DNA of 64,000 bases from Candidatus Latescibacterota bacterium (GTDB taxonomy: Bacteria; Latescibacterota; UBA2968; GCA-2709665), in contig OZ242358.1 of assembly GCA_965208835.1 (NCBI GenBank), positions 3,736,433-3,800,432 of the forward strand, read 5' to 3'. The stretch's first letter is position 1. Every line of letters starts with the position of its first letter. Below are positions 1 to 64,000 of the stretch, piece by piece. The position numbers were made by a program, and so were the translations under genes. The notes beneath the pieces were generated by a model. That model searched no databases, was not told where the DNA came from, and saw nothing but the letters and a program-made list of their open reading frames with translations.

Positions 1-3000
1 ATCCAATCGCCACACCCTGTTCTCCTGATCTCCCCGTCAGCGTCTGTGCCAGCCTCGAAAGCACGCCACCCGCTTTCGGCCCCATGGTGTACTCGACCCG
101 GTACTGGGTCTGGCCGAACTCATCCCGCTTCAAGTTGTAGATTTCGTAATACACAAATACGTTCTGGCCCGACCCGTATGTTCGAGAGGGCATCGGTACC
201 ACGTTCAACCCATGTTTTCCGAATTTGCCGGCATCGCCGGCGGCATCGCTGACCCTGTATGCCAACTCCAGGTCGCTTACACGGAGACCCTCACGATGGT
301 AGGATTCGACCACGACCTGCTGCCGGTATATTCCCAGCCGACCCGTCATCCTGTCCCTGGCCTTCACTTCCAGCCGGTAGACGCCGGGCGGCACTTCCAG
401 CCTGACCACGTCCGGGAGGACCACGTCCGGTCCCGTTCGATTGCCAGGTTGCTTGTATAACACCTCCGCAGTCTTGCGGTAGACTTTGTCCGATTGGGGC
501 GAAAGCAAAGCCAGCTGCCGGCGCACCGCGACTTGCGTGACGTTATGTTCGGGCAGGTAGTTGGTCACGGCGCACGGTATGCCGTAGTAAATCTCCAACA
601 CACTCTTGCCGTCTCGCCCCTTGAAGTCGGCAAGTGTATAGTAAAAATCAAACTGAGATTCAGCATATTCCGGTGTGTAGGTATCCGGAGTCATTGCAAC
701 CGCCTGCTTGAACACCTGCGCAGGCGAAAAGCGACGAAACTTCGTCACCTGCTCTATACCCAGGTCGGGCGCATCGGGCACCGGCGCAAAATCGAAGATC
801 CGGGAGTTGAACTCATCGGTAAACGTTATCTCTATCCCTCCGTCGATATTCAGATAGACCCACGACTCCCACGGCGTGGAACCGAGGTCGGCCCCTGCGC
901 TCAGAACCGGACTGAAACCCGATCCGGCGAAAATCTCCGTATTGATGCTGGACGGGAGGGGTCCTGTAACCATGCTTGCGAACTCACGCTGTCCGATATC
1001 TCCGCCCTCGCCAATCGTCCCTGCCGTGCTGGAACGCTCCGTATCGTTGCGATCCGACGACGAGCCACCGTCCCGGCTTCCCTCCGACGTCGTCATCTGC
1101 CTCAGATTCGAATCGGAACCATCCGGGTCCCCGCCCGTGAAGGCGTCACGCTCTCCCTCGATGCCCAGATCAGCCGAAGTGCTCTCGAATCCAAGAACAT
1201 CCCGCTCCAGAGCAAAATTGCGTAGGGGAAAGACAGGACCCATAAACGACGCGCCAATGGCCTCGGTGCCATACAGCTGCCTGGCCAGCCGCTCTTTCAC
1301 GCGCAGCACGGGCAAGCTGTGCCGGAAATTCACCTTCCGCGAACTCGTCACGTGGTCCGGATCGCCAAACCGCACATACACCTCGCCTCGACGGTCCCAG
1401 GGCTTCTTGCCATTGGAGAACTCCAGACTGGCATACCAGACCCTGCGGTAATGCTCCAGCAACCGCTCATTTACCGAAGTGCCTATGTCCGGATCCCTTA
1501 CGTTCCAGAAGCTTTCCAGGTAGGCTTCACGGGCAGTGCCTGACGTCCGTTCGTATTCGGCCATTTCCTCCGGCGACGCTATCAGACTGATGTCACTATA
1601 GAGTTCTCGCTGCTCCAGGTCCAGCCTTGAGATGTATGTCGAGAAAAACCCCATCGCCATATCGTATTTGTTGCGCTTCGCGCAGGCCTGCGCCACAATG
1701 GGCATCAGTTCGATTGCATCAGGGTACTCGTGCGTAAACGCCCGAACCTTCTCAAGAATCCGGTCGTAGTCCTTCACTTTCAGGTACGCATGGCCCAGCC
1801 GCCTGCCGACTTTCCGGTCGGCCGGCCTCATCGCGAGAAATCGGGTGTACCAGACAATGGCTTCCTCGTAATCCTCCATAAAGTTGGCGTACCAATCTCC
1901 CATCAGCAGATAGGCATCGGCGTATTCTGGATCCGTTTTCAGCACCCGGTCCAGCTCCGGCTTTACGTCGTGCTCGTTGAGCATATATCTCACGAGCGCG
2001 ATTTTATACTGTGCATCTACAAAGTCCCGATCCCGCATCAACGCCTTTCTGAAATACGTAATGGCCTGGTAGCGCTCGTTGTGGAGTTCCATCAACACGA
2101 GGCCCATACCGTAATAGGGTTCGGGATCATTGCCTGGCAGCGCCGCTGCTTTTCTGAACGCCCATTTCGCACCCCTGTAATATTTGTCCTCCAGGAATGC
2201 ATATCCCAGTTTCAGATGCGCATTCTTATCCCTGGGACGCTGGTGGGCAACGACACGGAGTGGAAAGATCGCCTCGTCCACTTCATTTTTGTCGAGACGC
2301 GTCACACCGAGGTCGAATAGTGAATCGACCCTGGCGCGCGGCATATTCTGCGCCTGCACTGCGTAACCGCCGGGACCGCCCAGAAGATATTGCACCCGCC
2401 CCCGGTGCCAGTAACATGTCAACACGGGGCCGCCGGCATGAACTGCGGGACGGAAAGAATATCCGATGTCAGGCATGTGGGGTTCGTCGGTTGCAGGACA
2501 ATGGAAGAGTTGCTTGAGTTGCGTCAGATCCCGCGCTCTCTCGGATGCGCCCAACCGCCGCTTTTCCAGTTCGACTGACGCCCATGACAGAAGTCCGCTC
2601 AGGTCTGATGTTTCTTCATTGCTGCGCACCGAGTCGAACTCTGAAATCAGATCGCCGACAACAAGCAGGCGTTCCGAGCATACTGCTTCCTTCAGTGTCT
2701 CGTCATTTTTGATTCGGCTCCGAATCGCATCGATGTAGCCCTGGCAGCTTCCTCGGGACAGACCCAGCGGAGCATAGGACCTGCGAATATCCTTGAAACC
2801 GCTGACGGATTCCCGGTAAGCATCCCTGGCGCCGCGGTACTCCCCACGATGCATCGCGTGATGACCACGAACCCACCAGTTCAACGCCTGATGCACCATC
2901 AGCATTGCAGCGTCGATCTCCTTTTCGTGTGTAGGCTGCGGAGGCCTTGCGGCGCCTTTTTCGCGTGAGCTGCGCCACGCCGGCGCTTCGCCACCATCCA

Positions 3001-3595
3001 TTCCAACATGGGACAACTTGCCGTCCACCACGGCGGCAACCGCATCCGCGTCCGCAGACCACCCTAAAGGACCGCGCACGTGTCCGCGCACAAGCAACCT
3101 GGCGCGGCCGAAGTAATCAACGGTCCACAAGCCGTTGCGATCCGTTACGGCCAGCCGAGTCCCATCCGGCGCCACCGCAAAGTCGATCGGGTCCAATTCG
3201 TCGGGCAACGGCCAGAGTGACTCCCCGGATGCCTGAATCCGCCAGATCCGATTGCGTACCAGGGGCAGACGCCGCTGTTTTCGCGCGTCGGACGTCAGCC
3301 TGCCCAGGGGCGTGGTGCCAAACGCGACGTGATCCAACCCCCGCTCCAGATAGACAAGCCCACCGCCCGGCAGGAATCCCACGTCCCCCGGAGGACCCAG
3401 GTAGATTCCAGCACGGGTCGGCGCAGTCCCGTCGGTTCGTCCCTGCCAGATCTGCGTAAACAGGACCATCGGCTTACCGGAAGGGATGAGCCAGACAACC
3501 CGCTCACCGTCACGCGAGTATTTAGCGGGCGGTGCGGCAAGGGCCCCCGAAGCCAGCCCGAGCAAGGCTGCTGCAATTGCAGTGTATTTCAGCAA
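1..3595 (-). CDS. Secreted TPR + GWxTD-like domain protein. The 3' end runs off the left edge, and it is absent from the ORF track because no stop lies in the window.
   Basis: Own minus-strand translation. TTG at 3595 is preceded by GGAGGG and an in-frame stop at 3611-3613. N-terminus LLKYTAIAAALLGLASGALAAP looks like a signal peptide. TPR-like helical repeats span about 1600-2300. Motif KKPWDRRGEVYVRFGDPD (about 1365-1415) matches PWDRRGEVYIRYGAPD in the 10150..12555 paralog. The frame stays open to base 1. Confidence 0.7.
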   Translation of the reverse strand, partial: MLKYTAIAAALLGLASGALAAPPAKYSRDGERVVWLIPSGKPMVLFTQIWQGRTDGTAPTRAGIYLGPPGDVGFLPGGGLVYLERGLDHVAFGTTPLGRLTSDARKQRRLPLVRNRIWRIQASGESLWPLPDELDPIDFAVAPDGTRLAVTDRNGLWTVDYFGRARLLVRGHVRGPLGWSADADAVAAVVDGKLSHVGMDGGEAPAWRSSREKGAARPPQPTHEKEIDAAMLMVHQALNWWVRGHHAMHRGEYRGARDAYRESVSGFKDIRRSYAPLGLSRGSCQGYIDAIRSRIKNDETLKEAVCSERLLVVGDLISEFDSVRSNEETSDLSGLLSWASVELEKRRLGASERARDLTQLKQLFHCPATDEPHMPDIGYSFRPAVHAGGPVLTCYWHRGRVQYLLGGPGGYAVQAQNMPRARVDSLFDLGVTRLDKNEVDEAIFPLRVVAHQRPRDKNAHLKLGYAFLEDKYYRGAKWAFRKAAALPGNDPEPYYGMGLVLMELHNERYQAITYFRKALMRDRDFVDAQYKIALVRYMLNEHDVKPELDRVLKTDPEYADAYLLMGDWYANFMEDYEEAIVWYTRFLAMRPADRKVGRRLGHAYLKVKDYDRILEKVRAFTHEYPDAIELMPIVAQACAKRNKYDMAMGFFSTYISRLDLEQRELYSDISLIASPEEMAEYERTSGTAREAYLESFWNVRDPDIGTSVNERLLEHYRRVWYASLEFSNGKKPWDRRGEVYVRFGDPDHVTSSRKVNFRHSLPVLRVKERLARQLYGTEAIGASFMGPVFPLRNFALERDVLGFESTSADLGIEGERDAFTGGDPDGSDSNLRQMTTSEGSRDGGSSSDRNDTERSSTAGTIGEGGDIGQREFASMVTGPLPSSINTEIFAGSGFSPVLSAGADLGSTPWESWVYLNIDGGIEITFTDEFNSRIFDFAPVPDAPDLGIEQVTKFRRFSPAQVFKQAVAMTPDTYTPEYAESQFDFYYTLADFKGRDGKSVLEIYYGIPCAVTNYLPEHNVTQVAVRRQLALLSPQSDKVYRKTAEVLYKQPGNRTGPDVVLPDVVRLEVPPGVYRLEVKARDRMTGRLGIYRQQVVVESYHREGLRVSDLELAYRVSDAAGDAGKFGKHGLNVVPMPSRTYGSGQNVFVYYEIYNLKRDEFGQTQYRVEYTMGPKAGGVLSRLAQTLTGRSGEQGVAIG

Positions 3596-3674
3596 ACGTC
3601 CCTCCGGAACCTACCGATGTCCGAATAGCGAAGCGGGCGGAACAGCGACAAGGAATGCCATAAAGATACGAAAG

Positions 3675-4901
3675 TTATCCCCTGTCGAACAACCCTTCTG
3701 TTGCAATCACTTCCAATGCCTCGCCCATCGCATGGACGGCGTCGTCAATATCCGCTTCGGTATGCGAGAGATTGGTATAGCAGACCGAATAGATGATGAT
3801 CCCACGCTTAAACAGCTCCTCGTTGAACCTGAGAAACTGCCCGGCCGCGTTCGGATGATCGAATACCAGCTGTCCGACCGGATGGGCTCCCACGAAACGC
3901 GTCGGCAGGCCCAATCTCTCACTGAACTCATTGAAGCCTTCGTGAAGCTGTTCGCCGCGCTTCCACAGCGTTCCGATCACATCTTCGCGTTCGTACACGT
4001 CCAGAACGGCCCGAGCCGCGGCGAGACCCAGCGTATCCCCTCCAAACGTGGACGACACAACGCAATCCTTCACCGTCTCCATTACATCGGCTTTTCCCAC
4101 GAAACATGATAGAGGCACGCCGTTCGACAGGCCCTTTGCAAACACCGCCAGGTCGGGAACCACCCCGAAATACTCCTGCGCACCCGCCCGCCTCAGCCGG
4201 AACCCGGTAACGATCTCATCGAAGATGAGGACGGCACCGTGTTGCTCCGTCAGCACACGCAATTTCCTCAGAAAGGAACGCCCCTGTTCGACTTCCGCAT
4301 ATGCGCAGGCCACGCTTACGGCCGCAATCTCACCCGCAGAAGCTTCGAAAACCTCTGCATACGGCCCAATGTCGCCCCACGGCATCGCGATGTACGTCTT
4401 GCGCGTCGCCTCCGGCACTCCGCCCCGAGCCATCGTGTTGACCCAGCCGTGATACCCGCAGGTCAGGATGAGCTCCCGTTCCGTAAACGCCCTCGCAAGC
4501 CGGTGCGCGGCCGCCATTGCCTCGCCGCCCGTCTTCAGGAATCGGACCCGTTCCGCGCAGGGCAACACTTCGACCAGCCGCTGTGCGACCTCGATTTCCA
4601 ACGGGTGGGGATAGCTGAATATGATACCGCTTTCGAGTTGCTTCCGGACGGCCTCATCCACCTCCGGAAACCGGTACCCCAGGGTGATGGGTCCCAGCCC
4701 GTTCCTGAAATCGATATATTCGTTACCATCGGCGTCCCACACCCGGCATCCATCGCCCCGAACCAGGTAGCAGGGCTCCACTCCTCGAAGCGCCTCTCTC
4801 GGGGCCTTGGAATGGGTCTGCGTGCCCAGGGGGATAACCTTCTGCGCCGCGTCATACAGCTCCCACGAGCGGGCGACCGATCGCTCAACCGCCGTTTCCA
4901 T
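3675..4901 (-). CDS. Class-III (GSA aminomutase-like) PLP-dependent aminotransferase
   Basis: 408-aa ORF with RBS GGAGGT before the ATG. Motifs LKTGGEAMAAAHRLARA, IFDEIVTGFR and the PLP-lysine context DLAVFAKGLSNG are typical of aminotransferase class III / HemL-like enzymes. Confidence 0.8.
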   Translation of the reverse strand: METAVERSVARSWELYDAAQKVIPLGTQTHSKAPREALRGVEPCYLVRGDGCRVWDADGNEYIDFRNGLGPITLGYRFPEVDEAVRKQLESGIIFSYPHPLEIEVAQRLVEVLPCAERVRFLKTGGEAMAAAHRLARAFTERELILTCGYHGWVNTMARGGVPEATRKTYIAMPWGDIGPYAEVFEASAGEIAAVSVACAYAEVEQGRSFLRKLRVLTEQHGAVLIFDEIVTGFRLRRAGAQEYFGVVPDLAVFAKGLSNGVPLSCFVGKADVMETVKDCVVSSTFGGDTLGLAAARAVLDVYEREDVIGTLWKRGEQLHEGFNEFSERLGLPTRFVGAHPVGQLVFDHPNAAGQFLRFNEELFKRGIIIYSVCYTNLSHTEADIDDAVHAMGEALEVIATEGLFDRG

Positions 4902-4981
4902 GATTTACCTCCGGAAGAAATTCATATCCAGGTCTCCAACCCAAGACAATTGAGTCCATCGTTACACCCGCACACGGTGGG

Positions 4982-6949
4982 TCAATACCCGTGGATCGAG
5001 TGCCCGCCGCCCGGAAACCAGATCATATCCACAATCAATGAAACTCCCACGCCCGTGGAATAGCCCACGAGCACGCCCAAAAAGAACGGTACGTAACGAC
5101 GATAGAGCGCCGCCCCGCCGATCCGCAGAATCAGGAATTTGATGGCCCAGGCAAGAAAGACCGAAAACACGGTATAACGCACCGACGTTCCCGTACCGGC
5201 CAGCGCAAAACCGACCGGATGGAAGGGCCACCAGGGAAACCGGTACTTCAGGAACGTCAGCAAAGACATCACCGCGGCGCCGATGCCAAACAGGCTCAAC
5301 TGCAAACGGTGGGGTGGTTCCGGGTTGTTCATCTGGGTCAGCACACGTCCAAAACCGGATTTGCTATACCTCGTGAACGGCCAATCGTTGAAATTATAGG
5401 CCCCGTACGTATATCCCAGATACAACGTAAACACAACCGAGAATATACACCCCAGACCGAAGGCCAGCAGTAGAGCGGCCAGCACACGCCGCCGCCCGTC
5501 GCGGGGGCACGTGTCCGACAGTTTGGCCCCGTGAATGACCGACGGCATGAACAGGCCCTTGCCGTAGGACGCGATGCCGTTCGTGAATCCGAGCGTCGTC
5601 AGACTGGCCCCTGACAGATTCCGCGATCCGAACAGGGACGTGACAAACCGCTGCGGCCCCACGGGCATGCTGATGAAGACCAGACCCACGTCGGATACGA
5701 TGCGCGAAACGCCCAGATAGAGGATGAACGCGGCCAGAACAAACACACACGCCAGGACAAGACTCATTCCGGCCTGCCACCACCAGAAAACGGCGAATAA
5801 AACGCACACGATCAGCCCGAATACCGCCGTCCGGAACGACATCATCTCATCTCTGTCATCCAGGGGCGCGTCCCTTCCGAGCGCCTTCATGAAGACCAGT
5901 CTCAAGTGGTTCCGCGACGTCCAGAAACCCCATCCCACCATCGCAAAAAAGGCACCCAGGGGCACCCACTGAAAGTCGGCGGAGGCGTGGGACCACGAAC
6001 TGGCGTTAATTCCCAGCCGGTTCAGAATCCCGCTGCGAATGATGAACAACAGATCAAAAAACCAGAGACTGAACAACACGTCTATGTTTGCAAAATAGCA
6101 AAAGGAAATCGTGAACATATTGATCCGCGTCCACAGGCCAGGGAAATAACGTTCGAACTTGATCCAGGGACCCCATCGGATATTCGGAATCTGTGGAAAT
6201 CCGGGAATGAAATAGTGGATCATGTTCCAGGCCAGAATACCGAACGCGACTGCAAATCCGATCCAGAAGAGCCGCGGAAAATCCGATGTCTCCGCCCGCT
6301 CGGTAAGTTCGGTAACGGGGCGCAATATAGGGAATGAAATGCGTTCGCTTTCCATCCACTGCTTTCGCAGAATTACCGCGAGGCAGACCGAACCGAAAAA
6401 CAGGGCGGTAATCAGCCCCATCCAGCAAACCACCGGCACCAACCAGACGTCCCACGGAATGGTGTCACCGGGCGGCAATCCTTCGAACAGGTGATTCAAT
6501 GTGCCGCCCGTGTTTCTGGGGGCCAGCCAGTGCGGGATATTTGGATGGAAGTACTCTCCCCACTGATTCTCCGGCGTCGCGAAATAGAACGGCGCCGCGA
6601 TCGCACCCAGGAAATAACCCGTCAGCCCCACGGACGGTATGGCCCCGCCCACAAGACCGCCCGCCAGCACGACCAGCAGTTCCGTTGACGACAACGCATA
6701 TCGACTCGCGAGCAACCGGCACAGCGGATTCAGTCCCAGCGCCAACAGGAGGTAGAGCAGCAGAGTGCCCATCGGAAAGTGACTCAACGTCATCCGCGAC
6801 GCGTGGACGACGTATTCAACGTAGTTCACAACGACGTTCACCCCAACCGCCAGCGCTCCTGCCAGGAAAACGCTGCGCAGCGTCACCGCCTGCGTCTCGA
6901 TGCCACCCTCGATGTCGGCCGATACCGCAACCGTTGAACCCTCTGCCAT
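4982..6949 (-). CDS. Polytopic (12 or more TM) membrane protein of an uncharacterised family ('P1'); possible transporter
   Basis: The ORF track gives 4982..7006. I prefer the ATG at 6949 (MAEGSTV), which is preceded by AGGAAAGG. Many hydrophobic segments. Motifs ILRKQWMESERISFPIL and WPFHPVGFALAG...IKFLILRIGGAALYRRYVPFFLGVLVG. From memory it resembles DUF6784/DUF6785-type proteins (unverified). Paralogous to 42012..44066. Confidence 0.6.
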   Translation of the reverse strand: MAEGSTVAVSADIEGGIETQAVTLRSVFLAGALAVGVNVVVNYVEYVVHASRMTLSHFPMGTLLLYLLLALGLNPLCRLLASRYALSSTELLVVLAGGLVGGAIPSVGLTGYFLGAIAAPFYFATPENQWGEYFHPNIPHWLAPRNTGGTLNHLFEGLPPGDTIPWDVWLVPVVCWMGLITALFFGSVCLAVILRKQWMESERISFPILRPVTELTERAETSDFPRLFWIGFAVAFGILAWNMIHYFIPGFPQIPNIRWGPWIKFERYFPGLWTRINMFTISFCYFANIDVLFSLWFFDLLFIIRSGILNRLGINASSWSHASADFQWVPLGAFFAMVGWGFWTSRNHLRLVFMKALGRDAPLDDRDEMMSFRTAVFGLIVCVLFAVFWWWQAGMSLVLACVFVLAAFILYLGVSRIVSDVGLVFISMPVGPQRFVTSLFGSRNLSGASLTTLGFTNGIASYGKGLFMPSVIHGAKLSDTCPRDGRRRVLAALLLAFGLGCIFSVVFTLYLGYTYGAYNFNDWPFTRYSKSGFGRVLTQMNNPEPPHRLQLSLFGIGAAVMSLLTFLKYRFPWWPFHPVGFALAGTGTSVRYTVFSVFLAWAIKFLILRIGGAALYRRYVPFFLGVLVGYSTGVGVSLIVDMIWFPGGGHSIHGY

Positions 6950-7116
6950 ATTGCCTTTCCTTACATCCTGTGAATCCCACAAACAGCCGCCAGTACTCAC
7001 CTGCATACCGCAATATACAAAACGAAAGCATTAAACACAAAAGCACGGGCCCCAACTATCAAGCCCGGCATTGCCGTCCAATAGCGCATCATCTCCACTT
7101 TCCGACTACAACCCGA

Positions 7117-8730
7117 CTAAACGCCTGCCGCCCACGTGTTTCCACCCGCCCGCACCCTTCCCGCACGCCTGAGGTATTCCGCGCAGTGCGCACCGCCCGC
7201 GATGCCCCCGACCACCTCCAGTTCGTGCCCCATCTCGAGCAATCCATCCCGGATGGCCTTTTCAAGCGTTCTCGTAACCATCACGGGCTCCTCCATCTGG
7301 ACGTGCATCCGCGGACCGGACACGGCCTCGTAAGCAGACGCACCGAAATCCACGATTTTCTGCGCGATTCGGGCGTTCACGCTCACGAGCCGCCTTCCCC
7401 CCGGCAGCCCCGCCGCAACGTCCCGGTCCGGCAGGCGAATCATCAGCGGCGCCGTATTGTTCAGGGGCCGTTTCAGGGGCGCCACCGAATTTCTGCGGCC
7501 GGGCCGCGGATCCAGGCGGCACATTCCGTGCCCCAGGATCAGACCGGTGCCGGGCACGGTAACCAGAGACCCGAATGCGCCGCCCTGCGAGATCGTCACG
7601 GACGCCACGTTGCCTTCCGCGTCCGCGGCGGAAACATGGAGCGTCCCGGTCGTCGAATCTCCCTCGGGCCACGGGGACCGACGATCCACAAATTCCGGAA
7701 ACTGTCGCATCGACTCCACTCGTCCTGCCGCGTAGTCTTTACTTAGAAACCGCTGGACCGGAACGTCCACGTGATCCGGATCGCCCAGGTACAACAGCCG
7801 GTCGCGCCACGCCAGTTTCAGCACTTCGGACAACCGGTGCCAGTACGTTAACGTATCCTCGGGCACGGGCTCGAAGCACTCCAGCATGTTGAGGATCTGC
7901 AGAGCAGTCAACCCGCCGTTCGGCAAAACCGCGGCATAGACGGTCGCGTCGCGGTACGTCGTCTCGTACGGCGCGGAGACACGCGGCTCAAATCCCGCCA
8001 TATCCTCCCTCGTCAGCGCACCGCCGGAACTGTTGACGTGGTCCGCGATCCTCCGGCCGATTTCTCCATCGTAAAAGTCGCGCCACCCCGCCTCGCACGC
8101 ACGCGTCAGGGATTTCTCCATATCCCGCCGGTGCCAGGTGTCGTCCGACGTGGGCAATCGCCCTTGCGGCATCAGGTGCTTCTTTGTTGCAGGAAACCGC
8201 CGAATCACCGGCTCCAGGTTCCGAATCGCCGCCGCCGTGGAACCGAACGGGAATCCGTTCTCCAGCAGTGTCAGGGACGGAGCCACGATATCGGACCACT
8301 TCAAGCGGCCCCATCGCTCCCACAAGACCCCCATCCCCGCCATCATTCCGGGCGGCCCCACGGCGCGGGGTCCGTGGACATTTGCGTTATCCCTCACGGA
8401 GCAGAGATACTCGTTCTCGTTGATCCCCTTCGGACCTTCCCCCAACGGCATCACGTCGTACATCGTCTCACTGGCCGACGCGGGTGCAATGGAGTTGGCA
8501 TCCAGAGACCATACTCTCCCGGTCCGACCGTCGAGCACCAGCGCGCAAAGCACGTAACCCATCACCCCCGTGGACTGCGGCTGCAGCATACAGCAGGCCA
8601 TGCTGGCTGCGGCGGCCGCGTCCATCGCATTCCCGCCCCGGTCCAGCACACGAGCGCCAACGCGAGCCGCCTCCTCCGGCCCGGCGGCAACGGCGCCCCG
8701 GCACGTGAGGACCTCTTTCCCCTCAATCAT
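7117..8730 (-). CDS. ggt: Gamma-glutamyltranspeptidase family Ntn-hydrolase
   Basis: 537 aa with RBS GGGGAGA. N-terminal AVAAGPEEAARVGARVLDRGGNAMDAAAA and the autoprocessing/catalytic Thr context TTGTLHVSAADAEGNVASVTISQGGAFGS are GGT hallmarks. Confidence 0.85.
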   Translation of the reverse strand: MIEGKEVLTCRGAVAAGPEEAARVGARVLDRGGNAMDAAAAASMACCMLQPQSTGVMGYVLCALVLDGRTGRVWSLDANSIAPASASETMYDVMPLGEGPKGINENEYLCSVRDNANVHGPRAVGPPGMMAGMGVLWERWGRLKWSDIVAPSLTLLENGFPFGSTAAAIRNLEPVIRRFPATKKHLMPQGRLPTSDDTWHRRDMEKSLTRACEAGWRDFYDGEIGRRIADHVNSSGGALTREDMAGFEPRVSAPYETTYRDATVYAAVLPNGGLTALQILNMLECFEPVPEDTLTYWHRLSEVLKLAWRDRLLYLGDPDHVDVPVQRFLSKDYAAGRVESMRQFPEFVDRRSPWPEGDSTTGTLHVSAADAEGNVASVTISQGGAFGSLVTVPGTGLILGHGMCRLDPRPGRRNSVAPLKRPLNNTAPLMIRLPDRDVAAGLPGGRRLVSVNARIAQKIVDFGASAYEAVSGPRMHVQMEEPVMVTRTLEKAIRDGLLEMGHELEVVGGIAGGAHCAEYLRRAGRVRAGGNTWAAGV

Positions 8731-8783
8731 TGGATGTCTCCCCTAATGGGCGATCACAAGGGTCGCCCCTAAGCAGCGGCTTT

Positions 8784-10001
8784 CTACACATCCGCGGCGA
8801 CCTTATTGATTGCGGCCGCGATATCACGGATGTCGGATTCTTCCATATGCTCATGGATTCCCCGGACGGCGACGGTTCGCAAACCTGCGACGGCCTGGGG
8901 GGTTGTGTCGGGTCCATAATGGTACTCGCGGTCCGTGACCCCGCAGCTGAATGGACATCCGCTGTTCCCGTACGTGATCTTTTCGGTCAGGTATTTACCA
9001 CGCATGAATATCGGATCTCCGATATAGTGGGCGCCTACCGCGACACCCTCCGCGGACACCGCCCTGCAGAACCGGTCCGGATCGTGGCCGGTCACGTGAA
9101 ATATGTAATTCCACCACGACACCTCCCGGTCCGCGTCCTCGGGCACGGGCTCGATTCCCGGCGCACCCGAAATCAGCTCACATAACAGCCCCCCGAGTTG
9201 GATCCGACGCTCGACGACGGCCCGCACCTTTTCCAGCTGCGCCAGGCCCACGGCACCCTGCATCTCCGTCATGCGATACGTGGGCGCAAGGAAACCGTGG
9301 TCCCGTTCGCCCATGTACTGATAGTCCCAGCCTTTATCGGAAAACAGTTTCAGCCTGACATACGTCTCCTCGCAATTGGTAATGGTCATCCCGCCGTCGC
9401 CGGTCGTCATATGTTTGGACTGTTGCAGGCTGAAACATCCCATGTGTCCGAAGGTGCCAACGTACCGTCCCTTGAATCGGGTGGCATGGGCCTGGCTGCA
9501 ATCCTCGATCAGAATCAGGTCGTGGCGATCAGCAATATCCGCCACCGCGTCCACGTCGCACGGCCTCCCGAAGAGATGGACCAGAATGATGGCACGCGTC
9601 CGGTCCGTAATGACGGCTTCGATAGAGGCGGGCGTCATGTTCAATGTCCTGGGATCCACGTCTGCGAAGACCGGCACCGCGTTCTGCTGCAGAATCGGCA
9701 TCACGCTGCCCGGATCCGTAACGGGTGCGGTGATGATCTCGTCGCCGGGCTCCGGGTTTACGGCCCCCACGGCGAGGTGAATGGCCGCCGATCCGCCAGT
9801 GGAACTCTGGGCGTACCTGACGCCGTAGAAACTGGAAAACGACGTTTCGAATTCCTTTACGTAACGGCCGCTTTTGCCGAACAGATTCTGGCTTCGCAAC
9901 GCATCCAACAACAATTCCTCCTCCCGCTGCCCGAACGGCGCCCGGGCAGGAAACGGTCTGGTCCGTACCTTTCTCCCTCCATCTATCGCCAGTTTTGCCA
10001 T
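8784..10001 (-). CDS. DegT/DnrJ/EryC1/StrS-family PLP aminotransferase
   Basis: The ORF track extends to 10145. The ATG at 10001 (MAKLAIDGG) has GGAGG four nt upstream and matches the family N-terminus. PLP-lysine context FSLQQSKHMTTGDGG, plus AIILVHLFGRPCD. Confidence 0.8.
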   Translation of the reverse strand: MAKLAIDGGRKVRTRPFPARAPFGQREEELLLDALRSQNLFGKSGRYVKEFETSFSSFYGVRYAQSSTGGSAAIHLAVGAVNPEPGDEIITAPVTDPGSVMPILQQNAVPVFADVDPRTLNMTPASIEAVITDRTRAIILVHLFGRPCDVDAVADIADRHDLILIEDCSQAHATRFKGRYVGTFGHMGCFSLQQSKHMTTGDGGMTITNCEETYVRLKLFSDKGWDYQYMGERDHGFLAPTYRMTEMQGAVGLAQLEKVRAVVERRIQLGGLLCELISGAPGIEPVPEDADREVSWWNYIFHVTGHDPDRFCRAVSAEGVAVGAHYIGDPIFMRGKYLTEKITYGNSGCPFSCGVTDREYHYGPDTTPQAVAGLRTVAVRGIHEHMEESDIRDIAAAINKVAADV

Positions 10002-10149
10002 TTTGCCTCCATCAAAAGAAGAATCCAGAAGCCGGCAATCAGAATCCGGAAGGGAAGGCTGATTCTCTTCCATATCCTGACTTTCGACTCCTGGATTTCT
10101 CAATGACGCGCCGCCCGGTCCGCCACCGTTCCGACCCGACTCCACTCAC

Positions 10150-12555
10150 TTACCGCTCCAACCTGAACAGGACCTCCTTCTCGGCTGCCGCATTGCCGTT
10201 CTGATCCTCAACGCGGACCGTCAGCCGGTTCACGCCGGACTTGGCATTCCCCAGGTCCATCTCGAAATACTCCTGCAAATCCGTTTCCTCACGGATCTGT
10301 TCCGTAGATACCGAAACCTCCGGATTTCGTTCGCCCCTGCGGAAAAGGCCGCCAACCCCCGCCCAGAGCCGTCCGAACGTGCCGCCCTTCTCCGGCATTG
10401 AATGGATCGTATAGTGCAATGTAAACCGGCTTTGGCCGAATGTATCCGGTTTCAGCCCATAGGCTTCGTAATAGACAAACGGGTGCTGGTTCATTCGATA
10501 GGTCTTGGTGGTCATCGGAATCACCCAGATGCCGCCACCCTTGTCATATTTCTCCAGGCCGCCCTCCGTGGACACCTGAAATCCCAGTTCCAAACCGCTC
10601 AGCTTCAACGTATCCTGCGAATAATCCTCAACCTCGAGCCGTTCCTTGTAAATGCCTGAATGACCGGAAACCAGATCCTTGACCTGTACGCGCATTTCGT
10701 AGGCGCCCGGGCTCACGTCAATCGCGAGTTGATTCGGAATAAAGGTCCCCTTCCCCGTATAAAGTTCCTTCGAGGTGCGCAGCACCAACTCTTCGCTATC
10801 CTGCAGCGTGTGTCCCGATTCCGCATCGTACAGCGCAACCGCGCAACCCAACTGAAACACGTGCTGGTCTCCCGTTTCTGACTCGCTCAAACTGCGCGGC
10901 GGGATTCCATAATAAACCTCCACGCGCGTCTTGCCATTGGATCCTCTAAACGTCGCACGATCGTAATAGAAGTCCAGAAATGCCTCGCGTCCGCCCGGCA
11001 GATAGTGTTCGGGCATCTGCCGTATGCTCCGGTTCATCACCATTGCGGGCGAGAACTTCACCATCCGGCTGGTCCGCCGCAACGCGCCTTCGTCGAATGC
11101 CGCAGCGGGCACGGGCGCAAAGTCGAACTTCCCGCCGCCCATCTCGTTGGTAAACACCACCTCGATTCCCCCGGCAACACCTGTGTAGACCCAGGACTCC
11201 CACTTTATAAAAGACATGAAGTCCCCACCCGTCACCTGCATGCGGTTCGGGGACAGGGTCACCTCGTAATTGTCTCCATCCAGCTCGGACATGTCAGCGG
11301 GCGCCATCGGCTCATCGACCAGAGCGGGCGCACCCTCTACCTCCAGCGCGTCGGGAGTCTCGCCCTGATCGGTACCCGGTGGCAGTTCAGCGGGGAAATC
11401 CAGACCCACCTCGTGCATCCTGCGAACCGGGAAGACCGGCCCACGTCCTACATCCATCATGCTGTGCGGTCCGTAGATATCGTATGCGACACGCTCCTTG
11501 ATCCGCTCTACTGAAACCGGCATGGGCGGCGCCACCGCGGCGGACGTCGACCGGTAATCCGGCGCGCCGTACCGGATATAGACCTCTCCCCGCCGGTCCC
11601 ACGGATTCGCCTGTTCGGAAAAAGCGGCCCGCGAATACCAAACGCGGCGATAGTGCTCCAGCTTGCGCTCATTCACGGCAGACATCAGATCCGGGTCTCT
11701 CACCGACCAGAACCTAACCAGAAACTCCCGCCGCGCCGCCGGATCCTCCTCAGTCGCCCGATAGGCAATAAGCTCTTCCCTGGATGCGATCTGACTCACA
11801 TCCTGGTACAACAGGCGTTCCTCGGGCGGCATTCGGGAAAACCCCCTGCCGTAATATTGCATCGCAAGGTCCAGCGCTTCCCGGCTTGCGCAGGCCTGAG
11901 CAACAACGGGCAACAGCAGCCCTTCGTCCGTCGTTACTTCCAACGAATCCAGCGCTTGAGAGGGTAAGTCTTCAAAGACGCCCGTCCGGATATAGGCCGT
12001 GACCACGGCCTGGAGCACGGTCGGATCCCGCGTCCGGTCTACCGACAGAGAGCGCACGTAGGCATCGAGTGAATTTTCGTAGTCCTCGATGTCGGAGTAC
12101 AACCGTCCCATAAGCCGATGGACCAGTTCGAATCCGGGCGAAAGCGCGGCTGCCCGTGTGGCATGGTAGATTGTCTGTTCGGAATACCTCCCTTTTTCTC
12201 CCTCCGCGGTCCCCGACCTGTAGGAGGCCAGCGCCATCCCGAAGTGGGCGGGCGCAAACCTGTCGTTTTGCGATAGCGCCGATTGAAACGCCTCTCTCGC
12301 GCCCGCCAGGTCCGCCTTTAGAAGCCGCGCGTATCCGATCCGGGTATCCATGCCGGCCGCATCCGAGATTATTCGAGGCCAGTACGCGCGCAACGCTCGT
12401 TGAACCTCCACGTCGGGTCCGGCGGCGGCGGTCGTATCGGCGGCCGTCTGCAGTGCCGTTTCTGCGGCGGCGCCGGTCGGACTTCCCGAAAGCAGAAACG
12501 TCAATCCCGCAAGCAAGGGCACCAGTGTCCGCAGTCGATTCCGGTACATCGTCAT
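10150..12555 (-). CDS. Secreted TPR + GWxTD-like domain protein
   Basis: 801 aa with signal peptide LVPLLAGLTFLLSGSPTGAAAE. N-terminal TPR-like repeats. Motif NPWDRRGEVYIRYGAPDY resembles the GWxTD-domain core. Paralog of 1..3595. Confidence 0.75.
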   Translation of the reverse strand: MTMYRNRLRTLVPLLAGLTFLLSGSPTGAAAETALQTAADTTAAAGPDVEVQRALRAYWPRIISDAAGMDTRIGYARLLKADLAGAREAFQSALSQNDRFAPAHFGMALASYRSGTAEGEKGRYSEQTIYHATRAAALSPGFELVHRLMGRLYSDIEDYENSLDAYVRSLSVDRTRDPTVLQAVVTAYIRTGVFEDLPSQALDSLEVTTDEGLLLPVVAQACASREALDLAMQYYGRGFSRMPPEERLLYQDVSQIASREELIAYRATEEDPAARREFLVRFWSVRDPDLMSAVNERKLEHYRRVWYSRAAFSEQANPWDRRGEVYIRYGAPDYRSTSAAVAPPMPVSVERIKERVAYDIYGPHSMMDVGRGPVFPVRRMHEVGLDFPAELPPGTDQGETPDALEVEGAPALVDEPMAPADMSELDGDNYEVTLSPNRMQVTGGDFMSFIKWESWVYTGVAGGIEVVFTNEMGGGKFDFAPVPAAAFDEGALRRTSRMVKFSPAMVMNRSIRQMPEHYLPGGREAFLDFYYDRATFRGSNGKTRVEVYYGIPPRSLSESETGDQHVFQLGCAVALYDAESGHTLQDSEELVLRTSKELYTGKGTFIPNQLAIDVSPGAYEMRVQVKDLVSGHSGIYKERLEVEDYSQDTLKLSGLELGFQVSTEGGLEKYDKGGGIWVIPMTTKTYRMNQHPFVYYEAYGLKPDTFGQSRFTLHYTIHSMPEKGGTFGRLWAGVGGLFRRGERNPEVSVSTEQIREETDLQEYFEMDLGNAKSGVNRLTVRVEDQNGNAAAEKEVLFRLER

Positions 12556-12690
12556 CGTCCTCGTTTCGGGTTGGCGACGATACGTCAGACCGCGCGCCTG
12601 AAGTTTGAAGTGCGGCGGTCGAATCTATCCTGCTGCTACGTATATTACTTGGATGTCCATATTAGCAATTGGTTGCAGAAAATCACAAAG

Positions 12691-13041
12691 GCGGGGAGAC
12701 GGGAGACGCAAGAGGTAAGAGATGACTCGCCTCGCCAGGTTGCAATTCATGCCGGAGGCCTAACAGCCCGTTGAAAAAGTCCATCCGGGCTGCGGCCGGC
12801 CCTTGCGGTCGAAATACTGCGTTGCGCTCCCTCGCCGAATCACAGGATGGGACTCGGTCGCGCGCCTTGTCTTCGACCACAATGGCTCGGCCTCGCCTGC
12901 AGAGCGACTTTATCAACGGACTGCTAAAGGAGGAACATATCGGCAAAGACCTCTTCTCACGTCTACCCTCTCCCGTCTACCCGCTTTTGGGCTTTTCCTT
13001 CTTCCTTTCTACTTCTTCCTTTTGCCTTTCTCCTGCTTCTT
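12691..13041. repeat. GA-rich / CT-rich inverted element (family 3), interrupted by family-1 copy a
   Basis: Left arm GCGGGGAGACGGGAGACGCAAGAGG (12691-12715) is an imperfect reverse complement of CCTCTTCTCACGTCTACCCTCTCCCGTCTACCCGC (12950-12984). A CT-rich tract continues to about 13041. Shares AGACGTGAGA with 21827..22056. Confidence 0.5.
12764..12923 (+). repeat. Family-1 palindromic MITE-like repeat, copy a (160 bp, full length)
   Basis: Runs CAGCCCGTTGAAAAAG...CTTTATCAACGGACTG and is flanked by CTAA on both sides (12760-12763 and 12924-12927). Confidence 0.85.
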
Positions 13042-13106
13042 ACAATAAGAAAGGAGGACGATCCGACGGACCGCCCCCCCCTCTATGTTTACCGCGCACC
13101 GTGCCC

Positions 13107-14150
13107 CTAGAACGTCCCGCCCACGGACAAACGCAACGGTGGATCGAAGATGCCCAGATCCGCGTTGTGGTAGGAAAGGTCCACGGTGATCAGCTGACCG
13201 CCCGGCAGTTCGTGCTTCAGACCGGCGCCGACGCTCCAGCTTTCAAGAGCCGTATGCGTACGGTAACCCGCACGAAGCGCCAGCGTGTTCTCCAGCCAGA
13301 GTTCCCCGCCCATGCGGGTAATCGGCCGGAAGTCCGTCACGAACTCGTGCTCCAGTGAGAGCGTAAAGTATCCGGGATCGCCCTTCTGCCCGAATATCTC
13401 CATCGCGCCGCCAAGGGAGTACGTGGTGGGCATTACCGCCGTGAAACCGCCCTCGGTCGCCTTGACGTTCGGACCCAGGTTCCGGAAACTCATGGCGATC
13501 CTGCTGCTACGGTACCCGGTGTAAAAGTGGGTGCCGATACTGTAGTCCAGGGTAGAGACCTTCTCAAGGTGCAGATCTTCCTGGATCCAGCGAATCTGAC
13601 CGCCCAGCATGAATTTGTCGGTCATCTTCTTGGCGAAAATGGCGCCGAGGGCAATATCGCTGCCCCTGAACATGGTACCCGTGCCCCAGGGGGCCGTCGG
13701 CGTCGTGACTTCCATCTCCTCCGTCTGAAAGCTGTTAACCGTAAACCCGATGGTCCCGAACCCTGCGTTGAACGCCAGAGCCCCCGAGACCAGCGAAGAG
13801 TTGGACAGCCAGCGGGTGTAATTCAGCGTATAGCCGACGTTCTCGATGTGCCCGATACCCGCGGCATTCCAGAACGCGGCGGTGATATCGTCGGCGATGG
13901 CGGTGTAGGCCCCGCCCATCGCCTCGGCGCGGGCGCCCTGGCCGATTTTCAGGAACGGGAACTCGGAAAGTCCCACGCGCTCGACCCAGAGGCCCCAAGC
14001 CTTGTCAACGTTTTCCATCTTCGGATCGATCAACGCCCCGTCGCGCGACCCGGTGCCGGGCGCCGGCTGCTCTACCGCCATCGCCGGCGTCGCGGACAGG
14101 AGAGCGACGGTCACGAGGGCCAATCCCAAGATGAGCCATCCTTTTTTCAT
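13107..14150 (-). CDS. PorV/PorQ-like outer-membrane beta-barrel protein
   Basis: 347 aa, RBS AAGGAG, signal peptide ending ATPAMA. Motif GARAEAMGGAYTAIADDITAAFWNAAGIG is typical of the PorV/PorQ (UPF0164) family. C-terminal F. Confidence 0.65.
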   Translation of the reverse strand: MKKGWLILGLALVTVALLSATPAMAVEQPAPGTGSRDGALIDPKMENVDKAWGLWVERVGLSEFPFLKIGQGARAEAMGGAYTAIADDITAAFWNAAGIGHIENVGYTLNYTRWLSNSSLVSGALAFNAGFGTIGFTVNSFQTEEMEVTTPTAPWGTGTMFRGSDIALGAIFAKKMTDKFMLGGQIRWIQEDLHLEKVSTLDYSIGTHFYTGYRSSRIAMSFRNLGPNVKATEGGFTAVMPTTYSLGGAMEIFGQKGDPGYFTLSLEHEFVTDFRPITRMGGELWLENTLALRAGYRTHTALESWSVGAGLKHELPGGQLITVDLSYHNADLGIFDPPLRLSVGGTF

Positions 14151-14181
14151 AGCAATTCTCCTTAAGACGTCGCGAGGTTCG

Positions 14182-16569
14182 TTATCGGATCACGACAAAC
14201 GTGCCGGTCTTGATCTTTCCGGCGCCGGCCGAACCTTCAACGCCGTGCACGGCATAGAAATAGATTCCCGGACCCACAAGCGCCCGGATCGTGGAATACG
14301 GCCGACCGGTCCACCGCGTCTCGCTGGACGCGTTGTTCTTCTGACGCAGCACCTGGATCAGCTGCCCGGCAGTGTTGAAGATATAAATAAACGAGTTGGA
14401 CGGCACGTTCACGAAGCGGATTGAAAGGCCGCCGCCGTACTCGTTCGTGCCGTTGGCCATGTACGGGTTCGGCACCACCACGATATCGCGTTCCAAAGCG
14501 TCAGCGGCCGCCACGAACGGCAACACGGGCGACCCGCGGTTGACTTGCAGGAAGTTGGAGAACGGACCTTCCTGTCCGTTCTGCAGGAACTTCTGCGCCC
14601 TGGGAGGGAGATCCGCGAAAGTCATCGTGCCGTCGTTGTTCACCCAGTCGTTATGCGGTTCCTGGTAGGCCCGGATGCTGTAGTAATAGAAGAATCCGGC
14701 GTTGGAACTCGCGTCGGACCAGCCGTACATTCCGGGACGTGCGGCGCGCCGGCCATCGCTGGCCTGGTTGGCCAGCCCCTGGGCGACGGACTCGTCGGTC
14801 TCCGCCGCTGCGACGGGCCAGTCCGCGCCCGCATCGTACGTGACACCTGCCGGCAGCGGTCCGCCCACGGGAATGTCGCCGACCAGCGAGAACGGGCCGG
14901 TGGCCGTGAGCGTTCCACGCAGCCCGCGGTAGATGCGGAAGCCGGCCACGTCGGCTGCGCCGTAGTCGGGATGAACCGCGCCCTGGGCCTCGGCGGCCCA
15001 GAACAGCTTCACCTTGGCGTTCTCGTCGCTCTTCACGAAAACGTCGACGTCGGGTGGGCCATCCGGAATGTCAAAGCCGCTCTGATAGGCGAATAACGCG
15101 TGTTCCAGGTGTTCTACGATCGCCTGCTCGCCCGAAAGGAAACTGGCTTTATCGGCGGTGAGCGACCACTGCCAGATGTCTATGGGGCTTTTGCCGGGAC
15201 CGGCATACTCGGCGCCGGAACCGGCCACAAACGCCACCACGACCTTGGCCTTGTCGCCAGGGCCAAGCGCCCATGGGCCATAGACCTGCGCGTTCGTGAA
15301 CCCGCCCACCGCGGTGGGGTTGTCCTGCGCGGACGTTGCCGTCAACTTGGCAAATGCCTCGGCAGGGGTCTCTCCTTCAAGGACGGGCTCGTCATAGTCG
15401 GCGGTCGTGCGTACGTTCCACCAGCCCTGGTAGACCGGCTGGTCCGCCGCGGGCTGTACGTACTGACCCGCGTCGTGCATGTTGAACGCGTGTCTGGGGT
15501 CGTCCGGGCTGTCCGCGAACGCGACCGGCGCCATGCCCACGAATGAATGGGCGGACAGCTTGCCGTCGGGGAAGGCCATCTCCTTCAGGTCGGAGGTTTC
15601 GATATCCTTGATCCAGGGGTCCCCTGTATCCTCCCAGGCCTTGAACGGGCTGTCGCCGTCGAACTGGTAGCTCAGCTTGAGCCCCTGCGCCCTGGCCGCG
15701 CTGATGGCAACAGGCCCGCCGGGGCCGCCATCCACGTAGTTTCCGGCCTCCGTGTACCGGAAGTGATCGTCGAGACCGTCGTCGAACCACCGCCACCAGC
15801 GGCCGCCGCCCTGGTTGTTGTCGGAGGTTTCATTGATTTTCCAGGTGGCCACCAGCGGCAGGTACACTTCGTTGTGCCGGTCGCTGCCGGTGTTTTCCAG
15901 AATGAATTCCGCAATGACGAAATCGTCGAACATCTGATGGGACCAGTTGTGGACCTTTCGGGTGATGGTGATATCGAACTTGTTGGTCCACTTGGCGACC
16001 AGAATCTCTTCCGCAAACGCGTCGTCCGGCGTGTATTCTCCGGGCGAGAAGTTCCAGATCAATCTTGGCGGTGCGCTGACGTCATTTTCGTCCGGAACGT
16101 TCGCACCCTGCCAGTAGTTGCTGGGTTGCGTAAACGACGCCCCGCGCCCCTGCTCCCACTCCGTGGCCGCGCCGAGGTGCGCCTCGGGCCCGCTGGATGG
16201 ATCATAGACCAGCGGCGTGATATCGACGCTCTTGCCCCGGGGGCCGGTCCAGGCCGCATCCACACCTCCGGGCCCCACGACCATGATCCAGGTACCGAAT
16301 CCGACCGCGTTGCCGCCCCGGCGGGTATAGTTGGAACTGGCGTTGCTGCTGGGGATGTTTGCCCAGCCGGGATACCAGAACATATCCGGCTCTCCCGTCT
16401 GCCCGCTTCCCAGATTCCAGCCGCCCATGGTACCGTCCGAGTTCCAGCTGATCTGGAGGTGACCCCGGCTGGTGGAAAGCCTCGGCGTGTCGCTCTGGTC
16501 AACCGCCCAGGCGCCCACTGGCAGGAGCAAGCCGCAAACAAGCGCCATAAGCTTGATGCCTGGTTTCAT
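14182..16569 (-). CDS. Secreted protein of unknown function with a T9SS-type C-terminal sorting domain
   Basis: 795 aa, RBS GGGAGA, signal peptide. The C-terminal ~90 aa (VVPNPYMANG...IYIFNTAGQLIQVL...GIYFYAV...KTGTFVVIR) fits the Por secretion tail / FlgD-Ig-like CTD pattern. Confidence 0.6.
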   Translation of the reverse strand: MKPGIKLMALVCGLLLPVGAWAVDQSDTPRLSTSRGHLQISWNSDGTMGGWNLGSGQTGEPDMFWYPGWANIPSSNASSNYTRRGGNAVGFGTWIMVVGPGGVDAAWTGPRGKSVDITPLVYDPSSGPEAHLGAATEWEQGRGASFTQPSNYWQGANVPDENDVSAPPRLIWNFSPGEYTPDDAFAEEILVAKWTNKFDITITRKVHNWSHQMFDDFVIAEFILENTGSDRHNEVYLPLVATWKINETSDNNQGGGRWWRWFDDGLDDHFRYTEAGNYVDGGPGGPVAISAARAQGLKLSYQFDGDSPFKAWEDTGDPWIKDIETSDLKEMAFPDGKLSAHSFVGMAPVAFADSPDDPRHAFNMHDAGQYVQPAADQPVYQGWWNVRTTADYDEPVLEGETPAEAFAKLTATSAQDNPTAVGGFTNAQVYGPWALGPGDKAKVVVAFVAGSGAEYAGPGKSPIDIWQWSLTADKASFLSGEQAIVEHLEHALFAYQSGFDIPDGPPDVDVFVKSDENAKVKLFWAAEAQGAVHPDYGAADVAGFRIYRGLRGTLTATGPFSLVGDIPVGGPLPAGVTYDAGADWPVAAAETDESVAQGLANQASDGRRAARPGMYGWSDASSNAGFFYYYSIRAYQEPHNDWVNNDGTMTFADLPPRAQKFLQNGQEGPFSNFLQVNRGSPVLPFVAAADALERDIVVVPNPYMANGTNEYGGGLSIRFVNVPSNSFIYIFNTAGQLIQVLRQKNNASSETRWTGRPYSTIRALVGPGIYFYAVHGVEGSAGAGKIKTGTFVVIR

Positions 16570-16636
16570 ACTTGCTTCTCCCTTTCGTTAAGACCGGGGA
16601 CGGGGAAAAACCCGCCCCCGGTATCGTTGAACACGA

Positions 16637-19600
16637 TTAGAAGTTGACTTTGAGTCCCACGCCCACCTCGCGCGGCTTCCCGTAGTACCGGGTCAGTTCG
16701 TTGTAATCGCCGTGCGTGAGGTAGTCCTGGTCGTTCGGCCTGGGAACGTTCAGACCCCAGCGGACGAAGTCGGGATAGGAGCCGCCGACGGGGCTGTCCT
16801 GCTGGTTGAACAGGTTGAAGATCTCCACGTAGAAGACGGCATTCCGGTGCCCGCCTTCCACGAGCGTCTTCTCAACCTGCAGGTCGGTCCACGTTCGGAT
16901 GGGCCTGTGGCGCAACTCCGGCTGCTTGCCCGGTGGCGTGTACCATTGGGGCCTGCCGCTCGTAATCCGCCAGACCAGATTGGTGCGCAGGCCGCCCACC
17001 GCGTGGAACTGACGCAGCCCGGGACCGAAGTCCATCGGCGTGTCCAGGTACAGCGAGAGGCTGGACTGGACGCGCAGGTCGGACCCCTTCGGATTAAACA
17101 GGCGGCCGCCGCCGTACGTGGGCTGCCACACGCCGTTCATATTGGCCGGCGCGTCGTAGGCCTTCTGGATGTCCATGAACTCGAAGATCACGAACTGATA
17201 CCTGTCGGTGATGGCTCTGGCCCTGCCCCGCCACCAGCTGGCCACCCTCGTAGCGAGCTTCATCCGTTCTTCGAGCGAGAAATCCTTGCGTACGTAAGCC
17301 GATCCGTTCCATTCCCAATCGTGATACTGGTCGGGGTTCATCACGTACGAGGAGTCGGGGTAGAACATCGTGGCGTTGGAACCCACGCGCGCCGTAGACG
17401 CCCAGCCGAAGTTGATGGCCGCGTTGAACGAGAAATAGTGGCTGAAGCCCTTGCGCACGTGCAGTTCGAGCCCTCTCATATCCTGGAAGGAACTGGGTTT
17501 GCGGCCCCAGACCCAGGTTGTGCGCTGCGGCTCGTACCAGTACCGGCTGCCTGAGGAAATCTTGCCGATGGCACTCTTGTAATAGGCCGCGATACCCGCC
17601 GTATAGTCTGCGACGAAGTTCCAGTCGGCGCCCGCCTCGTAAGCCCTTGTACGCGTGAGTGCAACGTAGGGGTTGGCCATGCGGACCTGACCGTGCAGAC
17701 CCCGGAACGCGTCCCACGCCACGTGGGCGTCAGGACCGTTGGACCGCCACTGTTCGCGGAAGTACTCGAACAGGTCGGGCACTTTGGCGTAGAGACCGGC
17801 CGTGAAGTGGAAGGCCGACCGCTGCGTAATGGGATGGGAAATCCCGAAGCGCGGGCTGAACTGGGTCGCCCACTGCGGGTCGACCGTGACCATATCCACG
17901 TGTTTGATCAGCCAGCGGTTCTGCGGTGTCTGAAGCTGCGAGACGTTGTAGAACCGATGGTTGGTGTATAACGCGTCGAACCGGATGCCCGCGTTCATCA
18001 CCATGCCCTCGAACTCCATCTTGTCCTGCAGATAGAATCCGATCTGGATGGGGTTGATCGGGGCTTTCACGTCGGGCAGATTGCCCGAGTGGGTGATGAA
18101 GTCCACAATCCGCTGGCTCGGATTCGGCGAATTGTAGTTCAGGTAATAAATGCTGAACCGGGTGAGATCAAACCCGCCCTTGACGAAGTGCCCCTTGGAC
18201 ACCTGAGAAGACACGTCCAGCTTCAGATTCAGCCGGCTACGGTCGGCGATGGTGTAATTCGCGACATTGGCGGGCTTCACGTTGAACCAGCCGTCGAGGT
18301 CCTTCTCGCCGAATACGGTCACCGGGAACCCGAACTGGTCTTTCGGCCAGTCGGTTTTCTGGGTATCTTCCAACGTTGTGTAGAACGACACCCTGGCTTC
18401 GTAGAACGTCTTCGGGGATACGGTGTGGGTCAGCGACGCGTAGGTGACCCGGTCGGTCACTTTCCGTCCGCCGGCCCCGGATCCCTCCGGCAGAAAGATA
18501 TTCTGACCGTTGGACGCCCTGTCGCGCTGGGTGTTCGTTCCCCTGTTGAAATAGTCCGCCGTGGAGTAGATCTGCCCGATGCTCACTTTCGCGTCGGCCC
18601 CCGGTCGGAACGTCAGCTTGGCGTTGCCGCGGAAATCAAGCGGCGTTTCGAGCGTGGGAAAACCGCCCGACATCACGCTGATCAGGCTGGTCGCGCCGAG
18701 GCTCGGATCGAACGTGGCATTGCGAACGGAGGTGTTCAGCACGTCCGTAGGCTGCCGGGACCACCGGGCGCTGGCGAAGAAACTGGCCTGGTCGCCCATC
18801 GGGCCGGAGATGCCGCCCTCGATATAGTAACCCTTGATGTCGGTATATTCCACGGCCCTGTGCGCCAGGCCCACCTCGTCGTCGGGCGTGCCCGGAACGC
18901 CGTCTTCACCGTCGCTCAGGATCACCGTTTCGGCGCGCCACTCACTGTCGTCCCACTTGAGCCGGTCGCGGTGATACGCGCTCTCATACAGGTTGGAACC
19001 CCAGTGCTTCTGGCTCGGGGGCGTATAGCGCAAATCGCCCCAGCCGCGGAAGTCGCGACCGCCGTCTTTGGTGATGATGGAGACCGCGCCGGATTCCAGG
19101 TTTCCGTATTCCGCGCTCGCGCCGCCGGAAATCACGGTGATTTCCTGAACGGCAGTCTTGGAGGGTCCGGTGAACTGCCGGCCGTACCCGTCGTTGTTCG
19201 GCAGAACCACGCCGTCCACCATCAGGATGCCGTCTTTCGAGTCTCCGCCGCGGATGACGTTGGCATTGGTGAGCTGCACGCCCGGATTCAACGTAACCAG
19301 GTCCGTGACCGACCGCGCCATGGGCAGCGCCTCCAGTTGCTCGACGCCCATCACGTAATGGCTGGTGGTCTTGTCGGGCTCTACCGGCGGGCGCTCGGCC
19401 ACGACCACGAGTTCCTCGGCTTCGAGCGCCGTCTCCTTCAACTGGAAGTCGACGGTTGTGGTAAAGTCGGCCTGGATTCGCACGTCGGTCTTCGTGACGG
19501 CGTTGTAGCCGACCATTGACGCCACCAGCGTAATGTTGCCCGGGTCGACGGAGATGACAAGATAGTAACCGTCAGCATCCGACTGCGCCCCCCTGCGCGT

Positions 19601-19762
19601 GCCTTCGATAACGACATTCACGCCGGGAAGCGGCTCACCGGACGCCGCATCCATAATGCGCCCGGTCAGTTTACCGGTCTGGCCCGCAAACGCGTCCGTG
19701 GAAAAACCCACAAGCACGAAGAGCGCGACCGGCAAAGCCACAAACAACTTCCATCTGTTCAT
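16637..19762 (-). CDS. TonB-dependent outer-membrane receptor with an N-terminal CarboxypepD_reg-like domain
   Basis: 1041 aa, RBS GGAGGAGG, signal peptide. GRIMDAASGEPLPGVNVVIEGTRRGAQSDADGYYLV matches the carboxypeptidase regulatory-like fold. Plug-like region, long beta-rich body, terminal ...GVGLKVNF. Confidence 0.8.
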   Translation of the reverse strand: MNRWKLFVALPVALFVLVGFSTDAFAGQTGKLTGRIMDAASGEPLPGVNVVIEGTRRGAQSDADGYYLVISVDPGNITLVASMVGYNAVTKTDVRIQADFTTTVDFQLKETALEAEELVVVAERPPVEPDKTTSHYVMGVEQLEALPMARSVTDLVTLNPGVQLTNANVIRGGDSKDGILMVDGVVLPNNDGYGRQFTGPSKTAVQEITVISGGASAEYGNLESGAVSIITKDGGRDFRGWGDLRYTPPSQKHWGSNLYESAYHRDRLKWDDSEWRAETVILSDGEDGVPGTPDDEVGLAHRAVEYTDIKGYYIEGGISGPMGDQASFFASARWSRQPTDVLNTSVRNATFDPSLGATSLISVMSGGFPTLETPLDFRGNAKLTFRPGADAKVSIGQIYSTADYFNRGTNTQRDRASNGQNIFLPEGSGAGGRKVTDRVTYASLTHTVSPKTFYEARVSFYTTLEDTQKTDWPKDQFGFPVTVFGEKDLDGWFNVKPANVANYTIADRSRLNLKLDVSSQVSKGHFVKGGFDLTRFSIYYLNYNSPNPSQRIVDFITHSGNLPDVKAPINPIQIGFYLQDKMEFEGMVMNAGIRFDALYTNHRFYNVSQLQTPQNRWLIKHVDMVTVDPQWATQFSPRFGISHPITQRSAFHFTAGLYAKVPDLFEYFREQWRSNGPDAHVAWDAFRGLHGQVRMANPYVALTRTRAYEAGADWNFVADYTAGIAAYYKSAIGKISSGSRYWYEPQRTTWVWGRKPSSFQDMRGLELHVRKGFSHYFSFNAAINFGWASTARVGSNATMFYPDSSYVMNPDQYHDWEWNGSAYVRKDFSLEERMKLATRVASWWRGRARAITDRYQFVIFEFMDIQKAYDAPANMNGVWQPTYGGGRLFNPKGSDLRVQSSLSLYLDTPMDFGPGLRQFHAVGGLRTNLVWRITSGRPQWYTPPGKQPELRHRPIRTWTDLQVEKTLVEGGHRNAVFYVEIFNLFNQQDSPVGGSYPDFVRWGLNVPRPNDQDYLTHGDYNELTRYYGKPREVGVGLKVNF

Positions 19763-19792
19763 CTTAAAACCTCCTCCGAAAAGATTCCGCGG

Positions 19793-20491
19793 CTATTTCC
19801 CGCTGAAGTAGAATTTAACCCCGGCTCCGAAGTCCAGCATCTGCAAGGGGAAGGTTTCGGAAAGTTCCCAGTCTTCAAGGCCCCGAAGATCCCCGATCAT
19901 CATATTATAACGCGCGCGCAAGTCCACGGCAACGTTGTCGATCACGAATGCCTCGACTCCCAGCCCTGCGTTGATGCCGAGCGCGTACCGCTGATCGGTG
20001 AACGGCTCAAGTTCAAGGACAAGCTCGCCCGTCTGCCCTGGCCAAAGCAACCCGCTGACGTCGTTCTTGTACCGATAAAAGCCGCCCCCCACCGCCACGT
20101 ACGGAGCGAAGCTGCTGGCGGCGAATGGCTGCCCGATCTGCCGCAGACGAACCAGTGCGTTTACCAGCAGACTGTTCAGGCTCATGTTGCTTGACGCGTT
20201 CGGGCTGGTATGAGCCTCGCCATCGGACCAGGTGAACGTTCGGGTCAGCAGGCTCCCGTCGGTGAAGTTGCCGCTGTGAAACTCGAGCTCCACAGTTACG
20301 TTCGACGCGGGCACGTAGGCCGCGTTCAATCCGAACTTGGAATCGTTGTCGTACCATTCGCCCAGGCCGAAGACCGGCACGTTGTAATTCGCGAACACGC
20401 CGACCCCCCAACTCCCTTCCTGGGCGACTGCAGGCCACGCTGATACCGAGAATACAAGAATCAACAGGCCGACAACCCTGAACACCTTCAT
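19793..20491 (-). CDS. Small outer-membrane beta-barrel protein (OmpA-beta/OmpW-like)
   Basis: The ORF track starts at 20635. The ATG at 20491 (MKVFRVVGLLILVFSVSAWPAVAQ) has a perfect AAGGAGGTG five nt upstream. Alternating beta-strand pattern; ends ...GAGVKFYFSGK. Confidence 0.65.
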   Translation of the reverse strand: MKVFRVVGLLILVFSVSAWPAVAQEGSWGVGVFANYNVPVFGLGEWYDNDSKFGLNAAYVPASNVTVELEFHSGNFTDGSLLTRTFTWSDGEAHTSPNASSNMSLNSLLVNALVRLRQIGQPFAASSFAPYVAVGGGFYRYKNDVSGLLWPGQTGELVLELEPFTDQRYALGINAGLGVEAFVIDNVAVDLRARYNMMIGDLRGLEDWELSETFPLQMLDFGAGVKFYFSGK

Positions 20492-20633
20492 AAACACCTC
20501 CTTATTAGGAAGATGACTAATCCCCTCCACCCAGCTGTACATCTGCGTTCTGCTTCGAAACAACAAAGACTTGCGAATTGGCATCTGATAAAACACCCGC
20601 AGTCTGCTCGTTTCTCCACCCCCTTTCGGATAC

Positions 20634-20671
20634 AAAAAAAGGGCGTAACTGTCCGGAAACCGGCAGCGCCC
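20634..20671 (-). terminator. Rho-independent terminator (minus strand)
   Basis: Minus strand reads GGGCGCTGCCGGTTTCCGGACAGTTACGCCC followed by TTTTTTT. About 12 bp of pairing with two bulges. It lies about 200 nt downstream of the sucD stop. Confidence 0.6.
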
Positions 20672-20798
20672 GACTAAAGCACATCTGCTTCAATCCTGAA
20701 ATTTTTGCGATAATATGCTACGCGGTAACAATTTAACATAAGCCAACCGTTGTAACGCGCAGGTTCGTGTGAGAACACAACCGCAGGGTATTCGAGAG

Positions 20799-20827
20799 AA
20801 GATATATAACCATTTCTTAAATGTCAA
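20799..20827 (-). promoter_or_regulatory. Sigma70-like promoter candidate (minus strand)
   Basis: Minus strand has TTGACA (20827-20822), then tttaagaaatggttata, then TATCTT. TATATC is an alternative -10 at 15-nt spacing. The site sits in an AT-rich island. Confidence 0.3.
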
Positions 20828-20867
20828 CACTTTTGTAACGTATTTTTTAACGGGTCCGGAAACCGAA

Positions 20868-21770
20868 TCAGGCTGTGCGGGCCGCTGCCGGCCCGGGACC
20901 GGCACCGAGGACCGAAAGCACCGTTTCTCCGATATCGGCCGGGCTTCCGCAGACGTGGATGCCGGCGCCCGTGAGGGCGGCTACCTTTTCCTCCGCCGTG
21001 CCCTTGCCGCCCGAGATAATGGCGCCTGCGTGGCCCATACGCCTGCCTGGAGGCGCGGTCTGACCGGCGATGAATCCGACGACGGGCTTAGGGAATGAAT
21101 TCCTTACGAAGTCCGCGGCCTGCTCTTCGGCGCTGCCGCCAATCTCACCGATCATAACAACGCATTCGGTATCCGGGTCCTGCCCGAAGGCATTGAGACA
21201 GTCTATAAAGCTGGTCCCGATGATCGGGTCTCCTCCGATACCCACGCACGTGGACTGACCGAGACCCAGGGCGGTCAACTGAGCGACGGCTTCGTAGGTC
21301 AGCGTCCCGCTGCGGGAAATGACCCCCACGCTGCCGCTCCTGTGAATTTCGGCCGGCATGATGCCTATTTTGCATCTCCCGGGAGCGATGATGCCCGGGC
21401 AGTTGGGGCCGATAAGCCGGGTGGAGCGGGAACCGAGGTAGTGATTGACTCTGACCATGTCCAGCACCGGGATGCCTTCGCTGATACACACGACCAGGCT
21501 GACTCCGGCATCCGCGGCTTCAATGATCGCGTCCGCCGAGAACGCCGCGGGCACGAAGACAATCGAGGCGTCTGCGCCCGTGGCGTCGACCGCGTCGGAG
21601 ACCGTGTTGAACACGGGTACGCCCTCGACGCGGCGGCCGGCCCGGCCCGGCGTAACGCCGCCTACGATCCGGGTGCCGTAGTCCAGCATCTGACGCGTGT
21701 GAAAGGAACCTTCGCTCCCCGTAATCCCCTGTACGACGACCCGAGTGTCGTTATCGATGAAGATGCTCAT
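20868..21770 (-). CDS. sucD: Succinyl-CoA synthetase alpha subunit
   Basis: 300 aa. [33 protein letters not shown], and the phospho-His context [18 protein letters not shown]. Confidence 0.9.
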
Positions 21771-21826
21771 TTCATATCCCTGTTAAAGACCATATCCGTC
21801 AGGAATGTTGCTGAGTCTCTTGGTGC

Positions 21827-22056
21827 GGGAAGACGTGAGACGAGTAAAGGAGAGAGTGGAGAGAAGTGAGAAAAGAGAGAGTCGAGGGCCTCTCGCTCCT
21901 CTTCCCTACCGTGTTTACCGAATTGCATTCCTCACTCCTCACTCCTCTTACCTCACTCCTCGCTCTTCACTCCTCTTTCCATTCGCGTTTCCCGATCTGC
22001 GTTCTCTCACTCTTCACTCCTCTTTTCTCTCTCCTCGCTCTTCACTCCTCACTCCT
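21827..22056. repeat. GA-rich / CT-rich inverted element (family 3) with an internal ~75-nt direct repeat
   Basis: GA arm 21827-21888 (GGGAAGACGTGAGACGAGTAAAGGAGAGAGTGGAGAGAAGTGAG...) is followed by a CT arm of CCTCACTCCTC-type units. CCTCGCTCTTCACTCCTC occurs at 21958 and 22033. Confidence 0.55.
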
Positions 22057-22765
22057 GGTGCTGCGGAAGGGGCTGCGGTCTGCATCGCTCTTCGATGCTG
22101 CCGTCCGCCTTACCGATCACGACCTGGTGCGCGAGACCGACAAAGAGGCCGGATTCAACGACGCCGCAAATCGCGGCGATACAGCGCTCAAGATCCGCGG
22201 GGTCATCGATGGCGGCGAAGGCGCAGTCCAGAATGTGGTTGCCGTTGTCCGTAACGAAAGCCCGGTTCTCACTAACGCGCAGTCGTACCCGGCACCCGAG
22301 AGCCTCGAGTTTCAGTCGAACGTACTGCCAGCCGAAGGGGACCACTTCCACCGGCAGCGGGAATCCTCCGAGGCGGTCCTTGAGTTTGGATTCGTCGGCA
22401 ACGATGATTTCACGGTGGCTGGCTGTAGCCACGAGTTTTTCGCGGAACAGGGCGCCGCCGCCGCCCTTGATGAGGTTGAAAGCGGGATCGATCTCGTCCG
22501 CGCCGTCTATAGTCAGGTCTATCCGTATGGTCTCGGCGAAATCGATAAGTGGAATCCCTTCGCGTTCCGCCTGAATCCGTGACTGCTCAGAGGTTGGGAT
22601 CCCACGAATCAGAAGACCCTCGCGAACGCGTTCGCCCAGCTTCTGAATTGCGTAGAACGCGGTCGATCCGGTCCCGAGGCCGACGATCATCCCGTCGTCC
22701 ACCAGTTCGGCGGCCCGTTCCCCTGCGGCTTTTTTCGGGTTGGGAGACACCTTGTCATTTCGCAA
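22049..22765 (-). CDS. rpiA: Ribose-5-phosphate isomerase A
   Basis: 238 aa with a TTG start. KKAAGERAAELVDDGMIVGLGTGSTA, TIDGADEID, LIKGGGGALFREK. The last codons run into the CT-rich element. Confidence 0.85.
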   Translation of the reverse strand: MRNDKVSPNPKKAAGERAAELVDDGMIVGLGTGSTAFYAIQKLGERVREGLLIRGIPTSEQSRIQAEREGIPLIDFAETIRIDLTIDGADEIDPAFNLIKGGGGALFREKLVATASHREIIVADESKLKDRLGGFPLPVEVVPFGWQYVRLKLEALGCRVRLRVSENRAFVTDNGNHILDCAFAAIDDPADLERCIAAICGVVESGLFVGLAHQVVIGKADGSIEERCRPQPLPQHQE

Positions 22766-22767
22766 CG

Positions 22768-22791
22768 TAGAGCGACCTTATCAACGGACTG
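22768..22791 (+). repeat. Family-1 right-end remnant (24 bp)
   Basis: TAGAGCGACCTTATCAACGGACTG matches the last ~24 nt of family 1. It sits directly upstream of the rpiA start. Confidence 0.6.
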
Positions 22792-22913
22792 CTATGCTCC
22801 CTGTAAAATTCCAGGTCTGATCCGACTCGCGGGGAATTTATACATTGGCGATCCCCGTTGCAACGACAAATGACCGTGACATACGACGGCCGCGGCGTTC
22901 GTCGCCGGGTCAT

Positions 22914-23057
22914 CATCCCGTTGAAAGAGCCCAACCGGGCTACGGCCGGCCCATGCGGTCGAAATACTGCGTTGCGCTCTCGTCGAATCGCTCGACGGGA
23001 CCCGGTCGCGCGTCTTGTCTTCGGCCTCGCCTGCAGAACGACTTTATCAACGGACTA
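22914..23057 (+). repeat. Family-1 repeat, copy b (144 bp, diverged ends)
   Basis: Runs CATCCCGTTGAAAGAG...CTTTATCAACGGACTA and lacks the ACAATGGCTCGG segment of the right arm. Confidence 0.8.
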
Positions 23058-23167
23058 TAAGACCAAAAACAATTGACAATCTCGACCGTATACATCATAT
23101 ATATAGATCAGACGGTTCTGAGAGCGACCCTGCCAATCACGGACGACCTGTGAACCCGGGAGGCCAT

Positions 23168-24013
23168 GTGGCGTACGACACACTCGAAGATTTTTTCGGA
23201 GATATCGTGGGGAAAGCCAGGCGCGGGCTGGGCTTTTCGGAAGAATCGCTTGCAGACGCAGCGGGGTTGAGCGCAGGAGATATCGGACGCATTGAAGCCT
23301 ACGAATTCACGCCCGGCGAGGACGGAATTCTCGCCCTGGCCGGCTCTTTGGATCTGGACGGACAAAAGCTGATGCGGATTGCGAACGGGTGGGTGCCGGA
23401 GTACGGAAATGCGCCGCACGACGACGCGCGACTGTCCGTCGAACGAACGATTCTGGACGCCGGCATGGAAGTGAACGCCTATGCGATGAAGTGCAAGGCG
23501 ACCGGGGAAGGCGCGATTGTGGACGCGGGCGGGCAGGCGAATCGGATTCTTGCGCTGGCAGAGCGTATGCATTTGAAGGTGACGCACGTGCTGCTTACAC
23601 ACGGGCATGGCGACCACGTGGGGGCGCTGGCTGAAATCGCGGCAACAACCGGCGCCCGGGTGTGTTGTTGCGAACGGGACTTCGGACTTCTGGGCAGCCT
23701 GAAGGAACTCGTGACCGATCAGGTGGACGACGGCTGGCGGACGAAAGTGGGACGAATCGCCATCGATGCGGTGAGTCTCCCCGGGCATACGGCCGGCGGA
23801 ATCGGTTACGGCGCCGACGGGGTATTCTTCTCGGGCGACGCGCTCTTCGCGGGATCCATGGGCGGCGCGCTGGGTCCGGCATATACCGGTCAGATCAGTG
23901 CAGTAACGGAAAAGGCCCTGTCCCGGGATGAGAAAACCCGCGTTTTCCCCGGGCACGGACCCATCACCTCCATCGCCGAGGAACTGAAGCACAACCCGTT
24001 TTTTGCGCTCTGA
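23168..24013 (+). CDS. XRE-like HTH domain fused to an MBL-fold (glyoxalase-II-like) metallo-hydrolase
   Basis: The ORF track starts at 23015, inside repeat b. The in-frame GTG at 23168 has GGGAGG upstream. HTH-like segment: KARRGLGFSEESLADAAGLSAGDIGRIE. MBL motifs: LLTHGHGDHVGA, LPGHTAGG, GDALFAGS, FPGHGP. Confidence 0.7.
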   Translation: MAYDTLEDFFGDIVGKARRGLGFSEESLADAAGLSAGDIGRIEAYEFTPGEDGILALAGSLDLDGQKLMRIANGWVPEYGNAPHDDARLSVERTILDAGMEVNAYAMKCKATGEGAIVDAGGQANRILALAERMHLKVTHVLLTHGHGDHVGALAEIAATTGARVCCCERDFGLLGSLKELVTDQVDDGWRTKVGRIAIDAVSLPGHTAGGIGYGADGVFFSGDALFAGSMGGALGPAYTGQISAVTEKALSRDEKTRVFPGHGPITSIAEELKHNPFFAL

Positions 24014-24143
24014 CCCGTGGCGGAAGCCTAATCGGTAATGGCGGCAAGAGCCGACGGCAAGCCGTGAAAACCGGCGTTTTCATCTCAATTTCCAAGCGAT
24101 ACGGTACACGATGAGGCGTGTCTACAAATCAAGGAGCTTGGAT

Positions 24144-27100
24144 ATGTCCAGGTGGGTTCTTCTTTTCGGAATCGTCTTGTTCTCCTGCGGTATTGCGATG
24201 GGCCAGGAGTATTTCGGCAAGAACAAGGTGACGTATGACGATTACGACTGGCACTATCTGGAGACGGAACATTTCAAGATCTATTTCGACAAGGCGTCGC
24301 AGTCTGCGGCGGAGTTTGCGGCGAAGGAGGCGGAGCGATCGCTGGTGCGATTGGAGAAGGATCTGAAGTATACGCTGAAGGACCGGTATCCGATTGTGAT
24401 CTACAACTCTCACAACGGGTTTTCGGTAACGAACATCACGCCGACGGAGCAGTCGGAGTTCACAGGGGGTTTCACGGAGTTTGCACAGGGTCGCGTGGTG
24501 ATCCCGTATACGGGGTCGTATGCCGATTTCCGTCACGTGATCCACCACGAGCTGGTACACGTGGTGACACTGGAGATGTGGACGGGCGGCGGGTGGCTGG
24601 GCGCGATGATGACGCAGACGGCGTCGCTGCCGCCGCTGTGGATCGCGGAGGGTGTGGCGGAGTATCTGTCGCAGGGGGGCTGGGACCGCGAGGCCGACAA
24701 TTTCATGCGTCACGCGACGATCACGGGCTTTGTGCCGGGGATGATGTCGTTGAGCGGCGCGTTCGCGTATAAGGGCGGGCAGTCCGTCTTCGTGATGATC
24801 GAGGAGGAGTATGGCAAGGACAAGGTGGCGGAGTTCATTTCGTCGTTCCGTTCCGCGCGTTCCGTGGACAAGGCGCTGAAGGCGTCGGTGGGCGAGGGTG
24901 TGGAGGAGCTGGACGAGAAGTGGCAGTTGTGGTTGAAGCGTCAGTATTGGAACGAGATCAACCTGCACCATCCGTCGGAGGAGGTGGCGAAGCAGCTGAC
25001 GGAGGCGGGTGCGGGCCGTGGTTTTTACAATATCGCGCCGTCGTTTTCGCCGCAGGGCGACAAGATCGCGTATGTGACGGAGCGTCAGGGCACGTTCGAC
25101 ATCTACCTGATGTCGGCGATCGACGGTCAGGACCTGGGGCGGTTGGTGGAGGGCGAGCGTTCGTCGGACTTCGAGGGGCTGTTCGTGCTGCGTCCGGGCA
25201 TCACGTGGTCGCCGGACGGGAAGCAGATCGCGTTTGCGGCGAAGTCGCGCAACAAGAACACGCTGTATACGCTGGACGTGCGCAAGAAGCGTGTGACGAA
25301 GCGTTTCAAGTTCGATCTGGACGGGTTGTTCGAGCCCACGTGGTCGCCGGACGGCAAGCAGATCGCGATCGTGGGGTTGAAGGACGGGTGGTCGGACGTG
25401 TACGTAGTGGACGTGGCAGACGAGTCGTTGCGGCGGATGACGCGTGACCCGTATGACGAGAAGCACCTGGACTGGTCGCCGGACGGGAAGTGGATCGCGA
25501 TCAGTTCGGACCGGCCGTCGGCGGCGTTGGCGTATGACGGGTCGAAGGACTTCGAGTTCGGTGTGTATGACGTGTTCGTGCTGAAGGCGGACGGGAGCGA
25601 GATCCGGCGTGTGGTGGAAAGCGAGGTGAACGACAGCCATCCCACGTGGGGACCGGACTCGCAGACGCTGGCGTTCGTGTCGGACAGGACGGGCGTGGGC
25701 AACGTCTACATCACGCGCGTGGACGGCTCTCAGATGTATCCGATCAGCAATCTCTTGTCGGGAGCGCGGTATATCGACTGGAGCGCGGACGGCAAGAAGC
25801 TGGCGTTTACGACGTTTCACCGCGGGGGCTATGACATCTTCGTGATGAAGGACCCGCGCAAGCAGAAGCGGGGGATGGAGGATCTGCCGCTGACGCGTTA
25901 TGCGAAGCGTCTGGCGGGCATCGAGGACCGTCCGTTCGTGGAGCTGCAGCGCGAGCGGCAGCAGGAGCAGAAGGCGGCCGCGGCGGTGGACAGCGGGGGT
26001 GTGGCAGCGCAGGAAGACACGGCGGCGGTGGTCGCGGCGGCGGACAGGAAAGTGGAGACGTGGATGTCGGACCAGATGGCGCTGGCGGCGGCGGAGGCGA
26101 GCGGCGGCGACGAGGAGGAGGCCGGGACGGATACGCTGGAAACCGACGGCGACAGGGAGTTGACGCTACGCGACTGGAACCGGGAGTTCACGGTGAACAA
26201 ATACCGCGTGAAACTCAAACCGGAATTCTTCGGGGCGAACGCGGGCTTCGACACGTTCTACGGCGTGAGCAGCCTGCTGCACCTGTCCCTGACCGACGTG
26301 ATGGGCGACCACAGGCTCATCATACAGTCCGGGCTGAGCTTCTCCCTCAAAGACAGCGACCTCTTCCTCGGATACCAGAACCTCAAACACCAGACCAACT
26401 ATTACCTCAGCGCCTTTCATACGCGTCTGTTCTTTTTCGACCGGGGTCAGTTGAACGCCGATCGGTATTTCGGCGCGGAAGCGAGCCTTGTTCGGCCGTT
26501 CAGCCGATTCAGCAGGATGGAACTGGGCACGCGGGGCATCAGGATTTCCCGCGAACGCCTCGAACGGGAACGGTACGACAATCGGTGGGTTCGCCGCGGG
26601 TTCACCGGCAGCAGCCTGCGCGGGCTCTCGGGCACGGAAGTCGATTCCCGGGGAGCGGTGGTTTCCTACCTGGCTCTGGTGGACGACAACTCGCTGATGG
26701 GCGGCTTCGGAGCCGTGGACGGGCGGCGGGTGCGCCTCGGCGTTGAAGGAAGCTGGGCGGGAATGCGTTTTGCGGCACTCAACGTGGACCTCCGCGAGTA
26801 CATGCTCGCACTGGACGAATATACCTTTGCCTTTCGTCTCTCCGGCGGCACCAGCTTCGGTCAAAACAAGAGGGTCTATTTCGTCGGGGGCGTCAACAAC
26901 CCGGTGAATCCGAATTTCTCAACATTTGCCAACGTGGATCAGGACCGGATCTTCTTTTCCAGCTTTGTCTGGCCGCTGCGCGGCGTCGAATTGTTCGAAT
27001 TGGCCGGCGACACATATGTGTTGGCCAATGCGGCGTTCCGTTTTCCCCTCATCCGGGAGCTTATCATGGGATGGCCGCTGCCCCTCTTCTTCCAGAACGT

Positions 27101-27389
27101 CCAGGGCGAATTGTTCCTGGACATCGGCGGCGCCTTTGAACGAGAGAGATGGCGCGACGGCTGGATCGCCCGCGACGGCGGCTTTGAGCTCAATGTGCCA
27201 CAACACTTCCGCGGCGGGAGGTCCAAACACGGTCTCGAGAAACCGCAGATGGCAGCTGGGTACGGATTCGGCGTTCGGGTTAACCTGGGCTACTTCCTGT
27301 TCCGGTACGATCTGGCCTGGCCCACGGACTTTGCGCAGACCTACCATCCGCACCAGTATTTTTCAATTGACATTACGGGACATTTTTAG
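24144..27389 (+). CDS. HExxH (peptidase-MA-like) + PD40/TolB-type beta-propeller + Omp85/BamA-type beta-barrel fusion protein
   Basis: ATG at 24144 (MSRWVLLFGIVLFSCG) has AAGGAG upstream. HHELVH motif. Six or more repeats of the WSPDGKQIAF / DIYLM type. A/E/D-rich linker. C-terminal barrel ends ...YFSIDITGHF. Confidence 0.7.
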   Translation: MSRWVLLFGIVLFSCGIAMGQEYFGKNKVTYDDYDWHYLETEHFKIYFDKASQSAAEFAAKEAERSLVRLEKDLKYTLKDRYPIVIYNSHNGFSVTNITPTEQSEFTGGFTEFAQGRVVIPYTGSYADFRHVIHHELVHVVTLEMWTGGGWLGAMMTQTASLPPLWIAEGVAEYLSQGGWDREADNFMRHATITGFVPGMMSLSGAFAYKGGQSVFVMIEEEYGKDKVAEFISSFRSARSVDKALKASVGEGVEELDEKWQLWLKRQYWNEINLHHPSEEVAKQLTEAGAGRGFYNIAPSFSPQGDKIAYVTERQGTFDIYLMSAIDGQDLGRLVEGERSSDFEGLFVLRPGITWSPDGKQIAFAAKSRNKNTLYTLDVRKKRVTKRFKFDLDGLFEPTWSPDGKQIAIVGLKDGWSDVYVVDVADESLRRMTRDPYDEKHLDWSPDGKWIAISSDRPSAALAYDGSKDFEFGVYDVFVLKADGSEIRRVVESEVNDSHPTWGPDSQTLAFVSDRTGVGNVYITRVDGSQMYPISNLLSGARYIDWSADGKKLAFTTFHRGGYDIFVMKDPRKQKRGMEDLPLTRYAKRLAGIEDRPFVELQRERQQEQKAAAAVDSGGVAAQEDTAAVVAAADRKVETWMSDQMALAAAEASGGDEEEAGTDTLETDGDRELTLRDWNREFTVNKYRVKLKPEFFGANAGFDTFYGVSSLLHLSLTDVMGDHRLIIQSGLSFSLKDSDLFLGYQNLKHQTNYYLSAFHTRLFFFDRGQLNADRYFGAEASLVRPFSRFSRMELGTRGIRISRERLERERYDNRWVRRGFTGSSLRGLSGTEVDSRGAVVSYLALVDDNSLMGGFGAVDGRRVRLGVEGSWAGMRFAALNVDLREYMLALDEYTFAFRLSGGTSFGQNKRVYFVGGVNNPVNPNFSTFANVDQDRIFFSSFVWPLRGVELFELAGDTYVLANAAFRFPLIRELIMGWPLPLFFQNVQGELFLDIGGAFERERWRDGWIARDGGFELNVPQHFRGGRSKHGLEKPQMAAGYGFGVRVNLGYFLFRYDLAWPTDFAQTYHPHQYFSIDITGHF

Positions 27390-27504
27390 CAGCCAGGACG
27401 ACCCAAAAATCGCGCCGGCGTATAATGCCGGTCCGCCTCTCCGCAAGTCCGGCGCGAAACCGTCTGGCGGTGCCTGAATTCGGAGTTTCGGGAGAACGTG
27501 TGAA

Positions 27505-27813
27505 TTGACGGCCAAAGACCACTACAGGGAAGGATTGAAGCTGATCTCCTCAGGCAGCCTGGACGGGGCTCTCGAGATGTTTCACAAGGCGCTGGAAGAA
27601 GATCCGGAGTTTTACATGGGGCATCTGGGCCTGGCGCAGGTCCTGGACAGGCAGGGCAAGGTCGATGAGGCGATTCTGCACGCCCGGGATGCGATTCGGA
27701 TCGCTCCGGAGGAGCCGCTCGCCCATACGAGTCTCTCGAGGCTCTACCAGCAGAAGGGCATGATCGAAGAGGCGGAGGAGGCGATGGAAACCTCCCGGCG
27801 GTTGCAGTCCTGA
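27505..27813 (+). CDS. Small TPR-repeat protein
   Basis: 102 aa with a TTG start. Two or three TPR-like units (ALEEDPEFYMGHLGLAQVLDRQGKVDEAILHARDAIRIAPEEPLAH). Confidence 0.55.
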   Translation: MTAKDHYREGLKLISSGSLDGALEMFHKALEEDPEFYMGHLGLAQVLDRQGKVDEAILHARDAIRIAPEEPLAHTSLSRLYQQKGMIEEAEEAMETSRRLQS

Positions 27814-27838
27814 CCCCTCAAATCGGGTACATCCAGCA

Positions 27839-27873
27839 GGGCGCGGACATATTGGTTCGCGCCCGCTTTTTTT
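27839..27873 (+). terminator. Rho-independent terminator
   Basis: GGGCGCG (27839-27845) pairs with CGCGCCC (27858-27864), followed by GCTTTTTTT. Confidence 0.7.
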
Positions 27874-28906
27874 ATTTATTCTCCATTGAATCTGCGTTTT
27901 CCACGCCGCCGAGCCTGCGGGCGAGCAGAAGACGTATCAGCCCCGGTCCACCTGCAACCAGATATGTGATGAAGGCAAGACCATGCATCACCGTCGCGAA
28001 CGCCAGGGCGTCCGCCAGTGGTACGTCGCATACCGAGTTGAGGGTCTGGCTGCAGAAATAGTGGTAAGTCCCCGTTCCTCCCGGGGTGGGTATGATAACG
28101 CCGATAGTCGAGATGACCAGGACCACGACAGCGTCGAAAAAACCGAGGTCGAAACGAGACGGAAAACCGAAGGCGAAGAACGTGACATAAGTGGTGAGTA
28201 TATAAACCAGGTTGAGAAGAATGCTTGATACGAGGATTCCGATATAGCCCGAGGTTGCGCGAACGCCGCCCAATCCCTGAAACACGGAACGGAGAATTCC
28301 GGTCAGCCGGTCCGCGGCCGATCGGGAGACCCATCGTACCGGCAGAGGCACAATATTCAGTGCGCGATCGCCGTAGATCGACAGAAGCGCAAAAAGCACA
28401 AGGATGCTCACCGTGGCAGCCAGTGCGAACAGAGCGACCCCTTCCATCCATGGGAACGCCGTGACGATTCTCCCTCTCGAAAAATATAGGACCCCGCCTA
28501 GAAAGATGAGAAGCGCCAGCATGTCGATCGCCCGTTCTACGAGAATGGTGGCGAGAATACTGCTCAGCGGCAGGCGCCGGTCGCGTTGAAGCGCAACCCC
28601 GCGCGCGATCTCGCCGGCACGGGAAATGACGTTGGTTGCCGCGTAGCCCACGAGTATGGCATGGCTGGCTTTAAGGAAAGATATCTGACGGCTGACGGGT
28701 TTCAGGAGGATCTGCCAACGCCATGCACGGGGGAAGATCGAGAGGAAGAGCAGAAAGACACTCAGGGCAAGCCAGGAAGCGCTGGCTTGTCTGACGGCAG
28801 ACCACAGCCTGGCAGGTGCGACGCCCTGAAAAGCCAACCACAGAAACCCTGTGGCGAGCGCCGCCCCGATGGAAAACTTGAGCAATGTCTTTATGGTTTG
28901 AGGCAC
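27872..28906 (-). CDS. UPF0104 / lysylphosphatidylglycerol-synthase-TM-region (flippase-like) membrane protein
   Basis: 344 aa with a GTG start 15 nt after era. N-terminus LKFSIGAALATGFLWLAFQGV...PRAWRWQILLKP is typical of the TIGR00374 family. Confidence 0.65.
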   Translation of the reverse strand: MPQTIKTLLKFSIGAALATGFLWLAFQGVAPARLWSAVRQASASWLALSVFLLFLSIFPRAWRWQILLKPVSRQISFLKASHAILVGYAATNVISRAGEIARGVALQRDRRLPLSSILATILVERAIDMLALLIFLGGVLYFSRGRIVTAFPWMEGVALFALAATVSILVLFALLSIYGDRALNIVPLPVRWVSRSAADRLTGILRSVFQGLGGVRATSGYIGILVSSILLNLVYILTTYVTFFAFGFPSRFDLGFFDAVVVLVISTIGVIIPTPGGTGTYHYFCSQTLNSVCDVPLADALAFATVMHGLAFITYLVAGGPGLIRLLLARRLGGVENADSMENK

Positions 28907-28921
28907 CGTTGGTATCCACGT

Positions 28922-29812
28922 TCAGTAGCCAAATCCGCGCAGGGCCTGTTCCTTTTTCCGCCAATTCTGGACAACCTTCACCCGCAGGTCCAGATAGATC
29001 GGGGCATCCAGGAAGGCTTCAATCTTGCCTCGCGCATTCTTGCCAATGGATTTCAGTGTATTTCCGTTTCCACCGATGACGATGCCCTTCTGGGACTTCC
29101 GTTCGACGACAATACTGGCCCGTATGTAGGTTCTGTGGCCGCCTTCCCGGTACGTCTCCACTTTGACCGTCGTTGCATAGGGCAGTTCCTGACGCAGTTG
29201 CAGGAAAATCTCCTCCCTGATGAGTTCGGTGACAAAAAACCGCTCCGGGTGCTCGGTGAGCATGTCTTCCGGGAAGAATAGAGGTCCTGAAGGCAGCGCC
29301 TGCTCAAGACTGGACAGAAGCAGATCGACATTGTCACCGGATTGGGCTGAGACCGGCAGAACATCCTGTACCTGGGCCTCTTTCCTCACGGTATCTGCGC
29401 ACTGCATTGCCCGGGCCGGGGAAACCAGGTCGGATTTATTGACCGCGACGATGCGCGGGCTCCGGACCCTGCGGAGGACTTCACGCATTTCCTGGTCGAA
29501 CGTGGCATCGAAGGCCGAGGCGTCAATCACACCAAGAAACACATCCGCGTCACTCACGGAACGCCTTATCTGATCGCACATTCGCTCGTGCAGACGGCAA
29601 CGGGGTTGAAACAAACCCGGGGTATCCAGAAAAATCATCTGAGAGGTCCGCGAGGTGAGAATGCCCGATACCCGGTGCCGCGTGGTCTGAGGTTTTGCGG
29701 TTACAATGGACAGGCGTTCGCCGACGAGCAGGTTAAACAGCGTGGACTTGCCCACGTTGGCCTTGCCGGCGATGGCGATATATCCGGATTTGAAATCGTC
29801 CGCGTTTTGCAT
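28922..29812 (-). CDS. era: GTPase Era
   Basis: 296 aa. G1 AGKANVGKST, G2 PQTTR, G3 DTPG, G4 NKSD, and a C-terminal KH domain (KGIVIGGNGNTLKSIG). Confidence 0.9.
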   Translation of the reverse strand: MQNADDFKSGYIAIAGKANVGKSTLFNLLVGERLSIVTAKPQTTRHRVSGILTSRTSQMIFLDTPGLFQPRCRLHERMCDQIRRSVSDADVFLGVIDASAFDATFDQEMREVLRRVRSPRIVAVNKSDLVSPARAMQCADTVRKEAQVQDVLPVSAQSGDNVDLLLSSLEQALPSGPLFFPEDMLTEHPERFFVTELIREEIFLQLRQELPYATTVKVETYREGGHRTYIRASIVVERKSQKGIVIGGNGNTLKSIGKNARGKIEAFLDAPIYLDLRVKVVQNWRKKEQALRGFGY

Positions 29813-29827
29813 AAAAGAGTTCAGAAT

Positions 29828-30775
29828 TCAGAAATACAAGGAACCCGAGATGCGGTAGGTGTTGTCCAATTCACCATGTTCCAGAAAGGCGAGGTCGAAA
29901 GCAACGCGTCTCCCCAGCCTGACGCCCGCACCTGCGGTAAAGTGATTTCCCCTTGCACCCAGACGCAAGGCCAGCTTGTTCCGGTACAGGTATTCAATGC
30001 CGACTCTCGCACCCTGAAAATTGTCCGCGGCGGACTTTTCCTCTCCGACGCTGATACTCCCGCTGCAGGTGATCACTCCGTCAGCCGACTCAACAGGCCG
30101 CGCGAGCGCGAGCCCGAACACAAGGACCGGCGGGACCCGGTCCGACGAGCCGGAGTCGAAAGTGATCTTCAGGGGAATGAGATTACGAACCATCAGTCCG
30201 GCGGTGAGGCCGTGACGGGGGATATAGAGCATGCCGAAATCGATACCGAATCCCGATCCTTTTCCGGCGTCGAGGTTGCGGGATACGAGCTTCACTCCGG
30301 CGCCCGCGGACAGATTCGACCTCAGGCGCCGGCCAAAGGCAAGATGCAGGTGGTACTCAGTTGTACCCGCGACACGGGAGACGACGGGACGATTGTCCGG
30401 GCCCGGCGCAAATGTTGGATTTTCAAGAGTGGTGATCTTGACGCCGTCCACGCCCAGGCGCGTAAGGCCGACGCCAAATCCGCCGAGAGGAGAAGGCCCG
30501 CACAGGGTAAAGACGTCATGGTTGACCGTCCCGCCGAACTGCTCGGCATGTTGTATCTGCAATTCTCGCCGCCGGAGCCGTTCAAGGCCTGCGGGGTTCC
30601 AATAAATGGCTGTCGCATCGTCACTTACGGCCACAAAAGCGCTGCCCATCCCCAGAGGTCTTGCGCCAGCGCCGAGCAGCAGCGGGTCTTCTGAATAACG
30701 GGTTTCGTCCTGCGCTGTAACCGGCACGGGTCGCGACAGGGCGAGCATCAGAATCGCTAGGAGAAACTGCTTCAC
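29828..30775 (-). CDS. PorV/PorQ-like outer-membrane beta-barrel protein (second copy)
   Basis: The ORF track extends to 31039 through repeat c. The in-frame GTG at 30775 gives VKQFLLAILMLALSRPVPVTAQ. Motif GARPLGMGSAFVAVSDDATAIYWNPAGL. Ends ...ISGSLYF. Confidence 0.65.
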   Translation of the reverse strand: MKQFLLAILMLALSRPVPVTAQDETRYSEDPLLLGAGARPLGMGSAFVAVSDDATAIYWNPAGLERLRRRELQIQHAEQFGGTVNHDVFTLCGPSPLGGFGVGLTRLGVDGVKITTLENPTFAPGPDNRPVVSRVAGTTEYHLHLAFGRRLRSNLSAGAGVKLVSRNLDAGKGSGFGIDFGMLYIPRHGLTAGLMVRNLIPLKITFDSGSSDRVPPVLVFGLALARPVESADGVITCSGSISVGEEKSAADNFQGARVGIEYLYRNKLALRLGARGNHFTAGAGVRLGRRVAFDLAFLEHGELDNTYRISGSLYF

Positions 30776-30790
30776 GGGACGGACTCTTAC

Positions 30791-30950
30791 CAGCCCGTTG
30801 AAAAAGCCCATCCGGGCTGCGGACGGCCCTTGCGGTCGAAATACTGCGTTGCGCGCCCTCGCCGAATCGCAGGATGGGACTCGGTTGCGCGTCTTGTCTT
30901 CGGCCGCGATAGCTCGGCCTCGCCTGCAGAGCGACTTTATCATCGGACTG
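30791..30950 (+). repeat. Family-1 repeat, copy c (160 bp, full length)
   Basis: Flanked by TTAC on both sides (30787-30790 and 30951-30954). The right-hand duplication contains the TAA stop of the upstream minus-strand gene. Confidence 0.85.
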
Positions 30951-31517
30951 TTACGGTATGAAATCAAAGGTTGGAACAAGAATCGCGGTGCTTCCCGGCC
31001 GGAGAGCGGAGTCCAGAGCCTTGATGTCGGACGAAACAAGGGCGATGCCGAAGGTCCTGTCAGGCAGAGGAAATTCGTACGGCTGGATGAGCAGGGAAGG
31101 TGAGAAATACAACCTGGAACGACCCCGGGGACCCTCTATCAGCCGGCCACTGAAATCAATCGGTAGCCGTCGGCCGCGAAGCCGGAGCCCGGAATTTCCG
31201 GGTTCGACACTGTGGGGGGCAAGCCGGGCGATCATTTGGAGTTGCGACGACGACGGGTTTGACGCTTCCGCAAGTCGATAATTCTGAATTGCGCATACCC
31301 TCAGGATATGCGCTCCGGCCTTCAGATAGACCTTGCGGGTTGGAAGGTCGATGACGAGGTAGTAGTCGTCGGGATTCTTGCTTACGAATCGAAGTTCGAG
31401 GTCCAGTGCCTGTTTTCTGTTAAGAAGCGTCTGTTCGAGCGAGTCCGGAGCGCTCGCGGCGCCGGCCGGGACAGACGGTATGGACAAGGAGATCAGGATG
31501 GCGAAAGGTAGAGTCAA
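30951..31517 (-). CDS. Hypothetical exported protein
   Basis: I trimmed the 292-aa ORF to the TTG at 31517, which overlaps the TGA of the L,D-transpeptidase gene (TTGA overlap). N-terminus LTLPFAILISLSIPSVPAGAASA is signal-like. No recognised domain. Confidence 0.4.
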   Translation of the reverse strand: MTLPFAILISLSIPSVPAGAASAPDSLEQTLLNRKQALDLELRFVSKNPDDYYLVIDLPTRKVYLKAGAHILRVCAIQNYRLAEASNPSSSQLQMIARLAPHSVEPGNSGLRLRGRRLPIDFSGRLIEGPRGRSRLYFSPSLLIQPYEFPLPDRTFGIALVSSDIKALDSALRPGSTAILVPTFDFIP

Positions 31518-32140
31518 TAGATGTACACACGGCTTCCGGTGTGTGCCCTGGCGAACGTGGACTTGAGGTCGGCGTCGTTCAGACGAATGCATCCGTGGGT
31601 GATATTTCGCCCGATCAGATTCGGGTAGAGATTGCCGTGAATCTCGTAGCCGTCGCCCAGATCCAGTGCGAACTTGCCCAGCGTGACCGGATCCAGGCGT
31701 CTGAAATCCCACGGTAGTACGGGAGCCTCCAGACCTGCCTCCACGAAAGCCCATTCCGGCTTCTGCCATATCGGGTTCACCACTTTTCGCCGGATTTCGA
31801 ATCGTCCTTTCGGCGTGTTGAACCGCCACAATTTCCGCTTGTCGCTCAACAGAATCTTTCCGCTTCCGGTTGCGCAGACCGCTTCCTCCAATAGACGGTT
31901 TCGGTGCCAGACCTGCAGGCGATTGTGTACCGTGTCGATAACTATATTCGGCCTTTCGTCCAACAACGCGTTGAGGGCGGCTTCCAGCCTCTCGATTTCC
32001 ACCTCAAGACGCTTAACTGCTGACGACGAAACGGGGGCGCCTGCCGGACCGGTGCGCGGGCTCGGGGCGTCCTTCGGACCCGTCTGGCAAGCGACGGTGA
32101 CCAACAAAGATAGAGAAAAAGAGAAAGAAAACCGGAGCAT
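31514..32140 (-). CDS. L,D-transpeptidase (YkuD domain), probable lipoprotein
   Basis: 208 aa. N-terminus FSLSLLVTVACQ. Catalytic context GRNITHGCIRLNDAD. Confidence 0.75.
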   Translation of the reverse strand: MLRFSFSFSLSLLVTVACQTGPKDAPSPRTGPAGAPVSSSAVKRLEVEIERLEAALNALLDERPNIVIDTVHNRLQVWHRNRLLEEAVCATGSGKILLSDKRKLWRFNTPKGRFEIRRKVVNPIWQKPEWAFVEAGLEAPVLPWDFRRLDPVTLGKFALDLGDGYEIHGNLYPNLIGRNITHGCIRLNDADLKSTFARAHTGSRVYIY

Positions 32141-32155
32141 GCAAAGCGTACCAAA

Positions 32156-32341
32156 GAAGCTGTCTTAAAATTCCCAGCGGTCTTCGCACGGCTGCAAAAG
32201 CGCCAGTCGGCGTTGGTCAAACCCACCCGTCCTACGAGATCGAGGCTGCGCTTGCTCGCCTCTCATAGGCGAGTCTTCCCGCCTTGACCGCCACTTTTTC
32301 GCTCGTGCTCGGGAACTCACCGGTAATTTTAAAACAGCTTC
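32156..32341 (+). repeat. Family-2 palindromic repeat, copy 2a (186 bp)
   Basis: Runs GAAGCTGTCTTAAAATTCCCAGCGG...CCGGTAATTTTAAAACAGCTTC. The left end is 15 nt from the minus-strand start at 32140. Confidence 0.8.
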
Positions 32342-32386
32342 TAAAACTGGAAAACCGAGAAGAGTGAAGGCTTCTCGGTTTTCCAG
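32341..32386 (-). terminator. Rho-independent terminator of the lipoprotein gene
   Basis: Perfect 16-bp stem CTGGAAAACCGAGAAG / CTTCTCGGTTTTCCAG (32347-32386) with an 8-nt loop, followed on the minus strand by TTTTAG. Confidence 0.75.
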
Positions 32387-32416
32387 ATTAACAGCTTGAT
32401 TGAACGCAGCGTTGGA

Positions 32417-33019
32417 CTATCGTAGATACCAGGCTTTGTTTTCCTCTTTCCAGTCTTCGATTTTCTGCATTGCGGTACCAACTGCGTCCTTTACCCCGCC
32501 CAACTTGCCTTCCGCGGTCTGAGCCTGGGCAAGGGCATCCATGAACATACCGTTTTCCAGGCTTCCCTTTGCGCTATTCAAGGACGCCTCGGCTTCCCCA
32601 AGGTCTGCATCGAGCTGGTCCAGATCTTCATCCGCCCCTTTTCCGCGGGGCGCCGCATTAAGCGCTTCACGGGCTTCCGCCAGACCTGGAGAGGTCGAAT
32701 CTATGATCGCCTGAGCGTCGTCGCGTGTTTTCGCCTTGTTGGTTTCCGCCTGTGTTACGGACTGGTTTGCGCGTTCCTCCGCTTCGATTGCGGCGGCTCT
32801 GGCCTCTTTATATTCGCCTTTTTCTGTTTTGTCCTTGGCATCCTGCAATGTATTCGTGGCTGAACGGAAAATCTCCTCGGCGTAGACATCGGCCTCGGCG
32901 GCCTTTGCTTTGCTGAGGGCGCCTTCCGCGGCTTTGATTTCTTCTTCGGGAGGTTGTTCGCAAGCCACAAAGGCCGCGGCAAAACAAACAGCAAGGCCGA
33001 TTCTCAGAACAGATCGCAT
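32417..33019 (-). CDS. Ala/Glu-rich coiled-coil lipoprotein (DUF4398-like)
   Basis: 200 aa with RBS AAGGAGGGG. Lipobox-like AAFVAC. Repeated A/E/K helical segments. The DUF4398 assignment is from memory only. Confidence 0.5.
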   Translation of the reverse strand: MRSVLRIGLAVCFAAAFVACEQPPEEEIKAAEGALSKAKAAEADVYAEEIFRSATNTLQDAKDKTEKGEYKEARAAAIEAEERANQSVTQAETNKAKTRDDAQAIIDSTSPGLAEAREALNAAPRGKGADEDLDQLDADLGEAEASLNSAKGSLENGMFMDALAQAQTAEGKLGGVKDAVGTAMQKIEDWKEENKAWYLR

Positions 33020-33301
33020 CTCCCCTCCTTGGTTGATAAGACCTCGAACGTTGCCAACAAGTCAAACAGAAATAACCATTTCCGAAACAACCCACAGTAA
33101 ATACATTTATACAGGAAGAAGATACATCCTAAGTTCAACAATGTCAAGCGATTTCTCCACAAATTTCGCCACTGCGCACCGGGAAGACTCGATCCGGGCG
33201 GCGCCTGGAATGCCGACAACAAAGGGTGTAATAGAGAGAGATGGAACCCCCGGTACCCACGATGAATCCAGTCCCGCCAGACCGCGTCCGTGCCCCTCTC
33301 G

Positions 33302-33428
33302 CAGCCCGTTGAAAAAGCCCTTGCGGTCGAAATACTGCGTTGCGCTCCCCCGCCGAATCGCTGGACGGGACTCGGTCGCGCGCCTTGTCTTCGGCCTCGC
33401 CTGCATAGCGACTTTATCAACGGACTGT
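33302..33428 (+). repeat. Family-1 repeat, copy d (127 bp deletion variant)
   Basis: Termini are conserved. It lacks CATCCGGGCTGCGGCCGGC on the left arm and ACAATGGCTCGG on the right arm. Confidence 0.8.
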
Positions 33429-33602
33429 TTGCGGTTGCGAGCCCCTGGGGCAGACGGTATATTGGGGGCGCTCGGGAATCTACCGGCAGGTCGGTGTCGT
33501 GTGGCAGCCCGGGCCCGGAACAGAATTGACTCCCCGATCGGGGCTGCGACGTCGAAGTCCTCAGTTCCCGCCAACATCAGGATCACGGAATCGTAATCTT
33601 AC

Positions 33603-33762
33603 CAGCCCGTTGAAAAAGTCCATCCGGGCTACGGCCGGCCCTTGCGGTCGAAATACTGCGTTGCGCTCCCTCGCCGAATCGCTGGATGGGACTCGGTTGC
33701 GCGCCTTGTCTTCGGCCACAATGGCTCGGCCTCGCCTGCAGAGCGACTTTTCCAAAGGACTG
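33603..33762 (+). repeat. Family-1 repeat, copy e (160 bp, full length)
   Basis: Flanked by TTAC on both sides (33599-33602 and 33763-33766). The right terminus is slightly diverged (TTTTCCAAAGGACTG). Confidence 0.85.
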
Positions 33763-33820
33763 TTACGGACAACAGCAACACATCGACAGAAGACACTGCA
33801 GGAACAACAGGAGGAATCCA

Positions 33821-34056
33821 TGGGATTCGAAAACCAACTGGGTGTTGCAGCGCTCTCGGTACTGGGAACATTGCTTCTCCGATGGATCGGGGTTCCCAAA
33901 CGTTGGACGCCGGTGACGCCTCTGGTTCTGTCGATGCTGATCGTTGGGTTTTTCGGAGAACTTGAGAAATTCAGCGACACACTGAGGATCGGTCTCGTCA
34001 GTGGGCTGTTCGCCAATGGATTCCTATTCCTTCTTCTTGGCACCCGGAATGGATGA
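33821..34056 (+). CDS. Small hypothetical membrane protein
   Basis: 78 aa. ATG at 33821 follows GGAGGA. Two or three hydrophobic segments. The 3' end overlaps the convergent TPR gene, and there is no homology evidence. Confidence 0.35.
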
Positions 34057-35193
34057 CCTTATTCGAAGACGATTGAGGTCATCCAGTAGTTGCTTGGCGT
34101 CGAATACGACGGAATTCTTCGAAGTGCGTTTTTCCTTACGCACGTAGGCTTCGAGCGCTTCCCGGGCTTCTTCGTGGCGACCGTCTCGATAGCAGGCCAG
34201 CCCCAGGTAAAAGTAAGCGTCTGTCTGAAGCGAATCGGCCTCGACCGCGTTCCGAAGATGCGCAATAGAATTTTCATAATTGCGAATGTTGAAGTACGAC
34301 ACCCCCAGTTTCAGATAGACTGAAGCATCATCCGCCCCGGCAGCCGTCGCCTTTCGATAGGTGTCGGCGGCCGTTTCATAATCCCCCCGATTAAACGCCA
34401 GGTTGCCTAGACTTACGTAGGCCTCACCGTATTGCGGGTCGATCTCCAATGCCATCAGATAGGCGGCCCGTGCCTTCCCGAGTTTCCCTTCCTGTGCGTA
34501 TGCCATTCCCAGATTTCTGTAGATGTAGCGGCGTTCCGCGGTGTCGGACTGAAACTGAAGCGCCTTTTCATAGATTTCAATGGCTTTGTCCGCCCGTCCC
34601 GTATATATATATGTAAGGCCCAGATTGAGATACGCGTCCGTAAATTTGTCGTTGAGTTTGACCGCACGTCTGTACTCCGCAACTGCCTGATCGGCGTATC
34701 CTTTATGGTAATAGGCCAGCCCCATCAGATTTCGCACGAAAGCCGACCCGGGTTTGAGTTCCAGCGCGGCTCTATATTGCGCCAGGGCCGAGTCATAATT
34801 CCCTTTGTGATAGTATGTTCTGCCCAGATCGACACGTGCATGAAAGATTCGGGGATTGGCTCTTGTCGACCGTTTCAGGTATTCAAGTCGTTCATCGGGC
34901 CGTGTCAGCAGGCGCCCGTACAGGTAAAGGCCCACGGCCGACCCGGGTCTGGCCTGCAGGCGTCTCAGGTATTCGGAAAGCACCTCCCGTCGACGGTCCG
35001 CCTTTATCATCAAATCCTGGTAATGCATATTCGCCTGGATGTCCTTGGGCCGCACATTGATCAGGCGCCGGAAATGAGCCAGTTCAGCATCATTGCCTCC
35101 GACCTCTGCGCCATGGGTCGGGCTTCCGAACCATCCGATGCCAATGAGAATAACGAAGATCAGAGTGTTAGACACATGCGCCTCGGTAGACAA
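34024..35193 (-). CDS. Secreted multi-TPR repeat protein
   Basis: 389 aa with a TTG start (a GTG six codons later is an alternative). Hydrophobic N-terminus. Eight or more canonical TPR units (AYYHKGYADQAVAEYRRAVKLNDKFTDAYLNLG...). Confidence 0.75.
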   Translation of the reverse strand: MSTEAHVSNTLIFVILIGIGWFGSPTHGAEVGGNDAELAHFRRLINVRPKDIQANMHYQDLMIKADRRREVLSEYLRRLQARPGSAVGLYLYGRLLTRPDERLEYLKRSTRANPRIFHARVDLGRTYYHKGNYDSALAQYRAALELKPGSAFVRNLMGLAYYHKGYADQAVAEYRRAVKLNDKFTDAYLNLGLTYIYTGRADKAIEIYEKALQFQSDTAERRYIYRNLGMAYAQEGKLGKARAAYLMALEIDPQYGEAYVSLGNLAFNRGDYETAADTYRKATAAGADDASVYLKLGVSYFNIRNYENSIAHLRNAVEADSLQTDAYFYLGLACYRDGRHEEAREALEAYVRKEKRTSKNSVVFDAKQLLDDLNRLRIRSSIPGAKKKE

Positions 35194-35218
35194 CAGTCAA
35201 ACGCAGGATATCGCCTGG

Positions 35219-35317
35219 CGGCCCGTTGAAAAAGCCCCTCCGGGCAACGGCCGGCCCCTGCGATCGAAATACTGCGCTGCACCCCCTCGTCTGAAGAGCG
35301 ATTCTTTCAACGGACTG
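35219..35317 (+). repeat. Family-1 repeat, copy f (99-bp internal-deletion subfamily)
   Basis: Left arm is joined directly to the right terminus (…GAAATACTGCGCTGCACCCCCTCGTCTGAAGAGCGATTCTTTCAACGGACTG). Confidence 0.75.
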
Positions 35318-35688
35318 TTGGACCTGATCCGCCGCATCCGGACTTCAACGACAATTCCGACCTGCGACCCGTTTGCAACGCCGGTGACAGGTGTGGACCC
35401 GGCGGCCACGAAAAGGGGGTGATAGCATCGTCTCTATCGCCCCTCTTTTCCTGCGATGGCTTGCGAGCCAAAATGCCATTCAGCAAGAAAGCAATTAACG
35501 AATGATGTCGAATCGCGTCAGCCGCGGCGGGGTAGACATTCAGATAAACCGGCGAATGCCCGCATTCCGGATGTCGAAGGGGTGTGAACTGACGGCACCA
35601 GTAGGGGAATCCTGCACTTTCGGACCGAACATCGCGGCTGCAGGAACCGCATTCTGGTTTTGGGCGGAACGGAATCGCCGACGTGCAC

Positions 35689-36543
35689 CTATCTGTCTTT
35701 TTTCAGAAGGATATTCAAAGGTCGTTTGGGCTTGTAGAGATAGATGACGTCGGCAGGGTCCAGCATGGTATTGAATATGGCGATTTCGTCAATTTTGCCG
35801 GAATAGGCGTAATTGTTGAACCGGATGGCCAATTCATCCATGTTCCAGGAAATGTTGCGTCGGATATTCTTCTTCCGACCGATTTCCTCGCCGTCGACGA
35901 AGAGTGCGTATTCGGCATCGGAGTTTCCACTGTTGATATTGGACCAGGTGACCACAACGTGGTGCCATTGGTCGGACTTCCAGTTGAGCCTGTCGTACCT
36001 GATCGTCCACTGCCTTACCAGTTCTTCCCCGACGTTTTGCGTCTTGTCGGGATAACAGCCGAAACGGAGTGCGCTCGGAGGACGATCCTTCCGGTTCTTG
36101 TCGAAGTCTACGAAAATGACCGCGTCGTCCCACTTCTTTCCGACGGAAAAGGGCTCGGGAAATTTCTCCTTGAAATCGTTGTTTGGATCTACGCTCAGCC
36201 AGAAAGAGACCCCGCCGGACCAGGAACTGCCGGCGTCGTAGGGAAAGTTGCCTTTAGCCTGATAACTCAGATAGGTTGCACCGTTCGCGAATGAAACGAA
36301 ACCGTCCTCTTTGCCACCGGTAAACTCATGCCTGGGAGGGCTGCTCGTTTCCATTGCAGCGACCGTGCCCTTTTTCTTCGTAAATGCCTCGAAACGGGAT
36401 CTGTCGTCAAAGTTGGCGAAAAAGAGTACGTTCGCGGCGAGCTTTTCCTCGATTTTCTTCTCGGGACCGCCGCAGAAAGAAAGACAAAGCGCGGCAGCCG
36501 GAATTGAGATCAGGCGGGGAGCGCACCGGGCCATAAGGCACAT
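35689..36543 (-). CDS. LamG / concanavalin-A-like lectin domain lipoprotein
   Basis: 284 aa. N-terminus AAALCLSFCGG. Motifs DQWHHVVVTWS...YALFVDGEEIG...YSGKIDEIAIFNTML are typical of the LamG fold. Confidence 0.6.
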   Translation of the reverse strand: MCLMARCAPRLISIPAAALCLSFCGGPEKKIEEKLAANVLFFANFDDRSRFEAFTKKKGTVAAMETSSPPRHEFTGGKEDGFVSFANGATYLSYQAKGNFPYDAGSSWSGGVSFWLSVDPNNDFKEKFPEPFSVGKKWDDAVIFVDFDKNRKDRPPSALRFGCYPDKTQNVGEELVRQWTIRYDRLNWKSDQWHHVVVTWSNINSGNSDAEYALFVDGEEIGRKKNIRRNISWNMDELAIRFNNYAYSGKIDEIAIFNTMLDPADVIYLYKPKRPLNILLKKDR

Positions 36544-36720
36544 CTCCTTTCGGGAGAGGGTAAGATCGATGAACCCGTACAGCTTGCCGTATCAGCGGAT
36601 CACCAATATAAAAAAAGCGTGTTCCGGCGCAAGGGTTTTTCTTGTTTGCGTAATTCGGATGCGATTGACGGGAGGCGCGAAAACCAGAAAAATCAGATGA
36701 TTAGAGCAACCGAAAATGCC

Positions 36721-36749
36721 TTGACAACAGTTTTCATATTTATTATATC
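36721..36749 (+). promoter_or_regulatory. Sigma70-like promoter candidate
   Basis: TTGACA (36721-36726), a 17-nt spacer, then TATATC. TATTAT and TTATAT are alternative -10 hexamers at 14 and 16 nt. The site is in an AT-rich patch divergent from the LamG gene. Confidence 0.4.
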
Positions 36750-36754
36750 CAAAT

Positions 36755-36908
36755 TTTGTGATTTGCCCGGAACGGCCGGTATTTCGAAGAGAACCATCGG
36801 TCACCGGCGGATGATTTCGACGACCATCCGCAACGTGTTTCATGCTGAGAACGCGCCGATGTGCCTGAACGCGATTCAATCCCCGCCAGGCCCGCTATCG
36901 GGCTTTTT
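36755..36908 (+). ncRNA. Candidate small RNA or terminating leader (unclassified)
   Basis: Bracketed by the promoter-like site above and an intrinsic terminator. Internal hairpins: CCGGT...ACCGG (36777-36806) and GCGGATG...CATCCGC (36807-36831). No convincing ORF with an RBS. Confidence 0.3.
36888..36908 (+). terminator. Rho-independent terminator with no upstream plus-strand CDS
   Basis: GGCCCG-CTAT-CGGGC followed by TTTTTG. The stem could extend by A-U and G-U pairs. Confidence 0.5.
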
Positions 36909-36961
36909 GCCATGGTTCGTCGATAGAGTCAAGACGCCCGAAACGTAGTCCTCGTTACCCT

Positions 36962-37123
36962 GAAGCTGTCTTAAAATTCCCAGCGGTCTTCGCGCGGCTG
37001 CAAAAGCGCCGGTCAGCGTTGGTCAAATCCACCCGTATAGACAAATATGGTCGGATTTTCCCGCCTTGACCGCCACTTTTTCGCTCACGCTCGGGAACTC
37101 ACCGGTAATTTTAAAACAGCTTC
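36962..37123 (+). repeat. Family-2 palindromic repeat, copy 2b (162 bp, short variant)
   Basis: Same termini as 2a. The right end is 22 nt upstream of the ATG at 37146. Confidence 0.8.
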
Positions 37124-37145
37124 TCTCAAGATTCAGGAGTTGAAA

Positions 37146-40100
37146 ATGCTGCGCAAACTAGGCGGCGTGATTCTCTGGCTGATCGCAATCTTTATGCTTT
37201 CGTCGGTTACCGTGTTCAACCCGGGACAGGTAACCGACTTTTTTGTTCGTGTGTTCAATATCAAGCCAAGTGTTCCGCAGTTGCGCGAGGAAAAACCCTC
37301 CCATAGAGACGAAAGCATTCAGGATTTCGCCGATCAGATCTCAGAGGAGCGTCTTCAGGAAACTGTATCTGCTCTCACTGGATTGGGATCTCGCGTGCCG
37401 GGGTATCCGGGGCACAGGAAGGCATTTGAATACGTCAAGAGCCGTTTCCAGGCGCTGGGCCTGGACGACATAACGGTCGAGGAACACCACGTTACGGTAC
37501 CTATCGACAAGGGCGCGAAACTGGAGATCCTGGACTCCGGTGTGAAGATCCGGCTTTACGGACTCTGGCCCAATCATGTACAGACACCTTCCCTGCCGGA
37601 ACAAGGCGTTACCGGCGCACTGATCGACGCGGGAGACGGCTCCTTCAAAGCGTTGAATTCGAAACCTGTGAAAAACAGCATTGCATTGATGCAGTTCGAT
37701 TGCGGACAGAACTACCTCAATCCCCGCATGCTGGGTGCGCAGGCTGTCATCTTCTACGATAACGGCGGCGTGAGCAGAGGACAGGCACTGGAGAAAATCC
37801 TCCAGGTGCCGGTGGACGTGCCGAGGTTCTGGGTGAAAAGAGACGACGCGGTCCGTCTTGTTTCACTTGCGGAGTCCGGCACCGCGCTCGTGAACGTCAC
37901 GTCGAGGATGGACTGGGAAAAGGTCCCCACGTGGAACATCTACGCCACACTGCCCGGCTCCGATGAATACGTTACTGAGCGTGAAGAACGGAAGTGGAAG
38001 GACGAGATGGTCGTCCTGAGTTCATTTTACGACGCCATTTCCGTCGTGCCTGCACTGGCCCCGGGCGCGGAGAACGCCACAGGGCTGGCTGCCCTTCTGG
38101 AAGTCGCGGCTGCGTTGAAAGACCAATCCTGGCTGGGCGCTTCCTCCCGACTGCCGCAGCTGCCGAGGTATACGGTAAAATTCCTGGTAACGGGCGCACA
38201 TTTCCAGGGGTTGGCCGGCATCAATGATTTTCTGTTCAGGCATTCCAGGGAAAGCGACCACTTCCGGGAGAAAATTCCGGACGGACAGAAGATCGACTTC
38301 CGTCTCTACGTCGGGTTCGACCTGTCGAGTGAAACGGACCAGATCGCCAGTTTCTCCCACGGTACGTTCATCAACCCGAACTGGTCAACGAACAACTACG
38401 AAAACAACCTGCTTGCACCCTATGCCAAGAAGTTCAACAAATACCTTGCCAAAGTCTATCCCGGCGAGGAGCGCCACGTCGACGCCGTCGCGCCGCCGAA
38501 GCGAACCTGGAAGAACTACATGCCCATCCGTCTGGGATTCGACAGTGAAGCGGTCAAATTCGTCGGCAAGGAAGGAATTACGCTGGCCAGCCCTTCCACA
38601 ACCCGCGAAAAGGTGGATACGCCCGCCGACCAGGTGGAATTCGTCAACTTCTCCAACCTGGCCCACCAGACACGTACAGCAACAGGCATGCTGCTGAAGG
38701 CGTTGGAAGATCCCGAATTCTTCCGGGTGTCCAAACTCAAGCTTCAGGACCTTGGTCACAGCATGAAGGGGCGAATTCTCTGGTTCGAACGGGATGCCGA
38801 TTTCGCGATTCCGCGCGTACCGGTACCGGGGGCGATCGTCACCTACCAGCAGCCCGGTCCGGTTGCGAGCTGCGGCGGGGTCCGAACATTGATTGTGGAT
38901 AAGACCACCCAGGGCCCCAGGTACATCAGTGATCGCTCCACGGGGCCTATGTTCGGAACCAAGGCGGAAGTCGAAGCCACAGGGCGGTTCCGCTTCGACA
39001 TCATGCGTAACCGGTTTACAAATCAGATACTGGCATACGAAATCGACGATCGCGGCAGAATCACCTCGGCGCCGGACCTGGGCACGGAAGGGGAGGAAAA
39101 GTTCCCGACAAGGCAGGGCTATGGATGGTGGGAAAACGAGATGCTGGCGGTCCTTTTCAAGTGCCGGTCTCTCAGCGTGTTTGAAATCATCGATTCCAGT
39201 TACCTTTCCGCGCTCGATTTCATGACCGTGTTGAATGCGGGCGATTCCCAGCCGATGGAATACGGCTATTATTACATTGAAAATCAGAGTATCAAGGAAG
39301 GCGATGTCACACGGGCAGCGGTGGCGTTTACGGCCATGAACCCCACTACCGACCGTCCCGACCCCATCAAGATTCTGATGAGTACAGGCCTTTTTGGCGT
39401 GAAATACCTGCTGACCAACGCACCTGAGGAGTTGCTGGAACAACCCGTGGACAAGTGGGATGTGGACGATGAGTTGCTGGAGCGGTCCCGGGGCGCAGGA
39501 TATCCGCCTGGCATAATCCTGTATCCTTCCTACAAGGCCGCCAAGGATATGTGGGTGGTCGACGATATCAGGATGAAGCAGCTTGCCCAGTACGGAATTA
39601 CCAACGCACGGCTGGAGAAGTTGCACACGCATGCGGCCGACGCGCTGAAGAAGGCGCGCGAGAATCTGGCCAGCCACGACTACGAAGGATTTATTGCCGC
39701 GTCCAGAGAGGCGTGGGGCCTGGAAGCACGGGGATACCCCGAGGTCATGTCAACCGCAAACGACACGGTGCGCGGGATCATCTTTTATTTCATTCTCCTG
39801 CTTCCGTTCTCCTTCTTCTGCGAACGGCTGCTTTTCGGATTCCCGGATATCACCCGCCGTCTGGTCGGCTTTGCAGGAATCTTCGTGCTGTTTTTCATTA
39901 TCCTCCGATACGTGCATCCGGCCTTCAAGCTGAGCAGCACGCCCTACATCATCTTCCTGGCATTTGTAATCATGGCCCTGGGCGGCATTGCAATGTTCAT
40001 TGTCGTTTCCAAATTCGGCGAGGAAGTCAGGAAGATGAAACAGGCCTCGGCGGGCACGTACGAGGCGGATGTGGGTCGGTTGAGCGCGACTGCCGCTTCC

Positions 40101-41942
40101 ATCATTCTGGGCATTTCCAATCTGCGAAAACGACCCCTCCGTACCGGGCTGACGGCGATCACCCTGACGTTGCTTACGTTCACCGCCCTGTCGTTTACAT
40201 CGGTGCAGACTTCCATCAAATTCTATCGCCTGCCGAGGGACAACCAGCCGCCGTACCCTGGCGGCCTGGTACGGGATCGATCCTGGAGGGGATTGCAGGA
40301 ATCCGTACTTCAGTACCTGACCAGCGCTTTCAAGGGCCGTGCGACCATTGTTCCCCGTGCGTGGTATCTTTCGCAGGTTCGCGGGGAACGGGCGTACGTC
40401 AATTTCTCGCGGATCACGGATCAGACTTCCTACCTGGGCTCAAGAGATACCTATGTCGATTTCGACGTGGGCATCACCACCGGAAAGGACAGCTTCGTAA
40501 ACGGCTTGCTGGGGCTTACCGCGGAAGAACCTGAAATCACCGGCGTCGACCGATACCTGATCAGCGGAAGATGGTTTGTCCCCGGAGAGACGAATGTGTG
40601 TATTCTCCCGAACGATCTCGCGGAACTGGTGGGAATCTTCCCTGAAGACGCCGGGAGTGCGAAAATCGAGATGCTGGGCGGCGTCTTCACCGTGATTGGA
40701 ATCATGGATTCCGAGGGATTCAACAAATACAAGGACATGGACGACGAGAAGCTGACGCCGGTGGATACGGTAAAGGAGAAGGACGACCTGGCGGACGCTC
40801 AGGACCAGGACCCGCGAGTCGTCGCTGCGGCTCCGATCGAGACGTTTACGCATCTGGAGTCGACCAACGTGATGATATTGCCTTATGATTACGTCCGCAA
40901 TATCGGAGGCACTCTGAATTCCGTCGCATTAGCGAACTTCGTGGACGCCCAGGGCAATCCCAGGTCGAACTTCCTGCCTGATGTCGAGGAATTCATGACA
41001 CGGGTTTCTTTGACTATGTTTGTGGGCCACGAAAACAAGGTCACGGTGTACAGTTCCATCGGTTCAACGTCTCTATCGGGATTGGGCACGCTCTTCATTC
41101 CGATTCTGATTGCCGCATTGATCGTGCTGAATACGATGATGGGCGCGGTGTACGAACGGTTCAACGAGATCGGGATTTACTCGGCGGTCGGGCTGGCGCC
41201 CAATCACATTGCGGCGCTGTTTCTGGCGGAAGCGACCGTATTCGCCACGGTGGGCGCCGTGTTCGGATATCTGATTGGACAAGTGCTTGTTCTCGTGCTG
41301 TTTACCCAGGCGCAGGCGCAGGGACAACTGCTCAGCCTCGAATTGAACTATTCTTCGTTGTCAGCCATTTCGTCCACATTAATTGTCATGGCTACGGTAT
41401 TCCTCTCTACACTGTACCCTGCCAAAAAAGCCGCGGATATGGCCGTGCCTGATGTGACCCGAAAGTGGGAGTTTCCGGAGCCCGAGGGCGACAGATGGGT
41501 ATTCGATTTTCCGTTTACCGTTGGCGGCGCGGAAGTATTGGGAATGTACACGTATCTGACACGCGTCTTCGAGTCATACGGCGAGGGTTCCGTAGGCGAC
41601 TTTGTGGCCGATTACGTCCGTTTCACTTCGCAGGACATGCAGGGTGAGCCACAATATGAGATCAACCTCACGTGCTGGCTTGCGCCATACGACCTGGGCA
41701 TCAGCCAGGAGGTGGCGCTGCTGGCCATTCCAACGAGAGAACACAATATTTACAAGATTGAGGTCGTCATCAACCGGCTCAGCGGTGACGTGGCCTCGTG
41801 GAAACGCATCAACAGGGGTTTCCTGAACGTCCTCCGGAAGCGATTCCTGGTCTGGCGCACCATTCCACCCGAACTGAAGCACCAGTACGCGGACGAGGGC
41901 AACCGCATTCTGTCAGACACGGTAGAAGAAGCGGCAGTATAG
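37146..41942 (+). CDS. Giant membrane protein: N-terminal anchor + M28B/PA (transferrin-receptor-like, apparently inactive) ectodomain + FtsX/MacB-type permease + C-terminal cytoplasmic domain
   Basis: The ORF track starts at 37047 inside repeat 2b. The ATG at 37146 (MLRKLGGVILWLIAIFML) follows CAGGAG. PA-like VTGALIDAGDG...IALMQFDCGQNY...GAQAVIFYD. M28-like VVLSSFYDAIS..APGAENATGLAALLEVA..FLVTGAHFQGLAGINDF. FtsX motifs LRKRPLRTGLTAITLTLLTF and MGAVYERFNEIGIYSAVGLAPNHIAALFLAEA. Confidence 0.7.
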   Translation: MLRKLGGVILWLIAIFMLSSVTVFNPGQVTDFFVRVFNIKPSVPQLREEKPSHRDESIQDFADQISEERLQETVSALTGLGSRVPGYPGHRKAFEYVKSRFQALGLDDITVEEHHVTVPIDKGAKLEILDSGVKIRLYGLWPNHVQTPSLPEQGVTGALIDAGDGSFKALNSKPVKNSIALMQFDCGQNYLNPRMLGAQAVIFYDNGGVSRGQALEKILQVPVDVPRFWVKRDDAVRLVSLAESGTALVNVTSRMDWEKVPTWNIYATLPGSDEYVTEREERKWKDEMVVLSSFYDAISVVPALAPGAENATGLAALLEVAAALKDQSWLGASSRLPQLPRYTVKFLVTGAHFQGLAGINDFLFRHSRESDHFREKIPDGQKIDFRLYVGFDLSSETDQIASFSHGTFINPNWSTNNYENNLLAPYAKKFNKYLAKVYPGEERHVDAVAPPKRTWKNYMPIRLGFDSEAVKFVGKEGITLASPSTTREKVDTPADQVEFVNFSNLAHQTRTATGMLLKALEDPEFFRVSKLKLQDLGHSMKGRILWFERDADFAIPRVPVPGAIVTYQQPGPVASCGGVRTLIVDKTTQGPRYISDRSTGPMFGTKAEVEATGRFRFDIMRNRFTNQILAYEIDDRGRITSAPDLGTEGEEKFPTRQGYGWWENEMLAVLFKCRSLSVFEIIDSSYLSALDFMTVLNAGDSQPMEYGYYYIENQSIKEGDVTRAAVAFTAMNPTTDRPDPIKILMSTGLFGVKYLLTNAPEELLEQPVDKWDVDDELLERSRGAGYPPGIILYPSYKAAKDMWVVDDIRMKQLAQYGITNARLEKLHTHAADALKKARENLASHDYEGFIAASREAWGLEARGYPEVMSTANDTVRGIIFYFILLLPFSFFCERLLFGFPDITRRLVGFAGIFVLFFIILRYVHPAFKLSSTPYIIFLAFVIMALGGIAMFIVVSKFGEEVRKMKQASAGTYEADVGRLSATAASIILGISNLRKRPLRTGLTAITLTLLTFTALSFTSVQTSIKFYRLPRDNQPPYPGGLVRDRSWRGLQESVLQYLTSAFKGRATIVPRAWYLSQVRGERAYVNFSRITDQTSYLGSRDTYVDFDVGITTGKDSFVNGLLGLTAEEPEITGVDRYLISGRWFVPGETNVCILPNDLAELVGIFPEDAGSAKIEMLGGVFTVIGIMDSEGFNKYKDMDDEKLTPVDTVKEKDDLADAQDQDPRVVAAAPIETFTHLESTNVMILPYDYVRNIGGTLNSVALANFVDAQGNPRSNFLPDVEEFMTRVSLTMFVGHENKVTVYSSIGSTSLSGLGTLFIPILIAALIVLNTMMGAVYERFNEIGIYSAVGLAPNHIAALFLAEATVFATVGAVFGYLIGQVLVLVLFTQAQAQGQLLSLELNYSSLSAISSTLIVMATVFLSTLYPAKKAADMAVPDVTRKWEFPEPEGDRWVFDFPFTVGGAEVLGMYTYLTRVFESYGEGSVGDFVADYVRFTSQDMQGEPQYEINLTCWLAPYDLGISQEVALLAIPTREHNIYKIEVVINRLSGDVASWKRINRGFLNVLRKRFLVWRTIPPELKHQYADEGNRILSDTVEEAAV

Positions 41943-42011
41943 GAAGTATACGCTCCGGATCGCGGGCAACCGGCGGGTTGACCCTCGACTCTCTGCTCCC
42001 AACGAGGAGGG

Positions 42012-44066
42012 GTGGTTTTGGCAATCGAACCCAAAGACCCTAGAGAAGAGCAGGAACAGTACGAAAACATCATGCCGGTCGATGCGCCGTTCGAAGATGG
42101 CTTCAATATGAAGACCCTGTGGGCGACGCTTTTTGTGGGCCTGGTGATGCTGCCCGGTGCAATCTATCTTGGCCTGGTTACCGGACAGAACATGGCGGGT
42201 GCGTCCGAATGGGTGACCATCATCCTCTTCCTGGAAATCGCCAAAAGGTCCTTCGTGAGGCTGAAGACGCAGGAGGTCCTGGTCATCTACTGGGTTGCCG
42301 GCGGATTGCTGGGCGTGGGCGTCCGGTTGGGCAGCGCGGCACTGGTGTATGGAGGGCCGTTCGGCGGATTGATCTGGGATCAATACCTGATCCAGTCCCC
42401 GGCCGCCAGAGGGCTTGCGGATTTCATACCGGACTGGGTGGTTCCCCGGATCAGCGAACATCCGGAGATTTACGCGGAACGTACGTTCCTGCACGCCGCG
42501 TGGTTGAAGCCGATCGGCATCCTCGTCGCATTGACACTGTTAAGCAATACCGCGAGACTGTCGCTTGGGTACGTGATGTTTCGCATTACGAGCGACATCG
42601 AACGGTTGCCGTTTCCGCTGGCTCCAGTCCAGGCCCGCGGGGCCACCGCGCTCGCCGAAACGTCGGCCAAACAGGAAGGCTGGAGATGGCGGGTATTCAG
42701 TACAGGAGCGTGTATCGGATTGGTCTGGGGCCTTCTGTATGTCGTGGTCCCGACACTGTCCAGCATATTCCTGACCGATACGGTCCAGATCCTTCCCATT
42801 CCCTGGATCGATTTCACGGAACAGATCAAGACCATCCTGCCCGCTGCGCTGTTTGGAATAGCAACCGACCTGGGCCACCTGATCGTCGGGTTCGTTTTGC
42901 CGTTCTGGGTGGTTATCGGGTCGTTCGCCGGCGCCGTCCTTGGAAACCTGGTTGTCAATCCGTTTCTGTACAGATGGGAAATCCTGGACCGCTGGTCCGC
43001 GGGCATGACGGCGATCCCGACTTCGATCTCCAACCAGTTCGACTTCTGGCTCAGCTTTGGGATCGGCACTTCGTTCGTCATCGCGTTCACTGGATTCTAC
43101 CAGGTGTTTCGGGTGCTTATGGAACAGCGCCGTCAGAAGCAGCAAACGGGGCATCATACGTCCGGTATCGACCTCGAGGACCTTCCGAAGGGCCGGTCGG
43201 ATATGAAGATGATTTACCCTATTCTGTTCTGGGGCGCCGCCACATTGGGCTTTATCGTGATGTGCCAGATGCTGGTTCCCGAGTTCCACTGGGGCTGGGT
43301 CGTGTTCTTCGGACTCATTTACACGCCGATTTCTTCTTATATCGGCGCGCGCATGATCGGCCTGACGGGAAGCCCGTACGGGGCGAGTATCCCCTATTTA
43401 CGGGAAGCGGGAATACTTCTTTCCGGATACAAGGGCGTCGCGGTCTGGTTCGCCCCCCTTCCGCTGCACGACCACGGCCTGGCCGTGCCTACCTACAAAC
43501 AGATGGAACTCACGAAAACGAAATTTGTCAGTTACGTGAAATTGACCGCGGTGACCATGGTGGTCATTTTCATCTTCAGCTTCATCTTCTGGGAATTCAT
43601 CTGGCGACTTGGACCCATTCCCTCATCCAGCTATTACTATGTGCAGACATTCTGGCCATACGACGCCACAATGACCACGATGTGGCTAAAGTCGACAATG
43701 CCGGACCTCGAAGGGCAAGGGACCGTCGGCGTCGAACTCCTCAAAGATATTATCAAACCGGAACTCATCGGCGCCGGATTCGCCGTTGGCGGCCTCATGT
43801 ATCTCATTCTGGCCGCGCTGAAAGCGCCTACGCTGTTCTTTTTCGGCTTCGTGGGCTCGCTTGCAACATGGCCGCATTTCGTGATCCTGCAGTTTGCCGG
43901 CGCACTGCTTGGACGTTTCTATTTCGCCAGGCGTTTCGGCGAATCCAAGTGGCGGGCGTACGCACCCATTCTGCTGGCAGGATATTACTGTGGCATGGGG
44001 CTCATCGGGATGACTTCGGTTTCCGTTGTGCTGATTTCAAAGGCCGTCTCCCAGGTCGTATTCTAG
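42012..44066 (+). CDS. Polytopic (12 or more TM) membrane protein ('P2'), paralog of 4982..6949
   Basis: 684 aa. The GTG at 42012 directly abuts GAGGAGG, so the TTG at 42018 has better spacing. Motifs FIPDWVVPR and FRITSDIERLPFPLAPV parallel IPHWLAPR and QWMESERISFPILRPV in P1. Confidence 0.65.
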   Translation: MVLAIEPKDPREEQEQYENIMPVDAPFEDGFNMKTLWATLFVGLVMLPGAIYLGLVTGQNMAGASEWVTIILFLEIAKRSFVRLKTQEVLVIYWVAGGLLGVGVRLGSAALVYGGPFGGLIWDQYLIQSPAARGLADFIPDWVVPRISEHPEIYAERTFLHAAWLKPIGILVALTLLSNTARLSLGYVMFRITSDIERLPFPLAPVQARGATALAETSAKQEGWRWRVFSTGACIGLVWGLLYVVVPTLSSIFLTDTVQILPIPWIDFTEQIKTILPAALFGIATDLGHLIVGFVLPFWVVIGSFAGAVLGNLVVNPFLYRWEILDRWSAGMTAIPTSISNQFDFWLSFGIGTSFVIAFTGFYQVFRVLMEQRRQKQQTGHHTSGIDLEDLPKGRSDMKMIYPILFWGAATLGFIVMCQMLVPEFHWGWVVFFGLIYTPISSYIGARMIGLTGSPYGASIPYLREAGILLSGYKGVAVWFAPLPLHDHGLAVPTYKQMELTKTKFVSYVKLTAVTMVVIFIFSFIFWEFIWRLGPIPSSSYYYVQTFWPYDATMTTMWLKSTMPDLEGQGTVGVELLKDIIKPELIGAGFAVGGLMYLILAALKAPTLFFFGFVGSLATWPHFVILQFAGALLGRFYFARRFGESKWRAYAPILLAGYYCGMGLIGMTSVSVVLISKAVSQVVF

Positions 44067-44221
44067 TGTTCTGTCCCAAAAATATCTAACCATTCAGCCG
44101 CCGATTCATCCCGTCTCGCGGCGTTGCCTTCCCTCGCCGACCTTCCGCAGGTCGGAGGCGCCTTGCGAGCCGGGCGACTCGACAGCTGAATTTAGGCAAC
44201 CTATTTCCGGGACAGAACACT
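44065..44221. repeat. Singleton 157-bp long palindrome abutting the P2 stop codon
   Basis: AGTGTTCTGTCCC (44065-44077) pairs with GGGACAGAACACT (44209-44221). Inner pairs are ATTCAGC/GCTGAAT and a central CGACCT-TCCGC-AGGTCG. Confidence 0.6.
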
Positions 44222-44223
44222 GG

Positions 44224-44322
44224 CAGTCCTTTGATAAAGTCGCTCTGTAGGCGAGGCCGCGCAATGCAGTATTTCGACCGCAAGGGCCGGCCGCAGCCCG
44301 GATGGGCTCTTTCAACGGGCTG
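44224..44322 (-). repeat. Family-1 repeat, copy g (99-bp internal-deletion subfamily, reverse orientation)
   Basis: Runs CAGTCCTTTGATAAAGTCGCTCTGTAGGCGAGGCCGCGCAATGCAGTATTTCGACCG...CAACGGGCTG, with the same junction type as copy f. Confidence 0.75.
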
Positions 44323-44451
44323 CCAGCCTGGAAGCCTGTGTTGTATGACGGAACGCCGCCCGGATCCCGGCTGTCTAAGGAACACCCAAGACGCCTGATC
44401 CGGGCCGAATTTCATCCGCCTGGACCGGATTTCAACCACAGGGAGGTTTCA

Positions 44452-44925
44452 ATGAAGCGGGGCGAAAGAATTACGGGACTTTCGCTGATTGCCTTTGTCG
44501 TATTGGCGCTTACCATGGATGCAGCGGCACAGCCCGATCGCAGGGGCGGACGGGAACGGGGACGGCGCGGGGGCGCGGCCCGGATGCGAATGATGTTGCC
44601 CCTGGAGCAGACGTTGAGCTTTCTGGCTTTCGACGAAAAGATAGCGTTGAAGGACGACCAACTGATTAAGATCAGAAAAGCTCTAATGGAGATTCATGGA
44701 AGCCGGGCCGAACTGCTGAAAGAAATGCGGAACGGCGCCGACCGGCAGCAAATCATGGAGAAGCTCGGCCGCCTTCGCAGTTCAATGTTCGAGAAGGTCA
44801 AGGCGGTGCTGGACGACAAACAGGATGAAGTTCTGGATGGCTATCTGGAGAGGATGCGGCGAGGGTTTCAACGTGGACGCGGCGGCGGCCGGCGGAGTGG
44901 CGGTCCGCCGGGCGGCGGTGTTTGA
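44452..44925 (+). CDS. Periplasmic Spy/CpxP-like (LTXXQ-type) protein with Arg/Gly-rich ends
   Basis: ATG at 44452 follows GGGAGG. Signal peptide LSLIAFVVLALTMDAAAQ. LKDDQ and LDDKQ are LTXXQ-like motifs in helical segments. Confidence 0.45.
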   Translation: MKRGERITGLSLIAFVVLALTMDAAAQPDRRGGRERGRRGGAARMRMMLPLEQTLSFLAFDEKIALKDDQLIKIRKALMEIHGSRAELLKEMRNGADRQQIMEKLGRLRSSMFEKVKAVLDDKQDEVLDGYLERMRRGFQRGRGGGRRSGGPPGGGV

Positions 44926-44931
44926 GGTCTT

Positions 44932-46320
44932 GTGATGAATCTCCAGGAGGTCGGCCAAAGACTCGAGAAACCGTTTACCTTTGCCGTGGTGGGTGACACG
45001 CATTTTCTGCATTCAAAATTTGGCCGACCGACGGGCGACACCGGCGGTTCTTTTCGTCCCTTGCAGATTGACCAGTATCTTGAGAGCGTTCGATATGTCC
45101 TGATGCCGATGATGGCCTCTCTAAAGGAAGTTTCTCCTGAATTCCTGGTAATCACCGGTGATCTGGTGGAGGGCCATCAAGACGTCGAACTCGCGGTCGA
45201 TGAGATCAAGGAAGGGCTGGAATTCTTCGAGGGATATGGGATTCCGCTTCTGTTTGCGTGCGGAAACAGGGACAGGGTCGAGGCATTTGACAGCGTTGTT
45301 CTTCCGTATTTGGGCCGCTGGCTGGGCAGGACACCCCGGGAGCGGTTTTTCTTTCTGGACGTCGCCGGCTGCCGGCTCATATTCCTCGACACCCCCGCCT
45401 GGAAACGGAATGGCGCACAACGGGAATGGCTGGAACTCGCATTGAATGACCGGGAGGCCGCGGGGATTGATCGAACGTTTCTGTTCGGACATCATCCTGT
45501 CTGGCCGCTGGCAAGGGCCTTTTTCACCAACATCGACCTCCATCTCGATCTGCCGGAAATACTGCAGGAGCATCCTGTAGACGCTTTTTTTTGTGGGCAT
45601 ACCCACAACCAGAACGTGTTACTTCACCGTACGGATGGACGCCCGGTTCTGCAATGCATGTGCGCGTCCATCGGACTTTCCAGTGAGATGCCAACGCCGC
45701 TGGACCGGGTACAGGACCTGATACCGTATCCCCAGGACGTGCTGACCTGTTGGCCAGGCTACCTCGAAAATACGGCACCAGGATGGTTTATCGTTCACGT
45801 CGGTCGGACCTCGGTCGAAGCGTCATGGCACCACTTGAATCGAGGTGTGGAAACACGACTCGTCTGGCAACGCCCGGGAGATCTCTCGGCATTCGAAAAG
45901 ATGGACCATCCGCCGGATGCCCGGTTGATTTACGACGACCTGAATCATATCCGGCGTGCTTCCCTTCGGTTCTGCGGATGGCATGCCCTGCGCCAGGACA
46001 AAGAGGTATTCCTCAATGGCGTGCTGGTCGGCAGCCTCCCTCCCGCGAACGACTATGCGCCGATCCGGATGGATTTGCCAGCGAAATGCCTTGAACATCT
46101 GCGTATGGAAAACAGGCTCGAGATCCAGGTTCCCCGGAACGAGGCATGTACGCTGGGCAACTTTATACTCGAAGCGGTCTTGCCGGGTGGACGATTTGTG
46201 CGCACACGTCCAACAGGCGAGATATTTACCTGGTCCGACCGGTGGGGCGCGTGGAATTCAAGCTCGCTGATGAAAATGAAGCCGGGACGACCGGCAACAA
46301 CATTATTGTGTTTCCAATGA
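44932..46320 (+). CDS. Calcineurin-like metallophosphoesterase with an extra C-terminal domain
   Basis: 462 aa. Motifs VVGDTH, ITGDLVEGH, ACGNRD, LFGHHP, CGHTHNQ. Confidence 0.75.
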   Translation: MMNLQEVGQRLEKPFTFAVVGDTHFLHSKFGRPTGDTGGSFRPLQIDQYLESVRYVLMPMMASLKEVSPEFLVITGDLVEGHQDVELAVDEIKEGLEFFEGYGIPLLFACGNRDRVEAFDSVVLPYLGRWLGRTPRERFFFLDVAGCRLIFLDTPAWKRNGAQREWLELALNDREAAGIDRTFLFGHHPVWPLARAFFTNIDLHLDLPEILQEHPVDAFFCGHTHNQNVLLHRTDGRPVLQCMCASIGLSSEMPTPLDRVQDLIPYPQDVLTCWPGYLENTAPGWFIVHVGRTSVEASWHHLNRGVETRLVWQRPGDLSAFEKMDHPPDARLIYDDLNHIRRASLRFCGWHALRQDKEVFLNGVLVGSLPPANDYAPIRMDLPAKCLEHLRMENRLEIQVPRNEACTLGNFILEAVLPGGRFVRTRPTGEIFTWSDRWGAWNSSSLMKMKPGRPATTLLCFQ

Positions 46321-46352
46321 GTACAACATAGACCAGGTTTTCGAAAATCTCA

Positions 46353-48431
46353 ATGAAAAAACAGCGATTTGCAAACAGGTTGTTAAACGAGACCAGTCCC
46401 TATCTGCTACAACACGCACATAACCCGGTGGACTGGTATCCGTGGGGCGACGAGGCCTTTGAACTTGCGAAGAAAGCAGACCGTCCCATTTTTCTGAGTA
46501 TCGGATATTCGGCCTGTCACTGGTGTCACGTGATGGAGAGGGAATCGTTTGAAAATGAAGCCATCGCAGCTGTGATGAACCAATTCTTCGTGAACGTCAA
46601 GGTAGACCGCGAAGAACGGCCGGATGTGGACGAGATTTACATGAATGCGGTACAGATGATGACCGGCGCCGGCGGATGGCCGATGAGCGTGTTTCTCACA
46701 CCCGACGGAACACCGTTTTACGGCGGCACCTATTTCCCTCCCGACAGCAGATACGGCCGCCCCGGATTTCCGGACGTACTCCGGTCAGTGGCAACGCATT
46801 ACCGCGACAACAGGGGCAAAGTGGGAGAGGCTGCCGAACGCCTGATGGCCGGATTGAAACGGCTGACCGACCTGCGAAACCTGGATGGAGCGTTGACGGG
46901 AACTTTGTTTTCTGAAGGACATTCGCAGATCGCCCGTAATTTTGACTGGGAGAATGGAGGATTCGGATCGCAGCCGAAGTTTCCCGGCACCATGAATCTG
47001 TCGGTCTTTCTGCGGGAATTCGAGAAAACCGGAAATCGCAATGCAATGGATATGGTACTTCTAACCCTGCGGAAGATGGCGCGGGGAGGGATATACGATC
47101 ATTTGGGCGGCGGATTTCACCGGTACTCCGTTGACCATCGCTGGCTGGTCCCCCACTTCGAGAAGATGCTTTATGACAATGCCCTGTTGACCGTACTCTA
47201 TCTGGAAGCCTTTCAACACACCGGAGAACCACTGTTTCGGCAGATTGTGCAGGAAACACTGTCATACGTCATTCGCGAGATGACCGACCCGCAGGGCGGA
47301 TTCTATTCCACTCAGGACGCGGACAGCGAAGGGGAGGAGGGCAGGTTTTTCGTCTGGGACCAGGAGGAGGTGTGCGCATTACTGGGGCAGGAAGAAGGAC
47401 GGTTGTTTTGCCGGTACTACGATGTGCGTCCGGAGGGTAATTTTGAACACGGTAAGAGCATCTTGAATATACCGGTTGAAGTGTCAGAATTGGCCCGTTT
47501 CCTGGATGTGGACCCGGAGCGCCTGGACGATGTGATTCAGCGCGGACGGAAGATATTGGCAGATGTCCGCGAGAACAGGATCAAGCCGGAGCGGGACGAT
47601 AAAATCCAGGTGAGCTGGAACGGTCTCATGATCTCGGCTCTTGCTCGCGCGTATCAGGTTCTCGGTCGATCGGAATATCTGGCAGCGGCGCAGAACTCGG
47701 CCGATTTCATACTCCGGAATATGCAGACGGAATCCGGCCATCTGCTGCACACTTACAACACCGGGAGGGCCCGGTTCCCCGGTTACCAGGACGATTACGC
47801 CTTCTTCAGCAACGGACTGCTCGACCTCTACGAAGCCTCCTTCGATCCGCGCTGGCTGAATGCGGCGGAGGCACTCACAGAGACGATGCTCCTCGAATTC
47901 TGGGATCCGGAGCAGGGCGGTTTCTATTTCACAGGTCGGGCGAATGAAAAACTGATCGTACGCTCAAAGAATCCGTACGACAACGCAATACCATCCGGAA
48001 ATTCGATGGCCGTTATGTCGCTGATGCGTCTGGGTACGATTCTCGACCGACCGGACCTGTGGCAGAAGGCGGAGCAGACCCTGAAGCTGTTCGAACCGAT
48101 GCTCCGAGAGATGCCATCCGGTTTCGGCCAGATGCTCTGCGGTCTGGACACCTTCACCAGGCGTCCGATTGAGATCGTTTTGGTGGGCGACCCGGAGGAT
48201 TCAGCGACGAAAGATCTCCTGAAGACCGCTTACGGACGCCTGCCATCCAGCCGGGTGATCGTTCTCGCGGATCCGGACAAGAGGGAAGATCTGGCGCGGC
48301 GCATTCCATTACTTTCGGACAAGAAGGCAATTAATGGAAGACCAACCGCGTACGTGTGCAGAAATTCGGTCTGTTCCGCACCAGTAACATCAGAAACCCA
48401 ACTGCATGCATTGCTGCGGAATCCATCGTGA
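46353..48431 (+). CDS. Thioredoxin-domain (DUF255) / YyaL-SPATA20-like protein
   Basis: 692 aa. [42 protein letters not shown], and a C-terminal (alpha/alpha)6-like region. Confidence 0.85.
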
Positions 48432-48481
48432 GGGGACGCGATTGCGCCAATCGCAGACACAAGTTGGTTAAAACGCCCCAA

Positions 48482-48714
48482 GAAGCTGTCCTAAGATTCC
48501 CAGCGGTCTTCGCACGGCTGCAAAAGCGCCGGTCGGCGTTGGTCAAATCCACCCGTCTTATGAGATCGAGACTGCGCTTGCTCGCCTCTCATAGCCGGAT
48601 TTTCCCGTCGGCGCTGCGCGCCCCTCGTGCCTCGGCACTACGCGCCCCTCGTGCCTCTTAACCGCAACTTTTTCGCTCGCGCTCGGGAACTCACCGGTAA
48701 TTTTAAGCAACTTC
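48482..48714 (+). repeat. Family-2 palindromic repeat, copy 2c (233 bp, long variant)
   Basis: Carries an extra central segment with CGCGCCCCTCGTGCCTC duplicated at 48617 and 48641. The right end is 15 nt upstream of the ATG at 48730. Confidence 0.8.
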
Positions 48715-48729
48715 TAACAGGAGGATGTT

Positions 48730-49275
48730 ATGGCATCGGTATTGGTGGTAGGAGATGGTCCCGGTGGACTGAGCGCGGCTCTGTTCCTGGCCAAGAACGG
48801 CATGGATGTTGTGGTGTTCGGGCAGAATACAACCCCCATGCATAAAGCCATGCTCTACAATTACCTGGGTATTCCCGAATTGACCGGGAGCGAGTTTCAA
48901 CGCATTTCCCGGGATCAGGTCGCGGCTCAGGGTGCACGAATTGAGGACGTGCAGGTCGCCGGTATCGAAAAGACGCAAGCCGGTTTTACATTGACCGCGG
49001 AGGGCGGGGCCACCCACAACGGTGACTATCTGATTCTGGCGGCCGGAACCAATGTGAAGCTTGGCGTGAGTATCGGTCTTGAGAGAGGTCCGGACGGGCT
49101 GGGATGCGACAGGGACGGTCGTACGGCAGTAGACGGACTCTACGTAGTGGGATGGAGTACGCGGCTGCGGAAAACGCAGGCGATTATTTCCGCCGGTCAG
49201 GGTGCGTCCGCCGCGCTCGATATTCTATCGATCGAGGCAGGCGAGGACGTACACGATTTCGACGTTGTGTCATGA
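48730..49275 (+). CDS. Short thioredoxin-reductase-like flavoprotein lacking the NAD(P)H-binding domain
   Basis: 181 aa with RBS AGGAGGA. N-terminal FAD fold VLVVGDGPGGLSAALFLAKNG and C-terminal GLYVVGW...AIISAGQGASAALDI. Too short to contain a second Rossmann domain. Confidence 0.6.
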   Translation: MASVLVVGDGPGGLSAALFLAKNGMDVVVFGQNTTPMHKAMLYNYLGIPELTGSEFQRISRDQVAAQGARIEDVQVAGIEKTQAGFTLTAEGGATHNGDYLILAAGTNVKLGVSIGLERGPDGLGCDRDGRTAVDGLYVVGWSTRLRKTQAIISAGQGASAALDILSIEAGEDVHDFDVVS

Positions 49276-49369
49276 AACATACCTGAAGATGCAGCATCGG
49301 GACATGGCGTTCCGTCGCGTAAACTGCTCGCCATTCGACCGCCGGTGGCAGGACGATTCCTTCGGGAGG

Positions 49370-49939
49370 CTAATAGTACCTGGGTGTCTTTCTGGGGGCA
49401 GCCGGTTTAGGAGGCGCCTCACTTTCAGGAATGCCGTGGCTTTCAATGATGCCACGAACCACGTGTACCGGTAGGCCCATTCTAACGGCCAACGCCATTG
49501 AATCACTCGGACGCGCGTCCATTTTGAACGTCGTTCCATCCGGACCCTGCAGGGTAAGTACGGCGAAATACGTACTCCCCAGCCCCCCTTCTTTCAGTGG
49601 GCGAAGTTCGTCGATTACAATGGATCGGAGGCGGACGCCGGCCCCTTCCAGAACGTTGTGGAATAAATCGTGGGTGAACGGACGAGGAAACGTCTCGTTC
49701 TTCAGTTTGCGCCAGATTGCCATCGCTTCGCAGGGACCGATCCAGATAGGAAGAAGCCGTGCGGTCTCGTTGTTACGTAGAAAAACGATGTATTGATCTT
49801 CCGAATCCCGCCCGACCTGATGGACTTCGGTCTTGACCAGGTCCTTTTCCGACGGATACGCCGCTGGCGCGAGGACGCCGCTCAGACACAGGCATAAAGC
49901 GCAGGAGTAAATCACCGCAGAACGGCATCTATCGTGCAT
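49370..49939 (-). CDS. Bifunctional nuclease (BFN/DUF151) domain protein with a hydrophobic N-terminus
   Basis: I prefer the ATG at 49939 (MHDRCRSAVIYSCALCLCLSGVLAPAAYP). Core LLPIWIGPCEAMAI...RPFTHDL...ARPSDSMALAVR matches the BFN family. Confidence 0.65.
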   Translation of the reverse strand: MHDRCRSAVIYSCALCLCLSGVLAPAAYPSEKDLVKTEVHQVGRDSEDQYIVFLRNNETARLLPIWIGPCEAMAIWRKLKNETFPRPFTHDLFHNVLEGAGVRLRSIVIDELRPLKEGGLGSTYFAVLTLQGPDGTTFKMDARPSDSMALAVRMGLPVHVVRGIIESHGIPESEAPPKPAAPRKTPRYY

Positions 49940-50051
49940 CTCAGTTCCTTTCTGTGTATGAAGCCGGCGCTGACTGACATGATTCCGTTGCGTTCCGGGA
50001 ATATACGCCGGCGCCAATCACGGGGCAATTCGAATTTCCGGCATAGGGACT

Positions 50052-50287
50052 GAAGAGCTGTCTTAAAATTCCCAGCGGTCTTCGCACGGCTGCAAAAGCG
50101 CCGTGCGGCGTTGGTCAAACCCACTCGTCTTACGAGATCGAGGCTGCGCTTGCTCGCCTCTCATAGGCGGGTTTTCCCGTCGGAGCCGCGCGCCCCTCGT
50201 GCCTCGGCACTACGCGCCCCTCGCGCCTCATAGCCGCCACTTTTTCGCTCGTGCTCGGGAACTCACCGGTCAATTTAAAACAGCTTC
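50052..50287 (+). repeat. Family-2 palindromic repeat, copy 2d (236 bp, long variant)
   Basis: Runs GAAGAGCTGTCTTAAAATT...GGTCAATTTAAAACAGCTTC, with the same central duplicated segment as 2c. Confidence 0.8.
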
Positions 50288-50367
50288 CGAGGCTTGTGGG
50301 TTGACAAGCTGCGGTGAATGTGCTATCTTTTTCCGTTTCAGAATTTTACACGATTTGTGCTGTGTAG

Positions 50368-50527
50368 CAGTCCGTTGATACTGTCGCTCTGCAGGCGAGG
50401 GCGAGACGTCGTGGCCGAAGACAAGGCGCGCGACCCAGTCCCATCCAGCGATTCGGCGAGGATGCGCAACGCAGGCCTTTGGCCACGAGAGCCGGCCGCA
50501 GCCCGGATGGGCTTTTTCGCCGGGCTG
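50368..50527 (-). repeat. Family-1 repeat, copy h (160 bp, most diverged full-length copy)
   Basis: Runs CAGTCCGTTGATACTGTCGC...TTTTTCGCCGGGCTG. Flanks are GTAG and CTAT, so there is no intact duplication. Confidence 0.75.
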
Positions 50528-50545
50528 CTATATCCAGGAGAACGC

Positions 50546-51424
50546 ATGGTTGTCAGCATGACGGGTTTCGGGAGGGGAGAAGTCGAAACAGACGGCTACC
50601 GGGCGTCGGTGGAACTGCGGTCTGTCAACGGGCGCTACGGCGAGGTATCCGTCCATTTGCCCAGACACCTGTCTCCCCTGGAACAACGGATCAAGGAGCT
50701 CGTGCTTTCAGTTTTCTCCCGGGGCCACATTCGTGTCTCGGTGAGTGTGAGCGGCGACTCGCTTGGACAGGGCATCCCGGTTCTGAATGAACGTGTCTTT
50801 GAGGGATATCGAGACGGACTTGCGCGGTTGCAGACTCGTTTGGGCGCTTCAAATGCACCCGATCCCCTGCAGGTCGCGCTGATGCCGAGTGTATTCGAAA
50901 TCGAAACCAGCCCACCGGATCTGGAAGCAGTCTGGAAGGTGGTTGCGCCGGCCTGTGAACGGGCCGTCGCTCAATGCCATTCGATGCGGGAGACAGAGGG
51001 AAAACAGCTGGCAGCGGATCTCGTCCAGCGGGTTCATCAACTCGAGGATCTGGTGGGGCAAATACAGGAATTGGCACCCGGTCAGGTCGCGTCCACCCGC
51101 AGGAGGCTCGACGAGAAACTCCGGGAACTCATCGCCCCTGAGAGTGTCGACCAGAACCGTCTCCTCACGGAAATTGCCCTGCTCTCGGAGCGCATGGACA
51201 TTACCGAGGAAACGGTCCGCTTCCACAGTCACAACGAACAGTTTCTGAAGACGCTGGGTCGCGACGAGCCGGTCGGCAGGCGTCTGAATTTTCTTCTCCA
51301 GGAGATGCTCCGCGAGGCAAACACAATCGGCTCCAAAGCAGGCGACACCGGAATTGCGCATCTGGTGGTTGGGATCAAGGAAGAGATCGAGAAGCTCAGA
51401 GAGCAGGTGCAGAATATAGAATAG
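50546..51424 (+). CDS. yicC: YicC-family protein (TIGR00255)
   Basis: ATG at 50546 follows CAGGAG; the ORF track start lies inside repeat h. MVVSMTGFGRGE..., SVNGRY, and C-terminal LLQEMLREANTIGSKA. Confidence 0.85.
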   Translation: MVVSMTGFGRGEVETDGYRASVELRSVNGRYGEVSVHLPRHLSPLEQRIKELVLSVFSRGHIRVSVSVSGDSLGQGIPVLNERVFEGYRDGLARLQTRLGASNAPDPLQVALMPSVFEIETSPPDLEAVWKVVAPACERAVAQCHSMRETEGKQLAADLVQRVHQLEDLVGQIQELAPGQVASTRRRLDEKLRELIAPESVDQNRLLTEIALLSERMDITEETVRFHSHNEQFLKTLGRDEPVGRRLNFLLQEMLREANTIGSKAGDTGIAHLVVGIKEEIEKLREQVQNIE

Positions 51425-51444
51425 CAGCGTGATCGGTTCCACAG

Positions 51445-52110
51445 ATGGAAAAACCGTTCGGAATTGAGGCCCTGCAAGACCGCCTCGTTAGCAATCCCGC
51501 GTCGTTCGTCGTGGTACTGTCGGGTCCTGCAGGCGCAGGAAAGACAACCATCCGCCAGGGACTGCTGGAATGCGACAACGCGTTGCGGGTATGTGTGACC
51601 ACCACCACACGCGCCAAACGCCTTAACGAAGTGGACGGCGTCGACTACCATTTCGTCTCGGAAGATGCGTTTCGTGCGGGGCTGAAACAGAGGTGTTTTT
51701 TCGAATGGGCGGAGGTGTACGGCTTTCTTTACGGCGCAACCTTCGAGGCGATCGCGCACGCGCTTGGACAAGGCGGCGTTGTGCTGCTCGTGGCAGACGT
51801 GCAGGGCGCGGCGGTGTGGAAGCGCTTGCTCAGGAAACGATGCGTCAGCGTGTTCGTGCTGCCGCCATCGGTCAAGGTGCTTGAGGAGCGCCTGGGAGGG
51901 CGTAAGACCGAAGAGGGTGGCGTCTTAAAGCGCAGGCTGGAGAATGCGAGGTCTGAACTTGCTAAAGCCGTGGAGTTCGATTATCTCGTCGTCAATGGGG
52001 AGCTTGATCGCGCCATATCCGATGTTCAGGAACTGATTCGCGTTGAAAGGCGCAGGCCATGGCGAACGCCCGACTTAATTGATGAATTCGGGCGCCGGAG
52101 TGTGCCTTAG
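51445..52110 (+). CDS. gmk: Guanylate kinase
   Basis: 221 aa. P-loop SGPAGAGKTT, TTTTRAKRLNEVDGVDYHFVS, EWAEVYGFLYG. Confidence 0.9.
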   Translation: MEKPFGIEALQDRLVSNPASFVVVLSGPAGAGKTTIRQGLLECDNALRVCVTTTTRAKRLNEVDGVDYHFVSEDAFRAGLKQRCFFEWAEVYGFLYGATFEAIAHALGQGGVVLLVADVQGAAVWKRLLRKRCVSVFVLPPSVKVLEERLGGRKTEEGGVLKRRLENARSELAKAVEFDYLVVNGELDRAISDVQELIRVERRRPWRTPDLIDEFGRRSVP

Positions 52111-52217
52111 AATGTATTTGCGACGGGCAATCAGATCGTACAAATCAGTTGCACGTAAAACGACTCGATTGCGATCACGGGCAACCCTGCCCCACACAGA
52201 CGGAGGATTGGATCCAA

Positions 52218-52478
52218 ATGTCACGGATTTTCTTTCTCGAAGAGATCAGCAGCGACGAAATTAACCCGTATGAGGCGGTCAGCGCCGCGTCTAGAGAGTC
52301 CCGCCGGATCAACCAGGCCCGGATGGCGAGAGACGTTTCAGGAGAGGCGGAAAAACCCACGACGCTATCGCTGGATCGTCTCTCCACGGGAAAAGTAAAA
52401 GTTGCGTACGACACCGATGAGGAAATGGAAGCGGAAGATGGCAATGCCGTCGAAAATGAGGATCCTGCTGGGAATTAG
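52218..52478 (+). CDS. rpoZ: DNA-directed RNA polymerase subunit omega
   Basis: ATG at 52218 follows GGAGGA. NPYEAVSAASRESRRINQ resembles the RpoZ core. Canonical position between gmk and coaBC. Confidence 0.7.
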   Translation: MSRIFFLEEISSDEINPYEAVSAASRESRRINQARMARDVSGEAEKPTTLSLDRLSTGKVKVAYDTDEEMEAEDGNAVENEDPAGN

Positions 52479-53649
52479 CGGTGGGATTGCCGCCTACAAG
52501 GGGGTTGAGGTACTTCGTGGCCTGCAGCGTGAAGGCGCCGAAGTACGGGTGGCGATGACCGCGGCTGCGCAGAAATTCATACAGCCGCTGACGTTTGAGG
52601 CGCTCTCCGGCCACCCTGTCTACACCCGGCTTTTTCCTGACGCGGGGGATCCGGATATTGTTCACGTCAAGTTGGGCGAATGGCCCGAACTGATTCTGAT
52701 TGCCCCTGCAACGGCCAATGTGATTGCCAAAATGGCAAACGGCCTCGCGGACGATCTGCTGACGTGTACCTTGCTTTCCAGTGAAGCGCCGGTGATGGTT
52801 GCACCGGCAATGGAGACCGCAATGTACCGTCATCCTGCGTCGCAACGCAATCTCCAGCGGCTTGCCGATATGGGATATCGCCTGATTGGTCCCGAGGAAG
52901 GTGCGCTTGCATCGGGCCGCAGCGGGATGGGGCGGCTTGCGGACCCGGAGCGCATCGTCGCCGAAGCAGTCTCCTCGGCAGCGACATTCGGAGATCTTTC
53001 GGGTAGAAAGATCCTTGTTACTGGAGGGCGGACGGAAGAAGACATCGACCCGGTTCGTTTTATCACGAATCGATCCACCGGAAAGATGGGGTACGCGGTG
53101 GCCCGCCGCGCCAGGCAGCGCGGCGCGGACGTGGTTCTTGTGAGCGGCCCGGCCGATTTGGATCAACCCGCTGGTGTGGAACTCATTCGAGTAAGAACGG
53201 TTTCCGAAATGCGTGCGGCGACCGAATCGGCATTTGACGAGGCGCATGCCCTGGTCATGACGGCGGCCGTGCTGGATTTCAGGCCTCGCGTCGTCGCCGA
53301 CGCGAAAATCAAAAAGAACGCCAACGGGTTGACGCTGGATCTCGTTGCGAACGAAGACTTTCTGGTAGGGCTGGGCGCCCGGAAGAAAGGCCGGATCTTG
53401 GTCGGATTTGCGATGGAAACGGAGAATGGCCTGCCAAACGCGCGAAAGAAACTCGTTGAAAAGCACCTGGATCTGATCGTCATGAACGATTTGAACGTAT
53501 CGGGCGCCGGATTCGGCGTGGACACCAATGTGGTCACGCTGATCGACGGGGATGAGGCAGAACCCTTGCCAAAGATGTCCAAACTCGAGGTTGCAGATCG
53601 GATTCTGGATTGGGTGATAGACCGTTGGACCCAGACGCCGAGACCATAG
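52438..53649 (+). CDS. coaBC: Bifunctional phosphopantothenoylcysteine decarboxylase / synthetase
   Basis: RILLGISGGIAAYKGVEVLRGL, PAMETAMY, KILVTGGRTEEDIDPVRFITNRSTGKMG. The start is uncertain (52438, 52444 or 52456) and overlaps the rpoZ end. Confidence 0.85.
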   Translation: MAMPSKMRILLGISGGIAAYKGVEVLRGLQREGAEVRVAMTAAAQKFIQPLTFEALSGHPVYTRLFPDAGDPDIVHVKLGEWPELILIAPATANVIAKMANGLADDLLTCTLLSSEAPVMVAPAMETAMYRHPASQRNLQRLADMGYRLIGPEEGALASGRSGMGRLADPERIVAEAVSSAATFGDLSGRKILVTGGRTEEDIDPVRFITNRSTGKMGYAVARRARQRGADVVLVSGPADLDQPAGVELIRVRTVSEMRAATESAFDEAHALVMTAAVLDFRPRVVADAKIKKNANGLTLDLVANEDFLVGLGARKKGRILVGFAMETENGLPNARKKLVEKHLDLIVMNDLNVSGAGFGVDTNVVTLIDGDEAEPLPKMSKLEVADRILDWVIDRWTQTPRP

Positions 53650-54284
53650 AGACCCTGAAAGCCGTGCGAACATTTGTTGAGGCGCAGGCGGAATTTGGTC
53701 TGACGGAGTTCAGGCGCGCCGGCGCCGGTGCGAAGCTTGCCGATTTTCACGAATCGATCCGTGACTGCCGACTGTGCGGGCTATGCGAGCAGCGGCGCAG
53801 CGTTGTCTTCGGCAGCGGCAATCCGGATGCGGGACTGATGTTTGTCGGTGAGGCGCCAGGGGCGGAAGAAGACAGGACGGGGCTGCCGTTCGTCGGAGCA
53901 GCCGGCGCATTGCTCACCCGCATGATCGAAGCCATCGGTTTCAAGCGTGAAGAGGTCTATATTGCCAACGTTATCAAATGCAGGCCGCCGGGTAACCGGG
54001 ACCCGCGACCGGAGGAAATAGAAACGTGCAAGCCCTTTCTCGAACGGCAGATTGAGCACATACAACCGGCTGCGATCTGCGCCCTCGGTCTATTCGCCGC
54101 GCAGACCCTGTTGGAGACCTGTGAACCGATGGGCAGTCTCCGGGGTCGGATCTTTTCGTATCGCGGCATCCATCTGATCCCCACCTATCATCCGGCCGCA
54201 CTCCTGCGAAACCGGCATTGGAAACGTCCCGCCTGGGAGGATCTGCAGTTGCTCAGGCGCGTTTACGATAACGCCGCCGGCTAA
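53610..54284 (+). CDS. Family-4 uracil-DNA glycosylase
   Basis: [70 protein letters not shown]. The TTG start at 53610 overlaps coaBC; a GTG at 53661 is an alternative. Confidence 0.85.
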
Positions 54285-54340
54285 CAACCGCGCGTTCCCG
54301 ACCCCTCGTTTGGACAAGCTCGTACTCATCGCGTGATCTT

Positions 54341-55720
54341 ATGGCTTCCCAACCATCGAGTACACAGACTCCCGTCGATCGTCCGCAACCTCAGGCGCTT
54401 GAGGTCGAACGGGCGGTTCTCGGCGCGATGTTCATTGACAACGCGGCTATCAGCCGGGTGATCGAGGTCCTTGGCGACGAGACGGCGTTCTACCATACCG
54501 CAAACCGCCGGGTATATGCGGCCCTGCTCGCGTTAACCGAGCGGGGACTGCCGGTGGATGAGGTGACGGTTGCGGAGGAATTGAAACGCCGCGGGCAATT
54601 TGAAGACGTGGGCGGGTATGCCTATGTTGCCGGCCTGGGCGGCGAAATGGCGACCGGCGCAAACGCGGAATACCATGCCAGAATCGTGCTCGAGCGCGCC
54701 CAGCGCCGCAGGTTGATCGACGCGTCCACGCAAACGATTGCGGAGTGTTACGACGAGGCGGAAGAGGTCCACGAGGTAATCGACCGGGCCGAGCAGCGGG
54801 TGTTCGGAATTGCTGAAGGCGAACTCGGACAGGGTGTCGTGTCGCTGCAGTCCAAACTGCACGAGACATTTGAACTCATTGAAAAAGTCCAGAAACAGCC
54901 CGGCGCCCTTTCGGGCGTTTCCACAGGATATGCTGATCTAGACAGGATAACGGCCGGGCTGCAGACTTCGGATCTGATCATCATTGCCTCACGCCCCTCG
55001 ATGGGGAAGACTGCACTGACGTTGTGCATGGCGCGAAATGCAGCCGTTGAAGAGAAAACACCGGTTCTCTATTTCTCTCTGGAAATGAGTATGCAGCAAC
55101 TCGCGATTCGTTTGCTCTGCGCCGAAGCCCGTGTGAATTCGCACCGGCTGCGTACCGGCAGGCTGTCAACCGAAGAGTGGGAGCGGATGGCGACCTGGAC
55201 CGGAAAGCTGTCACAGGCGCCGTTTTTTATTGACGACACACCCGGCATCTCCGTTCTGGAGCTGCGGGCCAAAGCCCGCCGCGCCAAACTGGAGCACGGC
55301 ATCGGCATAATCGTTGTGGATTACCTCCAGCTGATGACAACCTCAGCGCGAGCGGACAACCGGGAACAGGAAATCGCGAGTATTTCGCGATCGCTCAAAG
55401 CGCTGGCCAAGGAACTGGACCTGCCGGTTGTCGCCTGTGCGCAGTTGTCGCGCGCGGTCGAGTCCCGGACGGACAGGCGGCCGCAGCTCTCCGATTTGCG
55501 CGAGAGCGGCAGCATCGAGCAGGACGCTGACGTCGTCGCGTTTCTCTATCGGCCGGAGGTGTACGGTATACCCGATGAAGAGGGAAATCCACAACCGGAC
55601 AAGGCCGAGATCATTATCGGCAAGCAGCGCAACGGTCCGACAGGCAGCGTGGATCTGCGGTTCATGAGTGATTATCTGAGGTTTGAGGAGTACGAAACTT
55701 TCCGCGACGATCCATTCTAG
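54341..55720 (+). CDS. dnaB: Replicative DNA helicase DnaB
   Basis: 459 aa. PQALEVERAVLGAM, Walker A SRPSMGKTAL, VVDYLQLM, RESGSIEQDADVV. Confidence 0.9.
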   Translation: MASQPSSTQTPVDRPQPQALEVERAVLGAMFIDNAAISRVIEVLGDETAFYHTANRRVYAALLALTERGLPVDEVTVAEELKRRGQFEDVGGYAYVAGLGGEMATGANAEYHARIVLERAQRRRLIDASTQTIAECYDEAEEVHEVIDRAEQRVFGIAEGELGQGVVSLQSKLHETFELIEKVQKQPGALSGVSTGYADLDRITAGLQTSDLIIIASRPSMGKTALTLCMARNAAVEEKTPVLYFSLEMSMQQLAIRLLCAEARVNSHRLRTGRLSTEEWERMATWTGKLSQAPFFIDDTPGISVLELRAKARRAKLEHGIGIIVVDYLQLMTTSARADNREQEIASISRSLKALAKELDLPVVACAQLSRAVESRTDRRPQLSDLRESGSIEQDADVVAFLYRPEVYGIPDEEGNPQPDKAEIIIGKQRNGPTGSVDLRFMSDYLRFEEYETFRDDPF

Positions 55721-56029
55721 CGCCTGACACTCGACCATTCGGATCATGCCAGCACGCCGCCGGCCGTTACCGCAGCGACCGCAACCGTGTACGAACTGAA
55801 ATCAACCTCAAACCGAAATAAACAGCAACGCGGCGACGCGATTAAACCCTCCGAAACGGGGCAATATCGACGTATAGAAGGACATTTTTCCATTCACTTC
55901 CGGTGACCTGGTGTATCCTGGTAATCCGCCGTCTAATCGCCTTTATTTACAAGCACATATTCGAGTTAACGTCCCCGAAGACTTACGAATCAAGGTCAAA
56001 CCTTGAATCTATCAAACCGAGGAATGAAA

Positions 56030-56668
56030 ATGGAAGGTTACCGATCTCCAGTCAGGGTATCCAAGCTGCTCTCACTGATGCTCAGGCATCGGCCGGAAGA
56101 GTTCGGCGTCCAGGTGGACGGGTACGGCTTCGCGGACTTCGACGCGGTGATATCCGCATTGAAGAAACAGGATGCCGATATCGAAGTCGAGGACGTAGAA
56201 GCATTGGTATATAAGGCCACCAAGAAACGGTTTGAGATTGTCGAAGGGCGGATCCGTGCGCGCTATGGACATAGTTTCGCCATGGAACTGGGATCCGAAC
56301 CCATCGAACCTCCCGAACACCTGTACAAGGGCGCAGGCGTGTCGGAAGTGGAAGGCATTCTGAGATCGGGATTGAAGCCCGATAACAGGCAATACGTACA
56401 TCTCTCTTTCGACGCTGACGTCGCGCGAAGGCTTGCGGGACACCGGCGGGAGCCGGGGACCGTGATACGGGTTGAGGCGAGAAAGGCCGCCGGGGGCGGG
56501 ATTCAGTTCTTCGACTGCGGCCCCACGGTCCTCTCACGGGAAATTCCGCCCGATTTTCTCACTGTCGAAGACACACCGGCGCCGGTTCTGGATGGCGGCG
56601 TGTCTGAGAAGCAACGCGAGGAACCGGTTTCGTACGGAAGAAAACGTCGATTTGGGTCGCGGAGATAG
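56030..56668 (+). CDS. kptA: RNA 2'-phosphotransferase (Tpt1/KptA family)
   Basis: VRVSKLLSLMLRHRPEEFGVQVDGYGF, RIRARYGHS, LYKGAG, YVHLS. The ATG at 56030 has GAGGA seven nt upstream. Confidence 0.8.
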   Translation: MEGYRSPVRVSKLLSLMLRHRPEEFGVQVDGYGFADFDAVISALKKQDADIEVEDVEALVYKATKKRFEIVEGRIRARYGHSFAMELGSEPIEPPEHLYKGAGVSEVEGILRSGLKPDNRQYVHLSFDADVARRLAGHRREPGTVIRVEARKAAGGGIQFFDCGPTVLSREIPPDFLTVEDTPAPVLDGGVSEKQREEPVSYGRKRRFGSRR

Positions 56669-56673
56669 CAAAC

Positions 56674-57564
56674 GTGGCAAAACAGGATCGGTCGGGAGCA
56701 CACGCATTGTTGAAAACAGCCGCCAGTCTCTCCGGCGAGATTGGCGCTGATCTCGTTTTGCTCGTGGCGGACTCCGGTGTGACCAGGACGGCTGTTCAAT
56801 CCCTGAACGATTCCTGTCCGGTGCTGCTGGTTACCCGACGCAATCGCTTTCTTCAGGGTATCGAGAGTATGGGGATCCGCCGGTTAAGGCTTGATTTCGA
56901 CGATGTTTCTCATCTGGAACGGGTGCGGCAGGGCATTATGCTGGGCATGGAGGCCGGTCACATCAAAAAGGGCAGTCGGCTGATCTGCCTCTCAAGCGTC
57001 ATGGAACACGGTGGTGTGGACACGTTGATGACCGTGGATACCCGCAGGGAGTTTGAGGACTTCGATCCGGAGAGCCTGGCTCTGCTTGCGGACGATCTCC
57101 CAATCGAAGTGGTCAAGTCGGTGCTGGATATCGCCCTTGACATCGGACGTGAAGGCCGGGAAGGGGAGCAGGTAGGCACCCTCTTCGTGCTGGGCGACTC
57201 CGACCGCGTGCTGGCGAATTCCCGCGTGATGACGTATGATCCGTTCCGCGGGTATTCAAGACGGGAGCGGAACATCTGCGATCCCGACAACCGCGAAGGT
57301 GTGAAGGAGGTTTCTCTGATGGACGGCGCCTTCATCGTCCAGGAGGATGGCGTCATTCGCTCAGGTTGTCGCTATATCACCTCCTACGTGAGGGGTCTCA
57401 CCCTGCCCAAGGGGTTGGGTGCGCGGCATGTCGCCGCGGCAGCGGTAACCAAGAACACCGAAGCGATCGCGGTGGCGGTTTCGGAGTCTACCGGTACGGT
57501 TCGGGTCTTTAAACGCGGAGAGATCGTCCTCCGGCGAGACCCGGGCCGCCGCATCGCCCGTTAG
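56674..57564 (+). CDS. CdaZ/DacZ-type diadenylate cyclase (pyruvate-kinase-C-like N-domain + DAC domain)
   Basis: GTG start 5 nt after the kptA stop, with GGAGA upstream. DAC motifs DGAFIV and LGARHVAAAAVTKNTEAIAVAVSESTGTVRVF. No TM segments. The N-domain ADLVLLVADSGVTRTAVQSL..PVLLVTR resembles a PK C-terminal domain. Confidence 0.6.
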   Translation: MAKQDRSGAHALLKTAASLSGEIGADLVLLVADSGVTRTAVQSLNDSCPVLLVTRRNRFLQGIESMGIRRLRLDFDDVSHLERVRQGIMLGMEAGHIKKGSRLICLSSVMEHGGVDTLMTVDTRREFEDFDPESLALLADDLPIEVVKSVLDIALDIGREGREGEQVGTLFVLGDSDRVLANSRVMTYDPFRGYSRRERNICDPDNREGVKEVSLMDGAFIVQEDGVIRSGCRYITSYVRGLTLPKGLGARHVAAAAVTKNTEAIAVAVSESTGTVRVFKRGEIVLRRDPGRRIAR

Positions 57565-57724
57565 CAGTCCGTTGATAAAGTCGCTCTGCAGGCGAGGCCG
57601 AGCCATTGTGGCCGAAGACAAGGCGCGCGACCGAGTCCCATCCTGCGATTCGGCGAGGGAGCGCAACGCAGTATTTCGACCGCAAGGGCCGGCCGCAGCC
57701 CGGATGGACTTTTTCAACGGGCTG
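57565..57724 (-). repeat. Family-1 repeat, copy i (160 bp, full length, reverse orientation)
   Basis: Flanked by TTAG on both sides (57561-57564 and 57725-57728). The left duplication contains the TAG stop of the cyclase gene. Confidence 0.85.
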
Positions 57725-57847
57725 TTAGACGGTCGTTTCCGGTTGCCTTTATAGGCACGCGGTAAGACCGGTATGGGGATACGCGGGATCACTGCCGGCC
57801 GTCTTCAGATGTGCGCGTTTCACCGGACACATTGGGATGATTGCCCG

Positions 57848-58351
57848 ATGAAAATACGGCTGCGTCGGCGCGAAAACCACATAGAGGCCGTCATAGGGGA
57901 CATTGTGCATCAGGTAAACCGGGTCGCCCGGGCATTCCCGAGAAGCAACGCCGACCGCTTCATCGGGTTAATGGGAGAAGACGGACATGAGATCTGTCTG
58001 ATCGAAGATCCCGGCACGCTGGACGCCGATTCTCAGGAAATATTGGTCGCCGCGTTGAAGGACACTTACTTTATTCCGCGGATTCGGGAAATCCTGGCGA
58101 TGTCGCCTCGCGGAACGGGCGGTGAATGGACCGTTGTCACGGAAGAGGGAGAAGTCGAGTTTCGAACGCAGGACCGCGAGGCGCTGGACGGTTCGGAACC
58201 GCCGTCGATCACGGTAACTGACGAGAACGGCAGGCGTTATCGGATTGAGGACTACTGGGCAATGGATCGGGAGAGTCGAAATACAATGCGCGATCTCGTA
58301 CCGGATGAGGTCTTGCGGCGCAGGGCCAGGGTTGTTTCGCTCCGCCGGTAG
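57848..58351 (+). CDS. DUF1854-like protein
   Basis: ATG at 57848 (MKIRLRRREN). ARAFPRSNADRFIGLMGEDGHEICLIED...YFIPRIREIL...EWTVVTEEGEVEF...ITVTDENGRRYRIEDYWAMDRESR resembles the DUF1854 pattern as I recall it. Confidence 0.5.
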   Translation: MKIRLRRRENHIEAVIGDIVHQVNRVARAFPRSNADRFIGLMGEDGHEICLIEDPGTLDADSQEILVAALKDTYFIPRIREILAMSPRGTGGEWTVVTEEGEVEFRTQDREALDGSEPPSITVTDENGRRYRIEDYWAMDRESRNTMRDLVPDEVLRRRARVVSLRR

Positions 58352-58463
58352 TGTTCTCTATTTCGGTACCGGACATGGAGTGAGCACGCCTGTCAAGGGG
58401 TCGGCGAAGGGATATCGATTGGCCATCGACGGATATTGAAACGCGGGCATTTCGACAAGCTCA

Positions 58464-59834
58464 ATGACCACGTTTCAGCCAGACGGGATGAATCGGCGGT
58501 CGAATGGTGAGGAATTTTTGGGACAGGACACCCGGCAAAGCAGATTCTTGATTTCCGGTATCCTGATCGGCGTGTGTGCAGTCGGCATATTGGCACTGGG
58601 TGAATCCCGGTACAGGATGCCGCTTTTTTTTGGTCTGTTCGGGCTCTGGATGGTCTTCTACCTGGTGGCTGTGTGGCATTGTACAGGGGCTTCACTGAAG
58701 ACTGTGGTGCTGTTTGGCCTTCTGTTCCGCGTCATTCTGGTTTTTTCCGCGCCCGGCCTATCGGACGACGCCTACCGGTACCTGTGGGACGGACGCGTGC
58801 AGGCCTGGGGGATAAATCCCTACGTGTATCCACCTGCTTCCGAAGCGCTCGCCGACCTCAAAGACGACGAGGTCTTCTCCCAGGTAAACCATCCCGAAGT
58901 ACCCACCATCTACCCCCCTTTGGCTCAGATGTTCTTCCGCATGTGTTATCTCATTCATCCGTCGATCTGGACCATTAAGATCGGCCTCGCTCTTTTCGAT
59001 CTGTTGACGGCGTGGTTTCTTCTGGGATTGATTCGGCTATACGATCAGCATCCGGGACAGTTGCTTATATACCTCTGGCACCCCCTGTTGCTGGTGGAGG
59101 TGGCGGGCAACGGCCACATCGATGCGCTGGGTGTTTCCTTCATGGTTATTGCGTTCCTCTATCTTCAGGTTGGAGGTTACGCGAGGGCCTTCGCCGCGCT
59201 GGCACTCTCCTTTTTGAGCAAGTTCTTTGCCATCTGCCTGGTTCCGGTCTTCTTGCGCTGGATCTGCGGGAGGATTTCCCGTAGGACCGAAGGGCGTTTG
59301 CCGGCTTGCTTCAGACCACAGGCCGTATGGTCTGTGCTGATTTTCACGGTGACGATAGCGGCCGGGTACCTGCCCTACCTGGAAGCCGGAGAGGCACTGT
59401 TCACAGGGTTCCTCACGTATGCCGAACACTGGAGCTTCAATGCACCGGCCTTTGACATCCTCAGTTACGTGCTGGGTAACCCGCAGTGGGCACGCACGGT
59501 CATTGCGGTCGCGTTTGCCATGGCGGTAATTCTCGTCACGTTCAACAGGATGCCGCCGATTCAGGCAGGTTTCTTCCTCGTCGGCGCCTTCCTGTTGCTT
59601 ACGCCGACATTGCACCCATGGTATGCGATCTGGATGGTACCCTTTATGGTCTTCTACAGGCAACCGGCATGGCTGGTCTTTACAGGTCTGATCGCAATTT
59701 CGTATCACGTCCTGATCAGATATGCGAGCGAAGGGATATGGGAGGAGGCGGTCTGGGTGAAGGCTGTTCTATTCGGCGGGTTCGCGCTTGTCTGGGCATT
59801 CGAATGGATAAAGAAGCGACGCGCCGAGACCTGA
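58464..59834 (+). CDS. Polytopic glycosyltransferase of the GT87 / DUF2029 (PimE-like) type
   Basis: 456 aa with ten or more TM segments. First-loop motif LSDDAYRYLWDGRVQAWGINPY is typical of this family. Confidence 0.55.
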   Translation: MTTFQPDGMNRRSNGEEFLGQDTRQSRFLISGILIGVCAVGILALGESRYRMPLFFGLFGLWMVFYLVAVWHCTGASLKTVVLFGLLFRVILVFSAPGLSDDAYRYLWDGRVQAWGINPYVYPPASEALADLKDDEVFSQVNHPEVPTIYPPLAQMFFRMCYLIHPSIWTIKIGLALFDLLTAWFLLGLIRLYDQHPGQLLIYLWHPLLLVEVAGNGHIDALGVSFMVIAFLYLQVGGYARAFAALALSFLSKFFAICLVPVFLRWICGRISRRTEGRLPACFRPQAVWSVLIFTVTIAAGYLPYLEAGEALFTGFLTYAEHWSFNAPAFDILSYVLGNPQWARTVIAVAFAMAVILVTFNRMPPIQAGFFLVGAFLLLTPTLHPWYAIWMVPFMVFYRQPAWLVFTGLIAISYHVLIRYASEGIWEEAVWVKAVLFGGFALVWAFEWIKKRRAET

Positions 59835-59844
59835 GGTCCGCAGC

Positions 59845-62800
59845 CTATACCACCTTGCCGAACAGGAGAGCAAACCGGACGAAGTCCGAGAATGCGACGT
59901 TGCCGTCGTCGTCCAGGTCGAATCGGGGATTGGTGGAGCCGAAGGCGCTGGCAAACATCAGAAAGTCGGTAAAGTCAACCCTGCCGCTTCCGTCGAAATC
60001 GGCGATTCCCGCCGAAGGAAAGGTGGTCTGCCCGGACGTAAACGTGACGTTCCTGAATCCGGAAGCGAGGGGTACGCCTGACGAGTCAGCGGCCATGGAA
60101 CATGCAAGGCTGTACTCACGACCGGCTTCAAACGGCAAGAAAAACGAAAGCAGGGCGCGCTGGCTCGTTCGGTCAAGAGTCACCGAGGTCGGGCGACCCA
60201 GGTCGGGGGTGACCGAATATCCGTTCGGATTGGCCGTTCCGGCTGACATCGGTTCACTGAACTCGAGTGAGAGACTGTTCGCGTGGATGACTTCCACGCG
60301 ATCCAGTTCCGGAGCCGGATTGGGGCGCAGGACGTGTGTTTCGGAGCTGATCTCGTCGCCGCCGGGCAGAGTGGCAATCACAACGTAACGATACACTCTG
60401 TTTTCGGCCAGGCCAGTGTCCGTGTACGAATTAGTGGTCAGTTTGTCCGCTATGGCTTCCGGCATACTTCCGTCGACCCCGCGCAGAATGCGATAGATGG
60501 CGCCGCTTTCGACGGGCGCCCACGCCAGCCGTACGCTTTCCGGTCCCAACGGATAAGCATGAACGATCTGTAGAATCCTGCTTATGCCCGGCTCGGTGCG
60601 TTCCATCAGACGTACGGCGCCGTCCCTGTTGTAGAGCAGCTCCGCGTAACCATCCCTGTCCAGATCCGCAATGAGCGGGCGGTAAGTCAATGAAACGGTT
60701 TCATGCCAGACGGGTTCGTATGAATCCGGGCCGGTGGCGCGGATGAGGTAAAGGTCCGGGCGCAGACAGACGGCCAGGTCGGGGATACCGTTGCCGTCCA
60801 CGTCGCCCGTCGCAATACCGTTTCCCGTCGAGATTACACCCGAGACTCGAATCGACCACTCCTGTGCATAGGAGGACAATCCGTCCGCACTGTAGATTTC
60901 AAGGTCCCACCGGCCGTTGAGTGCGTCGTTCCGGTCTTCCGCCGCGCGGGCGACGACGAACTCCACGTCGCCGTCATTGTCGATATCGGCGGCGCCCCCG
61001 ATCCATTGGGTATTGGTGCTGTCACTGCCCGCCAGTTTCCAGGTCTGCGCGAAACCGCCTCCGGGCAGAGCCTCATAGATCCAGAGGTCTCCGTCGTCGT
61101 CGCCTGAGAGGATTTCCTTCCGCCCGTTGCCGTTCAGATCCGCGATGACAAACCGGGGACCGGGCCGGTTTCGGCCTTCGGTCGGATTCGGAAGAGGGGT
61201 GCCTCCAATGAAGGCACCTTCACGCGTACTCCTGAGAATACGAATCCCAGGCATATCGGCGGATCGGGTCACGATCTCGTTTCTACCGTCGCCGTCGACA
61301 TCGGCGATTTCCCCGCCCCGGGCTTGATCCAGATTCAGAAGGACTTCGGAGGGAAAGGGGTTTCCCCCAAAGAGCAGGAGGCGCGGAAAACGGGTGCCGA
61401 GCAGATCGGTGCTACCGTCGTTGTTCGCGTCGCCCAGAGCCAAGGGCCAGAACGACTCGCTGGTCCGGAAGATGGTGGTGAAGCTTCCATCCTCGTTGCG
61501 TTCCAGGATTAGGTTTGTATTGTAGGTACGGCCGCTGGCGTAGGGCATCAGTACGAGTTCGGGCCGCCCGTCCATGTCGAAGTCGGCGGTCTCGTTTGCA
61601 AGATACCCGTCGGGCAGGGTGTCGATCTCCACGAAACCACGAGAGGAGAGACGAAGCGGATCCACCCTTAACGTCAATGGTTCGGAAAACACGGCCTGTC
61701 CCCCGGCATCCCTGGACATGATCCGGTATTCCAGGGGCCCGGGTGCGAGGTCTGGAGGCAGGGTGACGCGATGACGGGTGTAGATGATGTCCGAAAACAG
61801 GGTGTCTTCTCGCGTCGCCGTAGACGAGCGAAAGAGCAAGGCACCGCGTGTTGGACGTCTGGTGTGCCATTCGGCCTGGTACGCCTGGCGGTTTCCAATG
61901 AGTATGGGTGCGAAAGACGCCCTGGATATAACCGGCAAGGCCCGCAGTATGCCGATTCGCACCCGGTCTTCAAGTGTCGTGCCATCCGTCAGCCTGACCA
62001 GCAGCCGCAGGATGACAGTGGTGTCGGCCGGCGTACCCGGGGTCCAGGAATGCCGGATGTTCGATCCCGGCGGTCCACCGGAGAGCCGGTTCCAGGATTG
62101 AGGATCTTCTCCCCTGCCGGAAAACAGTTCGTAGCCGGCAACGTTGGGACCATCGGCCCGGGCGAGGATGTCTACGTTCCGCCTGGCGCCGTCGTCCATC
62201 CGGGGGTGGTCGATCTGCACGACGGGGGGATCTGTCCATCCCGTCGTTTTTTCGAGCAAATTCGCCGCATCGATACGACCGGCACCGCTGCTGCTGTCCC
62301 AACCCTCCGGACCGAGATCGACTACGGACGCCGTGAGCAACGAGCGGACCTGCTCGGGGGTGAGATCGGGACGACGGGAGAGAATAAGCGCCGTGAGGCC
62401 CGCGACGTGGGGCGCCGCGAAGGACGTGCCGGAGGCGTGTACATAGCGGTTTCCCGGCGTGGTTGTAAGCGTACCCGAGCCCGGCGCGACCAGGTCCAGC
62501 GGGACCCCCAGGCTGCTGAACGCGGCAATCCGGTCGCGCGGCGCCGTGGCTCCCACGGCAATGGTTTCGTCCATGGCAGCCGGGTAGGAAAGGCCGAATT
62601 CGCCGCTGTTACCTGCGGAACTGACCAGGATGAGGCCGCTCGCGGCGGCATAGCGCACGACGTCGCGGATCAGGAACGCGCTTTCCGGCCCACCCCAACT
62701 CATATTGATGATGTGGGCGCCGTTTTCCACGGCATAGAGAATTGCGGCGGCAAGGTCGTCTTCTTCAAGAAAGGTAAGGTTGGATTGCAGCGTCACGCCG

Positions 62801-63579
62801 GCGCGAAGGGACATCAGTGCGGCGCCCGGCGCGACGCCGGCGATGCCAACGCCGTTGTCTGTTACAGCCGCGGCAATGCCTGCAACACGGGTGCCATGGC
62901 TGGATTCGTCCATGGGATCGTTGTCGCGCGAGAGATAGTCGCCTTTTGCCGGTAGTGTCGGGGTGTGGGTGAAGTCCCACCCGCGAACGTCGTCAATGTA
63001 CCCGTTGTTGTCGTCGTCAACGCCGGGACGACCGGATGCTTCGACGGTGTTGATCCAGATGTTGTCTGCCAGATCTTCGTGGGTATAGTCCACGCCCGAA
63101 TCGATGATGGCGATGACGACAGGCTGTTCTTCCGGCGGAAGGCCGTCCCGCAGGGCCTGCCACCTGATTTGATCCAGACCGTACTGATCGGGCAGTCGCG
63201 GGTCGTCGGGCGCGTCGTGGTGGTTGAAGAGGTGGATGGGCTGTGCGTAAACGACGTCCGGGTGCTCCGTGTAGGCGGCCGCGGCTTCCACGGGACTTGC
63301 GCCGGGGTCAATCTCAAGGCGGTACACCTGCGCCAGTCCCATGGCACGTTTGGCCGGGACAGCGGGTGGCTGAAAAACGGGCTCGGGGGTGCCGGCGGCA
63401 AAGCGCAGATGCAGGCTTTCCAGGCTTCCCACAGCGGTTTTGGCCGCCGCCGTTCTGAACCTGATAAGAATCTGTCCCGGAGAGTACGCGGGTTGAGCCG
63501 TGGCCGAACTGAGGGCGGGAAACAATATCAAGACTTGAAATATGGCTGATTTCGCCTGCATCCGGATGGTTGGATTCAA
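59845..63579 (-). CDS. Secreted S8 subtilisin-like protease with FG-GAP/VCBS-like repeats, Ig/FN3-like modules and a C-terminal dockerin-like pair
   Basis: 1244 aa with a TTG start; the ATG at 63561 is an alternative. Triad contexts IAIIDSGVDYTHEDL, SHGTRVAGIAA, SGTSFAAPHVAGL. Repeats of the DFDMDGRPE / DANNDGSTD / DVDGDGRNE type. The C-terminus is DFDGSGRVDFTDFLMF...DLDDDGNVAFSDFVRF. Confidence 0.8.
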   Translation of the reverse strand: MNPTIRMQAKSAIFQVLILFPALSSATAQPAYSPGQILIRFRTAAAKTAVGSLESLHLRFAAGTPEPVFQPPAVPAKRAMGLAQVYRLEIDPGASPVEAAAAYTEHPDVVYAQPIHLFNHHDAPDDPRLPDQYGLDQIRWQALRDGLPPEEQPVVIAIIDSGVDYTHEDLADNIWINTVEASGRPGVDDDNNGYIDDVRGWDFTHTPTLPAKGDYLSRDNDPMDESSHGTRVAGIAAAVTDNGVGIAGVAPGAALMSLRAGVTLQSNLTFLEEDDLAAAILYAVENGAHIINMSWGGPESAFLIRDVVRYAAASGLILVSSAGNSGEFGLSYPAAMDETIAVGATAPRDRIAAFSSLGVPLDLVAPGSGTLTTTPGNRYVHASGTSFAAPHVAGLTALILSRRPDLTPEQVRSLLTASVVDLGPEGWDSSSGAGRIDAANLLEKTTGWTDPPVVQIDHPRMDDGARRNVDILARADGPNVAGYELFSGRGEDPQSWNRLSGGPPGSNIRHSWTPGTPADTTVILRLLVRLTDGTTLEDRVRIGILRALPVISRASFAPILIGNRQAYQAEWHTRRPTRGALLFRSSTATREDTLFSDIIYTRHRVTLPPDLAPGPLEYRIMSRDAGGQAVFSEPLTLRVDPLRLSSRGFVEIDTLPDGYLANETADFDMDGRPELVLMPYASGRTYNTNLILERNEDGSFTTIFRTSESFWPLALGDANNDGSTDLLGTRFPRLLLFGGNPFPSEVLLNLDQARGGEIADVDGDGRNEIVTRSADMPGIRILRSTREGAFIGGTPLPNPTEGRNRPGPRFVIADLNGNGRKEILSGDDDGDLWIYEALPGGGFAQTWKLAGSDSTNTQWIGGAADIDNDGDVEFVVARAAEDRNDALNGRWDLEIYSADGLSSYAQEWSIRVSGVISTGNGIATGDVDGNGIPDLAVCLRPDLYLIRATGPDSYEPVWHETVSLTYRPLIADLDRDGYAELLYNRDGAVRLMERTEPGISRILQIVHAYPLGPESVRLAWAPVESGAIYRILRGVDGSMPEAIADKLTTNSYTDTGLAENRVYRYVVIATLPGGDEISSETHVLRPNPAPELDRVEVIHANSLSLEFSEPMSAGTANPNGYSVTPDLGRPTSVTLDRTSQRALLSFFLPFEAGREYSLACSMAADSSGVPLASGFRNVTFTSGQTTFPSAGIADFDGSGRVDFTDFLMFASAFGSTNPRFDLDDDGNVAFSDFVRFALLFGKVV

Positions 63580-63626
63580 GGTCCGGCTCCCGGACTATGT
63601 TCCTTCGTTAACCTGCAAATCCAATG

Positions 63627-63645
63627 GGCCCGGTTTCACCGGGCC
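63627..63645 (-). terminator. GC-rich hairpin between the transporter gene and the S8 protease gene
   Basis: GGCCCGG-TTTCA-CCGGGCC. The T-rich tail (TTTCGTT) is on the plus strand and the minus-strand tail is poor, so its function and orientation are uncertain. Confidence 0.3.
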
Positions 63646-63682
63646 TTTCGTTATGGACGGGATATCCGGCCGGAGGTTCCGT

Positions 63683-64000
63683 TTATGTCGATTGGCGATC
63701 GGGCAATGCTCCTGCGCTTCCCCGATCCGGGGCTCCCGGCAGTGCGGCCACGAGTGCGGCGGAAGGAAGTAAAATGAGGGAGACGCAAGCCAGGGCAAAC
63801 GACATGGATGTACTGTCTGCGAGAAGTCCGATGCCCGGAAGCATAAGGCCCGAAATCCCCCATGCAAAACCCATCACCAGTCCCGTGGCCGTGCTGGCGT
63901 GTTGCGGCAGGATGCGCTGCGCCAGCACAATATTGGTGGTGGCGCCGAGATCGAAGACGAATCCGGCGAAAAGAAAACACAACAGAGAGACGGGCCCCGA
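63683..64000 (-). CDS. C-terminal part of a membrane transporter (MFS-like); the 5' end lies beyond the right edge
   Basis: The frame is open to base 64000 (…SGPVSLLCFLFAGFVFDLGATTNIVLAQRILPQHASTATGLVMGFAWGISGLMLPGIGLLAD). Hydrophobic helices resemble MFS TM10-12. Confidence 0.45.
   Translation of the reverse strand, partial: SGPVSLLCFLFAGFVFDLGATTNIVLAQRILPQHASTATGLVMGFAWGISGLMLPGIGLLADSTSMSFALACVSLILLPSAALVAALPGAPDRGSAGALPDRQST

Follow-up and report, generated by a model that had tools for sequence, protein, structure and literature searches.

A palindromic sequence of about 160 bp, here called Family 1, recurs nine times within 45 kb of the genome of a Candidatus Latescibacterota bacterium (GCA_965208835.1, OZ242358.1:3736433-3800432; these 64,000 nucleotides are referred to below as the window). 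The original prediction took the repeat to be MITE-like, which raises the question of what kind of element it is and what has moved it. Our analysis makes it highly probable that Family 1 is a non-autonomous type II MITE, moved in trans by the transposase of an IS5/IS1182-like insertion sequence (IS).

Family-1 copies in the window

The nine predicted copies, in both orientations, were all recovered by repeat finding, alignment and an nhmmer profile (E-values 1e-61 to 4e-24). An nhmmer scan of the whole window detected no Family-1 copy beyond these nine and a right-end remnant. The predicted positions held for all nine copies, apart from one end (33427, not 33428), and the remnant spans 22767-22796 rather than 22768-22791. 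The terminus pattern CAGYCCGTTGAWAAAG had 20 matches in the window with up to two mismatches, where 0.13 were expected.

Five copies were full length (160 bp). Three were on the plus strand, at 12764-12923 (nhmmer E-value 1.9e-61, with a perfect CTAA/CTAA duplication), 30791-30950 and 33603-33762 (both with TTAC/TTAC). The other two were on the minus strand, at 50368-50527 and 57565-57724. The former, lying upstream of the Pfam-supported part of a YicC-like gene, was the most diverged copy, with 23 differences from the consensus. The latter had a TTAG/TTAG duplication, and a DAC-domain gene (56674-57564) has its stop codon in the TAG of the left duplication.

The short copies are deletion derivatives of the full-length element, and would have lost either the hairpin tip or matching segments of the two arms. 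Compared with the consensus, the plus-strand copy at 22914-23057 (144 bp) lacked 2 nt and 14 nt, and its ends and duplication had decayed (TCAT/TAAG). The plus-strand copy at 33302-33427 (126 bp) had a roughly symmetric deletion in each hairpin arm, of 20 nt (left) and 14 nt (right). The central 61 nt, forming the hairpin tip, were deleted from two 99-bp copies, at 35219-35317 on the plus strand and at 44224-44322 on the minus strand. The latter, which adjoins a Family-3 MITE at 44066-44220, had a full-length (160 bp) ortholog in another genome (L059). The solo right-end remnant on the plus strand (about 30 nt) matched nhmmer model positions 146-175 (E-value 1e-4) and contained the terminus match CAGTCCGTTGATAAGG with one mismatch.

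In agreement with the predicted intergenic placement, window Pfam scans left all nine copies outside the Pfam-supported parts of genes. Three long ORFs (29828-31039, 50318-51424 and 23015-24013) overlapped copies only by an N-terminal extension before the first domain match, and ORFs over Family-1 copies are spurious read-throughs.

Termini and target-site duplications

Family 1 is a non-coding element of 160 bp with imperfect 16-bp inverted repeats at its ends, as had been predicted. The left end is CAGCCCGTTGAAAAAG and the right end, read inward, is CAGTCCGTTGATAAAG; both were nearly invariant in 55 copies. Duplications were counted in 75 complete copies from nine genomes (eight host genomes and the window). 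These ranged from 99 to 160 bp, 55 of the 75 being exactly 160 bp long. The flanking 4-mers were identical in 29 of the 75 and had at most one mismatch in 56, whereas counts with permuted flanks averaged 7.3 and never exceeded 16. The flanks matched in the 4-bp register and in no other. Target 4-mers included TTAG (23), CTAA (11) and TTAA (10) among others, fitting the consensus YTAR. A 2-bp TA duplication of the IS630/Tc1 kind was rejected, as bases 1 and 4 of the tetramer co-varied from one side to the other far more than permutation would give. Integron attC sites were also rejected, since the copies are scattered in either orientation and flanked by target duplications.

Alignment with OZ242180.1 (L053) revealed an unoccupied target site in the window, at 59845-59848 (CTAT on the plus strand, ATAG on the minus strand); in L053 a composite Family-1 element occupies this position with flanks ATAG/CTAG. 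The empty site contains the TAG stop of a subtilase gene (59845-63579). Targeting of stop codons was considered and dropped, since a first count of about one third of copies shrank to 15 of 75 (20%) with a non-overlapping gene set, compared with 14.7% of non-genic YTAR-like sites (p = 0.13). That surviving copies lie in intergenic DNA, in many cases precisely at a stop codon, is explained by the target motif, since YTAR contains TAA/TAG, together with the presumed purging of genic insertions.

Distribution in related genomes

Family 1 was found in at least eight species-level Latescibacterota-type MAGs. There were 119 hits at 80 loci in eight genomes that had been assembled independently, two of them as complete chromosomes, within about 760 kb sampled as 8-kb blocks picked for MITE content, which make up a small, biased part of the genomes. 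An exact 19-mer internal to Family 1 was used to ascertain the loci, which biases the sample towards well-preserved copies. Very roughly, copy number may be put at 100 per genome. A further copy was present in an independent metagenome contig (L179). The fear that the repeat was an assembly artefact, collapsed or chimeric and confined to one contig, is countered by this distribution. Only the high local density (nine copies in 45 kb) spoke for it, whereas the copies differ from one another, their flanks are unique and orthologous positions are filled in different assemblies. We regard its probability as negligible.

Comparison of the window with one relative (L048, RHO3_bin_7) gave an orthologous copy for 30791-30950, only a right-end remnant at the site of 33302-33427, and no copy at the position of 33603-33762. 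Such filled and empty sites, together with the target-site duplications, strengthened the MITE-like reading. Mobility was also evident from the composite element, of about 326 nt, which consists of Family 1 with a nested Family-3 MITE and occurred at nine different loci in at least four genomes with its own YTAR duplication at each. It was demonstrably mobilised, second MITE included, via the Family-1 ends alone. At least two further MITE families were observed in the same genomes.

Copies did not cluster by genome, and some insertions were common to several species. Much of the amplification is therefore old. Among 55 full copies from eight species, column identity was 96%, while the genomes themselves differ by 10-16%. 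Six orthologous pairs were clean, and in each of them the element was more conserved than its 300-nt flanks: 95.6% against 93/92%, 94.4% against 89/84% (the window copy at 30791-30950 and its L048 ortholog), 98.1% against 96.7/95%, 96.9% against 90/90%, 87.9% against 78.6% and 98.6% against 97.3/96.7%.

The consensus had no blastn match in 5,426 E. coli genomes and none in 72,556 plasmids, and the single hit in viral contigs was a chance 19-mer. Nothing relevant was found in the literature on the terminus, on Latescibacteria MITEs or on IS1182 MITEs. Family 1 is an unnamed family of an ordinary kind of element, with an unusually well-preserved hairpin.

The autonomous partner type

A metagenome scan for TAR followed by the terminus detected at least 120 stretches, compared with an estimated 4 or so by chance, and 42 of these encoded a homologous transposase (tblastn). 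About 31 were complete IS copies of 1432-1558 bp with ends CAGCCCGTTGAARAAG, and their flanks were mostly identical (CTAG/CTAG, TTAA/TTAA or CTAA/CTAA). The autonomous IS type is thus an element of about 1.5 kb with CAGCCCGTTGAAAAAG(TC) termini and YTAR duplications. The reference copy (L173, 239-1760) had perfect 18-bp terminal inverted repeats (TIRs) and a 461-aa ORF with the domains PF05598 (DUF772) and PF01609/PF13751, of which the Pfam models DDE_Tnp_1 and DUF772 scored above their cut-offs. Transposases of the group were 46-79% identical to that of the reference, and the IS copies diverged wholly from one another after position 18. Relatives on plasmids (about 49% amino acid identity) had related ends and 4-bp duplications. 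One of them, on pLB1, had CAGGCCGTTGACGAAGTCGG ends and CTAA/CTAA flanks and was annotated as 'IS5 family transposase'.

The best NCBIfam model for the partner transposase was IS1182 (NF033551, 190.7 bits, below the cut-off of 270, matching residues 30-324 only), followed by IS5 (NF033581, 93.3 bits, below the cut-off of 140). Since both scores fall below the cut-offs, the family assignment is approximate, and on its sequence the enzyme is best described as IS1182-like, not as a certified member.

Compared with the IS consensus, the right terminus of Family 1 had two differing positions. The Family-1 interior, like the interiors of four distant homologues, shared only chance 11-13-mers with the 31 full IS copies. 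Because its interior matches none of the sampled IS copies, Family 1 is classed as a type II MITE, in which similarity to the IS is confined to the TIRs (PMC10969869).

No transposase or RAYT-like gene was found in the window by Pfam scans, as predicted, and tblastn with the partner transposase was also empty there. The same search detected no partner-group transposase in the 760 kb from the eight host genomes. All-vs-all BLAST of these loci gave no long within-genome repeats, and a search for solo termini gave none beside an ORF; only remnants and paralogues were seen, with no partner IS (L037 and L043 included). We infer that a member of the IS group is present, or was formerly present, in Latescibacterota hosts.

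A window lacking a DDE transposase, with palindromic, intergenic repeats in high copy number, might also suggest a REP/BIME-like palindrome spread by a RAYT (an IS200/IS605-type HUH tyrosine transposase). However, Family 1 has a 4-bp duplication and, to our knowledge, HUH/RAYT-type mobilisation makes no target-site duplications. The element is also 160 bp long, against some 20-40 bp for REPs, DDE-type IS copies have identical ends, and window Pfam scans had shown no RAYT-like gene. Spread by a RAYT is scarcely credible.

Family 1 is short and lacks a transposase, has TIRs and a target-site duplication, is dispersed, polymorphic and multicopy, and has its termini in common with an autonomous IS, these being criteria for a prokaryotic MITE. 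It is a demonstrated MITE rather than MITE-like. It is also not an orphan, its termini being those of a large IS5/IS1182-like group, and it fits a known transposon superfamily. In the mechanism that we favour, the DDE transposase of the 1.5-kb IS (DUF772 plus DDE_Tnp_1, about 460 aa) would bind the Family-1 ends in trans. Insertion at 5'-YTAR-3' via a 4-bp staggered cut would then duplicate the tetramer. Transposition would be by cut-and-paste, as is typical of IS5-type DDE enzymes, and purging of genic insertions would leave the intergenic copies.

Hairpin folding and compensatory change

Each full copy was predicted to form one long hairpin, and this was borne out by stable folds with z-scores between -5 and -8. 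The copy at 12764-12923 folded with -76.4 kcal/mol on the plus strand (z -5.2) and -89.6 kcal/mol on the minus strand (z -8.1), and no shuffled sequence folded as well. Within Family 1, the copies were too similar to inform on conservation of the fold (95.0% paired, 94.9% in shuffles). Distant homologues of about 160 nt were found in unrelated metagenomes, and across these 90.1% of cells paired, compared with 75.4% in shuffles and 31-44% in slid registers. Pairs in which both bases had changed numbered 18, against 10.0 expected, a count reached by none of 500 shuffles. The foldback is kept by compensatory substitutions across divergent lineages.

Structured non-coding RNA genes or cis-regulatory RNA hairpins, as opposed to mobile DNA, would also account for a very stable hairpin, significant covariation in the distant homologues and intergenic placement. 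The target-site duplications, empty sites and IS-type termini are instead those of transposition, and both orientations were equally frequent relative to neighbouring genes (15 copies in the same and 19 in the opposite orientation to tandem genes; 9 and 6 for genes with their stop in the duplication). The compensations included few G-U intermediates and many transversion swaps, and the composite still spreads with its hairpin disrupted. An Rfam scan of the whole window gave 0 hits at gathering score, in line with the predicted lack of a recognised RNA family, and nothing above noise emerged when one copy was scanned permissively (E-values 0.72 and 5.4). An RNA family is highly improbable. Folding energy was rejected as a guide to a preferred strand, since polymorphic pairs wobbled about equally on either strand and orientation was unbiased. 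We infer that the foldback acts at the DNA level on both strands and not as a strand-specific RNA.

Another reading accepts the MITE origin and proposes that the host now retains the copies because they have a structural role. As hairpins at mRNA 3' ends they could stabilise or punctuate transcripts, or they could be binding sites for nucleoid or other proteins, as proposed for REP/BIME, ERIC and Correia. The higher conservation of the element in all six orthologous pairs, the 96% column identity in spite of genome divergence, and the hairpin retained through compensatory changes are all consistent with such exaptation. Convergent intergenic regions were also somewhat over-represented (22/65, compared with 95/422). 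Against this, orientation relative to genes was unbiased, no terminator-like T-run or promoter signal was tied to Family 1, and many copies were decayed, truncated or deleted. Copies were also present or absent between close relatives with no visible consequence. The 19-mer ascertainment favours well-preserved copies, and gene conversion, arm-to-arm or copy-to-copy, could yield equal conservation with no host function. Exaptation is accordingly considered unlikely.

In an element of this length, the foldback may bring the ends together or serve arm-to-arm repair. DNA has a persistence length of about 150 bp, near the length of Family 1, and extrusion of a cruciform or single-strand hairpin could bring the ends together for an IS5/IS1182-like transposase. 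We tentatively suggest, as a possibility well short of even, that the foldback is a selected functional part, needed in cis to bring together the two ends of the 160-bp element or domesticated by hosts.

Comparison with known systems

IS5 duplicates a 4-bp YTAR (PMC5009759). Family 1 and its partner resemble the IS5 family (type, E. coli IS5) in this duplication and preference, in the order of DUF772 and then the DDE_Tnp_1 catalytic domain, and in favouring non-coding DNA. They differ in that the partner transposase has about 460 aa, compared with about 330 aa for IS5 InsH, and scores below the NCBIfam IS5 cut-off, and in the absence of any nucleotide match of Family 1 in E. coli genomes. The IS5 ends (GGAAGGTGCGAATAAG) presumably have only the inner GAAnAAG in common with the Family-1/partner terminus. 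IS1182 provides the best NCBIfam model, a similar protein length, a DUF772 + DDE_Tnp_1_6 architecture and agreement with the partner IS length of 1.43-1.56 kb, but the partner score is under the curated cut-off, with a match limited to residues 30-324.

Two other partners were rejected. The target duplication of IS701 is exactly 4 bp (PMC2266710), as in Family 1, but its terminal consensus ---YACT-Y--YR does not fit CAGCCCGTTGAA, and the best models of the partner transposase are IS1182 and IS5. ISH3, described as restricted to archaea with typically 5-bp duplications, was rejected on its termini.

Correia/NEMIS of Neisseria and ERIC/IRU of Enterobacteriaceae are intergenic and about 100-200 bp long. 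They end in terminal inverted repeats, number from tens to hundreds per genome and are predicted to give transcripts with long stem-loops, and both internal-deletion size variants and nested elements occur (PMC10969869). Family 1 is like them in size, intergenic site, TIRs, copy number, long stem-loop, deletion variants and nesting. Unlike them, it has an identified partner IS type and a host in an uncultured FCB-group lineage; there is no sequence similarity (no E. coli match), and no promoter, IHF site or RNase site was shown for Family 1. Correia duplicates TA, not a YTAR tetramer, and we know of no partner transposase for it.

Implications

For annotation, an unnamed MITE family of Latescibacterota-type MAGs now has a consensus, exact boundaries, a 4-bp YTAR rule and a partner IS type, which should prevent spurious ORF calls over its copies. 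Among related MAGs, Family 1 accounts for contig breaks and for polymorphism in intergenic length. For mobile DNA, one highly conserved terminus of 16-18 bp serves transposases 46-79% identical to the reference, a foldback lineage of about 160 nt, unrelated to the IS interior, rides this IS group in unrelated environments, and orthologous copies are less diverged than their flanks. The general view of MITEs is unchanged, and Family 1 is a clean, unusually well-documented example. If the foldback is indeed selected, the 160-nt lineage would have lived on one transposase group as an independent, long-lasting parasite in distant bacterial lineages, sharing only 16-18 bp with its partner and keeping its stem by compensatory substitutions.

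Family 1 copies and their hosts

Repeat finding, an alignment of the nine sequences and an nhmmer profile search all recovered the nine Family 1 sites of the original prediction. Copies at 12764-12923, 22914-23057, 30791-30950, 33302-33427, 33603-33762 and 35219-35317 were on the plus strand, and those at 44224-44322, 50368-50527 and 57565-57724 on the minus strand. The nhmmer search also detected a right-end remnant at 22767-22796 and no further copies in the window. The terminus CAGYCCGTTGAWAAAG, with up to two mismatches, occurred 20 times in the window against 0.13 expected. A greedy gene map and Pfam scans placed all copies outside domain-supported coding sequence, in agreement with the intergenic siting proposed from the sequence, and found no transposase, integrase or RAYT-like gene in the window, likewise as proposed. 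The sequence had not been recognised as any known family, and the window was indeed without an Rfam match at gathering thresholds; permissive thresholds gave none either.

The region 30700-35400 was a MITE-dense patch, with four Family 1 copies and one copy of a second family (Family 2) within 4.6 kb. It differed in length at several places from the orthologous region of L048, a locus of RHO3_bin_7. Insertions of about 185 and 218 nt in L048 were absent from the window near 27388-27486 and 29804-29828. A CT-rich degenerate tandem repeat (21917-22076, with units such as CTCACTCCT and CTCTTCACTCCT) was located upstream of the 22767 remnant.

Scanning a collection of species-representative genomes with an internal Family 1 19-mer returned at least 97 eight-kb stretches. 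Among the matches listed, nhmmer recognised true Family 1 members only in eight MAGs, and the 19-mer matches in other taxa were rejected as chance occurrences. Four of the eight were labelled Candidatus Latescibacterota, including the two complete chromosomes OZ242180.1 and OZ220733.1, three were labelled Gemmatimonadota (RHO1_bin_28, RHO2_bin_5 and RHO3_bin_7) and one "uncultured bacterium". The occurrence of Family 1 in eight MAGs excludes assembly collapse or chimerism of this contig, which the original prediction had named as a possible source of the repeats. The window was 84-90% identical to three host loci across kilobases, so it belongs to a separate though related species. Its gene content (PorV, a CarboxypepD_reg TonB-dependent receptor, YicC, a DAC-domain protein and a subtilase) points to a bacterium of the FCB group; its GC content was about 59%. 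Orthologous DNA with 95-98% identity and common MITE insertions was found between OZ242180.1 and RHO1_bin_28 (L049 and L034) and between RHO2_bin_5 and OZ242180.1 (L079 and L080). The Candidatus Latescibacterota and Gemmatimonadota labels of these records cannot both be right. A locus of OZ220733.1 (L064, 3290-5379) contained an array of about 2.1 kb of 261-bp tandem repeats with about 93% identity, probably within a large repetitive gene.

In total, 119 non-overlapping Family 1 matches were found among the matches listed; 75 copies had both ends, and 55 of these were exactly 160 bp long. Beyond the copy by which each locus had been fetched, additional copies occurred about once per 58 kb, as opposed to once per 7 kb in the window. 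There are therefore some 100 copies per 5-Mb genome, as an order of magnitude only, and the window is a dense patch.

Evidence for transposition

Family 1 is a transposable element. We oriented the 75 complete copies and compared the bases immediately outside their ends. Left and right flanking tetramers were identical in 29 copies and differed at one position in 27 more; when right flanks were permuted among copies, the mean was 7.3 identical pairs and the maximum 16. Flanks compared over 2, 3, 5 or 6 bases, or one tetramer further out, did not match. The duplicated tetramers were TTAG, CTAA, TTAA, ATAG, ATAA or TTAC, in keeping with 5'-YTAR-3'. A 2-bp TA duplication was ruled out because positions 1 and 4 co-varied between the two sides. 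An empty site in the window, GGT ATAG GCTG on the minus strand (CTAT at 59845-59848 on the plus strand), corresponded to a filled ortholog in OZ242180.1, GGT ATAG [element] CTAG CCTG. The 33603 copy was absent from the orthologous region of RHO3_bin_7, where the site of the 33302 copy held only a right-end remnant. The 99-bp copy at 44224 was orthologous to a full 160-bp copy in another fetched locus (L059), which means that the short form arose in situ through loss of the 61-nt tip of the hairpin.

Many copies abutted a stop codon; for example, the left TTAG of the 57565 copy contains the TAG of the DAC-domain gene. Targeting of stop codons would explain this siting, and a stop codon lay inside the duplication in 15 of 75 copies (20%). 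However, 14.7% of non-genic YTAR-like sites contained one as well, and against this proper null the excess disappeared (p = 0.13). The siting is a by-product of a target motif containing TAA or TAG together with the loss of genic insertions. Long ORFs that run into the element reach a stop after 11 nt, the TGA of its terminal GTTGA (window copies 12764 and 35219, and L019, L020, L033, L035, L037, L055 and L064); each terminus therefore supplies a stop in one frame. An insertion near the 3' end of a gene would replace its last codons only.

Copies did not cluster by genome. Pairs of copies differed by 8.9 on average within a genome and by 9.05 between genomes, a copy's nearest neighbour came from its own genome 5.8 times where 7.2 were expected, and the same polymorphisms segregated in every genome. 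Seven pairs of copies from different genomes had shared flanks, and six of these were clean orthologous pairs. Most of the amplification is therefore older than the species splits, with some insertions or losses after them, as the empty sites show. In all six clean pairs the element was more conserved than its own 300-nt flanks, in a sample biased to well-kept copies by the choice of loci with an exact 19-mer inside the element. Constraint or gene conversion could each produce this pattern, which is suggestive and only a lead.

The partner IS

No partner candidate was found in the sampled host DNA. We scanned metagenomes for TAR followed by the terminus and two further bases, and obtained at least 120 stretches against an estimated four or so expected by chance. 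The matches were often at contig ends, as is typical of IS copies. Among the matches listed, 42 stretches had a homologous transposase beside the terminus, and about 31 held complete elements, 1432-1558 bp long and bounded on each side by CAGCCCGTTGAARAAG. The flanking tetramers of these complete copies, of which the search pattern had constrained one flank only, were mostly identical, with a majority of CTAG/CTAG and also TTAA/TTAA, CTAA/CTAA and TTAG/TTAG. Positions 1-16 of both ends were almost invariant, and everything beyond position 18 differed. The left end of Family 1 was exactly the IRL consensus of this group, and its right end differed from the group at two positions.

The reference copy (L173, 239-1760) has perfect 18-bp inverted repeats, CAGCCCGTTGAAAAAGTC, and a 461-aa ORF with the Pfam domains DUF772, DDE_Tnp_1 and DDE_Tnp_1_6. 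Its best NCBIfam model was IS1182 (190.7 bits, cut-off 270), followed by IS5 (93 bits, cut-off 140). IS5 duplicates a 4-bp YTAR (PMC5009759). By target, duplication and transposase architecture the partner belongs to the IS5/IS1182 superfamily, and we call it IS5/IS1182-like, as it fell below both NCBIfam cut-offs. IS701 also duplicates exactly 4 bp (PMC2266710), but was rejected as the partner family on account of a terminal consensus that does not match. The metagenome contig of the reference IS carries another, different DDE_Tnp_1 transposase gene (1805-2794, 329 aa) 45 bp beyond the right end of that IS, and is therefore a cluster of IS elements.

The transposase had at least 8000 relatives at E <= 1e-30. 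Close relatives among the matches listed were in Planctomycetota (Bythopirellula, Thermoguttaceae), named only "transposase" in their sources, and the transposases of the complete IS copies listed were only 46-79% identical to the reference. A copy from Bythopirellula polymerisocia was 90% identical to L173. Plasmid relatives with about 49% amino-acid identity had the same layout. One, on pLB1, is 1457 bp long, annotated "IS5 family transposase", with CAGGCCGTTGACGAAGTCGG ends and a CTAA/CTAA duplication; another, on a Solidesulfovibrio magneticus plasmid, is flanked by TGTA/TGTA. A tblastn search with the transposase drew a blank both in the window and across 760 kb of host loci, so a partner in these hosts is inferred rather than observed.

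Related MITEs and composites

Inside the terminal repeats, neither Family 1 nor its distant homologues matched any of the 31 complete IS copies. An element related to its partner through terminal repeats only is a type II MITE in the terms of a recent review (PMC10969869), and Family 1 is one. Among the matches listed, about 30 other short elements (79-345 bp) in the metagenome stretches had the same ends and YTAR duplications, and most also fold back on themselves. Recurrent classes of 101 bp (L116, L117, L156 and L203) and 119 bp (L101, L157, L169, L180, L185 and L205), with CAGCCCGTTGAAAAAG ends and CTAG/TTAG duplications, were on independent contigs; many MITE lineages have thus arisen from this IS group or are supported by it.

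Correia and ERIC elements are similar to Family 1 in size and foldback, and likewise show deletion variants and nesting, but they have no sequence in common with it. Neither E. coli genomes nor plasmids contained a match to Family 1, and the literature that could be searched described neither its terminus nor any MITE of Latescibacterota. Functionally, Family 1 works like any IS-dependent MITE. The family is unnamed and of a known kind.

Family 2 was present in the window at 32156-32380, 36962-37124, 48482-48716 and 50054-50288. Its inverted ends are GAAGCTGTCTTAAAATT...AATTTTAAAACAGCTTC and its copies vary in size (about 160-235 bp); BLAST found it in 17 fetched sequences, window included. 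The ortholog of the 32156 site in L048 was precisely empty (ACC TAAA ACTGG), so Family 2 is also mobile. A third family of about 160 bp, Family 3, has GTGTYCYGWCCCGGAAATAG ends. A free copy (44066-44220, minus strand) began at the stop of the gene 42012-44066 and adjoined the Family 1 copy at 44224; a fragment was at 58478-58531.

In related genomes Family 3 was nested inside Family 1, and the resulting composite was itself amplified. The composite, about 326 nt long, consists of Family 1 with an element of about 170 nt, bearing its own GTGTYCYGWCCCGGAAATAG inverted repeats, after position ~122. Nine loci (L007, L010, L019, L026, L027, L043, L044, L053 and L069), spread over at least four genomes, held it, each with its own YTAR duplication, and it thus spreads on Family 1 ends. 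That it does so despite an interrupted long hairpin argues that the transposase needs the ends of Family 1, not its foldback. A different insertion of about 120 nt was seen at the same internal position in a Family 1 variant (L086, 880-1200), and copies of 182-183 nt (L041, 5489-5670; L064, 7039-7221) carried an internal insertion of about 22 nt.

Maintenance of the foldback

The long hairpin expected of each copy was borne out by folding: a full copy folded at -76.4 kcal/mol (z -5.2) on one strand and -89.6 kcal/mol (z -8.1) on the other, and no shuffle was as stable. Within Family 1, at 96% column identity, 95.0% of cells paired against 94.9% in shuffles, the copies being too similar for a covariation test. 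Variation fell mainly at the tip of the hairpin (columns 79-82) and in a few transition polymorphisms that convert a pair into a wobble on either one strand or its complement.

Full-length homology to Family 1, at 65% column identity, was found in six metagenome elements of 156-186 nt (L129, L151, L152, L165, L181 and L191). Across this set 90.1% of cells paired against 75.4% in shuffles, and 18 of 38 pairs had changes on both sides against 10.0 expected; none of 500 shuffles reached either value. Slid registers gave 31-44% pairing. The compensations were often transversion swaps (UA/AU, GC/CG), with few G-U intermediates. Copies in the host genomes had no orientation bias: relative to tandem genes, 15 were in the same and 19 in the opposite orientation, and relative to the gene whose stop lay in the duplication the counts were 9 and 6. 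A strand-specific RNA function was not supported, and no terminator-like or promoter-like signal was tied to the copies. From the pattern of compensation and the lack of orientation bias, we therefore read the constraint on the foldback as strand-symmetric and acting on DNA. The foldback could serve the synapsis of the ends of a very short element, or arm-to-arm repair. The merits of Family 1 lie in a complete anatomy, an identified type of partner and the well-supported compensatory maintenance of a MITE foldback.

Follow-up and report, generated by a model that had tools for sequence, protein, structure and literature searches.

An apparently non-catalytic M28/PA ectodomain joined to an FtsX-type permease in a Latescibacterota inner-membrane protein with a conserved polytopic partner

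The window, a 64-kb stretch (64,000 nucleotides) of Latescibacterota DNA that was analyzed as a whole, carried on its forward strand a gene for a 1598-aa fusion protein, followed by the gene of a polytopic membrane protein. The order of domains in the fusion protein was an N-terminal transmembrane (TM) anchor, a periplasmic M28 peptidase-like domain with a PA insert, three TM helices, a MacB/FtsX-type permease and a C-terminal domain (CTD). The features were located as follows.

37146..41942, + strand, whole fusion gene, 1598 aa plus stop
37158..37220, + strand, TM1, N-terminal anchor, about aa 5-25 (hydropathy segment aa 1-27)
37323..38735, + strand, M28 peptidase-like domain with inserted PA domain, about aa 60-530 (Pfam, PDB profile, AlphaFold and Foldseek)
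37608..37853, + strand, PA (protease-associated, apical) insert, aa 155-236 (Pfam)
38025..38033, + strand, F294-Y295-D296 in place of the M28 H-x-D, motif SSFYDAIS (profile alignment)
38070..38072, + strand, E309 at the bridging-Asp position, motif PGAENATG (profile alignment)
38199..38204, + strand, H352-F353 at the catalytic Glu and zinc-ligand Glu, motif GAHFQGLAG (profile alignment)
38319..38321, + strand, D392, probable equivalent of the fourth ligand (Asp/Glu) (motif and predicted secondary structure)
38604..38606, + strand, R487, probable equivalent of the fifth-ligand His (motif)
38736..39515, + strand, conserved periplasmic region, mostly beta, about aa 531-790 (conservation)
39525..39767, + strand, predicted helical bundle just before the membrane, about aa 794-874 (model residues 739-819)
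39774..40013, + strand, three extra TM helices, highly conserved, bringing the chain back to the cytoplasm, about aa 877-956 (hydropathy)
40014..40205, + strand, cytoplasmic linker, amphipathic helix LGISNLRKRPLRT and TM1 of the FtsX module, aa 957-1020
40206..41075, + strand, periplasmic domain of the FtsX module, MacB_PCD-like, about aa 1021-1310, about 290 aa
41076..41429, + strand, FtsX TM2-TM4 with the conserved cytoplasmic coupling-helix motif ERFNEIGIYSAVGLAPNHI (Pfam, PDB profile)
41433..41939, + strand, CTD, cytoplasmic, about aa 1430-1598, about 170 aa
42018..44066, + strand, partner gene, 682-aa polytopic membrane protein ("family A5"), 75 nt downstream of the fusion gene

The fusion gene was read as a single open reading frame without interruption (37047/37146..41942, + strand). 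An upstream in-frame ATG at 37047 would lengthen the product by 33 aa, but the start at 37146 was preferred because the gene calls of orthologues agreed with it, and the resulting 1598 aa equalled the called length of an orthologue of 94% identity (P0001). Eight TM segments were detected by hydropathy, in agreement with the domain order, and the gene product is a single inner-membrane protein. The positively charged N-terminus (MLRK) suggested an N-in orientation, by which the following domain would be periplasmic. More than 120 full-length homologues of 49-94% identity were found, which excluded chance, and 399 loci of the fusion family were counted in GTDB species representatives. All of 90 distant full-length representatives aligned over both halves, and two or three paralogous modules were present in single genomes (for example L023, L079 and L086 in OZ244937.1). 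The original prediction knew of no described protein with this domain order, and no published description of such an FtsX and M28 protein, Latescibacteria included, was found in the searchable literature; the family is, however, abundant in sequence databases.

By homology the periplasmic head belongs with the M28 aminopeptidases that contain a PA domain, in a fold class that includes the transferrin receptor, GCPII and nicalin. Peptidase_M28 (PF04389) was matched by aa 281-430 with an E value of 6.5e-6 (26.4 bits against a gathering cut-off of 21.3), while the PA match (E 5e-4) was slightly under its gathering score and PF02225 was precomputed on several homologues. Searching PDB with the single ectodomain sequence gave nothing useful, and a family profile was needed, by which the PA-containing aminopeptidase 2ek8 was matched at 9e-14 over aa 60-354, TfR1 at about 1e-5 over aa 60-273 and nicalin at 2e-4. 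The fusion protein was modelled by AlphaFold as two separate halves, and the best Foldseek matches of the ectodomain model were 2ek8 (1.6e-21), TfR1 (4e-18) and GCPII (about 1e-16), with 3iib and PaAP also listed. Pfam, the PDB profile search and Foldseek were concordant on the M28 alpha/beta fold with a PA insert that had been recognized by eye. An N-terminal anchor followed by a protease-like domain with a PA insert, presumably extracytoplasmic, is the arrangement of the TfR/GCPII type (M28B). The earlier label "transferrin-receptor-like" held for the fold class, in which TfR1 was matched, but the nearest structural relatives were active bacterial PA-M28 aminopeptidases. Behind the M28 domain, about 260 residues (aa ~531-790) were poorly modelled (pLDDT 25-60), and the predicted bundle at aa 794-874 stands in the position of the helical dimerisation domain of TfR/GCPII.

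The metal and catalytic positions of the head had also been reported as apparently substituted. All quoted motifs were present in the protein, and HMMER profile alignment to the solved aminopeptidase 2ek8, from which positions 294, 309, 352 and 353 were assigned, put them in the same register, with SSFYDAIS on H-x-D, PGAENATG on the bridging Asp and GAHFQGLAG on Glu-Glu. The first His and both Glu residues, catalytic and ligand, have been exchanged for other residues, and Glu takes the place of the bridging Asp; this holds family-wide among 121 homologues and 91 aligned sequences (the query and the 90 distant representatives). The position of the first zinc-ligand His is Phe294 in the window protein, and among the 121 homologues Tyr (54), Phe (36) and His (29) were found there; E309 was Glu in 118. 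The general-base Glu, the first of the Glu-Glu motif, is absent, with H352 in its place. Both H352 and F353 were invariant (121/121), and in the 91 aligned sequences position 352 was His in 86 and position 353, the site of the ligand Glu, was Glu in none. A profile of aa 340-530, aimed at aligning the fourth and fifth ligands to a solved M28 structure, had no match in PDB, so D392 and R487 are motif-based assignments. D392 is located at the end of the predicted beta-strand FRLYVGFD, and R487 appears where the M28 motif H-T-x-x-D-T has become R-E-K-V-D-T. Each was invariant in the 121 homologues, and Arg was kept at position 487 in 85 of the 91. The set of five M28 zinc ligands (His, bridging Asp, Glu, Asp/Glu, His) is thus not intact and reads F294, E309, F353, D392 and R487. 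Judged from this loss of ligands, the ectodomain is apparently non-catalytic. The strict conservation of the replacing residues indicated that the pocket is under selection and has not decayed.

The permease half gave consistent results in sequence and in fold. FtsX (PF02687) was matched by aa 1317-1431 (E 2.9e-14), and the profile search against PDB returned YtrF, MacB and LolC with E values from 4.5e-11 to 6e-7 (YtrF 4.5e-11, MacB 6.6e-9). By Foldseek, the model of this half matched MacB 5lil at 1.9e-11, with LolCDE, YtrEF and HrtBA also listed, and the alignments to MacB, LolC/E and YtrF covered about 490-545 columns; the FtsX chains 8tzk, 8hd0 and 8w6j were matched at about 2e-3 to 5e-3. 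The large periplasmic domain typical of MacB/FtsX permeases was located by hydropathy between TM5 and TM6 (about 290 aa), and PF12704 was found on homologues. The canonical FtsX/MacB module of the original prediction, a four-TM domain with a coupling-helix motif, was therefore verified, and the block with this motif was the best conserved of the whole protein.

The CTD, which is cytoplasmic and conserved, belongs to a family that had not been named before. It had been described as a soluble domain of about 190 aa without a recognised motif; no relative was found in Pfam, NCBIfam or PDB, but the length was corrected to about 170 aa. A strand, a helix, four strands and two helices were predicted with pLDDT of about 80-90 in the AlphaFold model. 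The CTD profile gave only spurious repeat-protein matches among PDB sequences, and the START, PYL and Bet v 1 proteins among the Foldseek matches (E about 6e-3 to 1.4e-2) possibly reflect the CTD, although they were not assigned to a sub-region and serve as a lead only. The same profile collected 1542 clusters at 50% identity, 1331 of them at E <= 1e-10, and in these the domain was nearly always C-terminal in proteins of 1450-3050 aa. Apparent stand-alone FtsX and CTD proteins of about 600 aa were rejected, since most of those checked begin within conserved regions and are apparent gene fragments.

Together with the gene of a polytopic partner, the fusion gene makes up a conserved two-gene module. 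No terminator-like site was found in the 75-nt gap between the two genes. In about 80 of 86 related loci the fusion gene directly adjoined the gene of a 630-690-aa polytopic membrane protein, mostly on the same strand, and this protein belonged either to DUF6785/DUF6784 or to the distantly related A5, both families occupying the same genomic position. The two partner families are probably homologous, as one hhalign match suggested (probability 70%, E 4e-5, 148 columns, with a common ERLpFP motif). In two diverged proteins, P0241 and P0246 (48% identical to each other), the partner was fused to the CTD in a continuous reading from FtsX through the CTD to DUF6785. The window partner was 100% identical to P0271 and had 2250 homologues, some of which are named "peptide transporter" at NCBI, and eight carried a precomputed OPT (PF03169) match. 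The window partner itself matched nothing in Pfam (PF20581 and PF20580 included), NCBIfam, PDB or a plasmid tblastn search. The OPT profile PF03169 was matched neither by it nor by 24 family members at E <= 0.1, and the NCBIfam models were likewise without a match among the homologues scanned (E <= 0.1 to 1). Its assignment to OPT therefore failed at the profile level, and the OPT/peptide-transporter link is weak. We know of no function for DUF6785, and no mention of DUF6785/DUF6784 was found in the searchable literature. Elsewhere in the window, a second, stand-alone DUF6785 gene was clustered on one strand with the genes of a SusC-like TonB-dependent receptor, a gamma-glutamyltranspeptidase and two aminotransferases. 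The partner gene and the missing ATPase, neither of which was mentioned in the original prediction, were judged the more informative features of the locus.

FtsEX controls EnvC, a protein with a degenerate LytM metallopeptidase domain, by mechanotransmission, and the transferrin receptor and nicalin are non-catalytic M28 relatives that serve as binding modules. The reading preferred here, with a probability of about 0.4, is that a pseudo-peptidase capture head, an FtsX mechanotransmitter and a transporter partner make up a machine for the uptake of peptide-like nutrients. The head would serve in the periplasm as a receptor or binding module for a ligand that is peptide-like or an amino compound, the FtsX module would transmit conformational change between the cytoplasmic side (CTD and partner) and the head, and the partner would provide the translocation pathway. 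Energy would be supplied either by the partner, through an ion gradient, or by an ABC ATPase whose gene lies at another site; the absence of a linked ATPase from about 90% of loci and a CTD that always comes after TM4 favour a non-canonical coupling. Such a capture-and-uptake machine would have diversified into several paralogous modules per genome. The direction of transport was guessed from context, namely the cluster around the stand-alone DUF6785 gene, the OPT and "peptide transporter" labels and the paralogous modules.

A more radical version would be a new class of inner-membrane machine in which an FtsX/MacB mechanotransmitter has lost its ATPase, is driven or gated through the CTD by a partner resembling a secondary transporter (DUF6785/OPT-like) and operates the tethered pseudo-peptidase receptor on the periplasmic side. 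In this strict form we consider it unlikely.

It is possible, though on the doubtful side, that the protein is an orphan type VII ABC permease with an ATPase encoded elsewhere, which by ATP-driven mechanotransmission moves the head to regulate or activate a further factor of the periplasm or envelope as FtsEX does with EnvC, or expels a substrate from the periplasm or membrane as MacB and LolCDE do, the polytopic neighbour being an accessory or substrate conduit. The module is canonical, the coupling-helix motif docks the ATPase in known FtsX systems, and its top conservation agrees with an ATPase that acts in trans. Orphan FtsX permeases are already known from the ADOP family; its model TIGR03434 was matched weakly (E 6e-6, 24.6 bits against an NCBIfam cut-off of 622.3), too low for the protein to be called an ADOP. 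FtsEX-EnvC is moreover a precedent for FtsX with a degenerate metallopeptidase. Against this, no NBD was found in the fusion protein by Pfam, no FtsE/LolD-type gene adjoined it, and no open reading frame with Walker A and LSGGQ occurred in the 64-kb window. Among the 86 related loci, an ABC ATPase-like frame was present within about 10 kb in only 9 and absent in 77. In one subclade (L054, L056, L062, L066 and L075) an ABC_tran gene and a small FtsX gene were found 1.4-2 kb downstream of the partner, but this ATPase may belong to a separate system because it is accompanied by its own FtsX and a PqqD-like gene. The universal presence of the CTD and its Rosetta-stone fusion to DUF6785 would also be left unexplained by an orphan permease.

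A head that is still an enzyme is quite improbable. H352, R487, D296, E309 and D392, which are strictly conserved, could form a different catalytic site instead of a binding site, in a non-canonical peptidase or amidase (e.g. mononuclear or metal-independent) that cuts peptides in the periplasm before the partner imports them. The general base would then be His352, and a single metal ion would be bound by Glu309, Asp392 and, in those members that have it, His294. The invariance of the substituting residues, the half-site of three residues that can be kept where His294 occurs, the active aminopeptidases as nearest structural relatives and the gamma-glutamyltranspeptidase gene beside the other DUF6785 gene of the window all agree with this. 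However, the window protein has Phe at 294, the catalytic Glu has been lost along with two or three of the five ligands, the ligand Glu is missing throughout the 91 aligned sequences, and Arg at the fifth-ligand position is typical of metal-free pseudo-enzymes. An artefact, in which a sequencing or assembly frameshift merged two or three neighbouring genes, has a negligible chance, for the frame is continuous, the distant representatives aligned across both halves, the 1500-1600-aa architecture recurs in the homologues, whose assemblies are independent of one another (NCBI, ENA, JGI and Logan), closed and complete long-read chromosomes among them, and the sole oddity, a long frame in another phase at 42119-44089 overlapping the downstream gene, is expected at about 57% G+C; the fusion is real, as first proposed.

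Type VII ABC systems such as FtsEX, LolCDE and MacB are ATP-driven mechanotransmitters. In the very large family described here (more than 1300 clusters at 50% identity) the permease was kept without a linked ATPase, a new cytoplasmic domain was nearly always added, and gene neighbourhood, with an occasional fusion, ties it to a transporter-like family that is uncharacterised. Should this coupling be real, it would widen the range of what FtsX modules plug into and give a first functional handle on DUF6785/DUF6784. If the machine is truly ATPase-less, it would be related to type VII ABC systems but independent of ATP, and would be the functional counterpart in bacteria of nutrient capture by receptors. 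The Latescibacterota, which are uncultured, degrade complex organic matter, and several paralogous modules per genome suggest a major, so far unrecognised nutrient-acquisition device in them.

Compared with known systems, the permease half has its best matches, in sequence and fold, in MacB, LolCDE, YtrEF and HrtBA, with which it shares four TM helices, a long periplasmic domain between TM1 and TM2 and the coupling-helix motif; all of these have a fused or adjacent ABC ATPase, and none has an M28/PA ectodomain, three extra TM helices or a CTD of about 170 aa. ADOP permeases also lack a neighbouring ATPase gene, but contain two FtsX domains, where the fusion protein has one, and neither an M28 head nor the CTD. 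The partner resembles DUF6785/DUF6784 and OPT oligopeptide transporters in size (630-690 aa), and all are polytopic. In FtsEX-EnvC of E. coli and V. cholerae, and in FtsEX-PcsB, -RipC and -CwlO, a four-TM FtsX with a periplasmic domain is likewise coupled to a peptidase-fold module, and that of EnvC is a degenerate, non-catalytic metallopeptidase, as proposed for the fusion head. EnvC, however, is a separate protein with the LytM/M23 fold, whereas the head is an M28 domain in the same chain, and in FtsEX ftsE lies beside ftsX, with no polytopic transporter partner, CTD or three extra TM helices. The enzymes nearest to the ectodomain by profile and fold, Aneurinibacillus 2ek8, Shewanella 3iib, P. 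aeruginosa PaAP and B. subtilis YwaD, have the same M28 and PA arrangement but are soluble secreted enzymes with the His/Asp/Glu/Asp/His ligands and catalytic Glu intact, in contrast to Phe, Glu, Phe, Asp and Arg with His in the fusion protein. TfR1, GCPII/NAALADase (MEROPS M28B) and nicalin share the N-terminal anchor and the M28-like domain with a PA insert, and in TfR1 and GCPII a helical bundle follows the protease-like domain, to which the bundle predicted here may correspond. They are eukaryotic single-pass proteins, of which GCPII is catalytically active, and the fusion protein differs by about 260 extra residues between the M28 domain and the helices and by having no Pfam match to TfR_dimer (PF04253). 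TfR and nicalin are established binding or scaffold modules without zinc ligands, and the fusion protein, whose ligands are likewise lost, would stand beside them as a bacterial M28 pseudo-peptidase that serves for binding while tethered to the membrane.

The 1598-aa protein encoded at positions 37146-41942 (+) is a genuine, conserved fusion, in which a ligand-depleted M28/PA ectodomain is followed by three transmembrane (TM) helices and a permease of MacB/FtsX type, the chain ending in a new C-terminal domain (CTD) on the cytoplasmic side. The gene was a single ORF without interruption; an alternative in-frame ATG is present at 37047, yet the 94%-identical orthologue P0001 was called at 1598 aa. 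In the hmmscan against Pfam proposed with the original prediction, three domains were found, Peptidase_M28 exceeding the gathering score and PA falling slightly under it:

Residues 155-236: PA, E 5e-4
Residues 281-430: Peptidase_M28, E 6.5e-6
Residues 1317-1431: FtsX, E 2.9e-14

Hydropathy gave eight TM segments (aa 1-27; three within 874-959; 1002-1020; three within 1305-1424). Given these and the positively charged N-terminus, a self-consistent topology was obtained: the 850-aa head would be periplasmic, the three TM helices after it would return the chain to the cytoplasm, and the FtsX module would lie in its usual orientation with a periplasmic domain of ~290 aa, the last 170 residues being cytoplasmic.

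The genomic context was the most informative result on the fusion protein. Its gene is tightly linked to that of a transporter-like partner, to which it is occasionally physically fused, and no ATPase is linked to it. Among 86 loci (6 found by protein identity and 80 by CTD pattern), the fusion gene directly abutted one or two genes for polytopic membrane proteins of 630-690 aa in about 80, mostly on the same strand. Two partner groups were distinguished, one with DUF6785 and DUF6784 (PF20581/PF20580; A6) and the other, A5, a family without Pfam match; the gene orders seen were fusion-A5, A6-fusion-A6, A6-fusion-A5 and fusion-A6-A5. The two families are probably distant homologues, as hhalign of A5 against the DUF6785 type suggested (probability 70%, E 4e-5, 148 columns, ERLpFP motif common to both). 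The surroundings of the fusion gene in the window were as follows:

35689-36543 and 34024-35193 (-): divergent upstream neighbours, Laminin_G_3 (concanavalin-like lectin) and TPR-repeat proteins
42018-44066 (+): partner, A5 member, 682 aa, 100% identical to P0271, 2250 homologues
42119-44089 (+): 656-aa ORF in another frame, overlapping nearly the whole partner gene (ORF 42012/42018-44066)
44302-44925 (+): small ORF downstream of the partner; ends rich in Arg and Gly, core charged and helical, a signal-peptide-like segment inside

The 42018 frame was taken as the real one because of the identity to P0271; the ORF that overlaps it probably arises as a by-product of high G+C. No match to Pfam or NCBIfam was found for the small ORF, at the place of which the close relative L001 has a called gene of 156 aa. 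A Laminin_G_3 gene also lies upstream in L001 and is absent there in more distant loci. Fusion gene and partner are separated by 75 nt, and no terminator-like site was found in this gap.

In P0241 (2120 aa, full length) and P0246 (a 1035-aa fragment), which are 48% identical to each other, FtsX, CTD, a linker of ~25 residues and DUF6785 follow one another continuously; judged from sequence, this is a Rosetta-stone fusion kept across divergence. P0409 (632 aa), with DUF6785 and MacB_PCD, may be a piece of another fusion or represent a different gene order. In some Latescibacterota, one genome carried two or three paralogues of the module that have diverged from one another, and next to each lay a separate neighbour of A5 or DUF6785 type (loci L023, L079 and L086, all on OZ244937.1; L011 and L077 on OZ220733.1; proteins P0004, P0026 and P0036 on one 5.46-Mb contig). 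Some A5 members bear the NCBI name 'peptide transporter' and eight have a precomputed OPT (PF03169) match. Since no match of the A5 partner to Pfam, NCBIfam or PDB was reproduced in our own searches, this identity is a lead, not a finding. A stand-alone DUF6785+DUF6784 gene was also located in the window, within a same-strand cluster:

4982-7006 (-): DUF6785+DUF6784 protein, Pfam E 6e-114 and 1.6e-23
3675-19762 (-): surrounding cluster, with a class-III aminotransferase, a gamma-glutamyltranspeptidase, a DegT-type aminotransferase, two unknown ~800-aa proteins, a PorV-like protein and a SusC-like TonB-dependent receptor

The cluster resembles a locus for taking up and degrading gamma-glutamyl or amino compounds, and an importer role for DUF6785 proteins would fit this.

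The FtsX/MacB module of the original prediction was borne out by the Pfam match and by structure. The predicted model of aa 965-1598 (mean pLDDT 72.5) matched, over ~480-545 columns, MacB (5lil, 1.9e-11), the S. pneumoniae Spr0694-0695 transporter, LolC/E, YtrF, HrtB, YbbP and FtsX in Foldseek. NCBIfam gave only weak, sub-threshold matches of this part to FtsX, LolC/E, MacB, DevC and ADOP models. The FtsX TM2-TM3 loop, ERFNEIGIYSAVGLAPNHI, forms the coupling helix in known systems, and no other block of the protein is as highly conserved. Because this helix is conserved, an orphan ABC permease served by an ATPase in trans, with an FtsEX-EnvC-like or MacB-like role, stays an option, and the ATPase may be encoded elsewhere in the genome. 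We regard this explanation as possible but somewhat unlikely: the fusion protein has no nucleotide-binding domain, no ORF with Walker A and ABC signature was found across the 64-kb window, and an ABC ATPase-like ORF lay within ~10 kb in only 9 of the 86 loci. At L066 (12749-15880), the same strand downstream of the partner encodes a 294-aa unknown protein, a PqqD-like protein, a small FtsX protein of 228 aa and an ABC_tran ATPase, and this four-gene arrangement recurs in L054, L056, L062 and L075 (one subclade). These genes may encode either an exporter unrelated to the module or the ATPase that is otherwise missing, together with a heterodimer partner; the ATPase may belong to a separate system because its own small FtsX and PqqD-like proteins accompany it. 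There is a small chance that the fusion protein represents a new kind of machine, one that works independently of ATP.

The M28 ectodomain with inserted PA domain was confirmed beyond Pfam. The family profile of the fusion protein matched the Aneurinibacillus PA-containing M28 aminopeptidase 2ek8 in PDB (E 9e-14, aa 60-354), followed by YwaD, TfR1 (~1e-5), nicalin (2e-4) and Vibrio aminopeptidase. The AlphaFold model of aa 56-875 (mean pLDDT 68, pTM 0.67) was good at aa 56-530 and 790-865 and poor at ~560-760; its Foldseek matches were 2ek8 (1.6e-21), then 3iib, PaAP, TfR1 (4e-18) and GCPII/NAALADaseL (~1e-16). As 2ek8 leads, ahead of TfR1 and GCPII, the closest relatives are active bacterial M28 enzymes, whereas the M28 and PA plan itself is common to TfR, GCPII and this ectodomain. 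The HMMER alignment to 2ek8 upheld the predicted replacement of the H-x-D His, bridging Asp and Glu-Glu. In M28 enzymes the fourth ligand stands at a strand end and an H-T-x-x-D-T motif at the fifth-ligand site; because the alignment ends at residue 354 and a profile limited to aa 340-530 had no match in PDB, the last two positions were placed solely from motifs and from secondary-structure prediction:

First zinc-ligand His: 2ek8 S-H-H-D-S, here F294 (F-Y-D)
Bridging Asp: 2ek8 G-A-n-D-D-A-S-G, here E309
Catalytic Glu: 2ek8 G-A-E-E-N-G-L, here H352
Zinc-ligand Glu: 2ek8 G-A-E-E-N-G-L, here F353
Putative fourth ligand: D392, end of strand FRLYVGFD
Putative fifth-ligand position: R487, four residues ahead of D491-T492

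H352, F353, D392 and R487 were invariant among 121 homologues and E309 was kept in 118, while residue 294 (window 38025-38027) was Tyr in 54, Phe in 36 and His in 29 of these close homologues. Across 91 aligned sequences (query and 90 distant representatives), His352 occurred in 86, Arg487 in 85 and Glu at position 353 in none. In these alignments the canonical two-zinc site is missing across the whole family. The pocket is nonetheless under strong purifying selection, a pattern that suggests a role in binding, or in an altered form of catalysis, and not decay; that the head is a still-active, non-canonical peptidase we consider improbable. Since 29 of the 121 have His294, a one-metal half-site formed with E309 and D392 may be kept in some members.

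An assembly or frameshift artefact merging genes was ruled out by the uninterrupted ORF, more than 120 full-length homologues of the same architecture (1514-1758 aa, 49-94% identity) and relatives encoded at 399 loci of GTDB species representatives. The homologues came from NCBI, ENA, JGI and Logan assemblies, some of them closed chromosomes of 3.7-8 Mb; their names, if any, went no further than 'M28 family peptidase', 'FtsX-like permease family protein' or hypothetical. The best 80 of the 399 loci were almost all from Candidatus Latescibacterota MAGs, with a few labelled Gemmatimonadota or Planctomycetota, and in two of them the CTD was 99-100% identical to that of the window. A CTD-alone profile retrieved 1542 proteins at E <= 1e-3 (1331 at E <= 1e-10) from 1.84 billion cluster representatives, the CTD nearly always lying at the extreme C-terminus of proteins of 1450-3050 aa or of obvious fragments; among 90 full-length representatives, with 31-56% identity to the query, every one aligned in both the M28 and FtsX halves. 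Giant members (P0122, 2930 aa; P0124, 3053 aa; P0125, 2769 aa; P0153, 2451 aa) had 900-1500 extra N-terminal residues, and in P0122 a Big_5 Ig-like domain precedes the M28 head.

The CTD had been described as a soluble domain of ~190 aa without known motif; the length is corrected to the last ~170 residues, and no relatives were found in Pfam, NCBIfam or PDB sequences. It was predicted (pLDDT ~80-90) as a strand, a helix, four strands and two helices. Weak Foldseek matches of the aa 965-1598 model to the helix-grip proteins START, PYL and Bet v 1 (E ~6e-3 to 1.4e-2), not localised to a sub-region, may belong to it.

Our preferred reading, held at a probability of roughly 0.4, is that a peptide-like ligand would be bound in the periplasm by the head, acting as its receptor, that the FtsX module would pass conformational change between head and cytoplasmic side, that the CTD would contact the partner there, and that the partner would be the translocation path; the modules would have diversified by paralogy to serve different substrates. 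As anticipated, no described protein with such a domain order was found, and the searchable literature yielded no mention of DUF6785, DUF6784 or the fusion architecture. All main domains save the CTD belong to known superfamilies; what appears undescribed is the CTD itself, the way the domains are combined, the linkage to the partner and the lack of an ATPase. Among known systems, the fusion protein was rated as related in kind to the type VII ABC-like mechanotransmitter.

What the first reader, a model, noticed from the sequence alone, without database searches (positions are those of the whole stretch)
37146..44066. Two-gene membrane module (FtsX-fusion + 684-aa polytopic protein) with no ABC ATPase in the window
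The giant gene is followed 70 nt later, on the same strand, by P2 (42012..44066), which has a strong GAGGAGG RBS. The pair is bounded upstream by a promoter/terminator unit and a family-2 repeat, and downstream by a long palindrome.

FtsX/MacB-type permeases normally work with a cognate ABC ATPase (FtsE, MacB NBD, LolD and similar). Across the whole 64 kb I saw no ORF with Walker A plus an LSGGQ signature.

Either the ATPase is encoded elsewhere, or the unrecognised C-terminal domain or P2 replaces it. If the latter, this could be a mechanotransmission or transport system of a new type.
Basis: inference. Interest (0 to 1): 0.65.

Follow-up and report, generated by a model that had tools for sequence, protein, structure and literature searches.

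The report
ATPase-less FtsX giant with OPT-fold partner
A 1,598-residue membrane protein with a MacB/FtsX-type permease module and no ATPase is encoded next to, and in some relatives fused to, a yellow-stripe/OPT-fold transporter in uncultured Latescibacterota, so this looks like an undescribed ATP-independent use of a fold known only from ABC machines.

Summary
Two co-directional genes lie 70-75 nt apart with no terminator between them: 37146-41942 (1,598 aa) and 42012/42018-44066 (684/682 aa). No ABC ATPase is encoded anywhere in the 64 kb.

The giant protein has four parts:
- an N-terminal anchor;
- a PA/M28 peptidase-like ectodomain whose catalytic and zinc residues are replaced, as in transferrin receptor and nicalin;
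- a 3-TM bundle followed by a MacB/LolC/FtsX-type module (Foldseek probability 1.0);
- a conserved 175-aa cytoplasmic tail with no Pfam or PDB relative and no nucleotide-binding motif.

P2 has no Pfam hit. Its model matches only barley Yellow Stripe 1, the solved OPT-family structure.

In 76 of 80 related loci the giant gene sits within about 5 kb of a P2-type or DUF6785/DUF6784-type polytopic gene. About 25 protein clusters fuse the giant and DUF6785/6784 into one 2,090-2,160-aa protein. A dedicated ATPase gene is never adjacent.

Best reading: an NBD-less type-VII-fold protein works in complex with an OPT-fold secondary transporter, probably driven by proton-motive force. The partnership is well supported. 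The mechanism is inferred, and an ATPase encoded elsewhere is not excluded. I rate it a new variant of known kinds.

The parts
37134..37139 (+). Shine-Dalgarno-like CAGGAG, 6 nt upstream of the giant gene's ATG
   Evidence: Sequence read directly.
37146..41942 (+). Giant gene, 1,598 aa, with predicted 1+3+4 TM topology. It is an NBD-less MacB/FtsX-fold protein with a pseudo-M28 ectodomain.
   Evidence: ORF. Homologues are full length at 50-98% identity. Hydropathy profile.
37158..37214 (+). N-terminal signal-anchor TM helix (aa 5-23)
   Evidence: Kyte-Doolittle peak of 2.31.
37608..38435 (+). PA domain plus the core of the M28 peptidase-like domain. It is predicted periplasmic and its active site is degenerate.
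   Evidence: Pfam PA E 5e-4 and Peptidase_M28 E 7e-6. A family profile hits aminopeptidase 2ek8 (E 4e-13), transferrin receptor and nicalin. His->F/Y, Asp->Glu and Glu-Glu->His-Phe substitutions, the last pair invariant in the family.
38727..39764 (+). Periplasmic beta-rich domain followed by long helices, with no family assignment
   Evidence: AF2 model residues 1-345, mostly pLDDT 75-92. No Pfam hit.
39765..40004 (+). Three-helix TM bundle preceding the FtsX module (aa 874-953)
   Evidence: Hydropathy profile. Helices in the model. Invariant E893 R894 and H924 P925 A926 F927.
40149..41414 (+). MacB/LolC/FtsX-type module: TM1, a roughly 285-aa periplasmic domain, then TM2-4 with an invariant coupling-helix motif (ER..EIG...VGL.P.HI..LFLAE)
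   Evidence: Pfam FtsX E 3e-14. PF12704 MacB_PCD in homologues. Foldseek hits to MacB, LolCDE, YtrEF, HrtBA, BceAB and FtsEX at probability 1.0. PDB profile hits.
41415..41939 (+). Cytoplasmic C-terminal domain (CTD, 175 aa), predicted beta-alpha-beta4-alpha2. It has no Walker motifs and is not in Pfam.
   Evidence: 54 invariant columns. No Pfam or PDB sequence relative. Found in 1,558 clusters at 50% identity; among the 150 best listed it is almost always at the C-terminus of FtsX-containing proteins. Secondary structure from the model.
42003..42009 (+). GAGGAGG ribosome-binding site of P2
   Evidence: Sequence read directly.
42018..44066 (+). P2, a polytopic OPT/yellow-stripe-fold transporter-like protein. 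It is 682 aa from TTG 42018, or 684 aa if GTG 42012 is used.
   Evidence: More than 2,250 homologues, some named 'peptide transporter' or carrying a faint PF03169 OPT hit. AF2 model pLDDT 70, pTM 0.74. The only significant Foldseek PDB hits are HvYS1 7wst/7wsr (E 7e-9, probability 1.0, TM 0.58/0.65).

Best explanation
The two genes encode the subunits of one inner-membrane complex found in Latescibacterota and neighbouring candidate phyla.

**Subunit 1, the giant.** It is a MacB/FtsX-fold (type VII ABC-permease-fold) protein with no nucleotide-binding domain. Its parts are:
- a large periplasmic head built from a catalytically dead PA/M28 aminopeptidase-like domain plus an unassigned beta-rich domain;
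- an extra 3-TM bundle;
- a family-specific cytoplasmic C-terminal domain.

**Subunit 2, P2.** It is an OPT/yellow-stripe-fold secondary transporter.

**Proposed working, inferred.**
- The pseudo-peptidase head binds a peptide-like or chelate-like ligand in the periplasm rather than cleaving it.
- The FtsX-fold stalk and TM module couples that head to the OPT-fold permease.
- The OPT-fold permease moves the ligand across the membrane using the proton-motive force.
- The complex therefore needs no ATPase.
- The CTD sits where canonical systems dock their ATPase. It is proposed to lock or regulate the coupling helices.

**Shown here:** the domain composition and folds, the loss of the M28 catalytic residues, the absence of an ATPase in cis, the conserved linkage, and the gene fusions.

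**Inferred:** physical complex formation in the unfused window pair, the substrate class, the direction of transport, the energy source, and the role of the CTD.
For: - **Fold and domain calls.** Pfam FtsX, M28 and PA. Foldseek places the C-terminal two thirds with MacB/LolCDE/FtsEX at probability 1.0. P2 matches only HvYS1.
- **Dead peptidase site.** His->F/Y and Asp->E. The Glu-Glu->H352 F353 pair is invariant across 33 homologues. The same profile hits the non-catalytic relatives transferrin receptor and nicalin.
- **No ATPase.** None in the window. None in any of the more than 40 loci with giants at least 67% identical, including closed 5-6 Mb chromosomes. The CTD has no P-loop.
- **Linkage.** 76 of 80 loci from different GTDB species have a P2-type or DUF6785-type gene within about 5 kb, usually abutting on the same strand. 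Gene order varies: P2 downstream, P2 upstream, or DUF6785 on both sides. All-against-all clustering found no other neighbour family kept across the subfamilies.
- **Fusions.** About 25 clusters at 90% identity, 48-100% identical to one another, on many contigs including a closed 4.56 Mb genome, encode M28-like + MacB_PCD + FtsX + CTD + DUF6785 + DUF6784 as one protein.
- **Second phylum.** The pairing also occurs in a Handelsmanbacteria MAG, with a 4-bp gene overlap.
- **Partner families.** P2 and DUF6785 proteins align at equivalent positions in their N-terminal third (hhalign probability 81-85%, E 6e-6 to 1e-5).
Against: - No experiment or co-fold shows that the window's two proteins touch.
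- The fusions involve DUF6785/6784, not the P2 subfamily. P2-DUF6785 homology is only probable.
- A P2 homologue at 57% identity occurs with no giant gene within 10 kb, so P2-type proteins can work alone.
- The coupling-helix motif that docks the ATPase in canonical systems is invariant here. That would also fit an ATPase supplied in trans.
- Four of 80 loci have an FtsX-permease + ABC ATPase pair directly after P2.
- Substrate and energy coupling are pure inference from family knowledge (OPT members characterised so far are proton-coupled importers; own knowledge).
- The P2 model has only moderate confidence (pLDDT 70).
Confidence: 0.5

Rival explanations
1. This is a canonical type VII ABC system whose ATPase is encoded elsewhere. 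A shared FtsE/LolD/MacB-type NBD docks in trans on the giant's coupling helices and powers periplasmic work by the pseudo-peptidase head. P2 is a co-transcribed transporter that is mechanistically independent.
For: - The FtsX signature and coupling-helix residues are invariant (E1337 R1338 E1341 I1342 ... E1362).
- The fold is indistinguishable from ATP-driven MacB/LolCDE.
- Four of 80 loci have an FtsX permease + ABC_tran pair right after P2.
- LolD serving two different permeases is a precedent for sharing (own knowledge).
Against: - FtsX-type permease genes are almost always operonic with their ATPase (own knowledge).
- Here none is adjacent in 76 of 80 loci.
- Thirteen of the 18 ABC genes found within 10 kb are an unrelated gene beyond pyrB/pyrC.
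- Genomes carry three or more giant paralogues, each with its own polytopic partner and no ATPase.
- A conserved CTD follows TM4, at the position of the minor coupling helix in MacB (the MacB position is own knowledge).
- Fusion to the polytopic partner shows that the linkage is mechanistic, not merely regulatory.
Confidence: 0.25
2. This is an outside-in receptor or regulator rather than a transport aid. The dead M28/PA head senses a periplasmic ligand. The FtsX-fold helices carry the signal inward to the CTD, which gates or regulates the OPT-fold transporter or another cytoplasmic target. No energy input is needed.
For: - Non-catalytic M28 relatives act as receptors or scaffolds; transferrin receptor and nicalin are hit.
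- BceAB-type FtsX proteins act as sensors (own knowledge; BceAB is hit).
- The CTD is the most conserved soluble part (54 invariant columns).
- There are weak Foldseek hits to ligand-binding START/Bet v 1 folds somewhere in the model.
Against: - No output domain of a known signalling type is present.
- No response regulator or kinase is conserved nearby.
- Which region gave the START-like hits is unknown, and their TM scores are low (0.24-0.38).
- BceAB sensing itself needs ATP hydrolysis (own knowledge).
Confidence: 0.15
3. This is an active peptide-scavenging pair. The ectodomain is a working, atypical metallopeptidase that trims extracellular peptides, and P2 imports the products.
For: - M28 and PA Pfam hits.
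- 'Peptide transporter' names on P2 homologues.
- The window is rich in envelope proteases: S8 at 59845-63579 and Peptidase_MA_2 at 24111-27389.
- D296 and E309 of the metal site are retained.
Against: - The His ligand, the general-base Glu and the Glu ligand of the co-catalytic zinc site are replaced by F/Y, H and F. The last two are invariant across the family.
- The final His ligand appears replaced by Asp (VDTP; read by eye against the M28 motif, not covered by the alignment).
- Some paralogues lose the Pfam M28 hit altogether.
- This reading does not explain the FtsX module or the CTD.
Confidence: 0.08

Closest known systems
Type VII ABC transporters / mechanotransmission family (MacB, LolCDE, FtsEX, HrtBA, BceAB, YtrEF)
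   Same: - Four-helix FtsX TM fold with a periplasmic domain between TM1 and TM2, including MacB_PCD.
- Stalk helices.
- A conserved coupling-helix motif between TM2 and TM3.
- Foldseek probability 1.0, E down to 5e-10.
   Different: - No fused or operon-encoded ABC ATPase.
- About 1,000 extra N-terminal residues: an anchor, a pseudo-M28 head and a 3-TM bundle.
- A unique 175-aa cytoplasmic C-terminal domain.
- Obligate genomic linkage or fusion to a roughly 650-aa polytopic protein.
OPT superfamily (oligopeptide / yellow-stripe-like transporters; barley HvYS1, PDB 7wst/7wsr)
   Same: - The P2 model superposes on HvYS1 over about 700 alignment columns (TM 0.58/0.65, probability 1.0).
- Relatives carry faint PF03169 hits.
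   Different: - Only 13-14% identity.
- No Pfam OPT hit for the window protein even at E<=10.
- Partnered with an FtsX-fold protein, which is not described for any OPT member (searches found no literature).
Pfam DUF6785 + DUF6784 polytopic proteins
   Same: - Same size.
- Same genomic role as partner of giant-family genes.
- Alignable N-terminal third, including the ERLxFP/ERLRYP motif.
   Different: - P2 gets no DUF6785 or DUF6784 hit.
- Homology is supported only at hhalign probability 81-85%.
- The fold of DUF6785 was not modelled here.
Non-catalytic M28/PA proteins (transferrin receptor 1, nicalin) and active PA-M28 aminopeptidases (2ek8, YwaD)
   Same: - PA-in-M28 domain arrangement.
- Profile hits to 2ek8 (E 4e-13), YwaD, TfR1 and nicalin.
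- Loss of catalytic residues as in TfR1 and nicalin (the loss in those two proteins is own knowledge).
   Different: - Bacterial.
- Fused to an FtsX-fold membrane module.
- Carries its own invariant replacement set (Y/F, D, E, H, F), which may form a different ligand site.

Membership tests
Type VII ABC transporter (MacB/FtsX/LolC-type) | FtsX 4-TM permease fold with an extracytoplasmic domain between TM1 and TM2 | tested here: met
   - Pfam FtsX E 3e-14.
- Hydropathy profile.
- AF2 plus Foldseek hits to MacB/LolCDE/FtsEX at probability 1.0.
Type VII ABC transporter (MacB/FtsX/LolC-type) | Cognate ABC nucleotide-binding domain, fused or encoded in the same operon | tested here: not met
   - No NBD in the protein or in the 64 kb window.
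- None within 10 kb in any locus with a giant at least 67% identical.
- An NBD encoded elsewhere in the genome could not be searched for.
Type VII ABC transporter (MacB/FtsX/LolC-type) | Conserved cytoplasmic coupling helix between TM2 and TM3 | tested here: met
   ERFNEIGIYSAVGLAPNHIAALFLAEA, with E1337 R1338 E1341 I1342 G1349 L1350 P1352 H1354 E1362 invariant in 33 homologues. It aligns with MacB and YtrF.
Peptidase family M28 (active co-catalytic zinc aminopeptidase) | M28 domain sequence similarity | tested here: met
   - Pfam PF04389 E 7e-6, 26.4 bits against a cut-off of 21.3.
- Family profile against 2ek8 gives E 4e-13.
Peptidase family M28 (active co-catalytic zinc aminopeptidase) | Zinc ligands His/Asp/Glu/Asp/His and the catalytic Glu (motifs HxD, xDDxSG, EE) | tested here: not met
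   Aligned to 2ek8: HHD -> FYD (Y/F at the His position), DD -> EN, EE -> HF with H352 F353 invariant.
OPT superfamily (PF03169; TC 2.A.67) | OPT/yellow-stripe transporter fold | tested here: met
   Foldseek against PDB: the only hits with E<=0.001 are HvYS1 7wst/7wsr (E 7e-9, TM 0.58/0.65). The next hit has E 0.11. The model pLDDT is 70.
OPT superfamily (PF03169; TC 2.A.67) | Pfam OPT profile match at the gathering threshold | tested here: not met
   No Pfam family for P2 at E<=10. Relatives at 72% identity have only 'faint' PF03169 hits.
OPT superfamily (PF03169; TC 2.A.67) | Proton-coupled import of peptides or metal chelates | not testable with these tools
   Needs transport assays.
DUF6785/DUF6784 family | Pfam PF20581 and PF20580 matches | tested here: not met
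   P2 has no hit. Profile-profile similarity covers the N-terminal third only (probability 81-85%).

The most novel reading that the evidence does not exclude
The OPT-fold partner is not merely a transporter. It is the energy-converting subunit. Its proton-driven alternating-access cycle is mechanically coupled, through the extra 3-TM bundle and the CTD, to the MacB-type stalk. This would be a proton-motive-force-driven 'mechanotransmission' machine that does work in the periplasm without ATP. It would be the first energisation mode other than ATP hydrolysis for the type VII ABC fold.
Probability: 0.15. Interest if true: 0.9.

Novelty: new variant of a known kind. Interest (0 to 1): 0.68.

Why it matters
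The MacB/FtsX/LolC fold is the textbook case of ATP-powered force transmission across the inner membrane. It underlies lipoprotein sorting, control of the cell-division hydrolases, and antibiotic and peptide resistance.

This family has at least 1,500 clusters at 50% identity. It keeps that fold and its coupling helix but lacks an ATPase, and it is repeatedly linked or fused to a secondary-transporter-fold protein. If the reading is right, it would show that the fold can be driven or used in another way.

It would also give a first functional handle on Pfam DUF6785/DUF6784 and on bacterial OPT-like proteins. It adds a bacterial example of a peptidase domain turned into a non-catalytic binding module.

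Latescibacterota genomes carry several copies per genome, so the system is probably central to how these uncultured sediment- and sponge-associated bacteria acquire substrates.

Tried and rejected
1. **Peptidase plus peptide importer.** I first read the pair as an active M28 aminopeptidase with a peptide importer. I rejected this as the main reading because the catalytic residues are replaced.
2. **Regex ABC hits.** The regex flagged 'ABC' ORFs about 8 kb downstream in L026 and L038, and my first NBD HMM hit window 51445-52110 at E 5e-26. These were guanylate kinase false positives (Pfam). A cleaned HMM finds nothing in the window.
3. **Conserved ABC gene in L066-L082.** The 254-aa ABC gene about 8 kb downstream is separated from the giant by pyrB, pyrC, a TPR gene, an aminotransferase and a creatininase gene. 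I judged it unrelated.
4. **Identity of the CTD.** Pfam at E<=10 on 20 members and a PDB profile search gave nothing real; the SAKe designer-protein hits are short-motif artefacts. The START/Bet v 1/PsbP Foldseek hits could not be assigned to a region because only whole models can be searched.
5. **Sequence searches against PDB.** A phmmer search of the ectodomain alone and a P2 profile search both found nothing.
6. **Global hhalign of P2 against DUF6785.** It failed. Only the local N-terminal alignment is significant.
7. **Literature.** Searches for DUF6785/DUF6784, FtsX + OPT + Latescibacteria, and ATPase-less FtsX found nothing relevant.
8. **RNA genes.** Rfam and tRNA scans of the window found nothing.
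9. **Short CTD-bearing proteins.** The roughly 600-aa proteins (FtsX + CTD only) may be gene fragments. This is unresolved.

Full report
**1. What is in the sequence**

The region holds two long co-directional ORFs: 37047/37146-41942 and 42012-44066.

The giant gene starts at ATG 37146. Three things support this:
- CAGGAG lies 6 nt upstream.
- Homologues begin at the equivalent residue.
- Gene callers on identical contigs,598 aa.

For P2, GAGGAGG (42003-42009) is too close to GTG 42012. TTG 42018 gives the 682-aa product that gene callers report.

No terminator-like site lies in the 69-75 nt gap, so the two genes look like one transcription unit.

Upstream is a divergent Laminin_G_3 gene (35689-36543, minus strand). 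Downstream there is a 385-nt spacer, then a 157-aa ORF, a metallophosphoesterase and a DUF255/thioredoxin-fold gene.

**2. No ATPase**

- A six-frame search for Walker A plus an ABC signature in one ORF found nothing.
- An HMM built from 17 genuine ABC NBDs taken from related loci gives a best window hit of 8.6 bits, E 0.03.
- The P-loop ORFs in the window are guanylate kinase, Era and DnaB.
- An earlier apparent hit came from guanylate kinases contaminating my regex-selected training set.

**3. Anatomy of the giant protein**

Hydropathy gives a 1+3+4 TM layout. Pfam finds PA, Peptidase_M28 and FtsX. Homologues also score MacB_PCD.

A 33-sequence alignment is conserved end to end, with 56% mean column identity.

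A family profile against PDB hits these groups:
- PA-M28 aminopeptidases (2ek8 at E 4e-13);
- the non-catalytic relatives transferrin receptor and nicalin;
- MacB, YtrF, LolC/LolF and FtsX.

In the alignment to 2ek8 the M28 signature residues are replaced:
- HHD becomes FYD.
- The bridging Asp in xDDxSG becomes Glu (GAENATG).
- The catalytic and ligand Glu-Glu pair becomes His-Phe, invariant as H352 F353.

By eye, the last His ligand motif reads VDTP. The head is therefore a pseudo-peptidase.

An AF2 model of residues 528-1598 (121-sequence alignment, pLDDT 77) matches MacB, LolCDE, the S. pneumoniae non-canonical ABC transporter, YtrEF, HrtBA, BceAB and FtsEX at probability 1.0.

After TM4 comes a 175-aa domain, predicted as beta-alpha-beta4-alpha2, with 54 invariant positions:
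- Its conserved motifs are VPDVxRxW, FDFPFT, WLAPYDLGxSQ and RKxFLVW.
- It has no P-loop.
- It has no Pfam or PDB sequence relative.

A profile of this domain finds 1,558 clusters at 50% identity in 1.84 billion representatives. Among the 150 best listed it is almost always at the C-terminus, mostly of proteins 1,450-1,900 aa long and some up to 3,053 aa. The members I scanned all have FtsX just before it.

**4. P2**

P2 has no Pfam or NCBIfam hit, even at E<=10. It has more than 2,250 homologues. Some are named 'peptide transporter' and some carry faint PF03169 (OPT) hits.

An AF2 model (pLDDT 70, pTM 0.74) matches only the barley Yellow Stripe 1 transporter (7wst/7wsr; E 7e-9, probability 1.0, TM 0.58/0.65). 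The next hit has E 0.11.

P2 is therefore a divergent member of the OPT/yellow-stripe fold class.

**5. Is the pair real? Comparative evidence**

A scan of one genome per GTDB species found 316 loci encoding giant homologues. The best 80 are almost all Latescibacterota MAGs. The window is 98% identical to a MAG, RHO1_bin_28, that is labelled Gemmatimonadota.

I searched all ORFs within +/-10 kb of the giant gene with HMMs for P2-type and DUF6785-type proteins. The results were:
- 76 of 80 loci have one or both within about 5 kb.
- Three of the four exceptions (L068, L077, L082) are short or truncated contigs. The fourth, L078, has only a weak DUF6785-type hit 9 kb upstream.
- In loci with giants at least 67% identical, P2 almost always abuts downstream (within about 240 nt; L040 and L044 are 4.5 and 2.0 kb away).
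- Paralogues at 56% identity are flanked by DUF6785/6784 genes.
- The 51% groups have DUF6785 overlapping the stop codon with P2 1.9 kb further on, or a divergent DUF6785.
- In L014 a 56%-identical P2 lies upstream of the giant.
- Reverse look-ups from P2 homologues found giants adjacent in five of six cases. P0119 was the exception.
- All-against-all clustering found no other neighbour family kept across the subfamilies.
- A Handelsmanbacteria homologue shows the same DUF6785-giant pairing with a 4-bp overlap.

About 25 clusters at 90% identity encode natural fusions, M28-like + MacB_PCD + FtsX + CTD + DUF6785 + DUF6784, of 2,086-2,161 aa. They are 48-100% identical to one another and occur on many contigs, including a closed 4.56 Mb chromosome. 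This is classical Rosetta-stone evidence for physical association of the two protein types.

P2 and DUF6785 proteins are probably distant homologues (BLASTP E 1e-3 at equivalent positions; hhalign probability 81-85%). This is not proven.

**6. ATPase in relatives**

With the cleaned NBD HMM, 18 of 80 loci have an ABC NBD within 10 kb:
- Thirteen are the same gene about 8 kb away, beyond pyrB, pyrC and other housekeeping genes.
- One is on the opposite strand.
- Four (L058, L060, L061, L079) have a separate small FtsX permease plus NBD directly after P2.

No locus has an NBD gene abutting the giant gene. Closed genomes carry three giant paralogues, each with polytopic partners and none with an ATPase.

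**7. Interpretation**

Firmly supported:
- The giant is an NBD-less MacB/FtsX-fold protein with a dead M28/PA head and a novel cytoplasmic tail.
- P2 has the OPT fold.
- The two protein types are functionally and probably physically coupled.
- No cis ATPase exists.

Inferred:
- The complex is driven by the proton-motive force through the OPT-fold subunit.
- The head captures a peptide-like or chelate-like ligand for it.
- The CTD occupies or regulates the ATPase-docking surface.

The main rival is a trans-encoded ATPase. It is kept alive by the invariant coupling-helix motif and by the four loci with a neighbouring ABC pair. I could not scan whole genomes to test it.

**8. Comparison and novelty**

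The module resembles type VII ABC transporters in fold but fails their defining requirement of a cognate NBD in cis. It resembles M28 peptidases in fold but fails the catalytic-site test. P2 resembles OPT transporters in fold but not at the Pfam threshold.

I found no literature on DUF6785/6784 or on FtsX-OPT pairings. Public names are only 'FtsX-like permease family protein', 'M28 family peptidase' and 'peptide transporter'.

I rate it a new variant of known kinds, with a modest chance of being a truly new energisation mode for the MacB fold.

Noticed in passing
window 44067-44451: The 385-nt non-coding spacer after P2 contains several imperfect inverted repeats (44092-44107/44176-44191, 44220-44239/44307-44326, 44347-44366/44397-44416) and a perfect 7-bp hairpin, CCGACCT-TCCGC-AGGTCGG, read by eye at about 44137-44155. 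There is no Rfam match and no T-tract. Its function is unknown.
   Followed up: partly
L014 2862-8994 and L098 3850-10022: In two relatives the P2-type gene is preceded by the same block: a large TPR/YfiO-like protein, ExbB, ExbD, ExbD, a roughly 260-aa ORF, and a rotamase (PPIase). A proton-motive-force-driven Ton/Tol-like motor sitting next to the module may be relevant to how it is energised.
   Followed up: no
L012 15024-22421; L013 22766-24508; L095 16210-19790; L007 7548-9842; window 59845-63579 (minus strand): FG-GAP/UnbV_ASPIC repeat proteins recur beside giant/P2/DUF6785 modules in relatives. The window itself has an S8 subtilase fused to FG-GAP repeats. CHU_C/FlgD_ig (T9SS-type sorting) and PorV genes are also frequent neighbours.
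   Followed up: no
L007 12033-12926; L014 16643-17821: DUF4159 genes lie in the module neighbourhood in two Latescibacterota loci: directly after the P2-type gene in L007, and after the 633-aa ORF that follows the giant gene in L014.
   Followed up: no
window 24111-27389 (+): This 1,092-aa ORF combines Peptidase_MA_2, PD40/DPPIV-type beta-propeller repeats and a C-terminal Omp85-superfamily segment. That is an unusual architecture for an outer-membrane protein.
   Followed up: no
L015, L019, L020 against L016-L018, L021, L022: Loci whose giant genes are 94-98% identical to the window's come from MAGs labelled Gemmatimonadota (the RHO1-3 bins) and from MAGs labelled Latescibacterota. At least one set of phylum labels must be wrong.
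   Followed up: no
L097 414-11996: One locus encodes DUF6785/6784, asparaginase, giant, P2-type and DUF6785/6784 in a row. A single giant can therefore be accompanied by up to three polytopic partners of two types.
   Followed up: partly
P0242 (2,930 aa), P0244 (3,053 aa), P0273 (2,451 aa): Some family members carry about 1,000-1,400 extra N-terminal residues. P0242 has Big_5 and P0273 has LysM and NMB0315-like (peptidoglycan-related) domains. This hints that the periplasmic head is modular and may sometimes target the cell wall.
   Followed up: partly
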